In this document: one piece after another, positions 1 through 32,000 of the stretch
How the letters are laid out: each line of letters begins with the position of its first letter
Position numbering within the stretch: position 1 is the stretch's first letter
Assembly (NCBI RefSeq): GCF_000025945.1
Contig: NC_006138.1
Span: forward strand, 1,350,001 to 1,382,000
Direction: 5' to 3'
Source of the DNA: Desulfotalea psychrophila LSv54
GTDB lineage: Bacteria; Desulfobacterota; Desulfobulbia; Desulfobulbales; Desulfocapsaceae
DNA: 32,000 nt
Made by a program: the position numbers and the translations under genes
Notes under the pieces: generated by a model
The model's database searches: none
What the model saw: only the letters and a program-made list of their open reading frames with translations
What the model was told of the DNA's origin: nothing

Positions 1-8
1 TAGCTCTG

Positions 9-1148
9 TTGAGCTCACCGTCCATAATACATGGCAACACTCTCGATCAGGTTGCGGATAAGCTGGTAAAAAGGTTGGAGAGGCAGGTTGAGCTTGAAGG
101 TCTTAATCTTCAGCTGACGCCGTCCAGTTTTTCAGAACAGGGAAGTGGCAGGCAGCACGCTATTGTAGATAGTTTATACGAGGCCGTCTCCGTTGCCCTG
201 AGTGAGAGAGGCGCCTCCCCTTCACTGCATGAGATAGGGGATGAACCGATACGTCTGGTCGGCAGTTACTTAAAAACAGGCAGGTCGCTTGAGATTCATC
301 TGCGTCTGAGAAAGATGGGCAGGCTTGAGAGCAGTGATATAGCCGTTGCTGATTATACAACTTCCATGGCAGGAATTGATTCCCGGCTCTTGGCTAATTC
401 TCTTGATGTGGTTGCTCTGGAGTTAGTTAGGAAAATTGAAAGGACATATGTGGATATGGACGGGGCAAGGCTGATTGTTGAGCAGCCGTTACCGCTTGTT
501 CCCAGCGAGCCAACTCTGCAGTTTGGTTCTGCACTGAAGGCTGCCCTCGAGCGTGCTCTGCTTAGATCTGAAACCTTTGGCGGGGCCCATTTCGGCTCGA
601 CCAGGAATTGTATTAGACTGATCAGTAAATATAATGCGGGAGAGCCTGTGCAGATTGCCGTGACCCTCGAAGGAGAGCAGGAGCTGCCACTTGCCAGCGC
701 TGCCGCCACCCTTGCTCGCGCAGATATCCCGTCTCAATTTTTTGAAATGATTAAGGATCAGGGATCTCGGGTCTGCGTTGCCTATAGGGCAGGATCAAAA
801 AGGGCCGTCTCGTCTCAGTCTCCAACCGTTGAATTCCTTCTCAATCAGCTGGCCGCCTCACTGCACACGGTCAGTATAGAACCGGAAATTTGTGATTCGG
901 GTCAGCGGGGGATTCAGGTGAGCTCTTCACTGAACATAAAGAGGCGGAAGACTGAGGATGGCTATGTCATTTTGTTTGCCGATCTGAATCTTATCATCGA
1001 AAATAATGGTAAAAAAATAGGTACAGTACGTTCGAAGGGCCGTCAGTCAGCCGGGCAAATGGATGATGCTACCAGTCTCCTTCTGGAAAAGCTGTTCACC
1101 CCGGAGCTTGAGCAAAAGCTGGCCAAATATATACTTGGCATAAGGTAG
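9..1148 (+). CDS. hypothetical protein made of three FlgO/LpoB-like alpha/beta modules; possibly 5'-truncated by the window edge
   Basis: 379-codon ORF. The listed start is TTG and the frame stays open back to base 3, so the true start may lie upstream. Three ~110-aa segments repeat the pattern amphipathic helix ... xLxGxY-strand-strand (e.g. IRLVGSYLKTGRSLEIHLRLRK; IRLISKYNAGEPVQIAVTLEG). The fold-family call is pattern recognition, not a search. Confidence 0.55.
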   Translation: MSSPSIIHGNTLDQVADKLVKRLERQVELEGLNLQLTPSSFSEQGSGRQHAIVDSLYEAVSVALSERGASPSLHEIGDEPIRLVGSYLKTGRSLEIHLRLRKMGRLESSDIAVADYTTSMAGIDSRLLANSLDVVALELVRKIERTYVDMDGARLIVEQPLPLVPSEPTLQFGSALKAALERALLRSETFGGAHFGSTRNCIRLISKYNAGEPVQIAVTLEGEQELPLASAAATLARADIPSQFFEMIKDQGSRVCVAYRAGSKRAVSSQSPTVEFLLNQLAASLHTVSIEPEICDSGQRGIQVSSSLNIKRRKTEDGYVILFADLNLIIENNGKKIGTVRSKGRQSAGQMDDATSLLLEKLFTPELEQKLAKYILGIR

Positions 1149-1208
1149 GATTGAATGATGTACAGAGTGGTCAGGATGGTCTCGGGAATTATATCTACGG
1201 AGAGGGAT

Positions 1209-2669
1209 ATGGGTATTGTTGCAAATAGAGTTGTTCTTTTTGTCTTATTAAGCGTTGGCCTCTGTCTAAGCGGCTGTGTTACGGAGAAAGGCGGGTTCGG
1301 GCGGATCAATGATGGTCATCGTCCAGATACCTCCAGAGAGTCAGGCTTTTCCACCCTTTCTGAACTCACCGATATCTTTAGCCGTGATCTTGCCTCGCAG
1401 GTTCAGTCAAAAAAAATTTACCTTGATCGGGCAAAAATCAGAGATGTAAGTACAGGTGATGTTGCTAACTTCTCCTCCTATTTACAGAATGAACTTGAGG
1501 CGTCTTTGAGCAGAACATTTGACCTGCAGGTTGTCCCCGATGGAGCAGATTTGCTTCTTGGCGCAACTTTTCAGAGATACGGTGATCATATAAAAATATT
1601 TTTTAAATATCACTCCCCGGATTTTTCGGTGAATAAGAGTATTGATTATCATATTGAGCAATCAAGAATACCAAGGGATTCCCTGAAAGAGAATTTACAC
1701 TCAAAGGCAAAGCAGCTTGCGGCAAATATTATAGCTGACGATCTTGAGTATAAAATTTATGTAAAGCCCTTTGAATCATCAAGGTATGCATGTGTCTCTC
1801 CATTTTCCCGTATGTTTTCAACCTTGGTTAAAAGTCAAATAGTTCAGATTCACAGGCAGGTGGAAATCATTGATGATTGTCCTGTGAAGGGGAAATTATC
1901 ACACTTGAATAGTGCGGGCAAGAGGGGAAGAGGTGGTGCTGATGATCATTTTGCCGATGCCGATTCGGTGCTTGAGGGTGAATATGTTATCAATGGCGAT
2001 CAGGTTATGGTCACCCTTCTCCTTAAGAGTCTTGATGGGCATGTAATAAACAGTGCTCAGATTGATATTGCATCCTCTATCATCAAAATTCCGCTGGGTG
2101 ATCCGGCCTCGGAAAAACTGGCGGATCTTGCCGATCGCAAAAGTGAAAGGCAGGAGAGAACGGTTAAACGGGTGAAACTCTCCACGGGTAAGGGTGGGGA
2201 TTATCCTGTTTATTTTGAGGGTGAAAAAATTGTCTTCTATGGCCAGGTCAAGGAGCCACTCTTTCTCTATATATACGATATTACCAGCAGGGGTGATGTT
2301 GCCCTTCTCTATCCATATGGTTTCGGAATCGGGCAGAAAAAGGTGAATCCGGGTCGTTTAGTCTCCATCCCGGACGAGGAGGATGGGGTTGATCTCTATG
2401 TCGAGGCACCATTTGGCAAGGATGCTGTCAAGGTTTTCGCAAGTTCAATCGAACTGCCTCTGCCAACCCTCAGTGCTGCGGTGGAGTCGAAGAGTTATGC
2501 CCGGGGCGTACGGGCAATCGGTAAAAAGCGAAAAAGGGTTCAGGGAAGATTAGCGTCCAGGACAGAAATTAATCCCAGTGATCTGGTCGACTACTATCGG
2601 GGACTGGCCGAGCGGTTTGACATTAAAATTTATGAAGACAGCATTTTGCTGGAAACAAGATCAAGATAG
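1209..2669 (+). CDS. lipoprotein with two FlgO/LpoB-like modules and a C-terminal DUF4384-like domain
   Basis: Lies in ORF 1155-2669. The ATG at 1209 follows GGAGAGGG (1199-1206) and gives MGIVANRVVLFVLLSVGLCLSGC, a signal peptide plus lipobox. The C-terminal YPVYFEGEKIVFYGQVKEPLFLYIYDITSRGDVALLYPY...VSIPDEEDGVDLYVEAPFGKDAVKVFAS fits the DUF4384 pattern that usually accompanies bacterial caspase-domain genes. Confidence 0.7.
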   Translation: MGIVANRVVLFVLLSVGLCLSGCVTEKGGFGRINDGHRPDTSRESGFSTLSELTDIFSRDLASQVQSKKIYLDRAKIRDVSTGDVANFSSYLQNELEASLSRTFDLQVVPDGADLLLGATFQRYGDHIKIFFKYHSPDFSVNKSIDYHIEQSRIPRDSLKENLHSKAKQLAANIIADDLEYKIYVKPFESSRYACVSPFSRMFSTLVKSQIVQIHRQVEIIDDCPVKGKLSHLNSAGKRGRGGADDHFADADSVLEGEYVINGDQVMVTLLLKSLDGHVINSAQIDIASSIIKIPLGDPASEKLADLADRKSERQERTVKRVKLSTGKGGDYPVYFEGEKIVFYGQVKEPLFLYIYDITSRGDVALLYPYGFGIGQKKVNPGRLVSIPDEEDGVDLYVEAPFGKDAVKVFASSIELPLPTLSAAVESKSYARGVRAIGKKRKRVQGRLASRTEINPSDLVDYYRGLAERFDIKIYEDSILLETRSR

Positions 2670-2682
2670 GGGAAGAGGTGCC

Positions 2683-3357
2683 ATGCAGAGAAAACTTTTG
2701 CTTACAGCGGTCGTTAGTCTGATCTGGAGCATGCCCGCCCTTGCCGTAGGTCCTGCCTTTGTTGAAAGTGCAGATGAGATGGTTGAGCAGATGCTTGGTG
2801 GCAGAGAGAGTAGGCAGGCAGAGGGCTTTGTTGTAGGCGGGGAGGACAACAGTAGCCGGACAAGGGGCTTTGTGGTAGGCGGGGACCAGGGGCTAACCAG
2901 GTCTTTTACTGTGGTGGAACCCAAGACCCGTGCCATTAAGGTTCGGGCCAAAAAGGGGGGGCAGGAGCAGACCATTGTCGTTCAGGTGGGGATCGGTCTG
3001 GACCCGGCAGCAAGGCTTAAGGTTGAATTTGACCTGAATTCGGCGAGGCTTCGCCGCTCAGCATATCCACTTTTAGCAGAACTTGCCAGGGCCCTGGAGG
3101 ATGAGAGGGTGGTAGAGCACCAGGTCTGCATAAAGGGTCATACTGACAGCGCTGGTGCTGGCAGCTATAACTTGCAGCTCTCCTATAGCCGGGCAAATGC
3201 CGTGAGAGACTATCTGGCCGGTGCGGGCATGTCTGTCGATAAACTTGAGGTCTTCGGTTATGGCGAGAATATGCCGCTTGTCACCAATAGCAGTGAGGCT
3301 AACAGGCAGCTCAATCGCAGAGTTGAGGTGTCGCTTAACTGTCCAGAAATAAATTAG
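2683..3357 (+). CDS. OmpA-family (OmpA/MotB/Pal-type) peptidoglycan-binding protein, exported
   Basis: The ATG at 2683 follows GGAAGAGG and gives the signal peptide MQRKLLLTAVVSLIWSMPALA. The C-terminal ~110 aa carry OmpA_C-like motifs (FDLNSARL...GHTDSAGAGSYNLQLSYSRANAVRDYL...FGYGENMPL...NRRVEV). A short internal direct repeat GFVVGG(E/D) occurs twice. The 2578-2682 part of the ORF overlaps the previous gene and is not used. Confidence 0.85.
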   Translation: MQRKLLLTAVVSLIWSMPALAVGPAFVESADEMVEQMLGGRESRQAEGFVVGGEDNSSRTRGFVVGGDQGLTRSFTVVEPKTRAIKVRAKKGGQEQTIVVQVGIGLDPAARLKVEFDLNSARLRRSAYPLLAELARALEDERVVEHQVCIKGHTDSAGAGSYNLQLSYSRANAVRDYLAGAGMSVDKLEVFGYGENMPLVTNSSEANRQLNRRVEVSLNCPEIN

Positions 3358-3397
3358 ATTTTGATTTAGGCTAATTATCTCTTTATACTGAAAAAGA

Positions 3398-4339
3398 GTG
3401 AGTGGAAATATGCTGAAGAGTCTCTGTCTCCTTGTGACAATATTTTTCTGTTCTGTCGCTCTACCTGGACTTGCCGCAGAGAGGGTGGCTCTGGTGATTG
3501 GTAATGGTGCCTATAAAGATGCACCGCTGACAAATCCCGTAAACGATGCAGATGATATGGTGGCCCTGTTAAAAGGTTTGGGCTTTAAGGTTATTAAGGT
3601 GATCAATGCCGATAAGCGGGAGATGCTTACGGCCCTGGGTAAATTTTCTCGGGAGTTGCCGTCATCGGAAATAGGCCTCTTTTATTTTGCCGGGCATGAC
3701 ATACAGATCAACACTCGCAACTATCTGCTGCCTGTCGTAACAACCCCTGTAAACGCGGTTCTTGCAGTGCAGGCCAGGGCTTTGCCCAGATGGATGCACC
3801 CAAGGCTACCATTATTGCCTATGCAACGGGTCCCGGTTCAGTGGCAGCAGACGGGGCCGGCAGAAACGGTCTCTTTACCAAGCATCTGCTCTCCGCCTTT
3901 AAGGCTCCCGGTCTTGATATCCAAAGGATCTTTAACAGGGCGGGGATGGGGGTAATGGAGGAAACTGCCGAGAGACAGATTCCTTCGACCTCCAATATCC
4001 CGATTCCGGATTACTCCCTGACAGCTCAGTCCCTCCCCCCCTGACTACCCTTGATCCTGAAGAGAAACTTTGGCTTGCCGTCAGAAAGCTTGGCGATCTT
4101 GCCGCCTTTGCAACTTATCTGGCCGAGTATCCCTCTGGCAGGTTTGTAAGGGTTGTGAAACTACAGATAAAATGCTCAAGAAGGAGGTTGTTGCCACAGG
4201 CGATTCCTTTGGCGGTGGTCATTGTTATGAGAGGCCTGTGCATGAAGTCTGTGTAGATGGTTTTTCCCTGGCAGAAAAATTTAATCGGTCGGTCTCTGCA
4301 GGTAAAAGATGTCAAATCTATTGCGCCACTGTTACTTAG
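3398..4339 (+). pseudogene. disrupted caspase-like (peptidase C14) gene with remnant of a C-terminal FGE/SUMF1-type domain
   Basis: Frame A (3398-) encodes a signal/TM segment plus the start of a caspase domain: RVALVIGNGAYKDAPLTNPVNDADDM...LFYFAGHDIQINTRNYLLP. The catalytic-Cys motif ACRNNP and the rest (MDAPKATIIAYATGPGSVAADGAGRNGLFTKHLL...) sit in frame B (open 3700-4044). About 40 aa normally found between these blocks are absent. After a C7 run (4035-4041) a third frame encodes EEKLWLAVRKLGDLAAFATYLAEYPSGRF. A fourth piece (frame of 4070-4339) has ERPVHEVCVDGF, which is typical of the start of an FGE-sulfatase domain, and then stops. Confidence 0.7.
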
Positions 4340-4486
4340 CCATAGGCTAAAGTTATTTTTTTTGCAAATAGCTGATCAATTTTTTTTGTTAAAGATTGTT
4401 TGTGAAATTGGTATTATAGGGATTTTGTTGATTGTTTTTTGTAAGAGATGTTTTTTTAAAAAAATTTATCCTTCGATAATTAAAAT

Positions 4487-5215
4487 ATGGAAAAGAAAGA
4501 TCAGGACATGATAGTTGGTGTTGCCAGGAAGCTGTATCACAATTATGTGGCTGGTAGCGCGTCTGAGGTTGGGATCAGCGTGGAAGATTTGATTCAAACA
4601 GGCATAATCGGTTATCTGGAAGCTAAGAGTCGGCTTGATAAAGAAAAAGGTGATGGCAAGGCATTTATTTTTATGCGGATGAAGGGCAACCAGCTGTCGT
4701 TGATACGCAGGCAGGCACTTGTTCGCATGCCCCAGAAAACATACGCAAAGGTAAAAGAACTGCTGGCAGTAAGAAAGCAGCTTGAGGCAAGCTGTGTGGA
4801 GGCAACGGATCAGTTACTTGCCGAGAGACTTGGCTGGACAGTAAAGGAAATACATCAACTACTGGCCTCCGTACCTCGGGTCTTTTCCTCCGATGATGTC
4901 ACCGACAATGAGGAGAGCAGTGATTTTTATGAGAGCCATTTTCTGCCGGGGCAAAACCCACAACCCCTCATTAGTGAAATGGAAAAAAAAGAAATTGCTG
5001 ATCTCATCCAAGGCTGTTTAGCGCGACTGGAGAATCCGCGGCAACGCTTGATTTTAGTGGCGAAATATTTTGAAGGCATAAACGTTAAAAAACTTGCAGA
5101 TCGATTTGGTTGCTCTAGGTACTTTGTTGAATCTGAGGAGCAAAAGGGTCTTGGCCAGATGCAGACCTGCCTTGAAAAAAGTGGCTGGCAATGGGACGGG
5201 GCAGAAATCGATTAG
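4487..5215 (+). CDS. sigma-70 family RNA polymerase sigma factor, FliA/sigma-28-like (regions 2, 3 and 4)
   Basis: 242 aa. Region 2-like: ISVEDLIQTGIIGYLEAKSRLDKEKGDGKAFIFMRMKGNQLSLIRR. Region 3-like: PQKTYAKVKELLAVRKQLE...ATDQLLAERLGWTVKEIHQLL. Region 4-like: LENPRQRLILVAKYFEGINVKKLADRFGCS. It is preceded by a very AT-rich 150-nt region (4340-4486). Confidence 0.75.
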   Translation: MEKKDQDMIVGVARKLYHNYVAGSASEVGISVEDLIQTGIIGYLEAKSRLDKEKGDGKAFIFMRMKGNQLSLIRRQALVRMPQKTYAKVKELLAVRKQLEASCVEATDQLLAERLGWTVKEIHQLLASVPRVFSSDDVTDNEESSDFYESHFLPGQNPQPLISEMEKKEIADLIQGCLARLENPRQRLILVAKYFEGINVKKLADRFGCSRYFVESEEQKGLGQMQTCLEKSGWQWDGAEID

Positions 5216-5234
5216 CTTTGTGAATGGAGGAGTT

Positions 5235-5801
5235 ATGGAAAAATTTCCCAAGATGGATTTGCGACAGGGAATGGAAATATGGAAGGAGCAGGCCCAGTCT
5301 CAGGCGGATGCAACTCATCTGTCAGAGGAGGAGTTGGCCCGGGCCGCAGTTCATGGAGGCTTGGCTGAGCTTGATGGATATCTCATTGAGCATTTGGCAT
5401 CCTGTCCTGTCTGTTTGGCAAAATGGGTTGCTGCCTGCAGAGATATCGATATGAGCAAAGATGAGTTTGCCTATGATACTGCAGACGACTGGTATAGTGG
5501 TGGCCTGCTTGAGGCTGCTGCCACGTCAGGGAGCAGATTACCTGCAGTGCTTCTCAGCAGGTGTGGTAATTTTAATCTACGGATTTTTCCGGATGAAAAG
5601 AGTACTGGGGCGATGGTGGCTCTTGAGACTCGTAACCCTTCAGCAACAGGACGCAGCGAGGGTAAAATGGTCACCGTTCAGGATGCTGAGGGTAAAATTA
5701 TTGTCGAAGGTAAAATTATTTCTGGCCGGTTTGCCCGAATGGTTGATAATCTCGATGGTTTTAATTTACAGGTCTGGTCATTAATGATCAAGCAGGGGTA
5801 A
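5235..5801 (+). CDS. putative anti-sigma factor (zinc-binding HxxxCxxC motif), no obvious TM segment
   Basis: The ATG at 5235 follows GGAGG (5226-5230) and lies 20 nt after the sigma gene stop. The motif is EHLASCPVCLAKW (H-x3-C-x2-C, ZAS-type). Its position immediately downstream of a sigma gene is typical of anti-sigma factors. The 5094-5234 part of the ORF overlaps the sigma gene. Confidence 0.55.
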   Translation: MEKFPKMDLRQGMEIWKEQAQSQADATHLSEEELARAAVHGGLAELDGYLIEHLASCPVCLAKWVAACRDIDMSKDEFAYDTADDWYSGGLLEAAATSGSRLPAVLLSRCGNFNLRIFPDEKSTGAMVALETRNPSATGRSEGKMVTVQDAEGKIIVEGKIISGRFARMVDNLDGFNLQVWSLMIKQG

Positions 5802-5805
5802 TGCA

Positions 5806-6663
5806 TTGGGAACGGTAAAAAAATGTACTCATTTGGAACCATCTTCTCTTCTTTTTCCCTTTGCAAGTGGTAATCTTGCAGAAATTGAGCTCTCCTTTTA
5901 TGTCAACTCCGGTAAGAGGGATGGACGTCCTATTACTACCTACCCGCTTGATAATGTTAGTCCGGATCTGGATCAGAGCGTCAGGTATGCCGCTGAAGTT
6001 GCCTATCGCCTTGCCCTTCAATCATCTAAGCTTGGGGAGATCTCTTATGCTGCCGGTTATAGGCTGAAAAACATGGAGGGAGAGACCTCGTTGACTGGGG
6101 AAAGCGCTGGTCTTGCCATGGCCTTGGCTCTTTATAGTGAGCTGACCTCTATACATCTGGGCAGGGTTGTTGCAACTGGAGCCTTAACAGGATTAGGAGA
6201 CGGTGGTACTGTCTCCTGGGTGGGTGAGGTGCCCGCAAAACTTCTTGGCGCTCTGGATGGTCTTGAGAGCGGTGATAGCATGTTCTACCCGCTTGCCAAC
6301 GTCTCCCAGGTTACCGATGTCCTTAAAAAAAAGTATGTGGAGAGAGGAATCAGATTAATTGCTGTTGGCAGTGTAGAGGAGGCTCTAAATTATTTTCCGA
6401 GTCTTTCTTGCCCGTCACAGGAGCTGGTGAAAAAGAGCAGGTGTGTTCCTGCCCTAGCTATTATTTTGCTGGTTGGGATGCTACTGGTGGGTGGCTATGT
6501 GTTGGGTGAGCATGATAACGACCTTGCTGAAGGGAATGTGATCATAGAGGAATCTTCTGTTGACAAGGTTAGGGGGAGGATAAAATCTTTTGAAGCTTAT
6601 AATGATCAGGGCGATAAACCTGCTCCGTCAGCGCAAAAAGATAATTCTTTCGGTTTTGAATAG
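5806..6663 (+). CDS. membrane-anchored Lon-type (S16) Ser-Lys protease domain protein without AAA+ module
   Basis: TTG start 5 nt after the anti-sigma stop; the next in-frame ATG is at codon 89. LTGESAGLAMALALYSELT...VATGALTG...GTVSWVGEVPAKLLGALDG aligns by eye to the E. coli Lon proteolytic domain (GPSAGIAM...[25 protein letters not shown]), with the catalytic Ser and Lys in place. A single TM follows (CVPALAIILLVGMLLVGGYVLG), then a ~50-aa acidic tail ending FGFE. Confidence 0.7.
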   Translation: MGTVKKCTHLEPSSLLFPFASGNLAEIELSFYVNSGKRDGRPITTYPLDNVSPDLDQSVRYAAEVAYRLALQSSKLGEISYAAGYRLKNMEGETSLTGESAGLAMALALYSELTSIHLGRVVATGALTGLGDGGTVSWVGEVPAKLLGALDGLESGDSMFYPLANVSQVTDVLKKKYVERGIRLIAVGSVEEALNYFPSLSCPSQELVKKSRCVPALAIILLVGMLLVGGYVLGEHDNDLAEGNVIIEESSVDKVRGRIKSFEAYNDQGDKPAPSAQKDNSFGFE

Positions 6664-6680
6664 GGCGGCTGGTGCAAAAT

Positions 6681-6707
6681 CCCCTCGTTCTCATAGAGAA
6701 TAAGGGG
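6681..6707. terminator. hairpin between convergent genes (possible bidirectional terminator)
   Basis: CCCCTCGTTCTC-ATA-GAGAATAAGGGG forms a 12-position stem with one mismatch and one G-U pair. It is flanked by AAAAT on the left and CTTTA on the right, and lies between the stops at 6663 (+) and 6728 (-). Confidence 0.45.
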
Positions 6708-6727
6708 CTTTATGTATAAGAGTTGAT

Positions 6728-7786
6728 TTATTCAAATGTCCCGGACATCTCCAGATCTCTTACCAACTCCCGGTCGAGGACGAACTGAACTTCTCGACTG
6801 GTGGCATCACCGGGGCGCACACCCTTGAGCATATCAATCTCTGCCTGGGTGTAGCGATATGGCACACCCTTCATTACGATCTCACCACCGTTTGCGCTGA
6901 TGTCGTTGAGCATCTTCATGATGTTGGCCTGCAGGACAAATGGATCGGTACCGCTGATATTTACCCGCCAGCTAACGTAGGATGCCTGAGGGTTATCGGG
7001 CACAATACGCTGACCATAGTTCTTGGCGTAATTAACGCCATTGGCCGTTTTGAGTACCTTGCCAAATACCTCGACGATGGCATATTCGGTTACACCATCA
7101 AGTTTAATGCTTAGATATTGCTCGTGTTGCTTGAAATTTCTGGCAAGGGCGCCGCCAGTTGCCGGGGCGGTATGAACCGCCGGTCTTACCACTCTCCTGT
7201 TTGATCTGTGACCATTCCAGGCGGTGAGTTTACGGCCAACCAGATCGCCAACCTCTTTTTCAACCTCGGCAATTGCGTCATCACAATCACGGCGGGTTAC
7301 CTTAAAGGTTTTTGACATGCCAACTCCAAGGTCATGGCCTGCAGAGTCATATCCCTCACCGTCAAGTCGGGCGGATGCCTTGCAATAGCCATCACTGGTT
7401 TTCCTTACCTTAACCTTCAGCCAACTGATATAGGCTGCATCTGTGGCGTATTTTCTACATACCTCAAGGCTGGCAAGGGCAGAGTCCTCATGGCTACGCT
7501 CCATGACCCGGTTATACTCACGTTCTGATGCATCACCTGCAAAGGGGTTTACAACTTCAAAGTTATGGCGTACCAGTTGGTTATTGATAAAACGCATCAT
7601 TCTGCGATAATGAAGTGTTGAACTGCCACCATCGTTTGCATCGTCACCTGCCTCAACATAGAAGGGCAGGACTACAATTCTGATTGGCTCGCTGTTGGCG
7701 CTGGCTACGGTAAAGGTCAACAGGGTTAACATTGTTGCTAACATGGCTGCCGCTACTGCTCTTACTGCTTTTTTTTTCGTTGTCAT
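6728..7786 (-). CDS. exported hypothetical protein (FlgO/LpoB/CsgG-N-like N-terminal module), C-terminus GTFE
   Basis: 352 aa. Signal peptide MTTKKKAVRAVAAAMLATMLTLLTFTVASA. IRIVVLPFYVE... is typical of periplasmic alpha/beta tether modules. RBS GGAGAG upstream (reverse complement of ctctcc at 7791-7796). Confidence 0.7.
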   Translation of the reverse strand: MTTKKKAVRAVAAAMLATMLTLLTFTVASANSEPIRIVVLPFYVEAGDDANDGGSSTLHYRRMMRFINNQLVRHNFEVVNPFAGDASEREYNRVMERSHEDSALASLEVCRKYATDAAYISWLKVKVRKTSDGYCKASARLDGEGYDSAGHDLGVGMSKTFKVTRRDCDDAIAEVEKEVGDLVGRKLTAWNGHRSNRRVVRPAVHTAPATGGALARNFKQHEQYLSIKLDGVTEYAIVEVFGKVLKTANGVNYAKNYGQRIVPDNPQASYVSWRVNISGTDPFVLQANIMKMLNDISANGGEIVMKGVPYRYTQAEIDMLKGVRPGDATSREVQFVLDRELVRDLEMSGTFE

Positions 7787-8044
7787 TATCTCTCCTGAAT
7801 AATTAAATGCCTTTTTTCCTTGAGTTGCAATCCTTATCCTCTGTTAATGTGGCTTGCCCGACCCTGTTCTCTCCAGTGTCCTTTAGCTCCGAATAATATA
7901 GACCTGTGCCCCTCTTTACAGGGATCTCCTAACCATTGCCAGAGAGCTCTTTACAGCTATAAGTGGGGTTCTGTTTAATATATCGTTCTTTCTATCAGGT
8001 CAAGTTTGTTTGTTAAATTATATAGTTCGAGCTATAATCTGCCT

Positions 8045-8173
8045 CTCCACGCTTAATCCACCCTGCCCTATCGAAGAAGAAGATATTTATGCAAAAAACA
8101 AATTCAGTTTTTTGCATAAAAAATGGACTATTGCCACCGCCTCCAGATCAGGGGCAAAGTGCCGGTGGCTTTT
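8045..8173 (+). ncRNA. candidate small RNA (promoter-like TTGTTA-17-TATAAT to GC hairpin + T4); speculative
   Basis: -35 TTGTTA (8010-8015), exactly 17 nt of spacer, -10 TATAAT (8033-8038). Internal 14-bp AT-rich hairpin at 8086-8120. GCCACCG (8133-8139) pairs with CGGTGGC (8163-8169) and is followed by TTTT (8170-8173). It lies in a 412-nt non-coding gap, antisense to the flanking genes. Confidence 0.2.
8086..8120. repeat. perfect 14-bp inverted repeat with 7-nt spacer
   Basis: TTTATGCAAAAAAC-AAATTCA-GTTTTTTGCATAAA, read directly from the sequence. Confidence 0.6.
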
Positions 8174-8198
8174 GGGGGAGCATGTCGCTGGCTAGTCT

Positions 8199-9449
8199 CT
8201 ACTCAAAACCACGATTAAAGGTGACCTGAAGGCTATCGTCTGTAACAGGGGTGAAGCTATAGTTATATATGCCCTCACTGTTCATTTCATTTGCCAGCCA
8301 TGAGATCAGCTCATCCATTTGCCATAGGCTCTTTTGTCTGAGGGAAAGGCTGTAGCAGACAGATGATCTTGAGCCTGTGGTGGATTGGTCGTAACGCCGC
8401 CTTATGTCGGTCAGTCCCGGCAATCCCTTCAGTACGGGATAGATCTTTTGCGCAAAATTGTCTCTGTAGTGATAAAAGCAGATCTGATATCCATCCCCTG
8501 TCTCAGAGCGAGAGGCTTGCTCAGCTCTCTCCCAGCCGGCAACAGTCTCCAGAGACACATATGCCTCGGTTTCTCTGCCGGGGACAAATATACCATTTTC
8601 CTTATACTTGGATGTTAGCCACACCTGATAAAGTCCACCATAAATCTGATGCGCCTTAATGTGGATACGGATATTGGCCTGTCTGGGATTATCTGTGACA
8701 GTTACCTCTCTATATCGTGCCAGGTAGTTTTTCAGTATCCCGAAAGAGTTTTTGAAATAGGGGCTATTGTCGGGGGAGTCCTGTTCTACATAGACAATAG
8801 TCTCATCGCTTTCCATATTGGCAAAAAGGCAACTGAGGTTTTTTGCGAGATAGGCAGCCAGCAGATCGCCCTGCCTTTTATTAAAGGGAAGGGGACGCAG
8901 ACCGAGGAGAAATTCATCCGCTGAGCTTTGCAGAAGAGCCCTCTGCTGTCCACGGCTTAGTCTGCCACGCCAGGAGAGACCAAAGCCTGTGACCCATGAT
9001 TTCGCCTTGATATCAAGGGCTCTGATATTTACCTTGAACACGCCATCGACAGAGGTTCTTGAGATATCAATACCCACATAATATTTTTCTCTCTGGCTTG
9101 CATTACACTCTACATCTTCAAGACTGGTGTGATGTTTGGGGGCTGCGGCAGATGGCCTCCAGACCAGGCCTATGCCCTGCTTTCTGAGCAGTCCATCTAT
9201 GATATCTTCACGTAGCTGGATGGTGAGGGCATCAATTTCTGTCTCTATATTATCCCGATCCATGGAGACGATTAAAAACGGTTCACCCTTAAATCTCGGG
9301 TTATCCCCCAGCTCATGAACGAGGTAGGGGATGGCTTGTTGGTCCAGCCACTCTTCAAGGGTGTGCTGTTGTGCCTGTATGCCACCTGTTCTGGCACAGC
9401 CGGAGAGGTAGATGCCGGCAAATAGAATAAACAGAAGGGTACGTTTCAT
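8199..9449 (-). CDS. lipoprotein with two FlgO/LpoB-like modules, C-terminus RGFE
   Basis: 416 aa. MKRTLLFILFAGIYLSGC is a signal peptide plus lipobox. Module signatures include EPFLIVSMDRDN...LTIQLREDIIDGLL and ANIRIHIKAHQIYGGLYQVWLTSKY. It lies 30 nt downstream of the SLT gene. Confidence 0.75.
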   Translation of the reverse strand: MKRTLLFILFAGIYLSGCARTGGIQAQQHTLEEWLDQQAIPYLVHELGDNPRFKGEPFLIVSMDRDNIETEIDALTIQLREDIIDGLLRKQGIGLVWRPSAAAPKHHTSLEDVECNASQREKYYVGIDISRTSVDGVFKVNIRALDIKAKSWVTGFGLSWRGRLSRGQQRALLQSSADEFLLGLRPLPFNKRQGDLLAAYLAKNLSCLFANMESDETIVYVEQDSPDNSPYFKNSFGILKNYLARYREVTVTDNPRQANIRIHIKAHQIYGGLYQVWLTSKYKENGIFVPGRETEAYVSLETVAGWERAEQASRSETGDGYQICFYHYRDNFAQKIYPVLKGLPGLTDIRRRYDQSTTGSRSSVCYSLSLRQKSLWQMDELISWLANEMNSEGIYNYSFTPVTDDSLQVTFNRGFE

Positions 9450-9479
9450 TGTTTTGTTCCTTATTAGTCTTCTTATCCG

Positions 9480-10349
9480 TCACATGAACTTCTTGTTAGG
9501 GTCTAGGTAATATCCAAGTTTTGCCATTTTTGCCAGACTGCTCTTCTTCTCCTCTTCTGTATTGAAGAGAAGAACCACAAAACTTTCACCTAACCTGTTT
9601 CTGAACCAGTCAAGCTGTACTTCCGGGGCGCGGGTGTAGAAGTAATCAATAAATTTTTCTGCAAGAAATGGATCATGAAAGAGAAGTACCGGGATTTTAT
9701 GTTTTGCGATGTACTTAGGTCTTCTTCTGGGCTTAGGTAGTCTCTTGCCTGCCTGGGCCACCATATACTGTTCGGAGATGATGCCTCTGCCCGATATATC
9801 CAGAACAGTTTTGAGATGATGGTAGATATAGCCGCTGTACCAGTTTGCTCCCTCCGGGATATTTCTGCTCTTTTGTTTAATACGACCGGGCCCGTAATTG
9901 TAGGCGGCCAGGGCCAGGTGAATATTCCCCCTGTACCGGTCCAGCATCATCCTTATATATCTTGCCCCGGCCATTATATTCCTGCATGGATCATAGAGCT
10001 GGGCAAGAGAGGTAAACCCCAGATCTTTAGCCGTTCCCGGCCAGTGAATCTGCATGATGCCGTAACAGGCGGCAGATGATTTGGCCCGTGGGTTGAAATC
10101 TGATTCGCCTTTGGCTATGGAGAGGAGGAGGGTGACAGGTATGTCGTATCGTTTGGCCGCCTTTTCAAAGCAGATCTGGTAGGGAAAGCTCTTGGCAGGC
10201 GACAGCTTAATCGCCCGTTTCTGGTAGTTTTGCCATGCGCAGTTATAGTCAAGTTTTTGGATCGTCTGTCTTGCCTTTCCTTCACCTTGAAAGAGGACCG
10301 TCCATACGAATATGGCAAAACAGATGGTAAAGATAAGTTTTATTTTCAT
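9480..10349 (-). CDS. lytic transglycosylase (SLT domain) with C-terminal SPOR-like domain
   Basis: Signal peptide MKIKLIFTICFAIFVWTVLFQG. SLT motifs: AKGESDFNPRAKSSAACYGIMQI (catalytic Glu-Ser) and LALAAYNYGPGRI. The C-terminal ~70 aa (IPVLLFHDPFLAEKFIDYF...FVVLLFNTEEEKKSSLAKMAKLGYY) have a beta-alpha-beta-beta-alpha-beta, SPOR-like pattern. Confidence 0.85.
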   Translation of the reverse strand: MKIKLIFTICFAIFVWTVLFQGEGKARQTIQKLDYNCAWQNYQKRAIKLSPAKSFPYQICFEKAAKRYDIPVTLLLSIAKGESDFNPRAKSSAACYGIMQIHWPGTAKDLGFTSLAQLYDPCRNIMAGARYIRMMLDRYRGNIHLALAAYNYGPGRIKQKSRNIPEGANWYSGYIYHHLKTVLDISGRGIISEQYMVAQAGKRLPKPRRRPKYIAKHKIPVLLFHDPFLAEKFIDYFYTRAPEVQLDWFRNRLGESFVVLLFNTEEEKKSSLAKMAKLGYYLDPNKKFM

Positions 10350-10362
10350 GGCGGCCTTGCCT

Positions 10363-11304
10363 CTACTCCAGGGTTATTTGGTTGTCAGCATGAATTGTTA
10401 TATCGCCACCCTTGCCTTTGCCCATCAGCTCCGTAAGCTGTCTGTGGATGCCAGGAGATAAATGTACTCCGTATGTAACAGCACCCTGCTTGAAGGCAGC
10501 TACGGAACGCCTGCCTGCGCGAATAACAGAGCCTGGGACAGTACTCTGATTTATTTCGTATATTTGTTGTGGTGGGGCCGAGGGAATAAAGCTGAGTTTT
10601 CCGCCCCTGCTCACCTGGAGCTTCCAGCTTTTTGTCTTGGCAAGCATAAAGAGCTCTACCTGTCCCCCCTGACCTACCATTTGCAGCAGGGTATTGTTTG
10701 AGGCGAAACCCAGGGTGAATCCCTTCTTTCTATCTGGTGCAGGCCTTGCCTCAGCGACTCTATGCTGCTTTTTAGCCTCTGCTATTTTTCCTTGAAGTAC
10801 CCGTAACTCTTTTTCTGTGAGCTGTTTTTTTATGAGGTATTGATTCTTGCCGGTCTCTGCTTTCCTCTGTAATTCGTTAAGGGCCCCTTGCTGAGTAAGA
10901 AAAGCCTCTGTCTGCAGCCTCTCCTCTGCCTGCATCCCAGCAAGATTGTCCTGCAGGATCTGCTCCCGTTCTTCCAGCTTTTCTATCTTGGCAGCCAGAG
11001 TTTCAAGCTCTTTAATGCCCCTCTGTAGTTTTTGTTTTTTTGTCTGGATCTCTGATTCAAAGAGAGCTGCCCGGCGAATGAGCTGAGCCAGCTGCTCTTT
11101 TAAGTCCTCAACCTCTTGCGGGCTCGTTTTCGTTTCTAATTCAGGGCGACTATTTTGGGGCTGAAGAGGTATTGCTTGAACCAGCGCGAAAATGACCATT
11201 AAACACATGCAGATAATGGCGAAAAAACGCATAACATCTGTTTGCAGGGTCTCTGTCTCATCACTTCCCTGATTATGGCGAAAGCGTGCGGTACCTGTCC
11301 TCAT
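10363..11304 (-). CDS. single-pass membrane protein: ExbD/TolR/MotB-type Asp-bearing TM + ~130-aa coiled coil + C-terminal globular domain
   Basis: 313 aa. The start overlaps the upstream stop (ATGA at 11301-11304). TLQTDVMRFFAIICMCLMVIFALV resembles E. coli ExbD TPFIDVMLVLLIIFMV and MotB YADFMTAMMAFFLV, with Asp23 at the cytoplasmic edge of the TM. Residues ~60-190 are heptad-rich in E/K/Q/L. Confidence 0.55.
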   Translation of the reverse strand: MRTGTARFRHNQGSDETETLQTDVMRFFAIICMCLMVIFALVQAIPLQPQNSRPELETKTSPQEVEDLKEQLAQLIRRAALFESEIQTKKQKLQRGIKELETLAAKIEKLEEREQILQDNLAGMQAEERLQTEAFLTQQGALNELQRKAETGKNQYLIKKQLTEKELRVLQGKIAEAKKQHRVAEARPAPDRKKGFTLGFASNNTLLQMVGQGGQVELFMLAKTKSWKLQVSRGGKLSFIPSAPPQQIYEINQSTVPGSVIRAGRRSVAAFKQGAVTYGVHLSPGIHRQLTELMGKGKGGDITIHADNQITLE

Positions 11305-11945
11305 GTTGTTCCCCGCTCATCTTTGAGAAGAGAGGCAATATTGTCAAGTTTTGCTATGATTTCCAGGTGTTCAGAGAGCTGTTGGCCAATTGCAAATTTA
11401 TAGAGTTTACTGCCCAGCATCCATGCCTTTATCATGCGCATCAGGTATCCACCGATGCCGCCAACAATTGTCGTTGACAGTGAGAGGAGGATGCCTCCAT
11501 CAATAAGTTCTTTAAGTATACTGAAGGCCCCTTTTTGGGCAGCGGTATCTGCATCCAGGCTGCCCAGCGAAACAAGAAGTGCGTTGCGCATGCCGATTGC
11601 AGTCCAGATGACACCGATGCCGAAGAAAAGGGTGATAAGGAGATCAATCTTTTCTTCAAGTGGATATATCTTTTCGGGGGATGTGGCTGTGCTATCAAGA
11701 GCCCTCTGCAGGCGAAAAAGATATAAGATGTAGAGGCAGGCTATCAGGGCAAAGGGGATAATCGAGAATCCTAAGTTGTCGTGGCACCAGTATAGAACGG
11801 GGATGAGGCTGAGGCTGTTTGTTGAGCTGATTGCCACTGTTCCCGATATGTTGAGAATATAGATAAGGGCTGCAACTGAAATTACGCCTAACATCATGCC
11901 GGCGAGATAGCTGCCGGCGTTTTGTTTCATTGTTTTGTTTTTCAT
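11301..11945 (-). CDS. MotA/TolQ/ExbB proton-channel family protein
   Basis: Lies in ORF 11301-11984. The ATG at 11945 avoids overlap with the upstream gene (stop at 11960). The start is uncertain; 11930 is also possible. Multi-TM. LFFGIGVIWTAIGMRNAL...LIDGGILLSLSTTIVGGIGGYLMRMI matches the conserved GTVxGM...GIxxALxTTxxGL core of the family. Confidence 0.65.
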   Translation of the reverse strand: MKNKTMKQNAGSYLAGMMLGVISVAALIYILNISGTVAISSTNSLSLIPVLYWCHDNLGFSIIPFALIACLYILYLFRLQRALDSTATSPEKIYPLEEKIDLLITLFFGIGVIWTAIGMRNALLVSLGSLDADTAAQKGAFSILKELIDGGILLSLSTTIVGGIGGYLMRMIKAWMLGSKLYKFAIGQQLSEHLEIIAKLDNIASLLKDERGTT

Positions 11946-11959
11946 AGCTCTAGCCCGTT

Positions 11960-12523
11960 TTATTCGGCCTGACACGCATCGCATGCGGCTTCCATGATGA
12001 GGTCAAGCTTGGTGAGGTCGTCGCTGGCCTTTGCATAGGTAACCTTGTCATTTGCTGCCCCGACCAGACCTCTTTCTTTGTCGGCAAGTTCTGCCTGCCA
12101 GTCACCTCGAAGGGACTTGAGATTTGAGCAGTAACTGCATGTCTGGTAGTCATCGGGCAGGGATATAAACCTGTGCGAGAAGTAGCGGGTGTAGTATTCT
12201 TTTGCCTGTATCTTGCTGATTATACCCTGGCTTTTTGCCCAGACGAGCAGCTTGCTGAACTTCTCTTTGTTTGCTTCTGTCGGATCTCCTTCGCTGATAT
12301 CCAGGAGGGTTTTGAAAATTGTCTCAAACTGATAGCTGCACTCCCGGTTTGCAAGTGTTTGCCGGGCCGTTGCAAAGGCAGGGTCCAGCAGGTAACCTGA
12401 GGGGAGCTGGCAAACTGGCTCTGGCACTGAATTCGTGTGAGTGGTGGATGCACATCCTGTGGTGATGGTGGCCATGGTTGCCGCTACTACAAAAACTTTT
12501 ATTCCGTTAATTATTTTTTTCAT
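11960..12523 (-). CDS. Cys-rich lipoprotein, unknown function, C-terminus CQAE
   Basis: 187 aa. MKKIINGIKVFVVAATMATITTGC is a signal peptide plus lipobox. The mature part has seven further Cys, including CSYC and CDAC pairs. Confidence 0.7.
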   Translation of the reverse strand: MKKIINGIKVFVVAATMATITTGCASTTHTNSVPEPVCQLPSGYLLDPAFATARQTLANRECSYQFETIFKTLLDISEGDPTEANKEKFSKLLVWAKSQGIISKIQAKEYYTRYFSHRFISLPDDYQTCSYCSNLKSLRGDWQAELADKERGLVGAANDKVTYAKASDDLTKLDLIMEAACDACQAE

Positions 12524-12556
12524 CTCTTTTTCTCCTATTCAATGATTTTGTCTTGT

Positions 12557-13345
12557 CTATTCCATTTCAAGAGGGCTTTGGAAACCACCCTGCTCACTGC
12601 TGCCAATAACGGGGAGTGAGCCTTCCTCCTCAATTTCACCAAAAACAACTGCCTTAACAGCGCTGACCGTGCTGAGCATTTCCGGGGTTAAGGTGCCATA
12701 CATCTGGCCAATGCGGTGCATGGTTTCCTGTTGGACGATTTCAGCTTCCATGATGTCAATCATATTGAGGACCGCCCCGCTATCAAGGTAGATTTCTGAG
12801 GCGAGTGAGGCGAGGTTGGTGTTGCCGCCGCGACTGATCATACTGTGATACTGAGCAAATCTGGTTGAGAGTGAATAGCGGCCCTTGTAAACCTTTGGCT
12901 TGGTAGTATTGCTGAGCAGGCGCTGAATACCGGCAGGTGTGGTCTTTTTGCCGATCTCTTTTCTCAGGTTTTTCTCAATCCCCTTATTTGTTGCAGAAAT
13001 GGACTGTTTGATCTCAGGAAGGTTCTCCTTCATGATAGAGAGCATCTCCATATAGCTGTCTCCCATCTGTTTTGATATTTCCAGACATCCGGGGTCACTT
13101 GAGCCTTCACAGCCGGTTTCCTGGTAGAGGCGTTGTTGCGTTTCGAGTTTGCCGATGGTGGCTTTAAGGCTGCTTTCCATGTTGCCGGCCACCTCGCCTG
13201 TATGGCTTAACTGTTCTGTTACATCTGTGGGGAAGAGGTTCAAAACAGGTTTTGAGTTTGCCGCCTGAGCATTCATGGCTGGAAGGGCAGCTCCGAAAAG
13301 AAAAATAAAGGCGGTGGCTGTAGCTATTTTTTTTCTGATTTTCAT
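12557..13345 (-). CDS. exported, predominantly helical hypothetical protein, C-terminus LEME
   Basis: Lies in ORF 12557-13384. The ATG at 13345 follows AAGGAG and gives MKIRKKIATATAFIFLFGAALPAMNAQA (signal peptide). I recognise no family. Confidence 0.7.
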   Translation of the reverse strand: MKIRKKIATATAFIFLFGAALPAMNAQAANSKPVLNLFPTDVTEQLSHTGEVAGNMESSLKATIGKLETQQRLYQETGCEGSSDPGCLEISKQMGDSYMEMLSIMKENLPEIKQSISATNKGIEKNLRKEIGKKTTPAGIQRLLSNTTKPKVYKGRYSLSTRFAQYHSMISRGGNTNLASLASEIYLDSGAVLNMIDIMEAEIVQQETMHRIGQMYGTLTPEMLSTVSAVKAVVFGEIEEEGSLPVIGSSEQGGFQSPLEME

Positions 13346-13370
13346 TTGTGGTCTCCTTTGAGAGGTCGGT

Positions 13371-13955
13371 TTATAGAGAGACACCTGTCTCTTTTATAAG
13401 TTCAATACTGTTAGCTTTTTCTGCTTCGCTGGAATAGTTGAAGTAAACCTGATATGTTCCAGGCCCTGTTTTTTCAGCAAGACATTCGATACCGCTATTT
13501 TTTGTTATGTATGCGGCAAATCTATCGGCCTTGTTCATCAGTGAGAATGGTTTCCAGAAAAAATGTTTTTCGCCTGCTACATCATCAACGATTATCACCT
13601 CATCTACCGGCATGGTGATTGGCGTAGCCAGGATGCTAAGGGCAGGCTCTGGCGTGATCAGTTCGGGCTCTGCCGTGATCAGTTCGGGCTCTGCCGTGAT
13701 CAGTTCGAACCTCTGGCGTGATCTGTTCGCGCCTGTCACTTTCAGCCTCTGGCCAGGCACAATCATCCCTATTCTGCTCAGCCAGGGGAGTGATGCCTGA
13801 TTCTCCTCCGCTAATAACATCAATCCCCTCCGGAGACGGCGCGCCTCTGCTATTTCCCTTCCCTTATTGATGATCAGCTCTGCAAGTTGGGGGTGGGATT
13901 GCCACAAAAGTAAACTGACAAATCCACCGACAATAAAACCGATTATAACTTTCAT
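13371..13955 (-). CDS. single-pass membrane protein with ELITxEP tandem repeats and C-terminal SPOR-like domain
   Basis: Lies in ORF 13371-13967. The ATG at 13955 follows GGAGA and gives MKVIIGFIVGGFVSLLLW (TM). The alternative start is 13967. The C-terminal FFWKPFSLMNKADRFAAYITKNSGIECLAEKTGPGTYQVYFNYSSEAEKANSIELIKETG fits the SPOR pattern. This is the first gene of the minus-strand block. Confidence 0.7.
   Translation of the reverse strand: MKVIIGFIVGGFVSLLLWQSHPQLAELIINKGREIAEARRLRRGLMLLAEENQASLPWLSRIGMIVPGQRLKVTGANRSRQRFELITAEPELITAEPELITPEPALSILATPITMPVDEVIIVDDVAGEKHFFWKPFSLMNKADRFAAYITKNSGIECLAEKTGPGTYQVYFNYSSEAEKANSIELIKETGVSL
13645..13707 (-). repeat. 3 x 21-bp in-frame tandem repeat inside the CDS
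   Basis: The plus-strand unit is GGCTCTG(G/C)CGTGATCAGTTCG at 13645-13665, 13666-13686 and 13687-13707. It encodes ELIT(A/P)EP three times. A degenerate fourth copy lies at 13709-13729. Confidence 0.9.
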
Positions 13956-14202
13956 ATATTTCTCCATAATTGTTTAGCATTATCAGCTTTCTCAAGAGAG
14001 GTATCGTTGATTATTTTCGTTTTTCAAAAAACAAAATATTTTTTGAGAAAAGGGGGCGCTCCACCCTCTGTCTCAGCGAGGTGCATGAGTTGTTTCTGTA
14101 TCGTGAAGCAGGGTGGAGGGGGGCCTTGGTATTATACCAATATAACTGTTAATTTGCTTGGATGAACGAAGGGGAGAGCGGCCTGCTCAGGCGGGGGCAA
14201 CG

Positions 14203-14232
14203 AAAAAAGGCCAGGGGGAGTTGCCCCTGGCC
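14203..14232 (-). terminator. rho-independent terminator downstream of the HPP gene
   Basis: GGCCAGGGG (14209-14217) pairs with CCCCTGGCC (14224-14232) around a 6-nt loop. An A6 run precedes it on the plus strand, which is a T6 tail on the minus strand. Confidence 0.6.
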
Positions 14233-14306
14233 TTTCTGTCTATGGAGTATGAAAATCAACCTGTCATGCTAAGGCTACTGGCGCAGCGGTGGATCTTCTG
14301 TGGAGC

Positions 14307-14876
14307 TTAGAACCAAAAATATGGATATCTGTGGTTTCGCGGGATGTTGTTGACTATGAGAGCGACCAACAACATGATTATTGCTCCGAGACCGACGGGT
14401 ATAATTGCATATAAATAGTCAAGGCTGTGAATCTTGCTGCTACCTATAACTGCAATGAGTGCGGTTGCGCCCCCGGGAGGGTGCAAGGTTTTGCTGATGT
14501 GCATGGCGCCTATGGCCATAGAAACGGCGAGAGAGGATGCCAGCCACATCTCCGAGGGGAACATTTTATAGCAGCTTACCCCTATGATTGCTGAAATTAC
14601 ATGCCCACCTATAAAGTTTCTTGGCTGGGCCAAAGGACTCTTGATAGCACCATATATTAAAACGGCAGAGGCTCCAAAAGATCCTATGATCATCACGAAA
14701 TCTGTATTTTCAAGGATGTTGTAGTTAATATAGGAAACCGCAGCAATGCCGAGAAATGCCCCTACGCACGACCAGAGAGTGACAAAGGGACTTACCATTG
14801 GTGGGCTTTTGTTCACGCCCTTCATTTTGCAAAAATAGTGAGAGGCGATGCCTTTTTTTTTCATTGTTTTCCTCAA
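14307..14876 (-). CDS. HPP family membrane protein (family includes nitrite transporters)
   Basis: 189 aa with about 4-5 TM segments. The family-defining motif is KTLHPPGGATALIAV. The start codon is uncertain because there are several in-frame Met at the N-terminus. Confidence 0.8.
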   Translation of the reverse strand: MRKTMKKKGIASHYFCKMKGVNKSPPMVSPFVTLWSCVGAFLGIAAVSYINYNILENTDFVMIIGSFGASAVLIYGAIKSPLAQPRNFIGGHVISAIIGVSCYKMFPSEMWLASSLAVSMAIGAMHISKTLHPPGGATALIAVIGSSKIHSLDYLYAIIPVGLGAIIMLLVALIVNNIPRNHRYPYFWF

Positions 14877-15027
14877 TAACTTGTCTGCCTAGCTTTCCCA
14901 ACCATTGCCTGGTCATTTTTTTATAAATTTGTCTTGAGTTGCTGAATGTCTCTAGCCGTGCATTTGATTGTAGCAATCTTTCTCTGTGGATATCCAGAAA
15001 ATCATGAGCTCTCTGATGATTGGCCCG

Positions 15028-15062
15028 AAAAAAAGGCACCGACAACGTTAATTGTCGGTGCC
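15028..15062 (-). terminator. rho-independent terminator of hcp (minus strand)
   Basis: GGCACCGACAA (15035-15045), loop CGTTAA, TTGTCGGTGCC (15052-15062). An A7 run at 15028-15034 gives a T7 tail on the minus strand. It lies 22 nt after the hcp stop. Confidence 0.75.
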
Positions 15063-15083
15063 TTTCTGTGCTAGATGCAAGGC

Positions 15084-16799
15084 CTAGTTGCCGGCCATCA
15101 TGTCAGCAATATCACTCTCGGCGGTGCCGATGGGCTTGATGTTGAAGTTATCTACCAGCACCTTGAGTACCGCTGGCGAAATAAAGGCGGGCAGGCTCGG
15201 TCCGAGACGGATACCCTTAACTCCCAAATGCAGGAGGGCCAGGAGTACTGCCACCGCCTTCTGCTCGTACCAGCCGATATCAAAGGAGATGGGGAGCTCG
15301 TTGATATCTTCGAGCTGGAACACTTCCTTAAGTTTGAGGGCGATAACTGCCAGGGAGTAGGAGTCATTGCATTGACCGGCATCGAGTACCCGCGGGATGC
15401 CGCCGATATCACCGAGGTTCAGCTTGTTGTAGCGATACTTTGCGCAACCGGCGGTGAGAATGACCGTGTCCTTAGGAAGTTTCTCAGCAACTTCGGTGAA
15501 GTAGCCGCGTCCCTTTTGGCGGCCATCACAGCCTGCCATGACCACAAATCTTTTGATAGCCCCGGATTTTACCGCTTCAACCACCTTGTCGGCCAGGGCT
15601 ATTACCTGATTATGGGCAAAGCCGCCAACGATGGTGCCTGTTTCAATTTCCTCAGGTGCACTGCAGCCCTTGGCCTGTTTGATAATGGCGGAAAAATCCT
15701 TTGCCTTGCCCATTACCCTGTCGGCAATATGAGATACTCCCGGATAACCGGCCATACCGGTGGTGTAGATGCGGTTTTTGTAAGAGTTGCTCTCCCTGAT
15801 GGGTACGATACAGTTGGTGGTCATTAGGATCGGGCCGTTGAAGCTCTCGAAATCCTTATTTTGATGCCACCATGAGCTACCATAGTTGCCCTTAAGGTTT
15901 TCGTATTTCTTGAATGTGGGATAGTAATGGGCGGGAAGCATCTCGCCATGGGTGTAAACATCAATCCCCGTTCCCTGGGTCTGGATCATTAACTCCTCGA
16001 GATCTTTAAGATCATGTCCACTGATCAGAATGGCTGCCTTGTCACTGCCCCCGATGTTTACCTCGCTTATCTCAGGATGACCATAGCTCGTGGTATTGGC
16101 TGTATCCAGTGCTGCCATGGTGGTGACAGCGCATTCGCCGGCCCTGAGGACAAGGCTTACCATTTCATCAACGGAATGATCTTCCGTGGTGGAGGCCATG
16201 CCTTCAATGACAAAGTCATAGATCTCTTCTTTTTCCACCCCGAGCACGGCCGCATGCTCGGCATAGGCACCAATACCCTTTAGGCCAAGAATAAGCAGTT
16301 CGCGTAGAGATCTGACATCTTCGTTTTCTGTGGCCAGCACTCCGACGGTCTTGGCCTTCTCTTGAAACATGGCAGGATCGCTGGCAAACCATAGGGCAGA
16401 ACCGTCCAGCTGGTCTGATGCTAATGCCTTGTCGTCGGAGCCGAGGAAGTTCATAAGTGTCTTCCAGATAGAGGCCTGCTCGCTAGCAGAGCCAAGACCA
16501 TCTAACTCTGTTTTTAGACCCTGCTTAATGGCCTGGGAGCGCTTGATCCATCCCTCCAGGCTGGCGTTGTCAAAGTTGGCATTGGTGATGGTGGTAAAAA
16601 GCCCCTGAGAGATGAATAATCCGACGCTTTTATCAACCTTTACACCTGCATTTTTGAGGCCCTTTGCCAAGACGGCAATACCCTTGAGATCGTAGATGAG
16701 CAGATCCTGAAGGTTGGCCGTTGTCTCTTGTTTTCCACAAACACCCTTGACTGTGCATCCTGTACCTTTAGCGGTTTCTTGACATTGAAAACAGAACAT
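15084..16799 (-). CDS. hcp: hybrid cluster protein (hydroxylamine/NO reductase), copy 1
   Basis: 571 aa. The N-terminal [23 protein letters not shown] has the Cys-x2-Cys-x8-Cys-x5-Cys cluster motif. Conserved blocks are [41 protein letters not shown] and WYEQKAV. Confidence 0.95.
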
Positions 16800-16949
16800 A
16801 TGAACTCCTTTTCCTCTGTGGCTGTCTCTCTTCGTCTTAAACCTTTTTGGTGTTATCGAATAGAAACAGGAATAATCGGGGGAGAGGGCTGCCCCTCCCC
16901 TGTAATGTTGAACGTTTTGTCTACTCTACACGAGAGAAAAATTGTGGCC

Positions 16950-16963
16950 TTGACCTGGGTCAA
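16950..16963. promoter_or_regulatory. CRP/FNR-family (HcpR/FNR-like) operator: perfect palindrome TTGACCTGGGTCAA
   Basis: 14-bp perfect palindrome in the hcp-hcp divergent intergenic region. A TAGAGT -10-like hexamer on the minus strand (16928-16923) puts the site centre at about -40.5/-41.5. This is class II geometry for the minus-strand hcp. Confidence 0.55.
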
Positions 16964-17189
16964 TTTTTGTGAGGAGAAGGTGCTTTTCTCTTTAGGTTTT
17001 TTTTATGCTCCTCTTTTCTGAAGCTTGACCTGCAAAAAAAAATAGATGGCAAAGCACTTATGTCAGGCTAACCTTAATGCCTTGATTTGCTAAAGCTCAA
17101 TCGTATAGGATTAATGGAGCTTTATGATATGAATCTTTCGTTATAATTTGTCCTGGGGATTCTCAGGAAATGAAATTAAGGGGGTATCT

Positions 17190-18857
17190 ATGTTTTGCCA
17201 TCAGTGTCAGGAAACAGCTAAGGGAACGGGCTGCACCGTTCAAGGTGTTTGTGGTAAAAGAGAAGAGGTTGCTAATCTTCAAGATCTTTTTATTTGGACC
17301 CTTAAGGGTATTTCTGTCTGGGGTCTTAAGGGCAAGGAATTTGCTATTTACGATGAGAAGGTCGCCTTTTTTATCGTCAAGGGTATGTTCGCCACCATAA
17401 CAAATGCAAATTTTAACGGTGCTGATTTCATCGGTTTTATCAAAGAGGCTGTGGTCCATCGTCAGCATCTGCAGGCGCAGGTGCTTCAGGCTCATCTCTT
17501 GGCCCATGGAACAGCCTTTGTTGAAGACCTGCCCGAATGTGCCACTTGGTCCTTTGGGGATGAAACTGATATTCTGGCCAAGGCTTCAAGAGGGACAGGA
17601 GGTTGGCTAGAAATAGTGGATGAGGATGAACGTTCTCTTAAGGCCACTGTTTTGTACGGTTTGAAGGGGCTCTGTGCCTATGCGGAACACGCCTATCAGT
17701 TGGGTGGTCATAGTCGGGAGATCTTTGAATTTCTGATGGAAGCTCTTGCGGCCCTGGTTGATTCTACCCAGACCCTTGAAGAACTCCTGGCTTTGGTTCT
17801 TAAAACAGGGGGGATGGGGGTACAGACCATGGCCCTGCTTGATCAGGTAAATAATGAGAGCTATGGCGCCACTGAAATAAGCACAGTTAGTCTGGGGGTT
17901 GGCGATAAGCCGGGTATTTTGGTCAGTGGCCATGACCTTAAGGATCTGGAAGAGCTGTTGGTCCAAACCGAGGGTAAGGGGGTTGATATCTATACCCACA
18001 GTGAAATGCTTCCGGCCCATTATTATCCCAAACTTAAAAAATATGATCATCTCGTTGGTAATTATGGTAACTCCTGGTGGCTACAGAAGAGGGAGTTTGA
18101 CTCCTTTCACGGGCCGGTCCTCTTTACCTCAAACTGTATTGTTCCTCCTAAACCCGAACATGTTGATCGAATTTTTACCACCGGTGCCGTAGGGGTTGTC
18201 GGTTGTGCCCATATTCCCGATCGCAGTGGGGGCGAGGCTAAGGACTTTTCCCAGATTATCGATCTCGCCCTATCCTCTCAACCACCTGAGCAGATTGAAA
18301 CTGGTACCATCGTTGGTGGCTTTGGTCATAACCAGGTGCTGGCCTTAAAAGACAAAATTATTGATGCGGTAAAATCGGGGGCCATCAAAAGATTCGTGGT
18401 CATGGGAGGATGTGACGGCCGTCATAAAAGCCGTAACTACTATACCGAGGTGGCCAGATTGCTACCTAAGGATACGATTATTCTTACTGCCGGCTGTGCT
18501 AAGTATAAGTATCTTAAGCTTGATCTTGGTGATATCGGTGGTATTCCTCGGGTGCTTGATGCCGGTCAGTGTAATGATTCCTACTCTCTGGCAGTGATCG
18601 CCCTTGAGTTACAAAAGGCCTTTGCCCTTGAAAATATTAACGATCTGCCCATCTCCTATGATATTGCCTGGTATGAGCAGAAGGCCGTTTTGGTTCTTCT
18701 TGCCCTGCTCTCTCTGGGGATAAAGGGTATCCGTCTTGGCCCAACCCTGCCGGGTTTTTTCTCAGAAAATATTGCCAGTATCTTGACGGAACATTTTGAG
18801 ATTAAGGCCATTGGAACTCCGGAAGAGGATGTCGCGGCGATGATGGCGGGGCATTAA
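17190..18857 (+). CDS. hcp: hybrid cluster protein, copy 2 (divergent paralog)
   Basis: The ATG at 17190 follows AAGGGGG and gives [23 protein letters not shown]. The same conserved blocks as copy 1 are present ([41 protein letters not shown]). The 17148-17189 extension of the ORF is not used. Confidence 0.95.
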   Translation: MFCHQCQETAKGTGCTVQGVCGKREEVANLQDLFIWTLKGISVWGLKGKEFAIYDEKVAFFIVKGMFATITNANFNGADFIGFIKEAVVHRQHLQAQVLQAHLLAHGTAFVEDLPECATWSFGDETDILAKASRGTGGWLEIVDEDERSLKATVLYGLKGLCAYAEHAYQLGGHSREIFEFLMEALAALVDSTQTLEELLALVLKTGGMGVQTMALLDQVNNESYGATEISTVSLGVGDKPGILVSGHDLKDLEELLVQTEGKGVDIYTHSEMLPAHYYPKLKKYDHLVGNYGNSWWLQKREFDSFHGPVLFTSNCIVPPKPEHVDRIFTTGAVGVVGCAHIPDRSGGEAKDFSQIIDLALSSQPPEQIETGTIVGGFGHNQVLALKDKIIDAVKSGAIKRFVVMGGCDGRHKSRNYYTEVARLLPKDTIILTAGCAKYKYLKLDLGDIGGIPRVLDAGQCNDSYSLAVIALELQKAFALENINDLPISYDIAWYEQKAVLVLLALLSLGIKGIRLGPTLPGFFSENIASILTEHFEIKAIGTPEEDVAAMMAGH

Positions 18858-19010
18858 TGGCCCCATGAAGAGCAGAGGGTGCTGAGCTAGAAGATGGCCA
18901 TTTCCCCTCTTTTTCTGGTGGAGAATCGATGTGCTATTTTTTCTTACTAGGGGGTGCGGCACAACCTCTTTTTGTCTTTTTTCGGTAAATTCTAACCTGT
19001 AGGAGGGGAG

Positions 19011-20111
19011 ATGAGTGATCCCATCTTTGCCAAAAGACTCAGGGCCTGCCCCCTTATCGGGGCAGGTGTTATTTGTTTTTTTGCTACCATCTTTTGTCTG
19101 GCTGAGTCAAATGCTGCGGAGAGTATAATGAAAAACAGAGAAGATCTTTCTATTACCACCCTGGCAGGAGGATGTTTTTGGTGCCTTGAGGCCGATCTTG
19201 AAAAACTACCGGGGATTGTCGATGTTGTTTCGGGGTATAGCGGGGGTGATCAGAAAAACCCCAGCTATGAAGAGGTGAGCACGGGCAGGACGGGGCATTT
19301 GGAGGCGGTACAGATTCGCTTTGACCCCGAGGTGATCTCCTATGAAGAGATATTACAGAGGTTTTTTCGCCTGCATGATCCAACCGATGCCGGTGGTTCT
19401 TTCGTTGACCGGGGGCGCCAGTACAGTTCAGCCATTTTCTATCATGATGAGGTGCAAAAGGAGATTGCAGAGCGGGTCAGGGATGAGCTTGCCCCTACCT
19501 TTTCCCGGCCCATTGTCACTGAGCTAATTTCTTTTAGGGCGTTTTATCCAGCGGAGGATTATCACCAGAATTATTCGCTGAAAAGCCCACAGGCCTATGC
19601 GCGTTATCGTAGCCTCTCGGGGAGGGATAGTTTTATTGAGGCGATCTGGGGCAGTGCAGGGGAGATGAACTATGAAAAAATGTCAGATGATCAGCTACGT
19701 AAGCGATTGACAGCCCTGCAGTACGAGGTTGTGCGAGAGGATGGCACGGAACCACCCTATGATAATGCCTACTGGGATAATAAAAGGGCGGGGATTTACG
19801 TAGACATTGTTTCTGGCGAGCCTCTGTTTAGCTCTCGGGATAAGTATAAATCTGGTACGGGGTGGCCAAGTTTTATTCGGCCGCTTGTGGCAGAAAATGT
19901 AGTAGAACTTAAGGATAATAGCTTTTTTTTAAGACGTACCGAGCTACGCTCTCTGCATGCAGACTCCCATCTCGGCCATCTATTTACCGACGGCCCGGCC
20001 CCAACAGGCCTGCGTTATTGTATTAACTCTGCTTCCCTGCGCTTTATTCCAAGAGAGGTAATGCAGGCCGAGGGTTATGGTGAATATCTGAGCTCTTTTT
20101 TGCATAATTAG
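19011..20111 (+). CDS. msrAB: bifunctional methionine sulfoxide reductase MsrA-MsrB fusion with N-terminal signal/anchor
   Basis: MsrA motif [11 protein letters not shown]...GYSGG. MsrB motifs GTGWPSF and [12 protein letters not shown]-terminal hydrophobic segment [38 protein letters not shown] lies before the ATG. Confidence 0.9.
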
Positions 20112-20140
20112 CCCCAGTTTTGTTGAGAGAGGAGAGGGGG

Positions 20141-21412
20141 ATGGAAGACTATCTGGTAACGGGTATATTTTTTTTCATGGGGCTTCTCGCTACGGCAGTG
20201 GTTTCTTCGGTTATCTTTAAGCGCCTCTCCTTTCCCTATACCATAGGCCTGGTCGTTGTTGGTGGGCTCTTGGGTTTTCTTGCCTTTCGTTGGCAACCTC
20301 TGGCCCTTCTGCAAAACATTGATCTCTCGCCCGGGGTAATTCTCTACCTGATTTTGCCAACTCTTATCTTTGATGCGGCTATTAATATAGATACTCATCT
20401 GCTCAGGAGGGATTTTTTTATAATCTTTCTCCTGGCTGTTATAGGTCTCCTCGCCTCAGCCGCAATGATTGGTTACTCTCTTGCCTACTTTACCCCCTTA
20501 AGTCTTGGCGCTGCCCTGCTCTTTGGTGCTCTTATTTCGGCAACTGATCCGGTGGCGGTTATGGCCCTTTTTCGGGAGGTGGGTGCACCACCCAGGCTTG
20601 CCACCCTGATGGATGGGGAGAGTCTGTTAAATGATGCCACCGCCATAGTGCTTTTTGTTATTATTCTTGGCACCATGGGTTTTGATATAGGGCCGGACTT
20701 CAATATGGCCAATCATCCCCTCTTCAGCTTTGTCTTTGTCCTGGCGGGCGGTGTTCTGGTTGGTCTGGTTGTTGGCTGGATTGGTGTCCTTTTGGTTCTT
20801 TTAGATAGGTCGAATTTTATTTCGGAGCTGACAATTAGCTTTGTTGTTGCCTATATATCCTTTTTGGTAGCAGATCATCTCTTTGATGTTTCCGGCGTTA
20901 TGTCGACCCTGACCGCCGGCATCACCCTAAAGGCCTTGGGGGGCAAACATCTTGATGTGGCTAATCTTAAAATGATTAAGCGATTTTGGAACTATTTCGC
21001 CTTTATTGCCAACAGCATGATATTTCTTCTCCTCGGTCTCACAGAAGAGCATGTCTTTTATAATATGATTCATCTCCATCAGCATATGTTCTACCTGCTC
21101 TTTGCCATCCCTGCAGTTCTCGTTGCCCGGGCCATAGTTGTCTGGAGCATAGTGGGTATCTATAATAGATTTGTTGCAAAGGAAAATACTGTGCCGGGCG
21201 CTTATCAGGCTGTCCTTATCTGGGGTGGGCTGCGCGGGGCAATTCCGGTGGCACTTGTTCTGACTATTCCAGCAGAGATGCCCTTTCGTCCCCTCCTGAT
21301 TGATCTTACCTTGGGCTTTGTTCTCTTTACCCTGCTCGTTCAGGGAACGACGGTGAAGAAGATGATGAAGGCTTTGGGCGTGACCGTCAGGGAGGAGGTG
21401 GAAGAGGAGTAG
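20141..21412 (+). CDS. Na+/H+ (monovalent cation/proton) antiporter, CPA1 family
   Basis: The ATG at 20141 follows GGAGAGGGGG. There are about 11-12 TM segments. Motifs: LLFGALISATDPVAV and GESLLNDATAIVLF. There is no large C-terminal regulatory domain. Confidence 0.85.
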   Translation: MEDYLVTGIFFFMGLLATAVVSSVIFKRLSFPYTIGLVVVGGLLGFLAFRWQPLALLQNIDLSPGVILYLILPTLIFDAAINIDTHLLRRDFFIIFLLAVIGLLASAAMIGYSLAYFTPLSLGAALLFGALISATDPVAVMALFREVGAPPRLATLMDGESLLNDATAIVLFVIILGTMGFDIGPDFNMANHPLFSFVFVLAGGVLVGLVVGWIGVLLVLLDRSNFISELTISFVVAYISFLVADHLFDVSGVMSTLTAGITLKALGGKHLDVANLKMIKRFWNYFAFIANSMIFLLLGLTEEHVFYNMIHLHQHMFYLLFAIPAVLVARAIVVWSIVGIYNRFVAKENTVPGAYQAVLIWGGLRGAIPVALVLTIPAEMPFRPLLIDLTLGFVLFTLLVQGTTVKKMMKALGVTVREEVEEE

Positions 21413-21442
21413 GTAGCTGTTAACTCACCTATAAAATAGTGC

Positions 21443-22144
21443 CTACTGTCGTTCTAGCCTTTTGTTTGCCAACCTGTAGCTGAGATCTGCTATCCGTTGG
21501 ATTTGATCCTGATAGTGGGAGACCATGAGGATGGTGCACTGCCTCTTGAGTTCGACGAGGAGGAGCTCTATTTTTTCGCAGGCAGCGGCATCAAGGGATG
21601 AGGTCGGTTCATCCAGAAGCAGGATCTCCGGTTGCAGAATCAGGGCCCTGGCAATGCAGAGTCGCTGTTGCTGGCCACCAGAGAGTGTTCTCGCATCACT
21701 GTCCAGCCGATCCTTGACCTCGTCCCATAGATGTACCTCTTGCAGTATTTTCTCCACTCTGCTGGCTTTTTCAACCCTGCTCATCTTTCCCTGAAGACCA
21801 AGGGGGAAGGCAATGTTGCGGCCGATGCTCATAGGGAGTGGATTCGGGCTTTGGAAGACCATTCCTACCCGTCTACGTAGCTGGTCAAGGGCTATCTCTT
21901 TACCATAGATATCGGTTGGCCCTTCCTTGAAATGGATCGTGATTTTTCCCTGCAAATTCCCCTGCCCCTCCTCTTCCCAGAGACGATTAAAGAGTGAGAG
22001 AAATGTCGATTTTCCTGTACCCGATGGGCCGGTGACGGCAATAATTGCCTGTTCGGGAAACTGGAGAGAGATTCCCTTAAGGATGGTTCTCTTTTCATAT
22101 GAAAAGCAGACGTTTTCTAGCGCGATTTTAGGATATTGGCACAT
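21443..22144 (-). CDS. pstB: phosphate ABC transporter ATP-binding protein
   Basis: Walker A GPSGTGKST, signature [15 protein letters not shown], Walker B ILLLDEPTSSLD. The Met at 22144 (MCQYPKIALENV) lies 4 nt after the pstA stop. The 22145-22324 extension would overlap pstA. Confidence 0.9.
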   Translation of the reverse strand: MCQYPKIALENVCFSYEKRTILKGISLQFPEQAIIAVTGPSGTGKSTFLSLFNRLWEEEGQGNLQGKITIHFKEGPTDIYGKEIALDQLRRRVGMVFQSPNPLPMSIGRNIAFPLGLQGKMSRVEKASRVEKILQEVHLWDEVKDRLDSDARTLSGGQQQRLCIARALILQPEILLLDEPTSSLDAAACEKIELLLVELKRQCTILMVSHYQDQIQRIADLSYRLANKRLERQ

Positions 22145-22148
22145 GGCT

Positions 22149-23024
22149 TTATCTCTTGTTGTACTGTGAGAGCATTCGTTCGATGACCCAAGCTCCCAGA
22201 AAAAGAAGGGCGCAGAGGGCGAGGAGGAGGAGTGCTGCCCCGAATCCCCGGTGCAGTTCGTCTCTGTTGCTGTACTGCGAGGAGATATAATAGATATAAA
22301 ATGGGAGCGCTTCAAATTGTTCAAAGAGGGAGCGTATCATCCCCGCCGAGGCAACGGCACCGGTGAGCATGATAACGGCGGTATCCTCTGCTGCCCGGCC
22401 AATGGCGAGGATGATTCCGCCCAGAATGTCCGGTAGCTTGCTGGGGAGGAGGACTTGAAGAATGTTTTGTATCTTGCTGGCCCCGAGGGCCGGGGCTGTC
22501 TGGCGTAGGGTTTGAGGTACGGATTCCAGGGCTGCTTGGCAGGTACGAATAAGATAGGGCAGGATCAAAAAGGCCAGGCTTGCAGCTGAGAGGAGTAGGC
22601 AGGGGCCTATTCTCCCCGGGAACATTTTGTGCAGAAGGATAGTTATGGAAAAACCTGCCAGGCCGATAACGATTGAAGGTAGGCCTGCCAGAATATCAAA
22701 GAGGAGTGAAAAAAATATCTTTGTCTTTCCCCTGGCGTATTCTGCCATATAGATGCCTGCGGCAATGCCAATGGGGATGGCCAATAAGACGGCAAGGAGG
22801 ACAAGGGCAAAGGTCCCCATTAGAGCGGGGAACAGGCCGTCAAAGACCTGGCGGTGGAAGAGGAGTGCATCCACTGCCCCTACCTCGCCAAAGAGAGTTC
22901 GGCTGTTCAGGAATGCGCCACCCTGGTGGAAGAGATAGCCTATGATGGTGAGCAGGGCGGCAAGGAGTAGGGCGAATGCGGCCCATGAAAAGAGGATGCT
23001 GGCCTGTTCGAACAATTTTCTCAT
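22149..23024 (-). CDS. pstA: phosphate ABC transporter permease
   Basis: 291 aa, about 6 TM. It is the second permease in pstS-C-A-B order. ABC permease EAA-type loop (ALGASKIQNILQVLLP). The start overlaps the pstC stop (ATGA). Confidence 0.85.
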   Translation of the reverse strand: MRKLFEQASILFSWAAFALLLAALLTIIGYLFHQGGAFLNSRTLFGEVGAVDALLFHRQVFDGLFPALMGTFALVLLAVLLAIPIGIAAGIYMAEYARGKTKIFFSLLFDILAGLPSIVIGLAGFSITILLHKMFPGRIGPCLLLSAASLAFLILPYLIRTCQAALESVPQTLRQTAPALGASKIQNILQVLLPSKLPDILGGIILAIGRAAEDTAVIMLTGAVASAGMIRSLFEQFEALPFYIYYISSQYSNRDELHRGFGAALLLLALCALLFLGAWVIERMLSQYNKR

Positions 23025-23881
23025 CGAAGGTTTTTTCCTACTCTGCTGGAGATAAGATGGAGGGTGGCTACAAAGAGGAGGGTGAAGAGGTAGAGTACCA
23101 GGGCGCAGGCAAAGATTGTCTTGAACTCCATGGAAGAAAAATCTGCGGCAATGACCAGGGCAATATGGCTGGTGAGAGATCGTCCCGGTTCTGTGATTGA
23201 TTCGGGTACGGCAATGCTGTTACCGGCAAGCATCAGGCTGATTAGGGTATCTCCCATAGCTCGTCCAAGACCAAGGATAATTCCTGCGCTTATTGCCGGT
23301 AGGCATTGGGGCAGGAGGACATAGAGTAGCCTCTGGATGGGTCTTGCCCCTAGAGCGTCGGCGGCTCGGCTGTATGGGGCTGGGACATTTTGCAGGCCGC
23401 TGATAAAGAGGGTGATCATGGTCGGGGCAATGAGCAGGGCCAGGATGAGGGCGGCGGTGAGGATGGAAAAGCCGGAGCCTCCCGTGATCATCTCTCGCAT
23501 AAAGGGGACGAGGAGGAAGATGGCGACAAATCCATAGACCACGGTGGGAACACCTGCCATAAGACGTACCATCCCCAGAAGCCTTGGCCGTAAGCCTCGG
23601 GGGGCAAGGACGGTGATGACGGAGGCACTGCCCAGGCTTAGGGGCAGGCTTATGCAGACGGCAAGGATGGATATCTGCATGCTCCCCAGGAGCATGGGGT
23701 AGATACCATATTTGCCGACAGTCGGTTGCCATTCTCCCCGGAGCAGATCGATGATCTCTCCCCCTTCTAGCAGGGGCCAGGCCAGGTAGAGCATCAACAG
23801 AAAAACGGCGATGATCAGACCGCCACTGATCATCGCCGCCAGCTGGAAACAGAGCTCAAGGGGTGATTTTCGTCCAATCAT
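23021..23881 (-). CDS. pstC: phosphate ABC transporter permease
   Basis: 286 aa, about 6 TM. Loop motif ADALGARPIQRLLYVLLPQCLP. The start overlaps the pstS stop. Confidence 0.85.
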   Translation of the reverse strand: MIGRKSPLELCFQLAAMISGGLIIAVFLLMLYLAWPLLEGGEIIDLLRGEWQPTVGKYGIYPMLLGSMQISILAVCISLPLSLGSASVITVLAPRGLRPRLLGMVRLMAGVPTVVYGFVAIFLLVPFMREMITGGSGFSILTAALILALLIAPTMITLFISGLQNVPAPYSRAADALGARPIQRLLYVLLPQCLPAISAGIILGLGRAMGDTLISLMLAGNSIAVPESITEPGRSLTSHIALVIAADFSSMEFKTIFACALVLYLFTLLFVATLHLISSRVGKNLR

Positions 23882-24705
23882 CGAACGGCAACAAATCCCT
23901 TGCTGACAACGATATTTTGTCCTGTTGGGCTATAGAGAAAATTGAGAAACAGTTGGGCAAGTCCCGGGGGTTTTCCCACGGTAAGGCTGTAGAGGCCTCG
24001 CGCTACCTTATATTTCCCATTTTGCACGTTTTTGAGATTTGCCACAACTCCATCAATTGCCACAGCCTGTACTGAGCTGTCAATATGGCCGACGGAGACA
24101 TAACCGATACCGTAGGGATCTCCGCCGATGGCGGTCTTCATGGCTCCGTTGGAAACAACCACATTGGCTCTGGTTGAAACGGGCCCTTTCTTCAGGGCCT
24201 TTTTCCAGAAGACACTGCGGGTGCCACTGGCTGTATCCCGTACATAGAGGTTTATTGCCTTGTCGATACCACCTACCATCTTCCAGTTGTCTATTTTTCC
24301 TGCAAATATATCTTGTAACTGTTCACTGGAAAGGTTGGAAACCTGGTTTTTGGGGTTTGCTACGGCGCTTACTCCGTCTGTGGCCCACTTGAATATCTCC
24401 AGGCCATAGCTTTTTATCTCTTTCTCACTGGCCATGCGGCCTGCGTTGCCAATATTAATCATGCCCTCGCCAACCTGTTTGATACCAACCCCGGAACCAC
24501 CACCGGCAATGGTGATGCGAATATCCGGATTTGCCTGCATGATGAGTTTGGCTGCTTCTTTCATCACAGGGATATGGGCGGTGCCGCCGGCAATCTTAAG
24601 TAGGCCCTTTTGCCCGGAAAATGGGCTGAGATCGTCTGCCTGGGCTATGCTGAAGGAGCAGAGTAAAAGGATTCCTATTATGATGGTCTGTAGTCTTCTG
24701 AGCAT
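23878..24705 (-). CDS. pstS: phosphate-binding periplasmic protein
   Basis: Signal peptide MLRRLQTIIIGILLLCSFSIAQA. PstS-family motifs are AGGGSGVGIKQV and RDTASGTRSVF. It is the first gene of the pst operon. Confidence 0.85.
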   Translation of the reverse strand: MLRRLQTIIIGILLLCSFSIAQADDLSPFSGQKGLLKIAGGTAHIPVMKEAAKLIMQANPDIRITIAGGGSGVGIKQVGEGMINIGNAGRMASEKEIKSYGLEIFKWATDGVSAVANPKNQVSNLSSEQLQDIFAGKIDNWKMVGGIDKAINLYVRDTASGTRSVFWKKALKKGPVSTRANVVVSNGAMKTAIGGDPYGIGYVSVGHIDSSVQAVAIDGVVANLKNVQNGKYKVARGLYSLTVGKPPGLAQLFLNFLYSPTGQNIVVSKGFVAVR

Positions 24706-24808
24706 GGTTCTCTCCTGTTAAGTGGTTAAGAACAATGCTCTTAGCATTAATGGCGGGGACGGTCAAATAGATAATCCGGATAGTGAAACCCCTGTCTATC
24801 GGCTAGAT

Positions 24809-27148
24809 CTATGCCTTCTCCCCAGCCTCTTCAGCTCCTGTGAAGCCGAGGGCATCCAGTATCTTGTCGTCGAGATGTCTGTTCTTGCCAATATAGGGAT
24901 GGCAGTGGATATGGATGGCAGGGTTGAAGTTCAGCTCGATAATACTGAAATTATCTTCAGCGGCATCCTCTTCTAGAGAGTCAATCATCATATCGAGACC
25001 GGTGATTTTTACCTGCAGAGCTTGGGCGGCTCGCACGGCAATATCCTTGTATGATTGGGGCACCTTGTCGGTGAAGTCTATGCTGTCTCCGCCTGTGCTG
25101 ATATTTGAGTTTTCCCGCAGATAGATGCGCTGATCCTTGGCCGGAACGGTGGCAAAGGAGTAGCCTTGGCTAGCGAGAAACATCTCTTCAGTTTCCTCCA
25201 GTTTGATCTTCTCGAGCGGGGTTCGATACCCTCTGCCCCGCAGGGGGTTCTTGTTCTTTTCTGTCACTAGTACCTGTACGCTTGATGTTCCGTCGCCCGT
25301 GACATTGGCAGGTACTCTGTGCAGAATTCCAACGACTTGGTCGTTGACGATAAAGAAACGATATTCTTTTCCGCTGCTGAAGTTTTCGATAAGAACCGTC
25401 GCTTCATGCTTGAAGGCCTGAGCGATACCCTGCGCAAAAAAATCATGTCTGTTGTTCTCCTTTATGATTGTTATGCCAATGCCAAAGTTGGTGGATTTCG
25501 GTTTGATGACGATAGCCCTGCCCCGGTAGTAGGGATAGTCTGCCAGCGCTTCCGAGGGGCTGCTATAGCTTCTTCCCTTTGGGGTGTTGATTCCCGCTTG
25601 GTCGAGTATTTTTTTGGTGATGACCTTGTTTTCCATGCTGAGAACGCTGATGTAATTGTCCAGTGAGGTGCGGCTGGCCTGCATTACATATTCTCTCTTA
25701 CCCGCCTGTTCCAGGCAGACAAAGTTTTCCTGCCGATCCATGATCTCAAAGGATACTCCGCGCAGGGCTGCCCGCCTAAGGAGGAGTTGGGTGGAGAGTT
25801 CCATATCTCTCAGACCGTGGAAGATAAACTGTTCATCGTGACTTTTTTTAAGGAACTTTAAGGCCTGTTTCATATGCCATTCGGTAAACCCCTCCTGCTT
25901 GATCTCTTTGAGCAGTGTATCGGTGGGGCGAGACGCTTGGTTTTGCACCAGCCTCTCCAGCTCTTCCATCCCTGCCCTGTATTCCGGCGGGAGGTGTGGG
26001 CTTACTGTTTGCTGGATCTCTTGCAAGCAATGGGCAAGCTGTTTGTCCAGCCTCTGCTCGTTGCCATCAGCGTCGCAGATGATAGCACCTGGATTAAGGC
26101 CTTCAGTTGCGGCCTGTTCCTGGTTTCTATTGGCAGTTTCTTGCTCTTTGCTGGTAAAGGACGTCTCTTCGGGGCAGAGTAGGCAGTAGATGAGGAAAAT
26201 GTGAATTATCTCTGCATGTAGAGGATTGACTCCTGTCTTGAAAAAGGGGTTGAGATCAAGCAGGCGGATCTCCAGGTGATTGATTCTTTTAGGGTCGGTG
26301 GTGGTTTTGATCCGTATCGGGGCGTAATTTTCCCGTATATCCCGGAGAACTTTTTTCTCCACCAACTCTTGCAGACTTTCCCTGTAATCTGTCAGGGTGC
26401 TGTAGTTCAGGTGAAAATCCTGGGTGTTTCTGTAGCCACAGATATTGTTTCGTATGGAGGTGGCATAGGGGAAATGGTAGGCATCCTTGGCGAATGGACT
26501 GAGCATATCTATGCAGTGTTTACGGTAGGACTTATGGATAACCGGGCTTGCCCCCAACAGGCAGATGAGAAACCAGCGATGACGGAGAAAATTACGCACG
26601 GTTTTCATATAGATATCTTCTCTAAACTCTGCAAAGGGCTGTTCTTGCTTTCCCTCTTCATGGAGCAGTTCCAGAAATCTTTCGGGAAGGGAGATGTTGA
26701 AGTGGATACCTGAAAACATCTGCCGTTTTCGTCCATATATCTTGGCCAGTTGCAGACGGTACTCTTCTTGTTCCCGAAACTCGCCCCCAAAATGGGCAAT
26801 GGGGATATCTTCTTCTCTTTCCGGTAATATGGGCGGGGCACTCTGGGGCCAGAGATATTCGTCCTTGAGCTCTATGCTGACCAGGTCGTGCAGGGTCTCC
26901 AGAAAACCTAGGGATTCGGCGATGGAGGGTAGGGGCGGGGTTATTATTTCAATCTGGCTTTCGGAAAAATCGGTGGTGATATAGGGGTGGCTCGTCTTTT
27001 CCCCAAGTTCTCTGGGGTGAGGGGTGAGGGCAAGTTTACCCCTGCTGTCTACCCGGATATTTTCCTTTTCAAAACCAAAAAAACCTTCGAAGATCTGTTT
27101 TGAGATGAGAGGTGGGAGGCTGTCGAGGATGTTTTTGCTAAAAGCCAT
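24809..27148 (-). CDS. gshF: bifunctional glutamate-cysteine ligase / glutathione synthetase
   Basis: 779 aa. The N-terminus (FGFEKENIRVDSRGKLALTPHP...SHPYITTDFSESQIEIITPP...EYLWPQSAPP) closely parallels the streptococcal/listerial GshF N-terminal GCL domain. The C-terminal ~300 aa form an ATP-grasp domain (RAIVIKPKSTNFGIGI...EYRFFIVNDQVVGILHR...IIELNFNPAI). Confidence 0.9.
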   Translation of the reverse strand: MAFSKNILDSLPPLISKQIFEGFFGFEKENIRVDSRGKLALTPHPRELGEKTSHPYITTDFSESQIEIITPPLPSIAESLGFLETLHDLVSIELKDEYLWPQSAPPILPEREEDIPIAHFGGEFREQEEYRLQLAKIYGRKRQMFSGIHFNISLPERFLELLHEEGKQEQPFAEFREDIYMKTVRNFLRHRWFLICLLGASPVIHKSYRKHCIDMLSPFAKDAYHFPYATSIRNNICGYRNTQDFHLNYSTLTDYRESLQELVEKKVLRDIRENYAPIRIKTTTDPKRINHLEIRLLDLNPFFKTGVNPLHAEIIHIFLIYCLLCPEETSFTSKEQETANRNQEQAATEGLNPGAIICDADGNEQRLDKQLAHCLQEIQQTVSPHLPPEYRAGMEELERLVQNQASRPTDTLLKEIKQEGFTEWHMKQALKFLKKSHDEQFIFHGLRDMELSTQLLLRRAALRGVSFEIMDRQENFVCLEQAGKREYVMQASRTSLDNYISVLSMENKVITKKILDQAGINTPKGRSYSSPSEALADYPYYRGRAIVIKPKSTNFGIGITIIKENNRHDFFAQGIAQAFKHEATVLIENFSSGKEYRFFIVNDQVVGILHRVPANVTGDGTSSVQVLVTEKNKNPLRGRGYRTPLEKIKLEETEEMFLASQGYSFATVPAKDQRIYLRENSNISTGGDSIDFTDKVPQSYKDIAVRAAQALQVKITGLDMMIDSLEEDAAEDNFSIIELNFNPAIHIHCHPYIGKNRHLDDKILDALGFTGAEEAGEKA

Positions 27149-27348
27149 AGTAGTGGAAACCTTTATCTAAATGAAAGTAAGTAGTTTGTCTTGTGTCTGG
27201 AAAAAGGGCATAATTTTTTAAGCACCCTCCAGAGGGTTGTGGGGAAAGGGCAGAGCTCCTGGTCGAGCTCAATGGTGGAAAATTATGTAAAAAAGATCAG
27301 GGACAAGCTTTTCCTCCCCAGTTTCGTCTATTCTGTTATTTTTGCCTG

Positions 27349-28419
27349 TTACTTAGGTGAAGTTCCTGTTTTAGGTAGGTGGGCAGCAAACACCTCTCCG
27401 TATATTTGCCAGAGGGTAAGAAAGAGTGCCGCGATTAACGGGCCGATGATGATTCCCAGAAGACCGAACATCGAAATGCCGCCCAGAGTGCCGAAGAGGA
27501 CAAAGAGGTCATGCATTTCTGTATCCTTACCAACGAGGCGCGGACGGAGAAAATTGTCGATATTGCCGGCAATAAGACCACAGCCGATGGCAAGAACGGC
27601 GACTCCGAAAAAATTACTCATCAGGGCAATTATAATAAGGGCTGGCCCCCAGATGATTGCCGTACCAACAGCGGGTATAACTGACATAACGGCCATAACC
27701 GTTCCCCAGAAGAAGGGGCCCTGAATCCCGGCTATTGCAAAGGAGATACCGCATATTCCACCCTGGAGGATACCGATGATAATGGTTCCCTTGATGGTAG
27801 CCCGGGTAACAGAGGTGAATCTTACCAGAAGTTTTTGCTCTTCTCTGTCCTGCAGGGGGAGAAAGAAGAGTATTTTGTCTAAGAGATCCTTGCCCACGTT
27901 GAGGAAATAGAAGGTCACGTAGAGCATGATAACAGAGCTGAAGATGAAGTTTATGGTCAGCTTGGTGAATGAGCCCAGGGAGTCTATGAGAAAGCTTGAT
28001 ATGGCTCCGACAAGTTGGCCGCTCTTGTGGATAATGGTATCTCTGTATGGGAGTATCTCTTGATAAAAGGGAACTTTTTCCAGGTAATAGGTCATGGAGG
28101 TAGGTTCGGCGATAAATTTCTGGATCCAGGGGGCGATGGATTGGCTGACAGTGATTGCCTGAGCTACCACAATGGTGATAAGAATTGCCAGAGGAATCAG
28201 TATGAGAAGGACAATACCAGCTACTATAAGCATTGAAGAAAGATTTTCTCTATTACCAAGGAGTATGCAGAGCTTTTTGTGACTGGGGCTGAGCAGGGCT
28301 GAGAGCAGGCCTGCCATAAAGATGGCCATGAGGAACTGTTGGATCATACTTAAAAAAACTGCTGAGATGATGAAAACCAGCACCAGTAGAGAAGACTTGT
28401 TGATTGTTTCAAAATTCAT
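27349..28419 (-). CDS. AI-2E family transporter (PerM/UPF0118-type permease)
   Basis: 356 aa, about 8 TM. Characteristic C-terminal block: GNIDNFLRPRLVGKDTEMHDLFVLFGTLGGISMFGLLGIIIGPLIAALF. Confidence 0.85.
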   Translation of the reverse strand: MNFETINKSSLLVLVFIISAVFLSMIQQFLMAIFMAGLLSALLSPSHKKLCILLGNRENLSSMLIVAGIVLLILIPLAILITIVVAQAITVSQSIAPWIQKFIAEPTSMTYYLEKVPFYQEILPYRDTIIHKSGQLVGAISSFLIDSLGSFTKLTINFIFSSVIMLYVTFYFLNVGKDLLDKILFFLPLQDREEQKLLVRFTSVTRATIKGTIIIGILQGGICGISFAIAGIQGPFFWGTVMAVMSVIPAVGTAIIWGPALIIIALMSNFFGVAVLAIGCGLIAGNIDNFLRPRLVGKDTEMHDLFVLFGTLGGISMFGLLGIIIGPLIAALFLTLWQIYGEVFAAHLPKTGTSPK

Positions 28420-28844
28420 GCCTGTCCTTGTCTGTGTGGGCCTCTCACCCGGGCGAGGTGCAAATCTTGGCTCTGCCCCGGATAAAGAGATAAATTTATA
28501 AGAGAACGCCTAGGCGTTTTGAGTATAATTACAACAATCAGGTGTAACAGGTTTGCTGTGGAGGGTATCTTGGCACTTACCTGAAAAGCGGGTATTAATA
28601 AAGATTACCGGTAACCTCTTTAAGGGAGAAGTATACTGGTATTTTACCCTCGGTAAATGGGAAATTACAACTCCCATCATTTTTAAGTTGGCGGGCAGGG
28701 ACAAATAGAAATGGCAGTGGTTGAATGGGGGTCTTTCGTTTTGAATAAAAAAGCCATAATCTTGCCCTTATTGGTTCTAGCTTAGTAGGTTGTATCCATA
28801 GATCATCATCTGATGAGAGTAAAGATTAGAGAGGGGAGTGGGCT

Positions 28845-29573
28845 GTGATTTCTTTTACTGATGTAAATAAGTGGTATGGAGACTTTCGGGTACTCAAAGA
28901 TATAAATCTTACCATTGCTGAAGGTGAGGTTGTGGTTGTCTGTGGGCCTTCTGGGTCAGGTAAGAGTACCCTCATTCGTTGTATCAGTCGCCTGGAGCCT
29001 ATCCAGAGGGGGCATATTGTGGTCGATGGTCATGATGTAAATGATCTAAAGACCAACCTTACCCTGTTGCGAGCTGAAATAGGCTTTGTCTTTCAGCAGT
29101 TTAATCTCTATCCGCATATGACGGTGCTTGAAAATATTACCCTTGCCCCTCGGCTGGTTAGGGGGATGACCTCTGGCGATGCAGAAAAATTGGGCATGGA
29201 TCTGTTGAAGAAGGTCGATATTCCTGATCGTGCCAATCACTATCCCAGTCAGCTCTCAGGTGGCCAGCAACAGCGGGTTGCCATTGCCCGTGGTCTTGCC
29301 ATGAGGCCCCGTATTATGCTCTTTGATGAACCGACCTCGGCCCTTGATCCTGAAATGATTAACGAGGTGCTTGATGTTATGAGGGAACTGGCTCGGGAGG
29401 GAATGACCATGGTCTGTGTTACCCATGAAATGGGCTTTGCCCGTGAGGTTGCCGATCGTATTATCTTTATGGATGAGGGTAATCTTGTCGAGCAGAATAG
29501 TCCCCATGAGTTTTTTGAAAACCCTCAGCATGGAAGGACGAAAGATTTTCTCAGTAAGATCTTGTCGCATTAG
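28845..29573 (+). CDS. polar amino-acid ABC transporter ATP-binding protein (GlnQ/ArtP-like)
   Basis: GTG start after GAGGGGAG. Walker [10 protein letters not shown], signature [15 protein letters not shown], Walker [13 protein letters not shown], and the typical C-terminal [18 protein letters not shown]. Confidence 0.9.
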
Positions 29574-29731
29574 AGAGAGCTTGAAAAAAGCCAATTTTTC
29601 AAGGTTCTCACTATCTGTCTTGAGCTGTTTCGTACTACAACTGCCTCTGCGCAAGTGGGCTGTCAGCCTTCTTTTTCATGTTGGTGCACGAGGTATAAGA
29701 TGAAAAAAGACCTAGTAACGGAGAATGAGAG

Positions 29732-30547
29732 ATGAGATTGAAGTCGATTATCGCTGGAGCAGTTATTTCAGTAATGGTGAGTGGTGTGGTGGCATTTGCC
29801 GGCCCTGTCTGGGATAAGATCCAGAAGAGCAAGACCCTGCGGGCAGGCATTATGAACAATTCTATTCCTGGCGCCTACTACAATGATAAAAAAGAGTGGG
29901 TGGGCTTTGATGTTGATATGGCAAAGGAAATTGCCAAGCGCCTTGGCCTGAAGCTGGAACAGGTGCTCGTGACCGATAAGACTCGTATTGGTTTTTTGCA
30001 GCAGGGACGTATTGATATGTCCATTGCCAATATGACCCATAAGCGTGAGCGTGATAAGTCCATCGATTTCTCCATCACCTACTTTTTTGACGGACAGAAG
30101 ATGCTTACCCGAAAGGGTAAATATGCGGACTGGAATGCCCTTGTTGGTAAGACCATTGCCACCGTCCAGGGAACCACCTCCGAGATTAATGTAAAGACCC
30201 TTATGAAAAAAATGGGTGGAGCCGAAATTGTCTCTTATCAGGATTATCCCTCTGCCTTCAATGCCCTGCAGATGGGGCGTGTCCAGGCATTTTCTACGGA
30301 TTCCACCATCCTGCTTGGCTATGCTGCACAGGAGCCGGGAAAGTATGAGCTTGTCGGTGATTTCTTTTCTCGCGAGCCCTATGGTATCGGTCTTCCTCAG
30401 GATGAGTCTCAACTGCGTGATGCGGTAAACTTTGCCCTTCAGGATATGTGGAAGGATGGTACCTATATGGCAATTTACAATAAGTGGTATGGAGAGAGAA
30501 CTCCCTATTATTTTCCCATGACCGAGCAGATTGAGATGTGGCCATAA
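29732..30547 (+). CDS. amino-acid ABC transporter substrate-binding protein (family 3 SBP)
   Basis: Signal peptide MRLKSIIAGAVISVMVSGVVAFA. Motifs: GFDVDMAKEIAKRLG, ANMTHKRERDKSIDFS, YGIGLPQD. Confidence 0.85.
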   Translation: MRLKSIIAGAVISVMVSGVVAFAGPVWDKIQKSKTLRAGIMNNSIPGAYYNDKKEWVGFDVDMAKEIAKRLGLKLEQVLVTDKTRIGFLQQGRIDMSIANMTHKRERDKSIDFSITYFFDGQKMLTRKGKYADWNALVGKTIATVQGTTSEINVKTLMKKMGGAEIVSYQDYPSAFNALQMGRVQAFSTDSTILLGYAAQEPGKYELVGDFFSREPYGIGLPQDESQLRDAVNFALQDMWKDGTYMAIYNKWYGERTPYYFPMTEQIEMWP

Positions 30548-30718
30548 TGGTTTGAGTTATCTGCAAGCGGAGGGGTTGTTGCCTGCACCCGTTTGAGATG
30601 TGGAATGGAGTTGATCCCTGCGGCTAATGCTCTTGGGGCTGCTACGTTTTGTGGCGAGAAGCAACTTTAGCTCTGCGGAAAAATGTTGATAAGACGTTGT
30701 TCTTTCAGATAAGTTAAT

Positions 30719-30748
30719 AATAGCGAGACGATTATCGCTATTGTTTTT
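30719..30748 (+). terminator. hairpin + T-tract, possible terminator after the ABC genes
   Basis: AATAGCGA (30719-30726), 8-nt loop, TCGCTATT (30735-30742), then GTTTTT. Confidence 0.4.
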
Positions 30749-30763
30749 GGGATTAGTAGAGGC

Positions 30764-31182
30764 CTAGAGGTAGCATTTCATCTGCAGGTAGAAAGAGCTG
30801 TCGGCGATGTCATCGGAGTATGATCCTGCTAGCCAGCAGAGAATGGGTAGGAGTCTCCGCTTTCCAGATTGGCGGGATTGCTGTCGGTATAGTCAATATC
30901 GCCAGAGCCATAGCCCGGATGGAAGCTGAGGGCCAGATCATGTTTTACCTAGTGATTATAGCCACCTGTGATGCCGTGGACATTGGCATCGTATTCAACA
31001 GGGTCGGAGCTGTTAGGGGGTAGCTGTAATAGGGGCGGGCAAAGAGCCAGCTACGCTTTGCCGACAGGGCACTTGTCATCAGCGCCGATGGGTCAAGAAT
31101 GGGATCGGTTGAGGCAAGTTGGACACCTTCGTAGGCCACACTGCCTGTGGATTGTTTCTGGCCATCATGCCGAGCATGGGGC
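30764..31182 (-). pseudogene. possible degraded outer-membrane beta-barrel (translocator) region downstream of the adhesin-like ORF
   Basis: There is no long ORF here. Beta-barrel-like peptides appear in different minus-strand frames: AYEGVQLASTDPILDPSALMTSALSAKRSWLFARPYYSY (30945-31139 frame); DPVEYDANVHGITGGYNH-stop-VKHDLALSFHPGYGSGDIDYTDSNPANLESGDSYPFSAG; and a last piece SYSDDIADSSFYLQMKCYL ending at the stop at 30764. Confidence 0.3.
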
Positions 31183-32000
31183 TTATAAGGTCGGTTCTGG
31201 CAATGGCAATGCTGTTGTCGGTGATGGTGTTTTTCTGACCTCTGTTGCTAGCTGTGAAACAGAGGCCTTGGGGTGGTAGGTGATGGCCAGTTTCTGTGGC
31301 GCTTCTCCATTGCCGTTTATAAGTTCTGCTGAATAATCGGGACTGGTCGTCTGGATATGGCTGAATTGATCTATGCTGGCACCTCCTGCCAGCATGGGAA
31401 TATCATAGCTGCCGTTGCTGAGGTTATTGTCGGTAAAGGCATAGAGTCTTGCATTTTCGAAGGTGACATCTCTACTGCCACCCGAAATAGTTCCCCTGTA
31501 CTCCCTATCTACCTGGGCCTGATCATTGAACTTCATGGCAAAACCGGTGATATTCACCCCATCTGGGGCAACAACCTGGTATGAACTTTCTTCTGCTCTT
31601 GTGGTGGTAAGATTAATCAGTCCGGAGGAGTGAAGGACTGGCAGAATCGATGAGTCTGACGGAGCCCCTATGTAGATGCCCGTTGCGGCACTTGTGCCGC
31701 CGTTTTCAGCCTCGACGTTGATGGTGCCGCTATTGGTTACATCTCCACGAGTCCAGATGCCTGTTGCCTGACTGCACGCATAGCCGGAAGTTGAGTTGCT
31801 GGTCGCTTTAACGGTAATATCGCCCCTGTTGTTGATATTGCCTTCTGAATCCACAATTCCCAAGGCCTTAGTCCCTCTTTTTGCCCTTGCGGTAAGAGTG
31901 ATATTGCCCTTATTGTATATATTGCCCCCTCCTGAAGTGCTCATCAGTCCGGTGCCCATTATGTCTCTGAAGTTTTTTGTTTCTATTGAGATTGTGCCGT
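31183..32000 (-). CDS. beta-helix repeat adhesin / autotransporter passenger-like protein (5' end outside window)
   Basis: The frame is open from 31183 to the window edge (upstream codons read GTISIETKNFRDI before the listed Met). Repeats of the G-N-I-x-N-x-G-x-I-T type occur (GGGNIYNKGNITLTA, EGNINNRGDITVKA, GDVTNSGTINVEA), as in parallel beta-helix passenger domains. Confidence 0.65.
   Translation of the reverse strand, partial: GTISIETKNFRDIMGTGLMSTSGGGNIYNKGNITLTARAKRGTKALGIVDSEGNINNRGDITVKATSNSTSGYACSQATGIWTRGDVTNSGTINVEAENGGTSAATGIYIGAPSDSSILPVLHSSGLINLTTTRAEESSYQVVAPDGVNITGFAMKFNDQAQVDREYRGTISGGSRDVTFENARLYAFTDNNLSNGSYDIPMLAGGASIDQFSHIQTTSPDYSAELINGNGEAPQKLAITYHPKASVSQLATEVRKTPSPTTALPLPEPTL

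Follow-up and report, generated by a model that had tools for sequence, protein, structure and literature searches.

A conserved, previously unnamed and plausibly ion-driven envelope gene cluster in Desulfotalea psychrophila

The genome of Desulfotalea psychrophila LSv54 carries a 14-kb run of linked envelope genes, which raises the question of whether they form one system, whether such a system has already been named, and whether it is driven by ions. The window, i.e., the whole stretch of DNA analysed, comprises 32,000 nt of the forward strand (GCF_000025945.1, NC_006138.1, positions 1,350,001-1,382,000). Our analysis assigns the locus to a previously unnamed multi-protein envelope system, plausibly ion-driven. 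As the best explanation we favour an unnamed ion-driven system with the mechanism and the sigma regulation proposed below, at a probability of about 0.5.

Layout and conservation of the locus

Inspection of the ORFs confirmed two convergent blocks (Table 1), and the hairpin at which the first-pass annotation had let them meet does fold, with -19.2 kcal/mol over the surrounding 50-nt segment (ViennaRNA); it was missed by a terminator scan because it has no clean T run. Signal peptides, lipoboxes or TM segments are visible in 12 of the 15 translations, in agreement with the earlier view that nearly all products are exported or membrane-bound. In the minus-strand block (13967-8199), the intergenic gaps had been given as -4 to 33 nt; the upper value stands, and ORF-finder starts extend the lower one to -25 nt. 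A gap of 412 nt separates this block from the minus-strand ORF B1.

For comparison, 80 loci were fetched (L-numbers), and core presence was counted in 41 loci with sufficient flank. The core operon consists of the genes B8, B7, B6, B5, B4, B3, and B2 on the minus strand (8199-13967), and relatives of the 4-TM protein B5 are encoded by 309 species, sulfate reducers and gammaproteobacteria. B7, B6, and B4 each occurred in all 41 loci, B2 in 39, and the SLT gene B3 in 36, with a fixed gene order in these loci; both order and content of the core are kept across Desulfobacterota and Gammaproteobacteria. Since the genes proved to be real and are linked in other genomes as well, the objection that the linkage might be unique to this genome fails, and the proposal of linked, unnamed envelope genes was borne out. 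Most core proteins had no family match in Pfam, NCBIfam, PADLOC, or the PDB, and no model for Tol-Pal, Ton, flagellar stators, Zorya, or T9SS matched the window proteins; the earlier statement had likewise been that the set does not fit Tol-Pal, Ton, flagellar stators, or Zorya. What did not hold is the idea of one 14-kb unit: the widely conserved core covers only about 5.8 kb, and the plus-strand genes are clade-specific accessories, which adjoin the core co-directionally in Desulfobacter relatives. A chance assembly of unrelated envelope genes has already been refuted for the core and is a negligible alternative overall. It could draw on the plus-strand genes, found by direct similarity in only 0-10 of 41 loci of the wider family, but the core order is kept across two phyla, accessory genes recur beside the core in related clades, and a promoter motif is common to both blocks.

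Table 1. Features of the locus, with positions in the window and the basis of each assignment
Feature	Positions	Strand	Basis
A1, accessory protein, probably cut by the window's left edge	9..1148	+	no Pfam/NCBIfam match
A2, lipoprotein (lipobox LSGC) with C-terminal DUF4384	1155..2669	+	PF14326, 2.5e-18, residues 353-431
A3, secreted OmpA-family peptidoglycan-binding protein	2683..3357	+	PF00691, 2.6e-19
A4, pseudogene, secreted caspase (C14) + FGE-sulfatase	3398..4340	+	caspase halves in two frames
Promoter-like motif TTTTTTTAAAAAAATTTATCCTTCGATAA, upstream of sigma gene A5	4451..4479	+	
A5, group-3 sigma-28-like sigma factor	4487..5215	+	Sigma70 regions 2, 3, 4
A6, putative anti-sigma factor, zinc-type HxxxCxxC	5235..5801	+	HLASCPVC in translation
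A7, Lon-type (S16) protease domain, C-terminal TM anchor, without ATPase domain	5806..6663	+	Lon_C, 1.7e-5
Hairpin between the convergent blocks, likely two-way terminator	6681..6707	.	sequence, ViennaRNA
B1, secreted protein, clade-specific accessory	6728..7786	-	no family match
Perfect 14-bp inverted repeat, terminator-like, in the 412-nt gap after B2	8086..8120	-	-14.3 kcal/mol
B2, lipoprotein (lipobox LSGC)	8199..9449	-	no PDB sequence match
B3, SLT lytic transglycosylase with B8-type C-terminal domain	9480..10349	-	PF01464, 1.5e-27
B4, bitopic protein, 313 aa	10363..11304	-	TM, invariant motif, AF2 model
B5, 4-TM inner-membrane protein, candidate channel subunit, 227 aa	11301..11984	-	sequence, AF2
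B6, lipoprotein rich in conserved Cys	11960..12523	-	alignment; no family match
B7, secreted helical protein, conserved Cys pair	12557..13384	-	alignment; no PDB/Pfam match
B8, bitopic, Pro/Glu-rich linker, conserved C-terminal domain of about 70 residues	13371..13967	-	alignment
Promoter-like motif TTTTTTGAAAAACGAAAATAATCAACGATA, upstream of B8 and the core operon	14002..14031	-	

The membrane pair B5 and B4 compared with known motors

The two inner-membrane proteins had been described as an ExbB/TolQ/MotA-like channel and a partner with an Asp-bearing TM of the ExbD/TolR/MotB type. B5, whose start as annotated is probably Met14 (position 11945), reads as N-in with four TMs, of which TM3 (GVIWTAIGMR) and TM4 (LSLSTTIVGGIGG) are almost invariant, including T128, S170, T171, and T172. 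B4, N-in with one TM by the same reading, begins with the motif E-x-LQTD-V-MRF; the TM then leads into a periplasmic helix of about 95 residues, and an alpha/beta domain of about 120 residues forms the C-terminus. All 68 interpretable homologs retain the Asp before the TM, inside the invariant motif E-x-LQTD-x-MRF. In 31 of 52 loci, the stop codon of B5 and the start codon of B4 overlap (NTGA). A pair of N-in proteins with four TMs and one TM is the MotA/MotB topology.

Sequence profiles gave no further hint of such a relationship. Pfam searches with 51 members of the B5 family resulted in no match, the family HMM retrieved no MotA, ExbB, or TolQ chain from the PDB even at E <= 10, hhalign aligned B5 to ExbB/TolQ with a probability of 0.2%, direct HMM scoring yielded about 0 bits, and precomputed Pfam tables did not contain even faint matches. 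The family is isolated, with 240 clusters and no bridge to the MotA/ExbB superfamily among 1.84 billion cluster representatives searched; a homolog with 52% identity (P0042) is labelled "MotA/TolQ/ExbB proton channel domain-containing" by one source. In the Foldseek search with the AF2 model of B5 (mean pLDDT 78.6), 29 of the 50 top matches were chains of ExbB, TolQ, MotA, PomA, or ZorA, the A subunits of 5:2 motors, all of them non-significant (E 0.28-1.5, TM-score of about 0.2, about 170-226 aligned columns). B4 was modelled with a mean pLDDT of 82 (above 90 in the C-terminal domain) and had no significant match among PDB folds, its C-terminal domain fitting no solved fold; searches for ExbD, TolR, OmpA-type, and other Pfam domains in it returned only coiled-coil noise. 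For B4, the Asp-bearing single TM can be retained, and the ExbD/TolR/MotB-type assignment fails every sequence-profile test, as does the ExbB/MotA assignment of B5, for which only the weak Foldseek matches speak among these searches; the proton drive remains putative. The likeness of B5 to ExbB/MotA is likewise a putative one, suggested by its topology, the pairing of the genes, invariant polar residues in the TMs, and weak matches in Foldseek. Both assignments draw on topology, translational coupling, the invariant Asp, and fold matches below significance.

The same results bear on a second reading, a peptidoglycan-remodelling or envelope-scaffolding complex without an ion-driven motor, which we consider possible and rather unlikely. 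B5 and B4 would then be structural anchors like MreD/MreC or FtsB/L/Q, free of energy coupling, and would serve to localise the SLT, together with the B8-type domain and the lipoproteins, to a given place. Such a complex agrees with the uniformly negative MotA/ExbB and ExbD profile tests and with the isolation of the B5 family, but the Foldseek list of B5 is dominated by motor A subunits and not by MreD- or FtsX-like proteins, and no core protein matched an MreC, MreD, or Fts family. The layout of the B4 model (TM, coiled coil, alpha/beta domain) is common among divisome and elongasome scaffolds, and no part of the core is enzymatic or recognisable except the SLT and a targeting domain shared with B8; yet an invariant acidic residue with a near-invariant flanking motif at the membrane boundary (68/68) is rare in plain anchors, and so is a partner protein with two polar TM helices that are almost invariant.

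Returning to an ion-driven system, similarities to MotAB/PomAB are found in the N-in, four-TM topology of B5 with conserved TM3 and TM4, in the Asp at the cytoplasmic TM end of B4, and in the adjacent, often overlapping genes. In contrast, no MotA_ExbB or MotB/OmpA match and no flagellar genes were found, B4 ends in a domain without family match instead of an OmpA-like peptidoglycan binder, and the large FliG-engaging loop in the cytoplasm is missing from B5. With almost no cytoplasmic domain in B5, a rotating pentamer would have no obvious target in the cytoplasm. Tol-Pal (TolQ-TolR-TolA-TolB-Pal-CpoB) shares with the present system a polytopic inner-membrane protein and a bitopic partner that bears an Asp, as well as a long helix in the periplasm capped by a globular domain (compare TolA). 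Both also have lipoproteins and periplasmic proteins as partners, a connection to peptidoglycan enzymes, and, close by, a peptidoglycan binder of the OmpA type. Nevertheless, no TolQ, TolR, TolA, TolB, or Pal model matched here, the Asp-bearing TM and the long helix reside in one protein (B4), B5 has four TMs with only a very small portion in the cytoplasm, the OmpA protein, no lipoprotein itself, lies outside the universal core, and a dedicated SLT is built in. With GldLM (PorLM)/PorK/N/PorE of the T9SS and gliding motor, the system shares a single-TM partner with a long periplasmic extension towards outer-membrane lipoproteins, an OmpA-type protein nearby (as PorE), which in L082 has faint TPR matches, and the FGE domain of a caspase-FGE homolog, which is closest to PorK/GldK (4e-27, below cut-off). 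It differs in that no GldL or GldM model matched, no T9SS translocon is present, and the taxa are Desulfobacterota and Gammaproteobacteria as opposed to Bacteroidota. The charged residues of the GldLM motor are an Arg in GldM and a Glu in GldL, whereas here it is an Asp on the single-TM partner.

Periplasmic partners and proposed mechanism

The two domains earlier called SPOR-like belong to a single family common to B8 and the SLT protein; a SPOR identity is not detectable, as only 2 of 23 B8 family members gave SPOR matches (E >= 0.09) and PDB SPOR structures gave none. The B8-type domain was found in 46 of the 80 fetched loci in addition to the window, and an HMM of the B8 C-terminal domain matched the C-termini of SLT homologs in 16 loci. 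The linker of B8 contains a tandem repeat of four 21-nt units (13645-13729). The SLT lytic transglycosylase itself was soundly recognised by its Pfam match (Table 1). Invariant residues of B7 include C92 and C100, and all its homologs are annotated as hypothetical. B6 has five invariant Cys residues (C24 of the lipobox, C38, C62, C129, and C184). DUF4384 is present at the C-terminus of 10 of 26 B2 homologs and missing in B2 of the window. FlgO/LpoB-like modules, formerly suspected in about four proteins, were unsupported in the window proteins; a weak LpoB/CsgG match was confined to a lipoprotein encoded nearby in a Desulfobacter locus.

In the mechanism that we propose, B5 would surround a B4 dimer as an inner-membrane pair, in the way MotA/ExbB/TolQ surround MotB/ExbD/TolR. 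The invariant Asp23 at the cytoplasmic end of the B4 TM may take up a proton or Na+, reaching it along the invariant Thr/Ser faces of TM3 and TM4 of B5. Movement would pass along the 95-residue periplasmic helix of B4, which at 1.5 Å per residue would measure about 14 nm and could carry the conserved C-terminal domain of B4 in the direction of the peptidoglycan and the outer membrane, to its presumed partners B7, B6, and B2. The SLT (B3) would open the peptidoglycan locally, positioned by the B8-type domain. In D. psychrophila and close relatives, control of the system would lie with a sigma-28-like factor and an anti-sigma factor of the zinc type, together with a Lon-like protease anchored in the membrane, which act via GAAA-N14-TCGATAA promoters before the sigma gene and the core operon. 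Secreted caspase-type proteases (with FGE or DUF4384 modules), the OmpA-type protein, and extra lipoproteins are clade-specific accessories.

Sigma regulation, accessory genes, and the question of defence

The regulatory genes were largely identified as previously described. A5 contains sigma-70 regions 2, 3, and 4, with FliA/WhiG as the best specific NCBIfam model (3.7e-18, below cut-off). The ORF of A6 opens at 5094 with a likely start at Met48, its translation includes the expected H-LAS-C-PV-C, and its family HMM matched HxxxCxxC proteins upstream of the core in other Desulfobacterales (8e-8 to 5e-3, small database). In A7, Lon_C scored above its cut-off (24.9 versus 21.1 bits), the translation shows GESAG and AKLL as well as a hydrophobic segment at the C-terminus, and the homolog in L004 likewise matched Lon_C. 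In L001, L002, L004, and L081, the three genes form an uninterrupted co-directional run with the core, and sigma-like and HxxxCxxC genes precede it in 17 other Desulfobacterales loci. The motif GAAA-N14-TCGATAA has only two matches in the 32 kb, one before the sigma gene and one before the core operon (0.115 expected by chance). It also lies upstream of the sigma gene in the same four loci, and an equivalent is located upstream of B8 in L002, L004, and L027 (degenerate in L001 and L081). A sigma-28-like promoter motif common to both blocks of the window argues for the dedicated sigma/anti-sigma regulation postulated before. The sigma-28 consensus -10 element is GCCGATAA, which TCGATAA resembles. 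FliA (sigma-28)/FlgM-type and zinc anti-sigma pairs are a near comparison, with A5 closest to FliA/WhiG and A6 carrying HxxxCxxC, though A5 stays below family cut-offs, flagellar genes are absent, and the pair is joined by an ATPase-less, membrane-anchored Lon-domain protease.

Together with the sigma/anti-sigma/Lon genes, OmpA, caspase, and DUF4384 genes adjoin the core in related Desulfobacterales. The decay of the caspase-FGE gene A4 was traced to a frameshift near 3730 and to some 35 lost residues; the homologs L004 10510-12033 and L003 218-2164, which are intact, harbor Peptidase_C14 and FGE-sulfatase. Such genes could point to Zorya-style envelope surveillance or anti-phage defence, in which damage to the envelope would be sensed by a membrane complex that then activates caspase-type proteases and a sigma response, a reading that we judge improbable. 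Up to three genes for caspase-type proteases lie beside the core in Desulfobacterales, but their products carry signal peptides and therefore act in the periplasm, and the caspase gene of the window is a pseudogene beside an intact core. The cluster does contain a sigma/anti-sigma/protease module; the gammaproteobacterial version, however, has neither caspase nor sigma gene (similarity search, ORF clustering), and its flanks are housekeeping genes conserved across a family (in Woeseiaceae loci, e.g., feoB and genes for a CDF transporter and an aminotransferase) and not of a defence-island pattern. In Desulfonema, DUF4384 is also part of Csx30 from type III-E CRISPR loci, where a caspase-like protease and a sigma factor are paired (bioRxiv 10.1101/2022.08.17.504292). 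Among the tested core and accessory proteins, PADLOC returned no significant match, the sole listing being coiled-coil noise (JetC, E 0.019). Zorya ZorAB resembles B5/B4 as a candidate stator-like pair outside motility or transport operons, with ZorA among the weak Foldseek matches, yet no PADLOC ZorA-D match and no nuclease or helicase effectors were found, the coiled coil is periplasmic on the B-like subunit instead of cytoplasmic on the A subunit (ZorA), and the genomic context here is conserved and chromosomal.

The remaining accessory genes also agree with earlier assignments where domains were named, i.e., the DUF4384 lipoprotein A2 and the OmpA-type peptidoglycan-binding protein A3. DUF4384 occurs in core-lipoprotein homologs and neighbouring caspases of other loci as well. 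The ORF of A3 opens at 2578 with a likely start at Met36 (2683), its best NCBIfam match is a YiaD-type glycine-zipper/OmpA model, and an OmpA gene is located downstream of the SLT gene in 10 of the 41 well-flanked loci. A homolog of B1 follows the core only in L001, L002, L004, L027, and L081. A1 is found near the core in all of these apart from L027. It shares 26% identity with L001 3123-4415, whose N-terminus is extended by 48 residues containing a lipobox (IIGC), and the homologs of A1 in Desulfobacter loci are lipoproteins.

Organization and conservation of the gene cluster

Listing of the open reading frames revealed two convergent gene blocks in the window, namely the plus-strand genes A1 to A7 and the minus-strand genes B8 to B1, of which B8 to B2 are referred to here as the core operon (see table). 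An Rfam scan of 1–16 kb matched no family. The gap between B2 and B1 contains an A/T-rich inverted repeat (14 bp without mismatch, loop of 7 nt), which suggests that B1 may be transcribed separately from the core. At the left end, the homolog of A1 in L001 (3123–4415), one of the fetched loci around B5 relatives in other genomes, carries 48 additional N-terminal residues with the lipoprotein signal IIGC; the A1 reading frame (1–1148) probably extends past the window edge, so that the left boundary of the cluster would lie outside the window. Past 14 kb, unrelated housekeeping genes follow (HPP, two hcp, msrAB, a Na/H exchanger, ABC transporters, and gshAB). The two hcp genes, encoding hybrid-cluster proteins (prismane), are divergent and precede msrAB; such a setting is common for oxidative/nitrosative-stress genes and has no relation to the envelope cluster.

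Table. Coordinates of genes and sequence elements in the window and of the promoter-like motif in two related loci
Feature	Position	Strand	Remark
A1	9–1148	+	
A2	1155–2669	+	
A3	2578/2683–3357	+	
A4	3398 to ~4340	+	broken gene
Promoter-like motif	4451–4479	+	before the sigma gene
A5	4487–5215	+	
A6	5094/5235–5801	+	
A7	5806–6663	+	
Hairpin	6681–6707		between both blocks
B1	7786–6728	-	412-nt gap after B2
Inverted repeat	8086–8120		in the B2/B1 gap
B7, B6, B5, B4, B3, B2	ending at 8199	-	in that order after B8
B8	13967–13371	-	
Tandem repeat	13645–13729		B8 linker
Promoter-like motif	14002–14031	-	before B8
hcp	15084–16799	-	
hcp	17148–18857	+	
Motif in L002	~672–700 and ~2810–2838		before the sigma gene and the core operon
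Motif in L004	~1078–1106 and ~3383–3411		before the sigma gene and the core operon

Relatives of B5 were sought in one genome per species, and 309 species were found to encode one. The best 80 of these 309 loci were compared, comprising about 30 from Desulfobacterota and 50 from Gammaproteobacteria, the latter including Methylococcales, Woeseiaceae, Ectothiorhodospiraceae, Chromatiales, and Thiogranum. Searching the window proteins against the 80 loci via tblastn detected B4 in 77, B6 in 76, B7 in 73, B2 in 64, B3 in 55, and B8 in 25 of them, while an HMM of the conserved C-terminal domain of B8 (B8-type domain) brought the latter count up to 46. Flanks of at least 2.5 kb upstream and 5 kb downstream were available for 41 loci; B7, B6, and B4 were each present in all 41, B2 in 39, and B3 in 36. 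The gene order is fixed across loci as B7-B6-B5-B4-B2-(B8)-B3, and reads B8-B7-B6-B5-B4-B3-B2-B1 in the window's own clade. Thus, the core genes co-occur in fixed order and represent a genuine operon kept across two phyla, and a chance juxtaposition of unrelated envelope genes is excluded for the core. The first-pass annotation had treated the entire 14 kb as one linked unit whose linkage should recur in other genomes. This holds for the core (36–41 of the 41 well-flanked loci), but not for the plus-strand genes, which were detected by direct similarity in just 0–10 of these loci, so that the whole 14 kb is not a universal unit. The gammaproteobacterial version consists of the core alone, with flanking housekeeping genes kept within families, which speaks against a mobile defence island. 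On two gammaproteobacterial chromosomes (L029 and L077), B7-B6-B5-B4 is followed by reading frames of 600 and 964 aa replacing B2 and the SLT gene, which may be a further architectural variant.

The transglycosylase and other core proteins

B3 was identified as an SLT lytic transglycosylase (PF01464, 96 bits against a cut-off of 21.3, 1.5e-27), confirming its initial label, and its nearest NCBIfam models include flagellar-assembly and T3SS transglycosylases. The HMM of the B8-type domain also matched the C-termini of SLT proteins in 16 loci, showing that the C-terminal domains of B8 and the SLT are members of a single family. These two domains had been called SPOR-like at first, yet they are not detectably SPOR: matches to PF05036 were found in 2 of 23 B8 homologs and were weak (E of at least 0.09), a PDB search with the domain HMM retrieved no SPOR structure up to an E value of 10, comparison with three SPOR sequences via hhalign gave no significant result, and the beta-alpha-beta-beta-alpha-beta spacing of the domain is an impression gained by viewing the alignment. 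Among homologs, the Pro/Glu-rich linker of B8 differs greatly in both length and sequence, and in the window it harbors a 21-nt tandem repeat (four copies, 90% match) encoding ELITAEP repeats.

B7 is secreted and helical and has a conserved pair of Cys residues, whereas B6 is a lipoprotein with five invariant cysteines, the lipobox Cys included; no named or structurally solved relative was found for either. DUF4384 is present in 10 of 26 B2 homologs. Profile searches of the PDB with B7, B8, B2, and the isolated B8-type domain resulted in no hits, and A1, A6, B1, B2, B4, B5, B6, B7, and B8 remained unmatched in Pfam, NCBIfam, and PADLOC. FlgO/LpoB-like modules, previously assigned to about four proteins, were not recovered, as LpoB/CsgG/FlgO-type profiles matched none of A1, A2, B1, and B2; pairwise and profile comparison of these four proteins with each other revealed no significant relatedness. 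A weak LpoB/CsgG match was found in L001 only (4480–5583).

The B5/B4 membrane pair and the proposed machine

B5 (227 aa) revealed four hydrophobic segments, read from the sequence as N-in and C-in, with TM3 (GVIWTAIGMR) and TM4 (LSLSTTIVGGIGG) nearly invariant among homologs. B4 (313 aa) has a single TM preceded by the invariant motif E-x-LQTD-V-MRF, and its Asp23, near the cytoplasmic end of the TM, was kept in 68 of 68 interpretable homologs. The B5/B4 pair thus displays a trait of ion-driven 5:2 motors, namely a neighbouring gene encoding a bitopic partner whose conserved acidic residue lies near the cytoplasmic TM end. The B5 stop and B4 start overlap in 31 of 52 loci. The AF2 monomer of B5 consists of long helices (mean pLDDT 78.6), and Foldseek against the PDB returned ExbB, TolQ, MotA, PomA, or ZorA chains as 29 of its top 50 matches, at E values of 0.28–1.5 and a TM-score of about 0.2. 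P0042, a B5 homolog with 52% identity, is called a MotA/TolQ/ExbB-domain protein by one source.

Sequence profiles did not place B5 in that family. At E <= 1, neither B5 of the window nor any member of a set of 51 homologs matched PF01618 (MotA_ExbB), the B5 family HMM retrieved no ExbB, TolQ, or MotA chain from the PDB at E <= 10, and precomputed tables showed no MotA_ExbB match, not even a faint one. With an ExbB reference 100% identical to PDB 5sv0, and with TolQ and MotA references, hhalign of the B5 family against an ExbB/TolQ alignment gave a probability of 0.2%, trials with several settings being negative, and direct HMM scoring gave about 0 bits. An exhaustive HMMER search for MotA/ExbB intermediates among 1.84 billion cluster representatives returned an isolated B5 family of 240 clusters. 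Membership of B5 in the MotA/TolQ/ExbB family was rejected on these profile tests, which were all negative. Pfam likewise detected no ExbD (PF02472), OmpA, or TonB-type domain in B4 or 35 homologs, apart from coiled-coil noise, and the well-predicted C-terminal domain of the B4 model had no significant fold match in the PDB via Foldseek. B4 was therefore not assigned to ExbD/TolR or MotB, having neither an ExbD-type periplasmic domain nor an OmpA-type domain on its Asp-bearing TM. Of the ExbB/MotA-like channel with an Asp-bearing partner proposed at first, the partner stood, whereas the profile identity with MotA/ExbB and ExbD did not. Since topology, conserved Asp, and gene overlap stand against negative profiles and weak fold matches, we infer, at roughly even odds, that the B5/B4 pair works like a stator.

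Other named systems were considered as well. Neither B5 nor B4 matched GldL or GldM in NCBIfam at E <= 0.1, and the GldLM/PorLM motor of the T9SS was rejected. TolA, TolB, and Pal families are absent from 1–14 kb, and the OmpA protein A3 carries a signal peptide and no lipobox, so Tol-Pal was dismissed. PADLOC, run on B1–B8, A1, and A7, found no ZorA/ZorB or other Zorya match, and 1–14 kb contains no nuclease or helicase domain that could act as a Zorya effector; the statement that the set matches neither Tol-Pal nor Zorya was thus borne out. A Zorya-like defence role also seems improbable given that PADLOC gave no significant matches, the caspases are secreted, the gammaproteobacterial versions have no effectors, the genomic context is stable, and the caspase of the window is decayed while the core is intact.

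The best-supported reading is an envelope-spanning complex built on the membrane proteins B5 and B4. The helix of B4, with its 95 residues, would measure about 14 nm and bear a conserved domain towards B7, B6, and B2, and the dedicated SLT would clear or remodel peptidoglycan; specialised SLTs do so for flagella and secretion systems. Some clades would add a private sigma circuit and periplasmic proteases. We tentatively propose, with a probability of about 0.35, that B5/B4 represent a new family of ion-driven membrane motors that has diverged strongly, or else a system of the same layout that was invented independently. A long periplasmic coiled coil would serve as its axle and, via B7, B6, and B2, drive a process at the peptidoglycan and the outer membrane. 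The main rival, a scaffold that is not a motor, we consider rather unlikely. If the motor reading is true, sediment-dwelling Desulfobacterota and Gammaproteobacteria would possess a new trans-envelope machine with its own wall-cutting enzyme, in some clades also with its own sigma factor and periplasmic caspases, and B7, B6, and B2 would be three protein families found nowhere else. Even if there is no motor, the cluster defines several new envelope protein families that always travel together and a new wall-associated domain common to B8 and the SLT.

Few ion-driven envelope motors are known (Mot, Ton, Tol, Agl, GldLM, and Zorya), and every one of them opened a field. The cluster is a candidate ion-driven trans-envelope system, and there is a substantial chance that it is categorically new. 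It is conserved in about 300 species, which are bacteria of environmental importance in the sulfur and methane cycles, carries a built-in peptidoglycan enzyme, and offers a tractable regulatory handle in the form of a dedicated sigma factor whose promoter can be recognised. According to recent surveys, further ion-driven envelope motors are still to be found (PMC12204202). We found no paper naming this cluster, and it is not described in two recent surveys, one of stator homologs and one of periplasmic force transducers; homologs in the former were apparently found by sequence search, by which B5 would be missed. As its proteins match no Pfam model, the cluster is invisible to family-based surveys.

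Accessory genes and the shared promoter motif

Sound database matches on the plus strand were obtained for OmpA in A3, DUF4384 in A2, and two caspase fragments in A4. A5 revealed sigma-70 regions 2 and 4 above the Pfam cut-offs and region 3 below, and its best specific NCBIfam model was FliA_WhiG, below cut-off with 66 bits against 189.6. A6, located directly after the sigma gene A5, matched no Pfam model and carries HxxxCxxC as HLASCPVC, which in this position marks a putative zinc-binding anti-sigma factor. A7 contains a Lon S16 domain (PF05362, narrowly above cut-off with 24.9 bits against 21.1, profile positions 102–200 of 205), with the integrity of its Ser-Lys dyad (GESAG, AKLL) judged by eye alone. 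A4 is a pseudogene: its homologs, which are caspase plus FGE-sulfatase proteins where intact, align with it across two frames, and it lacks about 35 of their residues. For the recognisable parts, the first-pass domain calls were largely right. The FGE domain of the intact A4 homologs (L004, 10510–12033; L003, 218–2164 and 2399–4483) had its best NCBIfam match, below cut-off, to PorK/GldK, a ring lipoprotein of the T9SS (4e-27). In caspases of other clades, DUF4384 takes the place of FGE, so that the two look like interchangeable periplasmic modules.

Judged from the arrangement in related genomes, the plus-strand genes are not random neighbours of the core. In loci from Desulfobacter and relatives (L001, L002, L004, and L081), B8 is directly preceded, in the same orientation, by the genes for the sigma factor, the anti-sigma factor, and the Lon-like protein, which are themselves preceded by A1. 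On the 12-kb contig L004, B2 and B1 are interspersed with genes for an OmpA protein and an intact caspase-FGE protein. The gene set of the window is that of the Desulfobacter-type loci, except that the core is inverted. For 17 other Desulfobacterales loci, sigma-like and HxxxCxxC genes precede the core, and caspase-DUF4384, OmpA, and caspase genes follow it. While the HxxxCxxC proteins of these Desulfobacterales are detectably related to those of the window clade, the sigma factors of the two groups revealed no detectable common family, and we therefore do not claim a single ancestral sigma factor.

Alignment by eye of the regions upstream of B8 and the sigma gene, from the window and its relatives, revealed a common element consisting of a T-run, (G/A)AAA, 13–15 nt, and (C/T)TCGATA(A/T). 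As a regular expression it matched twice in the whole 32-kb window, compared with 0.115 in shuffles. In 1.16 Mb of fetched loci, 19 matches were found; eight belong to the window's clade (L001, L002, L004, L027, and L081) and precede a sigma gene or B8. The -10-like part of the element is similar to the sigma-28 consensus (GCCGATAA) and agrees with the FliA/WhiG-like sigma factor A5. Being restricted in the window to the fronts of the sigma gene and the core operon, the motif provides sequence evidence that both blocks form a single regulon.

Desulfobacter loci additionally encode a secreted trypsin-like serine protease after B1 (L001, 15447–16322; L081, 15408–16283); given the Lon-like and caspase genes as well, proteases are a theme that recurs among the accessories. 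Furthermore, L009, L015, L020, L033, and L039 harbor a second regulatory set further upstream of the core (e.g., L020, 5015–6216; L009, 6264–6692), consisting of an ECF sigma factor, a putative anti-sigma protein, and a small Metal_resist/CpxP-like periplasmic protein.

Follow-up and report, generated by a model that had tools for sequence, protein, structure and literature searches.

A predicted envelope-to-gene signalling switch of Desulfobacterota: a FliA-like sigma factor, a candidate anti-sigma factor and a transmembrane Lon-like protease

The window analyzed here is a 32,000-nt stretch of the forward strand of the Desulfotalea psychrophila LSv54 genome (assembly GCF_000025945.1; NC_006138.1, positions 1,350,001-1,382,000). 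It contains three consecutive co-directional genes, hereafter the trio, which encode a FliA-like sigma factor, a soluble candidate anti-sigma factor and a membrane-anchored Lon-type protease (Table 1). The gaps between these genes are 19 and 4 nt, and the ORF calls agree with the tight operon that had been proposed originally.

Table 1. Genes, protein regions and regulatory sites of the trio and its surroundings (positions in the window).
Feature	Coordinates	Strand	Remarks
DUF4384 lipoprotein	1155-2669	+	candidate partner of the GF[DE] tail in the periplasm
Terminator-like hairpin and T-run	4336-4360	+	TTAGCCATAGGCTAA + AGTTATTTTT; between the caspase remnant and the sigma operon
Bipartite sigma-28-like promoter of the trio	4451-4480	+	-10 CTTCGATAA at 4471-4479; PWM score 17.7
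FliA-like group-3 sigma-70 family factor, 242 aa	4487-5215	+	Pfam, NCBIfam, PDB; an orthologue in every trio locus
Soluble anti-sigma candidate, 188 aa	5235-5801	+	ATG start preceded by GGAGGAG
Putative zinc ligands	5316-5414	+	H28 (5316-5318), H53 (5391-5393), C57 (5403-5405), C60 (5412-5414)
Ala-rich motif G90-L-L-E-A94-A95-A96-T97	5502-5525	+	end of the linker; candidate cut site and latent C-degron
AAA-less single-pass membrane Lon-type (S16) protease, 285 aa	5806-6663	+	TTG start
Cytoplasmic Lon proteolytic domain, aa 14-200	5845-6405	+	Ser100 6103-6105, Lys145 6238-6240
TM helix, aa 216-234, N-in/C-out	6451-6507	+	flanking charges; Kyte-Doolittle 2.47
Disordered periplasmic tail, 51 aa	6508-6660	+	G-F-E-COOH end at 6652-6660
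Secreted 352-aa protein, no family	6728-7786	-	ends SGTFE; probable regulon member
Weak third promoter-like site	8067-8096	-	upstream of 6728-7786; PWM score 14.1; CTTCGATAG at 8068-8076
416-aa lipoprotein, no family	8199-9449	-	ends NRGFE like the protease
Putative target operon, six envelope proteins	9480-13967	-	
Second sigma-type promoter copy	14000-14029	-	TTTTGAAAAACGAAAATAATCAACGATACC; 32 nt upstream of the 9480-13967 operon; PWM score 18.5

The sigma factor exceeds the Pfam cut-offs for region 2 (Sigma70_r2, 29.5 bits, cut-off 24) and region 4 (24.8 bits, cut-off 24.1) and matches region 3 below its cut-off (20.7 bits vs 25.3), in keeping with the regions 2-4 read earlier from the sequence. 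The NCBIfam profile of the sigma-70 superfamily is matched well above its threshold (TIGR02937, 74.9 bits vs 42.9), and a PDB sequence search identified FliA as the closest solved relatives (E 4e-10). The score against the FliA/WhiG family profile is far under the cut-off (TIGR02479, 66.1 bits vs 189.6), so we classify the protein as FliA-like but not as a bona fide FliA. An ATG at 4508 is a possible alternative start of this gene.

The second protein had been taken for a soluble anti-sigma factor of the ZAS type. The sequence EHLASCPVC is present, and there is no TM segment (maximum 19-residue Kyte-Doolittle mean, 1.32); the ZAS identity is borne out in part. The residues H28, H53, C57 and C60 do not vary in any of the 23 homologues, share the spacing H-x24-H-x3-C-x2-C with ChrR H6/H31/C35/C38, and are placed on these four residues by hhalign in a weak alignment (probability 34%, E 4e-4), but none of the 23 family members matches the zf-HC2 or other anti-sigma Pfam models at E<=10. 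The protein itself has no match in Pfam, NCBIfam or PADLOC, and the PDB sequence search yielded no solved relative. In the predicted structural model, a helical ZAS-like domain (aa 9-74; helices 9-25, 31-38, 42-45, 48-56 and 58-74, pLDDT 60-87) is followed by a disordered linker (75-91, pLDDT <50) and a C-terminal β-sandwich (104-185); a Foldseek search with this model gave a best E-value of 0.012 and no anti-sigma structure. The motif and the weak alignment with the ChrR profile make this protein a candidate anti-sigma factor. In the Ala-rich motif that closes the linker, A94-A96 (LEAAA) are invariant among the homologues. Distant homologues in the loci L012 and L013 have lost HxxxCxxC and retain the Ala-rich linker and the β domain, a pattern that is expected if the linker and the β domain constitute a protease-recognition module.

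For the third protein, the Lon_C profile (PF05362) is matched at positions 102-200 with 24.9 bits, above the gathering score of 21.1, as expected from the Ser-Lys context noticed originally. The AlphaFold model has pLDDT >90 over most of the Lon domain (aa 10-200), and Foldseek aligned it with E. coli Lon (1rr9; E 6e-10, target-normalised TM-score 0.77, ~195 aligned columns). Ser100 and Lys145 align with S679 and K722 of E. coli Lon; these two residues, along with G102 and A123-T124-G125, are invariant in 55 family sequences, and the dyad is also invariant in 46 more distant ones. Such conservation of the dyad and the ATG motif in more than 100 diverged sequences argues for retention of catalysis. 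The ATPase module is missing, as had been stated: there is no AAA Pfam match, the protease fold begins at residue 14, and the protease domain comes first in every family member. Lacking an unfoldase, a lone Lon domain could work poorly; it would require an exposed site and probably oligomerization. The single TM helix is preceded by KKSR and followed by EHDND, which implies the N-in/C-out orientation and agrees with the proposed topology of a cytoplasmic head and a periplasmic tail.

The arrangement of the three genes recurs in ~15 independent loci of Desulfobacterota, including many from sulfate-reducer relatives, that were collected via the protease or via the anti-sigma protein. In these loci the genes are never apart; they abut or overlap, with overlapping stop and start codons, and protein identity is 25-46%. 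Gene order and strand are kept in L001-L011, in L015-L021 and in L013, where the sigma factor is more diverged; the anti-sigma gene is always located directly 3' of the sigma gene, and in L011 the two are fused into one ORF. With Lon_C matched, the dyad conserved and the trio syntenic elsewhere, none of the three observations that would have spoken against the original proposal was made. Genome and metagenome scans with a single protein or its closest pair returned nothing, so the window locus has no close orthologue among the sequences scanned.

The protease family was assembled by an exhaustive HMMER search and comprises 214 clusters at 50% identity. When the protease alone was used as query, a word-indexed homology search retrieved only this query, and with a profile only 8 family members; individually, just 12 of 55 relatives match Lon_C at E<0.001. 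Throughout the family the head is constant, and the protein ends in either GF[DE]-COOH or a fused DUF4384 domain, never in both. The GF[ED] ending is found in 86 of 150 family representatives (consensus [DNG]-[KR]-G-F-[DE]); DUF4384 occurs in none of 55 GF[DE]-type proteins and is fused in 28 of 46 others, and PD40 or other ends also occur. The FGFE ending had been described as island-wide. This holds inside the window, where the protease ends in FGFE, the 8199-9449 lipoprotein in NRGFE and the 6728-7786 protein in GTFE, but it is not general in related loci, where the GF[ED] ending is limited, among 780 ORFs, to the Lon-like proteins. The hhalign match between the 8199-9449 lipoprotein and the tail of the protease family is confined to the last 9 residues, and apart from these residues the ~120-aa periplasmic domain of the long family members has no homology to the window proteins. 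The actinomycetotal locus L014 proved to be a PDZ-Lon (YlbL-like) outgroup and does not belong to the family.

The sigma gene and neighbouring envelope operons are preceded by a conserved sigma-28-like promoter, TTGAAA-N12-CTTCGATAA, in line with the shared promoter motif that had been anticipated; in the window the motif precedes both the sigma gene and the operon that begins at 13967. The position weight matrix (PWM) was trained on 9 other loci only, and the expectation from block-shuffled sequence is 0.05 hits scoring >=17.5 per window; two such hits were obtained in 0 of 300 shuffles. The trio promoter has a T/A-rich -35 region, with a poor -35 element, and ends 8 nt before the ATG at 4487. 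The register of the promoter before the sigma gene is fixed in 9 of 10 loci, and the PWM recovered held-out sigma-gene sites in the window, L011, L015 and L017-19. Sites were also found before divergent envelope operons or DUF4384/caspase genes in L001, L002, L008, L009, L010, L015 and L017-19. The -35 element of the third, weak site in the window overlaps a hairpin (8086-8120). The motif has the CGATAA -10 core in common with the sigma-28 promoter (TAAA-N15-GCCGATAA) but differs from it in the -35 element and spacing; given this resemblance, a housekeeping FliA could read it.

In 5 other loci, the sigma gene is immediately preceded by the orthologue of the DUF4384 lipoprotein gene (1155-2669), and a DUF4384 gene adjoins the trio in 6 GF[DE]-type loci. 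The putative target operon encodes an SLT lytic transglycosylase (9480-10349), a multi-TM protein, a TM coiled-coil protein and a lipoprotein among its products, which, except for SLT, belong to no recognized family. SLT is also the sole detectable homology between this operon and those beside the trio elsewhere. The possibility that the same envelope machine is encoded at every trio locus was dropped, since hhalign comparison of the window operon with families c3-c11 matched signal peptides only. The conserved neighbours of the trio encode SLT, MotA/ExbB-like, OmpA (OmpA/MotB-like) and FlgO-like proteins and lipoproteins. The Peptidase_C14 (caspase) gene of the window (3398-4044) is frameshifted; the idea that the region 4070-4339 is what is left of the FGE-sulfatase part of a caspase fusion gained no support from Pfam or tblastn. 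No Rfam family matched anywhere in the window.

Taking as the starting point the domain identities, the topology, the invariant residues, the synteny and the conservation of the promoter, all of which are established, we think it rather probable that the trio is a single autoregulated module in which a transmembrane receptor-protease frees the sigma factor, presumably by cleaving its inhibitor. The binding of sigma, cleavage and the position of the cut, the part played by a degron and the kind of signal are what we infer, as follows. The N-terminal zinc-binding, ZAS-like helical domain of the 188-aa protein would hold the FliA-like sigma factor inactive. The receptor-protease would consist of the cytoplasmic Ser-Lys Lon head, one membrane helix and a flexible tail with a GF[D/E]-COOH docking motif. 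A periplasmic change, most likely the tail's docking onto a DUF4384-type lipoprotein or onto the assembled envelope complex, would cluster the heads, which would then cut the anti-sigma factor at LEAAA in the disordered linker. The N-terminal fragment, ending in ...AA, would present a ClpXP-type C-degron and be degraded, and the released sigma factor would transcribe its own operon and the adjacent envelope operons from the shared promoter. Only tentatively do we propose the further, more specific possibility that GF[D/E]-COOH is a hitherto unrecognized periplasmic docking motif by which several envelope proteins and the Lon tail join a DUF4384-type lipoprotein hub, whose occupancy clusters or releases the Lon heads, so that the module serves as a checkpoint for an undescribed envelope machine of Desulfobacterota.

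Proteolysis of anti-sigma factors is the main bacterial route by which envelope information reaches RNA polymerase, and in the known routes a membrane-spanning anti-sigma factor is cut by site-1 and then by site-2 proteases. The RseA/DegS/RseP/ClpXP pathway, like those of RsiW and RsiV, similarly couples an envelope signal to anti-sigma proteolysis. A periplasmic C-terminal motif is central to it, as the YxF tails of OMPs activate DegS, and in both systems a fragment ending in ...AA would finally be degraded, probably by ClpXP. In contrast to RseA, the anti-sigma candidate of the trio is not membrane-anchored, a single polypeptide combines the membrane span with the cytoplasmic protease, the motif is on the protease itself, and there are no genes for PDZ-S1 or S2P proteases in the operon; the distinction from the DegS/RseP route that was drawn originally is therefore upheld. 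The arrangement is, however, less unprecedented than was then implied, because its closest precedent, CalpL/CalpT/CalpS, had been missed. In that type III CRISPR-associated system the Lon domain of CalpL cuts CalpT inside LAAA, exposing an LAA degron that is needed for the release of CalpS (bioRxiv 10.1101/2024.05.08.593097). Both modules combine an ATPase-less Ser-Lys Lon protease to which a sensor is fused, a soluble anti-sigma protein of two parts and a sigma factor, and in both the unstructured linker of the anti-sigma factor contains an Ala-rich motif, with the LEAAA of the trio, where cleavage is predicted, resembling the LAAA cut site of CalpT. To our knowledge, CalpL is the sole ATPase-less Lon for which cutting of an anti-sigma factor has been studied by experiment. 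The sensors and partners differ: a cytoplasmic cA4-binding SAVED domain in CalpL versus a TM helix and a periplasmic end (GF[DE] or DUF4384) here, and an ECF-like CalpS versus a group-3 FliA-like sigma factor with a ZAS-like plus β-sandwich inhibitor. The protease has no SAVED/CARF Pfam match and no PADLOC match, and the scanned or Pfam-annotated neighbours are envelope genes without CRISPR context. The protease lies nearer to LonA/LonB than to CalpL, or at least no nearer to CalpL as far as can be detected; the parallel is thus one of analogy, not homology, and the recruitment was probably independent.

Other known systems share individual elements with the trio. SpoIIGA/SpoIIR/pro-sigma-E also relies on a membrane receptor-protease that acts in the cytoplasm and activates a sigma factor upon a trans-membrane signal; SpoIIGA of Bacillus, however, is an aspartic protease that removes the pro-sequence of the sigma factor, and no anti-sigma factor is involved. 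With FliA/FlgM, the trio has in common a sigma-28-like factor and promoter (-10 CGATAA) and the SLT, MotA/ExbB-like, OmpA/MotB-like and FlgO-like neighbours, and removal of a soluble anti-sigma factor may likewise report the state of an envelope-spanning structure; the anti-sigma candidate, however, has no relationship to FlgM, cutting rather than export is its predicted fate, and no flagellar structural genes were recognized among the neighbouring genes scanned. The ZAS proteins (ChrR, RsrA, RslA) resemble the candidate in the ligand spacing of ChrR and in the gene position directly downstream of sigma, but they pair with ECF rather than group-3 sigma factors, ChrR has a cupin domain in place of the β-sandwich, and the candidate lacks a zf-HC2 match. 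LonA/LonB/LonC have the same proteolytic fold, with the same Ser-Lys dyad and ATG motif, and LonB is membrane-anchored as well; in the trio protein, however, AAA+ is absent and the protease domain is N-terminal and followed by the TM helix, whereas the TMs of LonB are inside AAA+.

RsrA-type ZAS proteins are established redox sensors, and the 188-aa protein, in which all four zinc-ligand positions are invariant, could itself sense thiol oxidation or zinc loss in the manner of RsrA and ChrR. The Lon-like protein would then be a co-transcribed effector, either in envelope quality control or processing or as a reset protease that degrades the sigma factor; sigma operons frequently carry regulon members, and the presence of the tail motif on two adjacent envelope proteins could mean that the protease is a part of the machine. 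We consider such a division of labour unlikely: the active site of the protease is cytoplasmic whereas the envelope proteins are periplasmic, L012 and L013 keep the protease, the Ala-rich linker and the β domain without HxxxCxxC, the invariant AAA and the conserved β domain are left without a role, and the three genes are unseparated in ~15 loci. That synteny, at 25-46% identity and with stop and start codons that overlap and a promoter in common, effectively refutes a fortuitous adjacency of functionally unrelated genes, to which we give practically no credence.

A non-catalytic Lon-like protein might instead tether the anti-sigma factor, or its complex with sigma, to the membrane, with the signal altering binding by partner switching; the β domain could serve docking, and the lack of an unfoldase would fit, but the invariance of the Ser-Lys dyad and the ATG motif across the >100 diverged sequences renders this quite improbable. 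There is equally slim prospect that the trio is a conflict or defence module akin to CalpL/T/S, in which an envelope cue (phage or damage) would trigger sigma-driven arrest or death through secreted caspase-like proteases. Peptidase_C14 genes do lie beside the trio in the window, L007, L009, L015 and L017-19, in L017-19 a sigma-type promoter faces a caspase-PEGA-FGE gene, and the tripartite logic is that of the Calp and Craspase systems; however, PADLOC matches neither the trio nor its neighbours, except for a marginal MzaA match of the sigma factor, no cas or cyclase genes are present among the neighbours scanned or with precomputed Pfam hits, the conserved neighbours look like structural envelope genes, and the caspase gene of the window is frameshifted.

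The trio is thus most likely an envelope-to-gene signalling switch that has not been described before; literature searches on a transmembrane Lon and anti-sigma module or related terms found no description. Under the preferred reading of regulated proteolysis, one and the same protein would cross the membrane and directly cut a soluble anti-sigma factor with a Lon domain that lacks an ATPase, which suggests that the same logic as in CalpL was independently recruited for envelope signalling, with interchangeable periplasmic ends (GF[DE], DUF4384, PD40). If the checkpoint proposal is also true, an ATP-independent one-protein receptor-protease would fulfil the role that export of FlgM plays for flagella. 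On the annotation side, Pfam Lon_C misses most of the protease family, and Pfam and NCBIfam have no model for the anti-sigma candidate. Besides its predicted cleavage site, its catalytic residues and its defined promoter, the module offers a small regulon of uncharacterized envelope proteins of sulfate- and metal-reducing bacteria.

The third gene of the trio, originally predicted to encode a membrane-anchored Lon protease domain without an ATPase module, specifies a protein that matches the Pfam Lon_C profile (24.9 against a gathering score of 21.1), with the match confined to the profile's C-terminal half. An AlphaFold model built with 55 relatives has pLDDT >90 across most of residues 10-200, and Foldseek recognized in it the entire Lon proteolytic domain, with the best match to E. 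coli Lon (1rr9, E 6e-10; TM-score 0.77 normalised to target, ~195 aligned columns), in which S679 and K722 are the aligned counterparts of Ser100 and Lys145. The conservation anticipated for this dyad was observed: S100 and K145 are invariant in the 55-sequence alignment, along with G102 and A123-T124-G125, and the dyad is likewise invariant in 46 remoter family members. The AAA+ module is indeed absent, the fold beginning at residue 14, and a single TM helix is located at residues 216-234. Because this helix is preceded by basic residues and followed by acidic ones, the protease domain is predicted to be cytoplasmic and the 51-residue disordered tail periplasmic. An exhaustive HMMER search delineated the protease family as 214 clusters at E<=1e-3. 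Of 150 family representatives, 127 carry a single TM, located around residues 200-240. Profile comparison identified the LonB and LonA proteolytic domains as the nearest solved relatives and did not detect, at the sequence level, CalpL, a CRISPR-associated Lon protease.

Features of the trio, its surroundings in the window and the anti-sigma candidate
Feature	Position	Strand	Details
DUF4384 lipoprotein gene	1155-2669		slightly further upstream of the sigma gene than in L002, L005, L006, L008 and L009
Terminator-like hairpin	4336-4350		ahead of the AT-rich leader of the sigma gene
Sigma factor ORF	4487-5215	+	242 aa
Anti-sigma candidate ORF	5235-5801	+	188 aa; ATG start behind Shine-Dalgarno GGAGGAG
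Lon-like protease ORF	5806-6663	+	285 aa; TTG start
Sigma-type promoter	14000-14029	-	PWM 18.5; 32 nt before the start of the envelope operon at 13967
Anti-sigma, helical N-domain	residues 9-74		structure model
Anti-sigma, disordered linker	residues 75-91		structure model
Anti-sigma, short helix with LEAAAT, then confident beta-sandwich	residues 104-185 (sandwich)		structure model

The 188-aa product of the middle gene lacks TMs, in agreement with its description as a soluble protein, and has no match in Pfam, NCBIfam, PADLOC or PDB. Among 23 homologs, all 183-198 aa long, the H-x3-C-x2-C signature noticed earlier is invariant (H53, C57 and C60, together with H28), as are W16, L54, W64, A94-A95-A96, S108, C110, G111, D150, G159, A167 and W181. 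The H-x24-H-x3-C-x2-C spacing is that of the zinc ligands of the ZAS anti-sigma factor ChrR (sequence verified against 2Q1Z), and hhalign places the four positions on these ligands, although weakly (E 4e-4, probability 34%). The expected similarity to zf-HC2 was not recovered in any of the 23 homologs. The structure model (pLDDT 74.9) consists of three parts (see the table), and a Foldseek search with this model returned generic beta-sandwiches only. Given the weak ChrR match and the zf-HC2 and Foldseek results, 'ZAS-like' is the best description of this candidate family member.

According to the ORF calls, the three genes are co-directional and spaced by 19 and 4 nt, as a tight operon would be, and the genes on the 3' side run convergent to them. 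Of the sigma regions 2-4 attributed to the first product, Sigma70_r2 (29.5 bits) and r4 (24.8 bits) exceed the Pfam cut-offs, whereas r3 (20.7 bits) falls under its cut-off. NCBIfam assigns the protein to the sigma-70 superfamily with FliA/WhiG as the nearest sub-family (66 bits vs a cut-off of 189.6), and its closest solved structures are FliA proteins (E 4e-10). Judging from these scores and relatives, the protein is a group-3, FliA-like sigma factor and falls short of a bona fide FliA.

In 9 of 10 loci, the motif TTGAAA-N12-CTTCGATAA immediately precedes the sigma gene in a fixed register. Its -10 core, CGATAA, is the sigma-28 promoter core, the sigma-28 consensus being TAAA-N15-GCCGATAA. 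A PWM trained solely on nine non-window sites recovered the trio's own promoter (4451-4480; score 17.7) and the site ahead of the envelope operon (9480-13967, minus strand), so that a shared promoter motif, of the kind proposed at the outset for mapping the regulon, lies at both places; block-shuffles gave an expectation of 0.05 such hits per window, and two hits were seen in 0 of 300 shuffles. A weaker site (14.1) precedes 6728-7786. Among the related loci retrieved for comparison (L001-L022), the same PWM locates sites before divergent operons headed by a lipoprotein gene in L001, L002, L008, L009, L010 and the held-out L015, before the DUF4384 genes in L002, L008 and L009, and before the caspase-PEGA-FGE gene of L017-19. 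Because these sites precede both the sigma gene and envelope genes, the promoter set seems to define a putative autoregulated regulon of envelope genes. The envelope operons of different loci show no homology apart from SLT. As a separate observation, the -10 element stops only 8 nt 5' of ATG 4487, and therefore either the sigma mRNA is leaderless or the start is the second ATG, 4508 (M8).

The related loci were collected with the protease profile (L001-L014), with one protease homolog (L015-16) and with the anti-sigma (L017-22). As predicted, sigma factor, anti-sigma and Lon-like genes follow one order wherever the contig allows, with L014 as the exception and L011 and the L012/L013 pair as variants, and their stop and start codons often overlap. 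L014 was rejected as an unrelated PDZ-Lon. In the distant L012/L013, the protease is fused to a periplasmic DUF4384 domain; the anti-sigma-like proteins (L012 2-388, L013 9367-9909) lack HxxxCxxC and retain the beta domain as well as a linker rich in Ala (KAAADAA). On one contig, from a Desulfobulbus MAG (L011 312-1673, plus strand), sigma and anti-sigma form one 453-aa ORF, either a natural fusion or the result of a lost stop codon. All named sources are MAGs with a Desulfobacterota lineage or the broader labels 'Deltaproteobacteria' or 'Proteobacteria'; the labels include Desulfobacterales, Desulfuromonadales, Desulfobulbus and Syntrophobacterales.

The periplasmic part of the protease family is a low-complexity linker of 45-110 residues or such a linker followed by a domain of ~120 aa without an assigned family. 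A GF[D/E] ending is present in 86 of the 150 representatives, with the tail consensus [DNG]-[KR]-G-F-[DE]-COOH. DUF4384 is missing from all 55 sequences in the alignment of close relatives, almost all of them with a GF[DE] ending; among 46 long members without this motif, 28 carry a C-terminal DUF4384 and 3 others contain PD40 repeats. In L002, L005, L006, L008 and L009, the sigma gene is immediately preceded by a gene for a stand-alone DUF4384 lipoprotein. Such an either/or distribution points to possible communication between the GF[DE] tail and a DUF4384 partner. The FGFE ending, thought to be island-wide, recurs within the window, at 8199-9449 (NRGFE) and 6728-7786 (GTFE), and not in the related loci, where none of the 780 ORFs other than the Lon-like ones ends in GF[ED]. 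These two minus-strand genes encode exported proteins of no detectable family; the motif at the very C-terminus is all that they have in common with the Lon-like protease family, and otherwise neither is related to the other or to the protease.

Among systems studied experimentally, CalpL/CalpT/CalpS comes closest. CalpL combines an ATPase-less Lon domain with a SAVED sensor and cuts the anti-sigma CalpT within an unstructured LAAA, exposing an LAA C-degron, and the ensuing degradation frees the sigma factor CalpS (bioRxiv 10.1101/2024.05.08.593097). Like CalpT, the anti-sigma of the trio combines a head that would bind sigma with a disordered, Ala-rich linker and a further domain, with the AAA invariant here. 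Because of this shared layout, we propose that the cytoplasmic Lon head would cut LEAAA once the periplasmic tail reports an envelope change, the AA-ended fragment would be removed by ClpXP-type proteases, and the freed sigma factor would amplify its own operon and turn on envelope genes. Activation might occur through clustering, a speculative suggestion prompted by the oligomerisation need of Lon and CalpL domains.

We are highly confident in the identities of the components and their functional linkage, and synteny leaves chance adjacency a negligible prospect. The cleavage model itself we regard as reasonably probable. That the zinc motif is the sensor and the protease merely a co-regulated effector is a distinctly less likely reading. 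We consider it improbable that the protease is a non-catalytic tether, given the invariant Ser-Lys dyad, and equally improbable that the trio is a caspase-linked conflict system, which lacks PADLOC support and is at odds with the structural envelope genes in the neighborhood.

CalpL already provides a known case in which a sigma factor is set free by a Lon-type protease. None of the papers in the library searched reports a transmembrane Lon combined with an anti-sigma, and no Pfam or NCBIfam model covers the anti-sigma. A membrane-spanning, periplasm-sensing version of Lon-type sigma release has not been described, nor have the association of a FliA-like sigma with an anti-sigma of ZAS-like type, sensor ends consisting of GF[DE] or DUF4384, and the promoter.

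Several additional features of the neighborhoods are of note. A secreted caspase-like (Peptidase_C14) gene at 3398-4044 (plus strand) is split over two reading frames (profile positions 2-101 in 3398-3955 and 159-225 in 3790-4044), a frameshift that marks a pseudogene or else stems from an error in sequencing; the trio also has caspase-family genes beside it in L007, L009, L015 and L017-19. In L018 and L019 (900-6200), genes for a Y1 transposase, a reverse transcriptase (RVT_1), an AAA_14/DUF4143 ATPase and an HRDC protein lie between the caspase-FGE genes beside the trio and look like a mobile or defence-type insertion. On the 3' side of the L017 trio (12200-17663), DUF1425, LpoB, DUF6844 and CsgG-family genes suggest a curli-like or CsgG-type outer-membrane channel nearby. 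The putative target operon opens with a gene (13371-13967, minus strand) that contains an in-frame 21-nt tandem repeat (13645-13729; 4 copies, 90% identity) coding for ELITAEP repeats. An unusually long intergenic region of 412 nt (7787-8198) contains a 14-bp hairpin (8086-8120, minus strand) on the 3' side of the 8199-9449 gene; this hairpin overlaps the -35 part of the weak sigma-type promoter (8067-8096, minus strand) that precedes 6728-7786. Finally, two divergently transcribed paralogous genes (15084-16799, minus strand, and 17148-18857, plus strand) encode proteins of ~570 aa each that, read by eye, look like hybrid-cluster proteins (Hcp); the 250-aa ORF 15075-15827, antisense to the former gene, is probably spurious.

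Follow-up and report, generated by a model that had tools for sequence, protein, structure and literature searches.

A C-terminal signature in an island of envelope proteins

Can the last few residues of otherwise unrelated envelope proteins serve as a common signal? A gene island in the sulfate-reducing bacterium Desulfotalea psychrophila raises this question. It was analysed here in a window of 32 kb, meaning the whole stretch of DNA considered (32,000 nucleotides). A preliminary description had observed that six of nine consecutive proteins end in Glu, and had proposed that this reflects a recognition tag. The nine open reading frames and their C-termini were re-read from the translations, with identical results for all six Glu-ending termini and for the three exceptions.

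5806..6663, + strand: Lon-like (S16) membrane-anchored protease (Pfam Lon_C, E=1.7e-5), ending ...FGFE
6728..7786, - strand: exported 352-aa protein with a predicted FlgT-like fold, ending ...GTFE
8199..9449, - strand: 416-aa lipoprotein, ending ...RGFE
9480..10349, - strand: lytic transglycosylase, SLT domain (Pfam SLT, E=1.5e-27) plus a C-terminal extension, ending ...KKFM
10363..11304, - strand: 313-aa protein with an N-terminal TM segment, a coiled coil and a conserved C-terminal domain, ending ...ITLE (...VxLE)
11301..11984, - strand: polytopic inner-membrane protein (227 aa) with 3-4 TM segments and a variable C-terminus, here ...RGTT
11960..12523, - strand: Cys-rich lipoprotein (187 aa), ending ...CQAE (CxACxxE)
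12557..13384, - strand: exported helical-bundle protein (275 aa; likely ATG start at 13345), ending ...LEME
13371..13967, - strand: 198-aa protein with an N-terminal TM segment and a C-terminal alpha/beta domain, ending in hydrophobic ...GVSL

The six Glu-ending termini are consistent with a periplasmic location, a reading based on heuristic features, namely lipoboxes (LSGC and TTGC), signal-peptide-like N-termini, and the placement of TM segments.

Glu is rare as a last residue in the rest of the window, where it ends only 1 of 18 ORFs (previously counted as 1 of about 17), the Na/H exchanger (...EVEEE). A background sample of 106 flanking ORFs from the window and related loci, with exported and cytoplasmic proteins pooled, ends in Glu in 7.5% of cases, in Asp or Glu in 11.3%, in a hydrophobic residue followed by an acidic one in 4.7%, and in [FY][DE] in about 1%. 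Binomial tails computed post hoc are 1.3e-5 for at least six of nine island proteins ending in Glu, 7e-5 for at least three of nine ending in [FY][DE], and 7e-3 for at least three of the other six ending in Glu. Across the 32-kb window, no further ORF-like segment 40 aa or longer ends in F[DE]; a single spurious 45-aa segment terminates in YE.

We take conservation, rather than these post hoc probabilities, to be the decisive evidence. The preliminary description had staked its claim on conservation in orthologues; the terminal residues are in fact conserved there and well beyond, and the signature it had judged very unlikely by chance is real. The count of six in nine is correct, but it does not represent a single motif. 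The signature has two tiers, a strong one in which GF[D/E]-COOH is the robust element shared by three proteins, and a weaker one made up of the other acidic ends.

GF[D/E]-COOH closes three unrelated protein families

The strong tier is encoded, by translation, at the following positions.

6652..6660, + strand: GFE-COOH codons of the Lon-like protease (stop codon 6661-6663)
6731..6739, - strand: TFE-COOH codons of the 352-aa protein (stop codon 6728-6730)
8202..8210, - strand: GFE-COOH codons of the 416-aa lipoprotein (stop codon 8199-8201)

The three carrier families, Lon-like protease, FlgT-like-fold exported protein and 416-aa lipoprotein, are mutually unrelated. BLAST among the island proteins found no match, hhalign gave a probability of 0.5% for homology between the lipoprotein and the 352-aa protein, and a search of the Lon tails with HMMs for those two families returned nothing. 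Across the three families GF[DE] is terminal 187 times and is never found shifted by 1-10 residues from the end, a pattern suggesting that recognition requires a free C-terminus. The last position holds Asp as often as Glu.

The profile of the Lon-like family matches Lon proteolytic domains in PDB with E=2.4e-14, and the residues of the catalytic Ser-Lys dyad, S100 and K145, are invariant. A single TM segment (aa 210-236) precedes the tail, as the preliminary description had it, and its more basic side comes before the TM; the positive-inside rule then predicts that the protease domain lies in the cytoplasm and that the roughly 50 aa beyond this one TM helix, up to GFE, form a tail in the periplasm. 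Tails in this family range from 26 to 298 aa, are rich in Pro, Ala, Glu, Ser and Thr, and cannot be aligned. GF[DE] nevertheless closes 86 of 150 representatives less than 50% identical to one another, and relative entropy computed on this set is 1.6-2.4 bits at positions 0 to -2 versus 0.15-0.6 at positions -3 to -9. In a second form of the protease a C-terminal DUF4384 domain replaces the tag.

The 352-aa protein has 341 homologues. Among 120 family C-termini, 72 read GF[DE] and 90 read [FY][DE]; the last residue is Glu in 83 and Asp in 12, preceded by Phe at -1 in 89 and Gly at -2 in 73. A variable linker rich in Lys and Arg leads up to the motif. In the AF2 model (pLDDT 77) the tail does not pack, and its own pLDDT falls under 50. 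The best Foldseek matches of this model are FlgT (3w1e, E=2.5e-6) and the LPHT ring (8z5n), both at low TM-scores of 0.28-0.32, and the N-terminal domain is predicted to adopt a TolB-N/CsgG/LptE-type fold. The C-terminal half also occurs by itself in GF[DE]-ending proteins. The tag is missing from about a quarter of the homologues of this protein and from about 40% of the Lon-family representatives, and is therefore dispensable in some systems.

In the third family, 29 of 32 full-length homologues end in GF[DE]. The N-terminal 300 or so residues are held in common with DUF4384-type lipoproteins (the hhalign alignment spans residues 1-307 only), while the C-terminal module of about 100 aa, found elsewhere standalone or fused, terminates in ...[IV]xFxxGF[DE]. 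Here the motif comes right after a beta-strand of the folded module, and its role could be intramolecular. This family, too, has an alternative form in which a DUF4384 domain stands at the C-terminus in place of the tag.

Additional proteins with such ends are encoded in distant related clusters: ...ERGFD and ...SKGFD in locus L016, ...DQGFE, ...GGFD, ...ENFE and ...RRGFE in L018, and ...AGFE in L019. No model in NCBIfam or Pfam for a signal of such form matches the GF[DE]-tailed proteins, and literature searches found no described signal or equivalent, in agreement with the earlier statement that no sorting signal of this form was known. Distant relatives, numbering in the hundreds, retain the GF[D/E] ending, which most likely serves as a docking tag that had not been described before. 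Of the recognition tag first proposed, this much stands as the best fit to a strictly terminal motif that occurs on variable disordered linkers and on non-homologous proteins of one cluster; that all six acidic ends share the tag is unproven.

The other acidic ends and the remaining island proteins

The ends VxLE, CxACxxE and SPLEM[DE] are retained among close orthologues and belong to family-specific motifs, VxLE closing a folded domain; a link to GF[DE] is unproven. These ends are lost in two distant clusters, L020 and L021. Terminal LE of the 313-aa protein is found in eight of eight orthologues and in L022. The Cys-rich lipoprotein keeps its terminal Glu in six of six orthologues and in L022, and its distant homologues terminate in ...CSSCR and ...CTACAANR. 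The helical-bundle protein has a disordered acidic tail (pLDDT below 50 at residues 252-275 of the AF2 model) running to GGFxSPLEM[DE], with Asp or Glu last in 23 of 31 family members; its model has no significant fold match. The transglycosylase orthologues end in F[QKNM], with the penultimate Phe conserved.

Three of the island proteins had been labelled ExbB-like, ExbD-like and SPOR. Pfam, NCBIfam and PDB sequence searches do not support these names: the 313-aa protein has no ExbD, TolR or TonB match, and the 198-aa protein has no SPOR match in Pfam. Positional counterparts of the 227-aa protein give MotA_ExbB hits, all below threshold, and its kinship to MotA/ExbB is unproven.

Sigma factor, putative anti-sigma and DUF4384 genes

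The island is wider than first drawn. The sigma factor gene, a putative anti-sigma gene, and upstream genes, which include a caspase-like gene, also belong to it.

1155..2669, + strand: DUF4384 lipoprotein (Pfam DUF4384, E=2.5e-18), a candidate partner or alternative module
2578..3357, + strand: OmpA-family protein with a peptidoglycan-binding domain (Pfam OmpA, E=2.6e-19)
4487..5215, + strand: sigma-70-family factor, nearest to FliA (group 3)
5235..5801, + strand: putative cytoplasmic anti-sigma with an HxxxCxxC motif

The HxxxCxxC protein has no TM segment and no match in Pfam; gene position and the HxxxCxxC motif are what suggest that it may be an anti-sigma factor. Its orthologues sit between sigma and Lon genes in four loci. 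The trio of sigma, putative anti-sigma and Lon genes is syntenic in L001, L003, L008, L013 and L018, and core modules are found with no adjacent Lon trio in L012, L020, L021 and L022. DUF4384 proteins are encoded beside L016 and L017 too, and L020 has an OmpA homologue as well. The genes for the FliA-like sigma factor, the transglycosylase and the OmpA-like protein lie near that of the FlgT-like-fold protein.

Alternative explanations

A tag common to unrelated proteins of one system, and strictly terminal, might have an enzyme or a transporter as its reader rather than a structural partner. Such a reader could remove the terminal acid to leave -GF-COOH (as in an OMP or stress signal), attach the protein covalently, or target it to the outer membrane or surface. 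LPXTG, PEP-CTERM, GlyGly-CTERM and T9SS C-terminal tags likewise mark unrelated proteins of one system, and GF[DE] resembles LPXTG/sortase, PEP-CTERM/exosortase, GlyGly-CTERM/rhombosortase and the T9SS CTD in being a C-terminal signature co-distributed with one gene system. Genes for S1 proteases, caspase-like proteases and an SLT enzyme are found nearby, in the window or in related islands, and the transglycosylase retains its penultimate Phe. However, GF[DE] consists of three residues at the extreme end, with neither the TM helix and basic cluster of sortase-type signals nor a folded CTD. Pfam and NCBIfam yielded no cognate sorting enzyme family, the 32-kb window has no trypsin-like gene, carboxylate ligation would lack ATP in the periplasm, and one of the carriers is an inner-membrane protein whose tail could not be exported as cargo. 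We consider a sorting or processing signal unlikely. Self-assembly, in which each tail binds a neighbouring copy of the same protein instead of a shared third partner, through ring closure or strand exchange in rings of FlgT-like fold, and the Lon tail joins the ring by mimicry, is likewise improbable in our view. The model of the 352-aa protein is similar to FlgT, which forms rings, and to the LPHT ring, and shows a CsgG/TolB-N-type fold; its tail does not pack against the chain it belongs to, and its C-terminal half, like the C-terminal module of the lipoprotein, exists as standalone GF[DE]-ending proteins; against this, the structural resemblance is as slight as its TM-scores indicate.

The acidic last residue might instead be a protective cap, or anti-degron, which protects tails exposed in the periplasm against proteases that read the C-terminus, whether tail-specific (Prc/CtpA-type) or of other kinds; the acidic ends would then reflect a common hazard and no common partner. 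Such proteases favour small or non-polar ends, and in degradation by Tsp/Prc non-polar ends promote and charged ends block. The six Glu-ending termini all carry an acid and by prediction face the periplasm, several lie on disordered tails, Asp and Glu are interchangeable, and trypsin-like S1 protease genes adjoin related islands. A cap would account neither for the conservation of Gly at -2 and Phe at -1, as strong as that of the acid, nor for the alternation of the tag with a DUF4384 domain. Flanking ORFs in these loci show no such bias (Asp plus Glu 11%, exported and cytoplasmic pooled), while the transglycosylase and the 198-aa protein, encoded in the same operon, keep conserved hydrophobic ends. 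We regard this reading as quite unlikely. Very unlikely is the absence of any common function, with each end conserved for its own structure (a last strand, a Cys cluster, a helix cap) and the rest due to coincidence and post hoc selection. The family-specific setting of the non-GF ends, their loss in L020 and L021, and the post hoc nature of the statistics fit such a view, which fails to explain why GF[DE] stands at the end of linkers that defy alignment in two unrelated families and at the end of a domain in a third, is absent from nearby non-terminal positions, and recurs on further proteins of related clusters; even the other three acidic ends remain at 7e-3 under the background.

Comparison with known systems

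The analogy originally drawn was to recognition of the OMP YxF motif by DegS in the sigma-E response. Both involve an aromatic-containing periplasmic motif at an obligate free C-terminus, and both are tied genetically to a protease and a sigma/anti-sigma pair. The analogy fails on the defining features: the last residue here is acidic rather than Phe, Pfam and NCBIfam show no PDZ domain in the island, and the putative anti-sigma lacks a TM segment. The protease is of Lon type, has its catalytic domain in the cytoplasm by prediction, and bears the tag rather than reads it. Nor did the Pfam and NCBIfam searches of the island turn up a TPR or any other domain known to bind C-terminal peptides. 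The EEVD-COOH tails bound by TPR carboxylate clamps of Hsp70/Hsp90 co-chaperones similarly combine an acidic end, a disordered tail and the need for a free carboxylate, but belong to the eukaryotic cytosol; the island gave no TPR match, and in GF[DE] the acid is preceded by Phe.

The trio of sigma, putative anti-sigma and Lon genes resembles the three-gene module CalpL-CalpT-CalpS, which likewise combines a Lon-domain protease with a sigma factor and a small anti-sigma-like protein, and which offers a precedent for the proposed function. CalpL, a CRISPR-associated SAVED-Lon protease partnered by an anti-sigma and an ECF-like sigma, cleaves the adjacent anti-sigma once its sensor domain oligomerises (bioRxiv 10.1101/2024.05.08.593097). 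The Lon-like protease has no sequence match to CalpL, and in place of a SAVED or cyclic-nucleotide sensor it has a TM helix and a periplasmic GF[DE] tail (or DUF4384). The predicted fold of the 352-aa protein is nearest to FlgT of the Vibrio flagellar H-ring (3w1e) and to LPHT ring chain 8z5n, at TM-scores of about 0.3, but the window has no flagellar genes and the protein has no FlgT match in Pfam or NCBIfam. To our knowledge, FlgT has not been described as carrying a GF[DE] tail.

A proposed docking peptide for an envelope assembly

We favour, with a probability of roughly 0.5, the reading of GF[D/E] as a C-terminal docking peptide for a shared putative periplasmic partner in an envelope complex. 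The ending would be a short linear motif under purifying selection, functional solely as the last three residues, with its Phe side chain and terminal carboxylates entering a pocket of that common reader. Docking would tether the FlgT-like-fold protein, the 416-aa lipoprotein, small accessory proteins of related clusters, and the long, flexible periplasmic tail of the inner-membrane Lon-like protease into one assembly; the LE, AE and M[DE] ends may use the same reader. Because the catalytic domain of the protease is placed in the cytoplasm and its gene always adjoins those for the sigma factor and the HxxxCxxC protein, docking may also control proteolysis. Docking of the Lon tail, or its competition with the tails of unassembled subunits, would control the clustering of the protease and so its activity, although signalling from a disordered tail across a single TM helix is speculative. 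The protease would then cleave the putative anti-sigma and modulate how strongly the envelope operon is expressed. On this docking model, GF[D/E]-COOH would mark several non-homologous, periplasm-facing parts of one uncharacterised envelope system of the Desulfobacterota.

The envelope-protein cluster and its C-termini

The preliminary description had compared the C-termini of nine consecutive envelope proteins, and ORF listing and translation reproduced all of the endings it quoted. Two of the proteins, those of 416 aa and 352 aa, match hypothetical proteins from Desulfotalea psychrophila LSv54 at 100% identity. The cluster and the genes upstream of it are as follows.

1155-2669, DUF4384 lipoprotein, 504 aa, with a Pfam DUF4384 match; farther upstream
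2578-3357, OmpA-family protein; farther upstream
3398-4044, caspase-like gene (Peptidase_C14) in two frames; farther upstream
4487-5215, FliA-like sigma-70-family factor; directly upstream of the protease
5235-5801, small HxxxCxxC-motif protein without a transmembrane (TM) segment, putative anti-sigma factor; directly upstream of the protease
5806-6663 (+), Lon-like protease, ends ...FGFE
6728-7786 (-), 352-aa protein, ends ...GTFE
8199-9449 (-), 416-aa lipoprotein, ends ...RGFE
9480-10349 (-), SLT protein, ends ...KKFM
10363-11304 (-), 313-aa protein, ends ...ITLE
11301-11984 (-), 227-aa polytopic protein, ends ...RGTT
11960-12523 (-), 187-aa lipoprotein, ends ...CQAE
12557-13384 (-), 275-aa protein, ends ...LEME
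13371-13967 (-), 198-aa protein, ends ...GVSL

Among the envelope proteins of the cluster, only the SLT domain and the Lon protease domain permit functional annotation by sequence, and the SLT assignment is solid. Earlier labels for three other proteins found no such backing. In Pfam, NCBIfam and PDB sequences, the 227-aa protein, called ExbB-like, has no match to MotA_ExbB and the 313-aa protein, called ExbD-like, none to ExbD, TolR or MotB, and family profiles of the two gave no matches, or coiled-coil noise only, against PDB sequences. Positional counterparts in three distant clusters (L016, L018 and L019) have sub-threshold matches to MotA_ExbB, at 14-20 bits against a cut-off of 22.9, and a weak HMM link to the 227-aa family (E=0.03-0.08). 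The SPOR label of the 198-aa protein reflected likeness by eye only, and Pfam and NCBIfam hold no match to it. Residues 88-108 of this protein (window ~13644-13706, minus strand) consist of three perfect or near-perfect tandem copies of the 7-residue unit ELITAEP, located in the linker that joins the N-terminal TM segment to the C-terminal domain.

The caspase-domain gene, which lies between the OmpA-like and sigma genes, is split into overlapping reading frames (3398-3955 and 3790-4044, plus strand), and is probably a frameshifted pseudogene or the product of a sequencing error. The remainder of the window, from 14.3 to 32 kb, contains housekeeping genes unrelated to the island. These include a divergent pair of hybrid-cluster (Prismane) protein genes at 15084-16799 (-) and 17148-18857 (+), followed by an MsrA-MsrB fusion at 19011-20111, and a bifunctional glutamate-cysteine ligase/ATP-grasp gene at 24809-27148, a redox-stress neighborhood with no relation to the C-terminal motif.

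Chance expectation was estimated from 106 ORFs flanking the islands, in the window and in related loci. The last residue is Glu in 7.5% of these and Asp or Glu in 11.3%; 4.7% end in a hydrophobic plus an acidic residue, and about 1% in [FY][DE]. On a binomial model, the tail probability is 1.3e-5 that six or more of nine island proteins end in Glu, and 7e-5 that three or more of nine end in [FY][DE]. Among the other stop-delimited window segments 40 aa or longer, none ends in F[DE]. Because these chance figures are post hoc, conservation serves here as the main evidence.

Conservation of the terminal motif

Syntenic loci L001-L015, from Desulfobacter, Desulfocicer and metagenomes, keep the gene order; a genome scan yielded three loci and a metagenome scan eight, with gene context taken mostly from contigs carrying homologues. 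The preliminary description had named conservation in orthologues as a test of its proposed C-terminal tag. The termini are kept, and the proposal is not refuted.

C-termini of orthologues of the island proteins.
Lon-like protease: KGFE, NGFE, RGFD, KIFD (protease domain just 24-34% identical, rest of tail dissimilar)
352-aa protein: AGFE, PGYE, RSFE, RNFE
416-aa lipoprotein: GF[ED] in 10 of 12 complete termini; exceptions GFN and GFQ
313-aa protein: xLE in 8 of 8
187-aa lipoprotein: CxACxxE in 6 of 6
275-aa protein: SPLEMD in 5 of 5
SLT protein: F[QKNM]
198-aa protein: F
227-aa protein: variable

Broader homologue families show the same ending, Gly-Phe-Asp/Glu with a free carboxylate, designated here GF[DE]. 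It closes 29 of 32 full-length homologues of the lipoprotein. In the 352-aa family, the best 120 of 341 homologues have Glu (83) or Asp (12) as the last residue, Phe before it in 89 and Gly before that in 73; a variable Lys/Arg-rich linker precedes the motif (...HDPYKARxxxxGFE), and the tail is entirely missing in about one quarter. For the Lon-like family, 150 representatives with mutual identity below 50% include 86 that end in GF[DE] and 105 that end in Asp or Glu. Their tails, P/A/E/S/T-rich, run for 26 to 298 residues from the TM segment (about residues 200-230) to the motif and are positionally uninformative, with 0.15-0.6 bits from position -3 to position -9 vs. 1.6-2.4 bits over the last three. 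When the three families are pooled, 187 instances of GF[DE] are terminal and none lies 1-10 residues away from the terminus. Members of the 275-aa family end in GGFxSPLEM[DE] after an acidic linker, with terminal Asp or Glu in 23 of 31. Farther afield, among clusters from Desulfosarcina ovata and others (L016, L018 and L019), L016 and L018 encode between two and four proteins each with a GF[DE] or NFE terminus, and L019 encodes one (...AGFE).

Several C-termini depart from this pattern. The 352-aa protein of D. psychrophila (6728-7786, minus strand), unlike most of its homologues, has lost the basic linker (HDPYKAR...) of some 15-20 residues, and its motif, which reads TFE, stands almost directly behind the last helix. 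The SLT protein has no acidic end (9480-9491, minus strand), and its penultimate Phe is kept in 13 of 13 orthologues from L001-L015, followed by Gln, Lys, Asn or Met. In L016, L018 and L019, proteins of 237-238 aa (at 2665-3381, 4404-5117 and 2299-3015, respectively) end in ...VGAL, ...TGAL or ...AGAI, and proteins of 419-494 aa (at 3383-4642, 5119-6603 and 3017-4357) end in ...AGVL or ...AGVLK. The like endings within these two other families may be a further C-terminal signature of such systems.

Relatedness of the carriers

BLAST comparison of the island proteins with one another gave no matches, alignment of the lipoprotein and 352-aa profiles by hhalign gave a probability of 0.5%, and HMMs of the other island families found no matches in the Lon-like tails. 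The common ending, therefore, does not stem from a single domain present in all carriers. The hhalign result rules out a domain common to the lipoprotein and the 352-aa protein as its source, and the lack of HMM matches likewise rules out the tails as degenerate copies of other island domains.

The regions bearing the motif are modular. The C-terminal ~100 aa of the lipoprotein occur as a standalone 134-aa lipoprotein in L018 and fused to other N-termini in L016 and L019, and of the 352-aa protein, the C-terminal half exists alone, as a 198-aa protein encoded in L019. Of the four modular relatives, three end in GF[DE], and the fourth, a 487-aa fusion in L019, ends in ...GGFK.

A predicted model of the 352-aa protein (pLDDT 77) leaves the last residues unpacked and gives the N-terminal domain a TolB-N/CsgG/LptE-type fold. 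Its top Foldseek match is FlgT (3w1e; E=2.5e-6, probability 1.0), at a TM-score of only 0.32 and 10% identity; another of its best matches is to one chain of the LPHT ring from Vibrio (8z5n), again with low TM-scores of about 0.3. No window protein matches a FlgT family in Pfam or NCBIfam, and no flagellar genes occur in the window. The 275-aa protein is predicted to form a long bundle of helices, and its tail to be disordered. Its fold search gave no significant match, and we rejected as unsupported its identification as a pore-forming toxin, since ClyA, Hbl and MakE-like bundles appeared only at E>=0.04. Neither the lipoprotein profile nor the DUF4384 protein has matches among PDB sequences.

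The Lon-like protease and its sigma factor neighborhood

The Lon-like protease scores 24.9 bits against Pfam model Lon_C, over the cut-off of 21.1, and its family profile matches Lon proteolytic domains in PDB with E=2.4e-14. Ser100 and Lys145, the Ser-Lys dyad, are invariant in the family. As judged by sequence, the protein carries a bona fide S16 proteolytic domain. Within its 285 aa, Pfam and NCBIfam find this protease domain only, and not the AAA+ ATPase module of canonical LonA/LonB. The protein has no signal peptide and a single TM segment. Since the more basic side precedes that segment, topology heuristics place the protease domain in the cytoplasm and the tagged tail in the periplasm. 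Ten representatives of the family that were looked up are all annotated as hypothetical proteins. Tail length in the GF[DE] form (P0231-P0380) is bimodal, with one group at about 45-100 aa and another at about 140-200 aa. An undetected periplasmic domain may lie in the longer tails; three such members (P0234, P0236 and P0258) had no significant Pfam match.

Synteny of the sigma and protease genes was seen in five loci, and in the loci compared the protease gene always adjoins the genes for the sigma factor and the HxxxCxxC protein. The HxxxCxxC protein (5235-5801) has neither a Pfam match nor a hydrophobic segment, and its position and motif make it a putative anti-sigma factor.

Replacement of the motif by DUF4384

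A second form of the lipoprotein aligns with the first over the N-terminal 300 aa at 100% probability, with the GF[DE] module replaced by a C-terminus that contains DUF4384 (P0036-P0057, with ends of the pattern ...W[RQ]xIxF[WR]H.. or ...FWHD..). The Lon-like family shows the same alternation in its periplasmic part: some members have a tail with the GF[DE] ending, and others (P0356, P0373, P0344, P0353, P0368) a DUF4384 domain with the ending ...FxFxH. In the window, neither the Lon-like protein nor the 416-aa lipoprotein has a Pfam match to DUF4384 (PF14326); a separate DUF4384 lipoprotein is encoded near GF[DE]-type islands, here at 1155-2669 and in L016 and L017. Domain-fusion logic suggests that DUF4384 and the tag are partners, or else that DUF4384 is an alternative adaptor to the tag's partner.

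In the DUF4384-type clusters L020 and L021, the 187-aa, 313-aa and 275-aa proteins have homologues without acidic ends. Those in L022, which is more closely related and has a lipoprotein ending in ...VFHE, keep them. This is suggestive of acidic ends that co-vary with the form of the lipoprotein, in a comparison of few and more divergent loci. The seven-gene core module of L022, a metagenomic locus, is flanked directly by CRISPR-Cas genes (Cas1, Cas_APE2256, RAMP) at 11403-11825 and 19076-21410, probably by coincidence.

Comparison with known systems

Recognition of GF[DE] would work much as that of the YxF ending by DegS, of EEVD by TPR proteins, or of sorting tags, yet the motif fails the defining features of each. 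DegS/PDZ signaling relies on an aromatic last residue (YxF-COOH), whereas here the last residue is acidic and Phe is penultimate. Its reader is a periplasmic protease with a PDZ domain, for which no protein in the window has a match, and it leads to cleavage, from the periplasmic side, of a membrane-spanning anti-sigma factor, whereas the putative anti-sigma factor here lacks a hydrophobic segment. A secreted Trypsin/Trypsin_2 protease without PDZ adjoins four related islands (L013 1397-2230, L014 5945-6820, L016 11331-12236 and L017 11243-12073); no trypsin-like gene was found in this window. Signals for sortase, exosortase and rhombosortase place the motif ahead of a TM helix and basic cluster, whereas nothing follows GF[DE], and Pfam and NCBIfam detect no cognate sorting enzyme family in the window.

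The gene trio may resemble that of CalpL-CalpT-CalpS, in which a Lon-domain protease cleaves an adjacent anti-sigma factor upon sensor-driven oligomerization (bioRxiv 10.1101/2024.05.08.593097). Protease and sigma factor are confirmed here, and the middle gene, which has no Pfam match, is a putative anti-sigma gene by position and HxxxCxxC motif. CalpL has a SAVED sensor for cyclic oligoadenylate; the Lon-like protein has no SAVED match, and has a TM helix and tail instead. In another sigma-linked system, the C-terminal domain of the protease substrate Csx30 is sometimes DUF4384, a family noted for its frequent fusion to proteases (bioRxiv 10.1101/2022.08.17.504292).

The tagged regions have no model in Pfam or NCBIfam, and literature searches (DUF4384, FlgT with Desulfobacterota, sorting signals with Lon-like proteins, tail-specific proteases) found no description of the motif or the cluster.

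Interpretation of the motif

We favor the view that the motif is a docking peptide, recognized by a periplasmic partner that its carriers have in common. Conservation confined to three residues, strict terminality, flexible linkers of varied length and unrelated carriers argue for a pocket that would clamp the free carboxylate of this short linear motif. Pure coincidence is untenable for GF[DE], and plausible as the explanation for any connection between that motif and the LE, AE and M[DE] ends. A protective acidic cap against tail-specific proteases would account for the terminal acid, but leaves unexplained both the equal conservation of Gly-Phe and the DUF4384 swap. A signal for sorting or processing is conceivable, given S1 and caspase-like proteases nearby, but the motif is not built like known sorting signals, and one of its carriers is a protein of the inner membrane. 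Self-assembly, with each tail binding the neighboring subunit of a ring, is not separable here from the docking model. Two candidates were rejected: Pup/UBact-like ligation of the C-terminal Glu, a cytoplasmic and ATP-dependent reaction, whereas the tails are periplasmic; and the Lon-like protease as reader of the tag, its catalytic domain being on the cytoplasmic side.

Linkage to the sigma and HxxxCxxC genes, the CalpL precedent and the Csx30/DUF4384 connection lead us to suppose that docking of the protease tail could control clustering of the protease, and thereby anti-sigma cleavage; alternatively, tails of unassembled subunits might compete with the protease tail and so exert the same control. 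The docking model, extended this far, would describe a new trans-envelope signaling device, with GF[DE] as its address label. The periplasmic tether of the inner-membrane Lon-like protease, 45-300 residues long, would dock through its last three residues on an outer, ring-like assembly of the FlgT-like-fold protein and the lipoprotein, possibly with DUF4384; subunits with the same label would compete for the pocket, and its occupancy would set the oligomeric state of the protease and hence cleavage of the anti-sigma factor. We regard this full scheme as tentative, with a probability of roughly one in five.

C-terminal tags that unite unrelated proteins have repeatedly led to previously unknown machinery, as with sortases, exosortases, the T9SS and DegS signaling. 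The case described here joins a proposed C-terminal recognition motif to an uncharacterized envelope system, so far mainly from Desulfobacterota, and to a module of Lon-like protease, putative anti-sigma factor and sigma factor. The motif offers a direct experimental handle, both as a peptide bait for its reader and as a site where a single-residue change could break the system. If the tail reports periplasmic assembly to the cytoplasmic Lon domain, it would constitute a new signaling route across the inner membrane, and the protease/anti-sigma/sigma logic of CRISPR-associated CalpL would be generalized. Were the trans-envelope scheme true, the cell would gauge how far an envelope machine is assembled or intact, and adjust its sigma regulon accordingly.

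Follow-up and report, generated by a model that had tools for sequence, protein, structure and literature searches.

Two adjacent genes of Desulfotalea psychrophila, DP1220 (gene A) and DP1219 (gene B), may together encode an ion-driven motor, very divergent and with an undescribed architecture, with a '5:2' function like that of MotAB, ExbBD and TolQR and a position outside those sequence families; the probability of this reading is put at about one half. A stator-like pair with a long periplasmic arm on its B chain appears to be the best-supported reading, being favoured by the gene order, the conservation pattern, the topology, and weak but enriched Foldseek matches. Whatever the mechanism, the pair is at the core of a conserved envelope operon of seven genes, in the order TM protein, secreted protein, lipoprotein, A, B, SLT transglycosylase, lipoprotein. 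Of the operon proteins, the SLT transglycosylase alone has a family match in Pfam, NCBIfam, PADLOC, or PHROGs, and the six other products have none there. The features are listed in operon order, with positions counted in the window, which is the whole 32,000 nt stretch of DNA that was analysed.

13371..13967, minus strand: W12, 198 aa, first gene of the operon, with an N-terminal TM segment, a repeat linker, and a conserved C-terminal domain of approximately 65 aa

12557..13384, minus strand: W11, ORF of 275 aa with an N-terminal signal-like segment, syntenic in 74/81 loci

11960..12523, minus strand: W10, ORF for a lipoprotein of 187 aa, directly upstream of A in 77/81 loci

11301..11945, minus strand: gene A (DP1220), ORF of 214 aa

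11301..11304, minus strand: ATGA overlap of the A stop codon and the B start codon, read as TCAT on the plus strand

10363..11304, minus strand: gene B (DP1219), ORF of 313 aa

9480..10349, minus strand: W9, SLT-family lytic transglycosylase of 289 aa (PF01464 at 1.5e-27) with an extra C-terminal segment

8199..9449, minus strand: W8, ORF for a lipoprotein of 416 aa with an LSGC lipobox, last gene of the operon, downstream of B in 65/81 loci

8086..8120, minus strand: terminator-like hairpin with a 14 bp stem just downstream of W8, from a consensus scan only, and probably the operon end

A and B are real genes. Both are minus-strand ORFs, and their coordinates and the ATGA overlap between them are as claimed in the first-pass annotation. 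On sequence grounds, this overlap implies translational coupling of the two genes, and among 76 homologous loci, 47 allow an overlap of 4 nt (ATGA in 38, GTGA in five, and TTGA in four). The start of A at 11945 (214 aa, WP_049785017) agrees with the alignments of homologues better than does the start at 11984 (227 aa). At E≤0.001 there are 2949 relatives of A and 40 relatives of B, and the pair is syntenic in 78 of the 81 loci. The order of A followed by B is conserved, and is the order seen in motAB, exbBD, and tolQR.

Four TM helices are predicted in A, with an N-in/C-in topology that fits the distribution of lysine and arginine residues. In the AlphaFold2 (AF2) model (pLDDT 80), helices are formed by residues 10-33, 47-84, 90-127, 132-149, and 152-213; as for B, the model is of a single chain. 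The loop between TM2 and TM3 is short, at approximately 20 residues, and the model has a C-terminal helix of approximately 40 residues on the cytoplasmic side without a larger cytoplasmic domain. Conservation is high in TM3 (0.83), the periplasmic loop (0.73), and TM4 (0.84), compared with TM1 (0.46) and TM2 (0.57). TM3 carries the invariant motif GVxWTAxGxR and TM4 the invariant motif LSTTIxGxxGG, and both of these conserved helices contain invariant threonine (Thr115 and Thr158/159). The strings WTAIGM, GGILLSLSTTIVGGIGG, and TDVMRFFAIICMCLMVIF, which had been singled out in the first-pass annotation, are all present, and the aspartate noted there is residue 23 of B.

Protein B is bitopic, with a single TM helix, DVMRFFAIICMCLMVIFALV, which contains no histidine. 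The AF2 model (mean pLDDT 82) has the TM helix at residues 16-44 and further helices at 62-161 and 164-177. Across the juxtamembrane and TM segment, the conserved residues are E18-x-LQTD23-x-MRF...C34L...F39-x-L41...P46, with valine at position 24 in at least 90% of sequences. Conservation of Asp23 had been set in advance as a test, and the residue is kept in 78 out of the 78 B homologues examined; it is preceded by the polar stretch ETLQT and followed by a nearly invariant Arg26. Conservation is 0.85 in the TM region, against 0.35 in the coil and 0.57 in the C-terminal domain, and so high a value in the TM region is expected of a helix that is buried in protein, not lipid. In the positive-inside analysis, lysine and arginine flanking the TM helix score 2.9 on the N-terminal side versus 2.8 on the C-terminal side, such that the orientation is ambiguous. 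The protein starts with an acidic tail, and a proline lies in the stretch that follows the TM helix.

Covariation between A and B gives one weak signal, which was considered as evidence and rejected. In two loci, Arg26 of B is replaced by Thr together with the replacement of Asp101 of A by Asn or Ser, and in five loci Asn101 is found with Arg26.

Beyond the membrane, B has a helix or coiled coil of approximately 115 residues (62-177). Hydrophobic periodicity at 3.5 residues over this region is 68, compared with 10.6±10.4 in shuffled sequences, and one of 2000 shuffles reaches 68. The earlier description of approximately 130 heptad-rich residues is therefore supported by significant periodicity, but is slightly generous, since the heptad signal is strong only over approximately residues 60-125. 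The C-terminal domain of approximately 120 aa ending in ITLE, also described previously, is seen in the AF2 model as an alpha/beta domain that begins at residue 195 and ends at 312 or 313. Comparison of B with Pfam, NCBIfam, PADLOC, PDB, and Foldseek gave no match beyond coiled-coil noise, and in the Foldseek search of the B model against PDB nothing was significant and the C-terminal domain had no match. This alpha/beta domain is new.

For these two proteins, an arrangement can be proposed in which several copies of the four-helix A would ring the TM helices of a B dimer, the pore being lined by A through TM3, TM4, and the conserved loop on the periplasmic side. A proton or a sodium ion would pass the invariant polar residues, Asp23 and Arg26 in B and Thr115, Ser157-Thr158-Thr159, and Asp101 in A, and its flow would drive movement of A and B relative to one another. 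With B oriented N-in, the two B chains would form a parallel coiled coil of approximately 15 nm, lifting the head domain to the level of the peptidoglycan or the outer membrane. There the head may act on, or be anchored by, the other operon products, that is the two lipoproteins, the secreted protein, the TM protein, and the SLT lytic transglycosylase. If this is true, B would unite on one chain the pore-plug role of TolR, ExbD, and MotB with the periplasm-spanning transducer role of TolA and TonB, or of GldM, and A, with no cytoplasmic domain, would define a minimal motor core. Few ion-driven 5:2 motor families are known, namely Mot/Pom, Exb, Tol, Agl, GldLM/PorLM, and Zorya. With each addition, a new use of the membrane potential for work outside the cytoplasm has come to light. 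That A and B are the founders of a further 5:2-type family, with the smallest known A subunit and with a B that is both axle and a shaft of approximately 15 nm, powering an unrecognised envelope machine, is a tentative suggestion and the odds are somewhat against it.

Homology of A or B to the known motor families is not supported by any statistical test. In the first-pass annotation, A was said to have the conserved core of the MotA/TolQ/ExbB family, and this did not hold up in Pfam, NCBIfam, PADLOC, a profile search of PDB, or hhalign, none of which gave a significant match. Searches of A against Pfam, NCBIfam, PADLOC, and PHROGs found no motor family, the first three being empty even at E≤10. 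Likewise, PF01618 is matched at E≤10 neither by the 214 aa or the 227 aa form of A, nor by 43 members of alignment A2 and two further members. No ExbB, TolQ, MotA, PomA, or ZorA was returned when PDB sequences were searched with the A profile by hmmsearch. For direct comparison, a TolQ/ExbB profile of 141 sequences was drawn from a homologue search and a search of 1.84 billion representatives, and profiles of 59 MotA and 42 MotB-TM sequences came from a metagenome scan; viral contigs scanned for TolQ/ExbB relatives contained none. The MotA signal for A in hhalign is not significant and weakens with a deeper MotA profile (P 0.001 with four sequences, 0.068 with 59). Two independent MotA profiles place A in the same register, residues 91-169 on TM3-TM4 of MotA (149-219 in E. 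coli MotA), again without significance. The MotA prolines P173 and P222 have no counterpart in A.

Structural comparison by Foldseek covered the models of A and B. The best match of the A model in PDB has an E value of 0.2, with none at E≤0.001 and TM-scores of 0.2-0.3. Among its 50 best matches, 18 are chains of ExbB, TolQ, MotA, or ZorA, all weak and none significant. The highest Foldseek 'probability' among these motor matches is that of ZorA chains (0.44-0.51, with 19-20% identity over 122-134 columns).

The partner protein was compared with MotB, ExbD, and TolR by hhalign, giving P values of 0.042 for the MotB TM profile, 0.12 for ExbD, and 0.35 for TolR, and a TM-only profile of B searched against PDB found no ExbD, TolR, or MotB. 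Asp23 had been likened to the essential aspartate of TolR, ExbD, and MotB. It is indeed invariant, but in alignments that match the hydrophobic cores it is placed approximately 6-7 residues more to the cytoplasmic side than ExbD D25 or MotB D32, flanked by polar residues and close to Arg26. In the best hhalign alignment, ExbD D25 is opposite Ala29 of B, approximately six residues nearer to the hydrophobic core than Asp23, and in the MotB alignment Asp23 meets MotB D32 only with a 7-residue gap.

In its layout the pair resembles MotA-MotB (PomA-PomB) in having a predicted four-TM, N-in/C-in A subunit with conserved last two helices and Gly/Thr motifs, and a coupled downstream gene for a bitopic protein with an invariant aspartate near the cytoplasmic end of the TM helix. 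However, A does not have the cytoplasmic loop of approximately 100 residues through which MotA contacts FliG, and the operon contains no flagellar genes. In place of the plug and the OmpA-like peptidoglycan-binding domain of MotB, B has the helix of approximately 115 residues and the new domain, and its aspartate is displaced by 6-7 residues towards the cytoplasm, with the conserved arginine after it.

The long arm of B recalls GldM/PorM, in which the single-pass subunit is a long, periplasm-spanning dimeric arm that carries the motor output. The conserved Arg9 in the TM helix of GldM may pair with Glu49 of GldL (PMC8986121), and by analogy Arg26 of B may pair with an acidic residue of its polytopic subunit, possibly Asp101 of A. 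In contrast to A, GldL spans the membrane with two TM helices and possesses a cytoplasmic domain, and in contrast to B, the TM helix of GldM lacks an aspartate (PMC8986121). The arm of B would be a coiled coil and one domain rather than four stacked domains, neither A nor B matches the Pfam GldL and GldM families, and GldLM/PorLM is confined to Bacteroidota, unlike A-B, which is found in Desulfobacterota and Gammaproteobacteria.

Zorya ZorAB offers another parallel, as a stator-like pair outside the flagellum whose coiled coil is very long. In Zorya, however, the coil is cytoplasmic and on the A-like subunit, whereas here it is on the B-like subunit. ZorB also has a peptidoglycan-binding domain, and Zorya is found in a defence island, in contrast to the housekeeping-like envelope operon of A-B. 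PADLOC ZorA and ZorB models gave no match for A and only coiled-coil noise for B, and no ZorC/ZorD-type nuclease or helicase genes are present, the neighbours being lipoproteins and the SLT transglycosylase.

It is also conceivable, although less probable than an ion-driven motor, that the pair acts as a passive scaffold or regulator without ion flux, which positions or activates the SLT transglycosylase and the lipoproteins in the manner of FtsX-EnvC or MreD-MreC, and that Asp23 and Arg26 make structural juxtamembrane contacts. The lack of detectable homology of A or B to any ion-driven motor is consistent with this, as is the location of Asp23 at or below the cytoplasmic boundary, beside an arginine and outside the hydrophobic core. 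The type of cytoplasmic domain that passes torque or force in known motors is missing from A, and in 55 of 81 loci the pair is accompanied by a peptidoglycan hydrolase, the W9-type SLT. A TM helix followed by a coiled coil and a globular periplasmic domain, the layout of B, is common to MreC, EnvC-like, and PilN/PilO-type proteins, which may also count in favour of a scaffold. On the other hand, the Pfam models for MreC, MreD, and FtsX give no match, and the extreme polar conservation inside TM3 and TM4 of A and the TM helix of B would be more usual at a site of conduction or coupling than in a scaffold. The enrichment of motor A subunits among the weak Foldseek matches of A, and the conserved coupling of A and then B as in motor operons, likewise point away from a scaffold and towards an ion-driven pair.

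Far less probable is that A and B are a divergent but genuine ExbB-ExbD or TolQ-TolR pair (Pfam MotA_ExbB and ExbD), serving TonB-dependent uptake or Tol-Pal. DP1220 is named 'MotA/TolQ/ExbB proton channel domain-containing protein' in UniRef, which is the label of that source only, and at the level of motifs TM3 and TM4 of A resemble TM2 and TM3 of TolQ; against single TolQ or ExbB sequences, GGILLALSTTI of A pairs with APGIAEAL.ATAIGL. The pair also shares with ExbBD-TonB and TolQR-TolA the gene order, a single-TM partner with an aspartate, and adjacent genes for envelope proteins, and B has the acidic N-terminal tail and the proline-containing segment after the TM helix of ExbD. This identity is, however, already contradicted by the profile tests, in which there is no match at any threshold: hhalign of A with the TolQ/ExbB profile gives P of 0.23-0.28, and with a larger A alignment the local match shifts to another helix. 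With its four TM helices A also differs from ExbB and TolQ, which have three, and it lacks a cytoplasmic bundle; B has no periplasmic domain of the ExbD type.

In these systems the pore subunit (ExbD or TolR) and the transducer (TonB or TolA) are separate chains, whereas B would do both jobs. Of the TolA/TonB-like role given to B in the first-pass annotation, only the long helical middle region is analogous, recalling domain II of TolA. The TM histidine (SHLS) and a TonB or TolA C-terminal domain are absent, with no match to Pfam TonB_C or TolA, and hhalign with E. coli TolA gives P of 0.22. The conserved operon contains no homologue of TonB, TolA, TolB, or Pal and no TonB-dependent receptor.

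Least probable of all is a domesticated phage-type lysis cassette, with A as holin, B as inner-membrane spanin (a TM helix and a coiled coil), W10 as outer-membrane lipoprotein spanin, and the SLT protein as endolysin. The list of parts is superficially alike, and phage lytic proteins in PHROGs are matched by the SLT domain (up to 2.9e-30). However, PHROGs gave nothing significant for A, B, W8, W10, W11, or W12, and a search of 2.9 million viral contigs found no relative of A. The operon is flanked by chromosomal housekeeping genes that differ between genomes, the sequences are highly conserved across two phyla, unlike fast-evolving lysis genes, and W10, at 187 aa and rich in cysteine, is unlike the small outer-membrane spanins.

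At least 312 species, belonging to Desulfobacterota and Gammaproteobacteria, carry the operon. Its carriers are environmentally abundant sulfate reducers, methanotrophs, and sulfur oxidisers, and it is widespread in sediment bacteria. A literature search on the locus tags and on similar operons found nothing relevant, and the A-B family is not mentioned in the available parts of recent surveys of MotAB relatives and TolA/TonB-type transducers.

For the remaining products, profiles of W8, W10, W11, and W12 searched against all PDB sequences gave only noise or generic coiled coils. Neither A nor W12 has a structural relative in either of the PDB sequence searches, and B, W8, W10, and W11 have only weak, chance-level or coiled-coil matches in them. 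By eye, W12 and the SLT protein might be read as ending in SPOR-like domains, but this was not adopted, as the Pfam SPOR model matches only one of 22 members, at E 0.09. The OmpA/Pal-like lipoprotein W2, several kb away in the window and present in 11 loci, is the nearest Tol/Ton-related gene. In W10, seven cysteines are invariant (C24, C38, C62, C129, C132, C181, and C184), including two CxxC pairs. The linker of W12 contains a 21 nt tandem repeat at 13645-13729, and its C-terminal domain has the motif FWxPF...A.GF and is conserved in 26 loci.

A and B lie in the middle of seven tightly packed minus-strand genes (8199-13967), an operon whose products are all exported or membrane proteins, so that the pair, a four-TM membrane protein (A) and a bitopic coiled-coil protein (B), is only its middle. 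Intergenic distances range from a 14 nt overlap to a 33 nt spacer.

Genes of the operon (W8-W12, the genes around the pair) and the hairpin that follows it.
13371-13967, minus strand: W12, TM protein with a repeat linker
12557-13384, minus strand: W11, secreted protein
11960-12523, minus strand: W10, cysteine-rich lipoprotein
11301-11945, minus strand: A (DP1220), 214 aa
10363-11304, minus strand: B (DP1219), 313 aa
9480-10349, minus strand: W9, SLT lytic transglycosylase (PF01464, 1.5e-27)
8199-9449, minus strand: W8, lipoprotein
8086-8120: terminator-like hairpin, after W8

A and B are 100 % identical to proteins DP1220 and DP1219 of Desulfotalea psychrophila LSv54. Their genes overlap by ATGA (TCAT on the plus strand at 11301-11304), and a 4 nt overlap is possible at 47 of 76 loci. 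Two starts are annotated for A, at 11984 (227 aa; CAG35949, older) and at 11945 (214 aa; WP_049785017); homologue alignments support the 214 aa form. All of the strings quoted in the first-pass annotation were found in the sequence, and the Asp of B is residue 23.

Apart from the SLT, the operon products have no family annotation, and the profiles of W8, W10, and W11 found no PDB relative. W10 has seven invariant cysteines, including the CxxC pairs C129/C132 and C181/C184, which suggests that it forms disulfides or carries a metal site in the periplasm. The C-terminus of W12 is a conserved domain of approximately 65 aa (FWxPF..A.GFA...Y.V.F.Y) that appears SPOR-like by eye, with an extra C-terminal segment of the SLT being of similar flavour; this likeness is unconfirmed, Pfam SPOR having matched 1 of 22 W12 homologues (E 0.09). 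The W12 linker is of low complexity and varies in length among homologues; its ELITAEP repeats arise from a 21 nt tandem repeat (13645-13729, 4 copies, 90 % matches).

The AlphaFold2 model of A (mean pLDDT 80; helices 10-33, 47-84, 90-127, 132-149, and 152-213) amounts to a predicted four-TM layout with a short loop in the cytoplasm, an amphipathic helix in the periplasm, and a cytoplasmic C-terminal helix; Lys/Arg placement is consistent with an N-in/C-in topology. Conservation is higher in TM3 (0.83), the loop (0.73), and TM4 (0.84) than in TM1 (0.46) and TM2 (0.57). Invariant residues are F107, G111, V112, W114, T115, A116, G118, and R120 in TM3 and G151, L153, L156, S157, T158, T159, I160, G162, G165, and G166 in TM4.

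The first-pass annotation had placed A in the MotA/TolQ/ExbB family and had itself named a profile search as the check; no significant match was found, so the assignment fails that check. Neither Pfam nor NCBIfam gave a MotA_ExbB match for A, and there was none, even at E<=10, for the 227 aa form, the C-terminal half alone, or 43 members of the alignment of A homologues. Likewise, PADLOC, which includes ZorA and ZorB models, gave zero matches for A, and the A profile, run with hmmsearch over all PDB sequences, returned noise only, with no ExbB, TolQ, MotA, PomA, or ZorA. In hhalign, a TolQ/ExbB profile of 141 diverse sequences, drawn from a homologue search and a search of 1.84 billion representatives, gave P 0.23 in near-global mode, with FFGIGVIWTAIGM of A opposite PFVGLFGTVWGIM and GGILLALSTTI opposite APGIAEALLATAIGL; with a 199-sequence A alignment P was 0.28 and the local match shifted to another helix. 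A small MotA profile of four sequences (E. coli and three PDB entries) gave P 0.001 (probability 21 %, 28 % identity), aligning A 91-169 on MotA 149-219, which is TM3-TM4, and a 59-sequence MotA profile from a metagenome scan gave the same register, with P rising to 0.068. The signal at the sequence level is thus consistent in register but short of significance. When the A model was compared with the PDB by Foldseek, the best E was 0.2, and 18 of the 50 best matches were A subunits of ExbBD, TolQR(A), MotAB, or ZorAB. Because such chains make up very little of the library, we regard this enrichment as real but modest evidence. The UniRef name of DP1220, 'MotA/TolQ/ExbB proton channel domain-containing protein', is the label of that source and was not reproducible here.

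Across 31 aligned homologues of B, the invariant residues are E18, L20, Q21, T22, D23, M25, R26, F27, C34, L35, F39, L41, and P46, and the last 120 residues contain a second conserved block; the TM region (0.85) is far more conserved than the C-domain (0.57) and the coil (0.35). Asp23, with a polar stretch before it and a nearly invariant Arg after it, proved to be conserved, as the first-pass annotation requires, being kept in 78 of 78 B genes from genome loci. The motif is LQTDVMRF in most of these, with few variants, including LETDIMRF, LMTDVWTF, and LHTDVMRF. In the AlphaFold2 model (mean pLDDT 82), a TM helix (16-44) is followed by a near-continuous helix (62-177) and an alpha/beta domain (195-312). 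Over 62-177, the 3.5-residue hydrophobic periodicity was matched by only 1 of 2000 shuffles, with its peak over 60-125. We infer the orientation of B from its ExbD-like charge pattern and exported operon partners.

Searches of Pfam, NCBIfam, and PADLOC with B gave coiled-coil noise only, its profile found tropomyosin-type matches in the PDB, and a TM-only profile found no ExbD, TolR, MotB, or ZorB there. The hhalign P values were 0.35 against TolR, 0.12 against ExbD, 0.22 against TolA, and 0.042 against a 42-sequence MotB TM profile. Aligned with ExbD, B has its hydrophobic core in register and Ala29 opposite D25, and in the MotB alignment a 7-residue gap is needed to bring the aspartates together; Asp23 of B is therefore 1.5-2 turns further toward the cytoplasm. 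The parallel with the ExbD/MotB aspartate is looser than the first-pass annotation has it. Of the suggested fusion of TolR-like and TolA/TonB-like roles, the long coil is there, but both the TM histidine and a TonB/TolA-type C-domain are absent; Foldseek gave no match for the C-domain. Tests for membership in the MotA/ExbB, ExbD/MotB, TolA/TonB, and Zorya families were thus negative for both proteins.

How A/B works is a separate matter from family membership, and here the best reading is still a stator-like complex, to which we give a probability of about 0.5. This is based on the gene order and translational coupling; on a single-pass B with a TM conserved on all faces, as a protein-enclosed helix should be, and an invariant acidic residue near its inner end; on a four-helix, N-in/C-in A in which conserved polar and glycine residues concentrate in the last two helices; and on the consistent MotA TM3-TM4 register and the Foldseek enrichment. 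If true, the architecture would be new, with A lacking a cytoplasmic domain and B uniting an axle, a coiled coil of approximately 15 nm, and a new head domain, and in function B would resemble GldM or a TolR-TolA fusion more than MotB. Speculatively, Asp23/Arg26 of B and Asp101 of A could form a charge-switch site at the cytoplasmic mouth, whereas the Asp/Thr ring of ExbBD is mid-membrane.

When one genome was scanned for each species, 312 genomes proved to encode a relative of A, and the operon module is conserved in at least as many species of Desulfobacterota and Gammaproteobacteria. The best 80 of the 312 include approximately 30 Desulfobacterota and 49 Gammaproteobacteria or Pseudomonadota, among the latter Methylococcales, Ectothiorhodospiraceae, Woeseiaceae, Chromatiales, Thiogranum, and Sedimenticolaceae. 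When window proteins were compared with 81 loci by tblastn, matches were found for A in 81, B in 78, W10 in 77, W11 in 74, W8 in 65, the SLT in 55, and W12 in 26, and the order W11-W10-A-B-W8 was nearly always preserved. The main rival to a stator-like complex is that A/B is a passive scaffold or regulator of this linked lytic transglycosylase, which we regard as possible, though the more doubtful of the two. A canonical ExbBD/TolQR system is unlikely. It is also unlikely that the operon is a lysis cassette: the SLT alone among its proteins has a PHROG match, the viral contigs searched held no relatives, and the flanks are ordinary chromosomal genes that differ from genome to genome. A literature search found no mention of the DP1219/DP1220 locus tags or of a comparable operon, nor do the searched portions of recent surveys on MotAB relatives and on periplasmic force transducers mention the A/B family.

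Joined to the operon module in both Desulfobacter and Desulfotalea are genes for a sigma factor resembling FliA/SigF and for a Lon-C-like protein, together with further unknown genes. The companions in Desulfobacter (two loci) are the window genes W0 and W7 (6728-7786), the sigma factor (4487-5215), and an ORF at 5094-5801; the Lon-C-like protein (5806-6663) is also at two further loci. These genes are co-oriented with the operon in Desulfobacter, whereas the W12-to-W7 block of Desulfotalea has the opposite orientation with respect to the sigma-factor block. Adjoining the module (1155-3955) are genes for a DUF4384 protein, a peptidoglycan-binding lipoprotein of OmpA/Pal type (2578-3357; YiaD-like in NCBIfam, 3e-30), and a protein with a caspase domain. 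At 11 Desulfobacterales loci this OmpA-like gene is found again, approximately 6.5 kb downstream of A, and therefore the peptidoglycan anchor missing from B may be supplied in trans by this lipoprotein.

Elsewhere in the window, two divergent hybrid-cluster (prismane) protein genes (15084-16799, minus; 17148-18857, plus) have an MsrA-MsrB fusion and a Na+/H+ exchanger after them; together these may form a cluster for oxidative or nitrosative stress that has no connection with A/B. The region 21443-30547 contains housekeeping genes, for a phosphate-type ABC transporter (PBP_like_2 with two permeases and an ATPase), a GshAB-like fusion of glutamate-cysteine ligase and ATP-grasp, a transporter of the AI-2E family, and an ABC system for amino acids.
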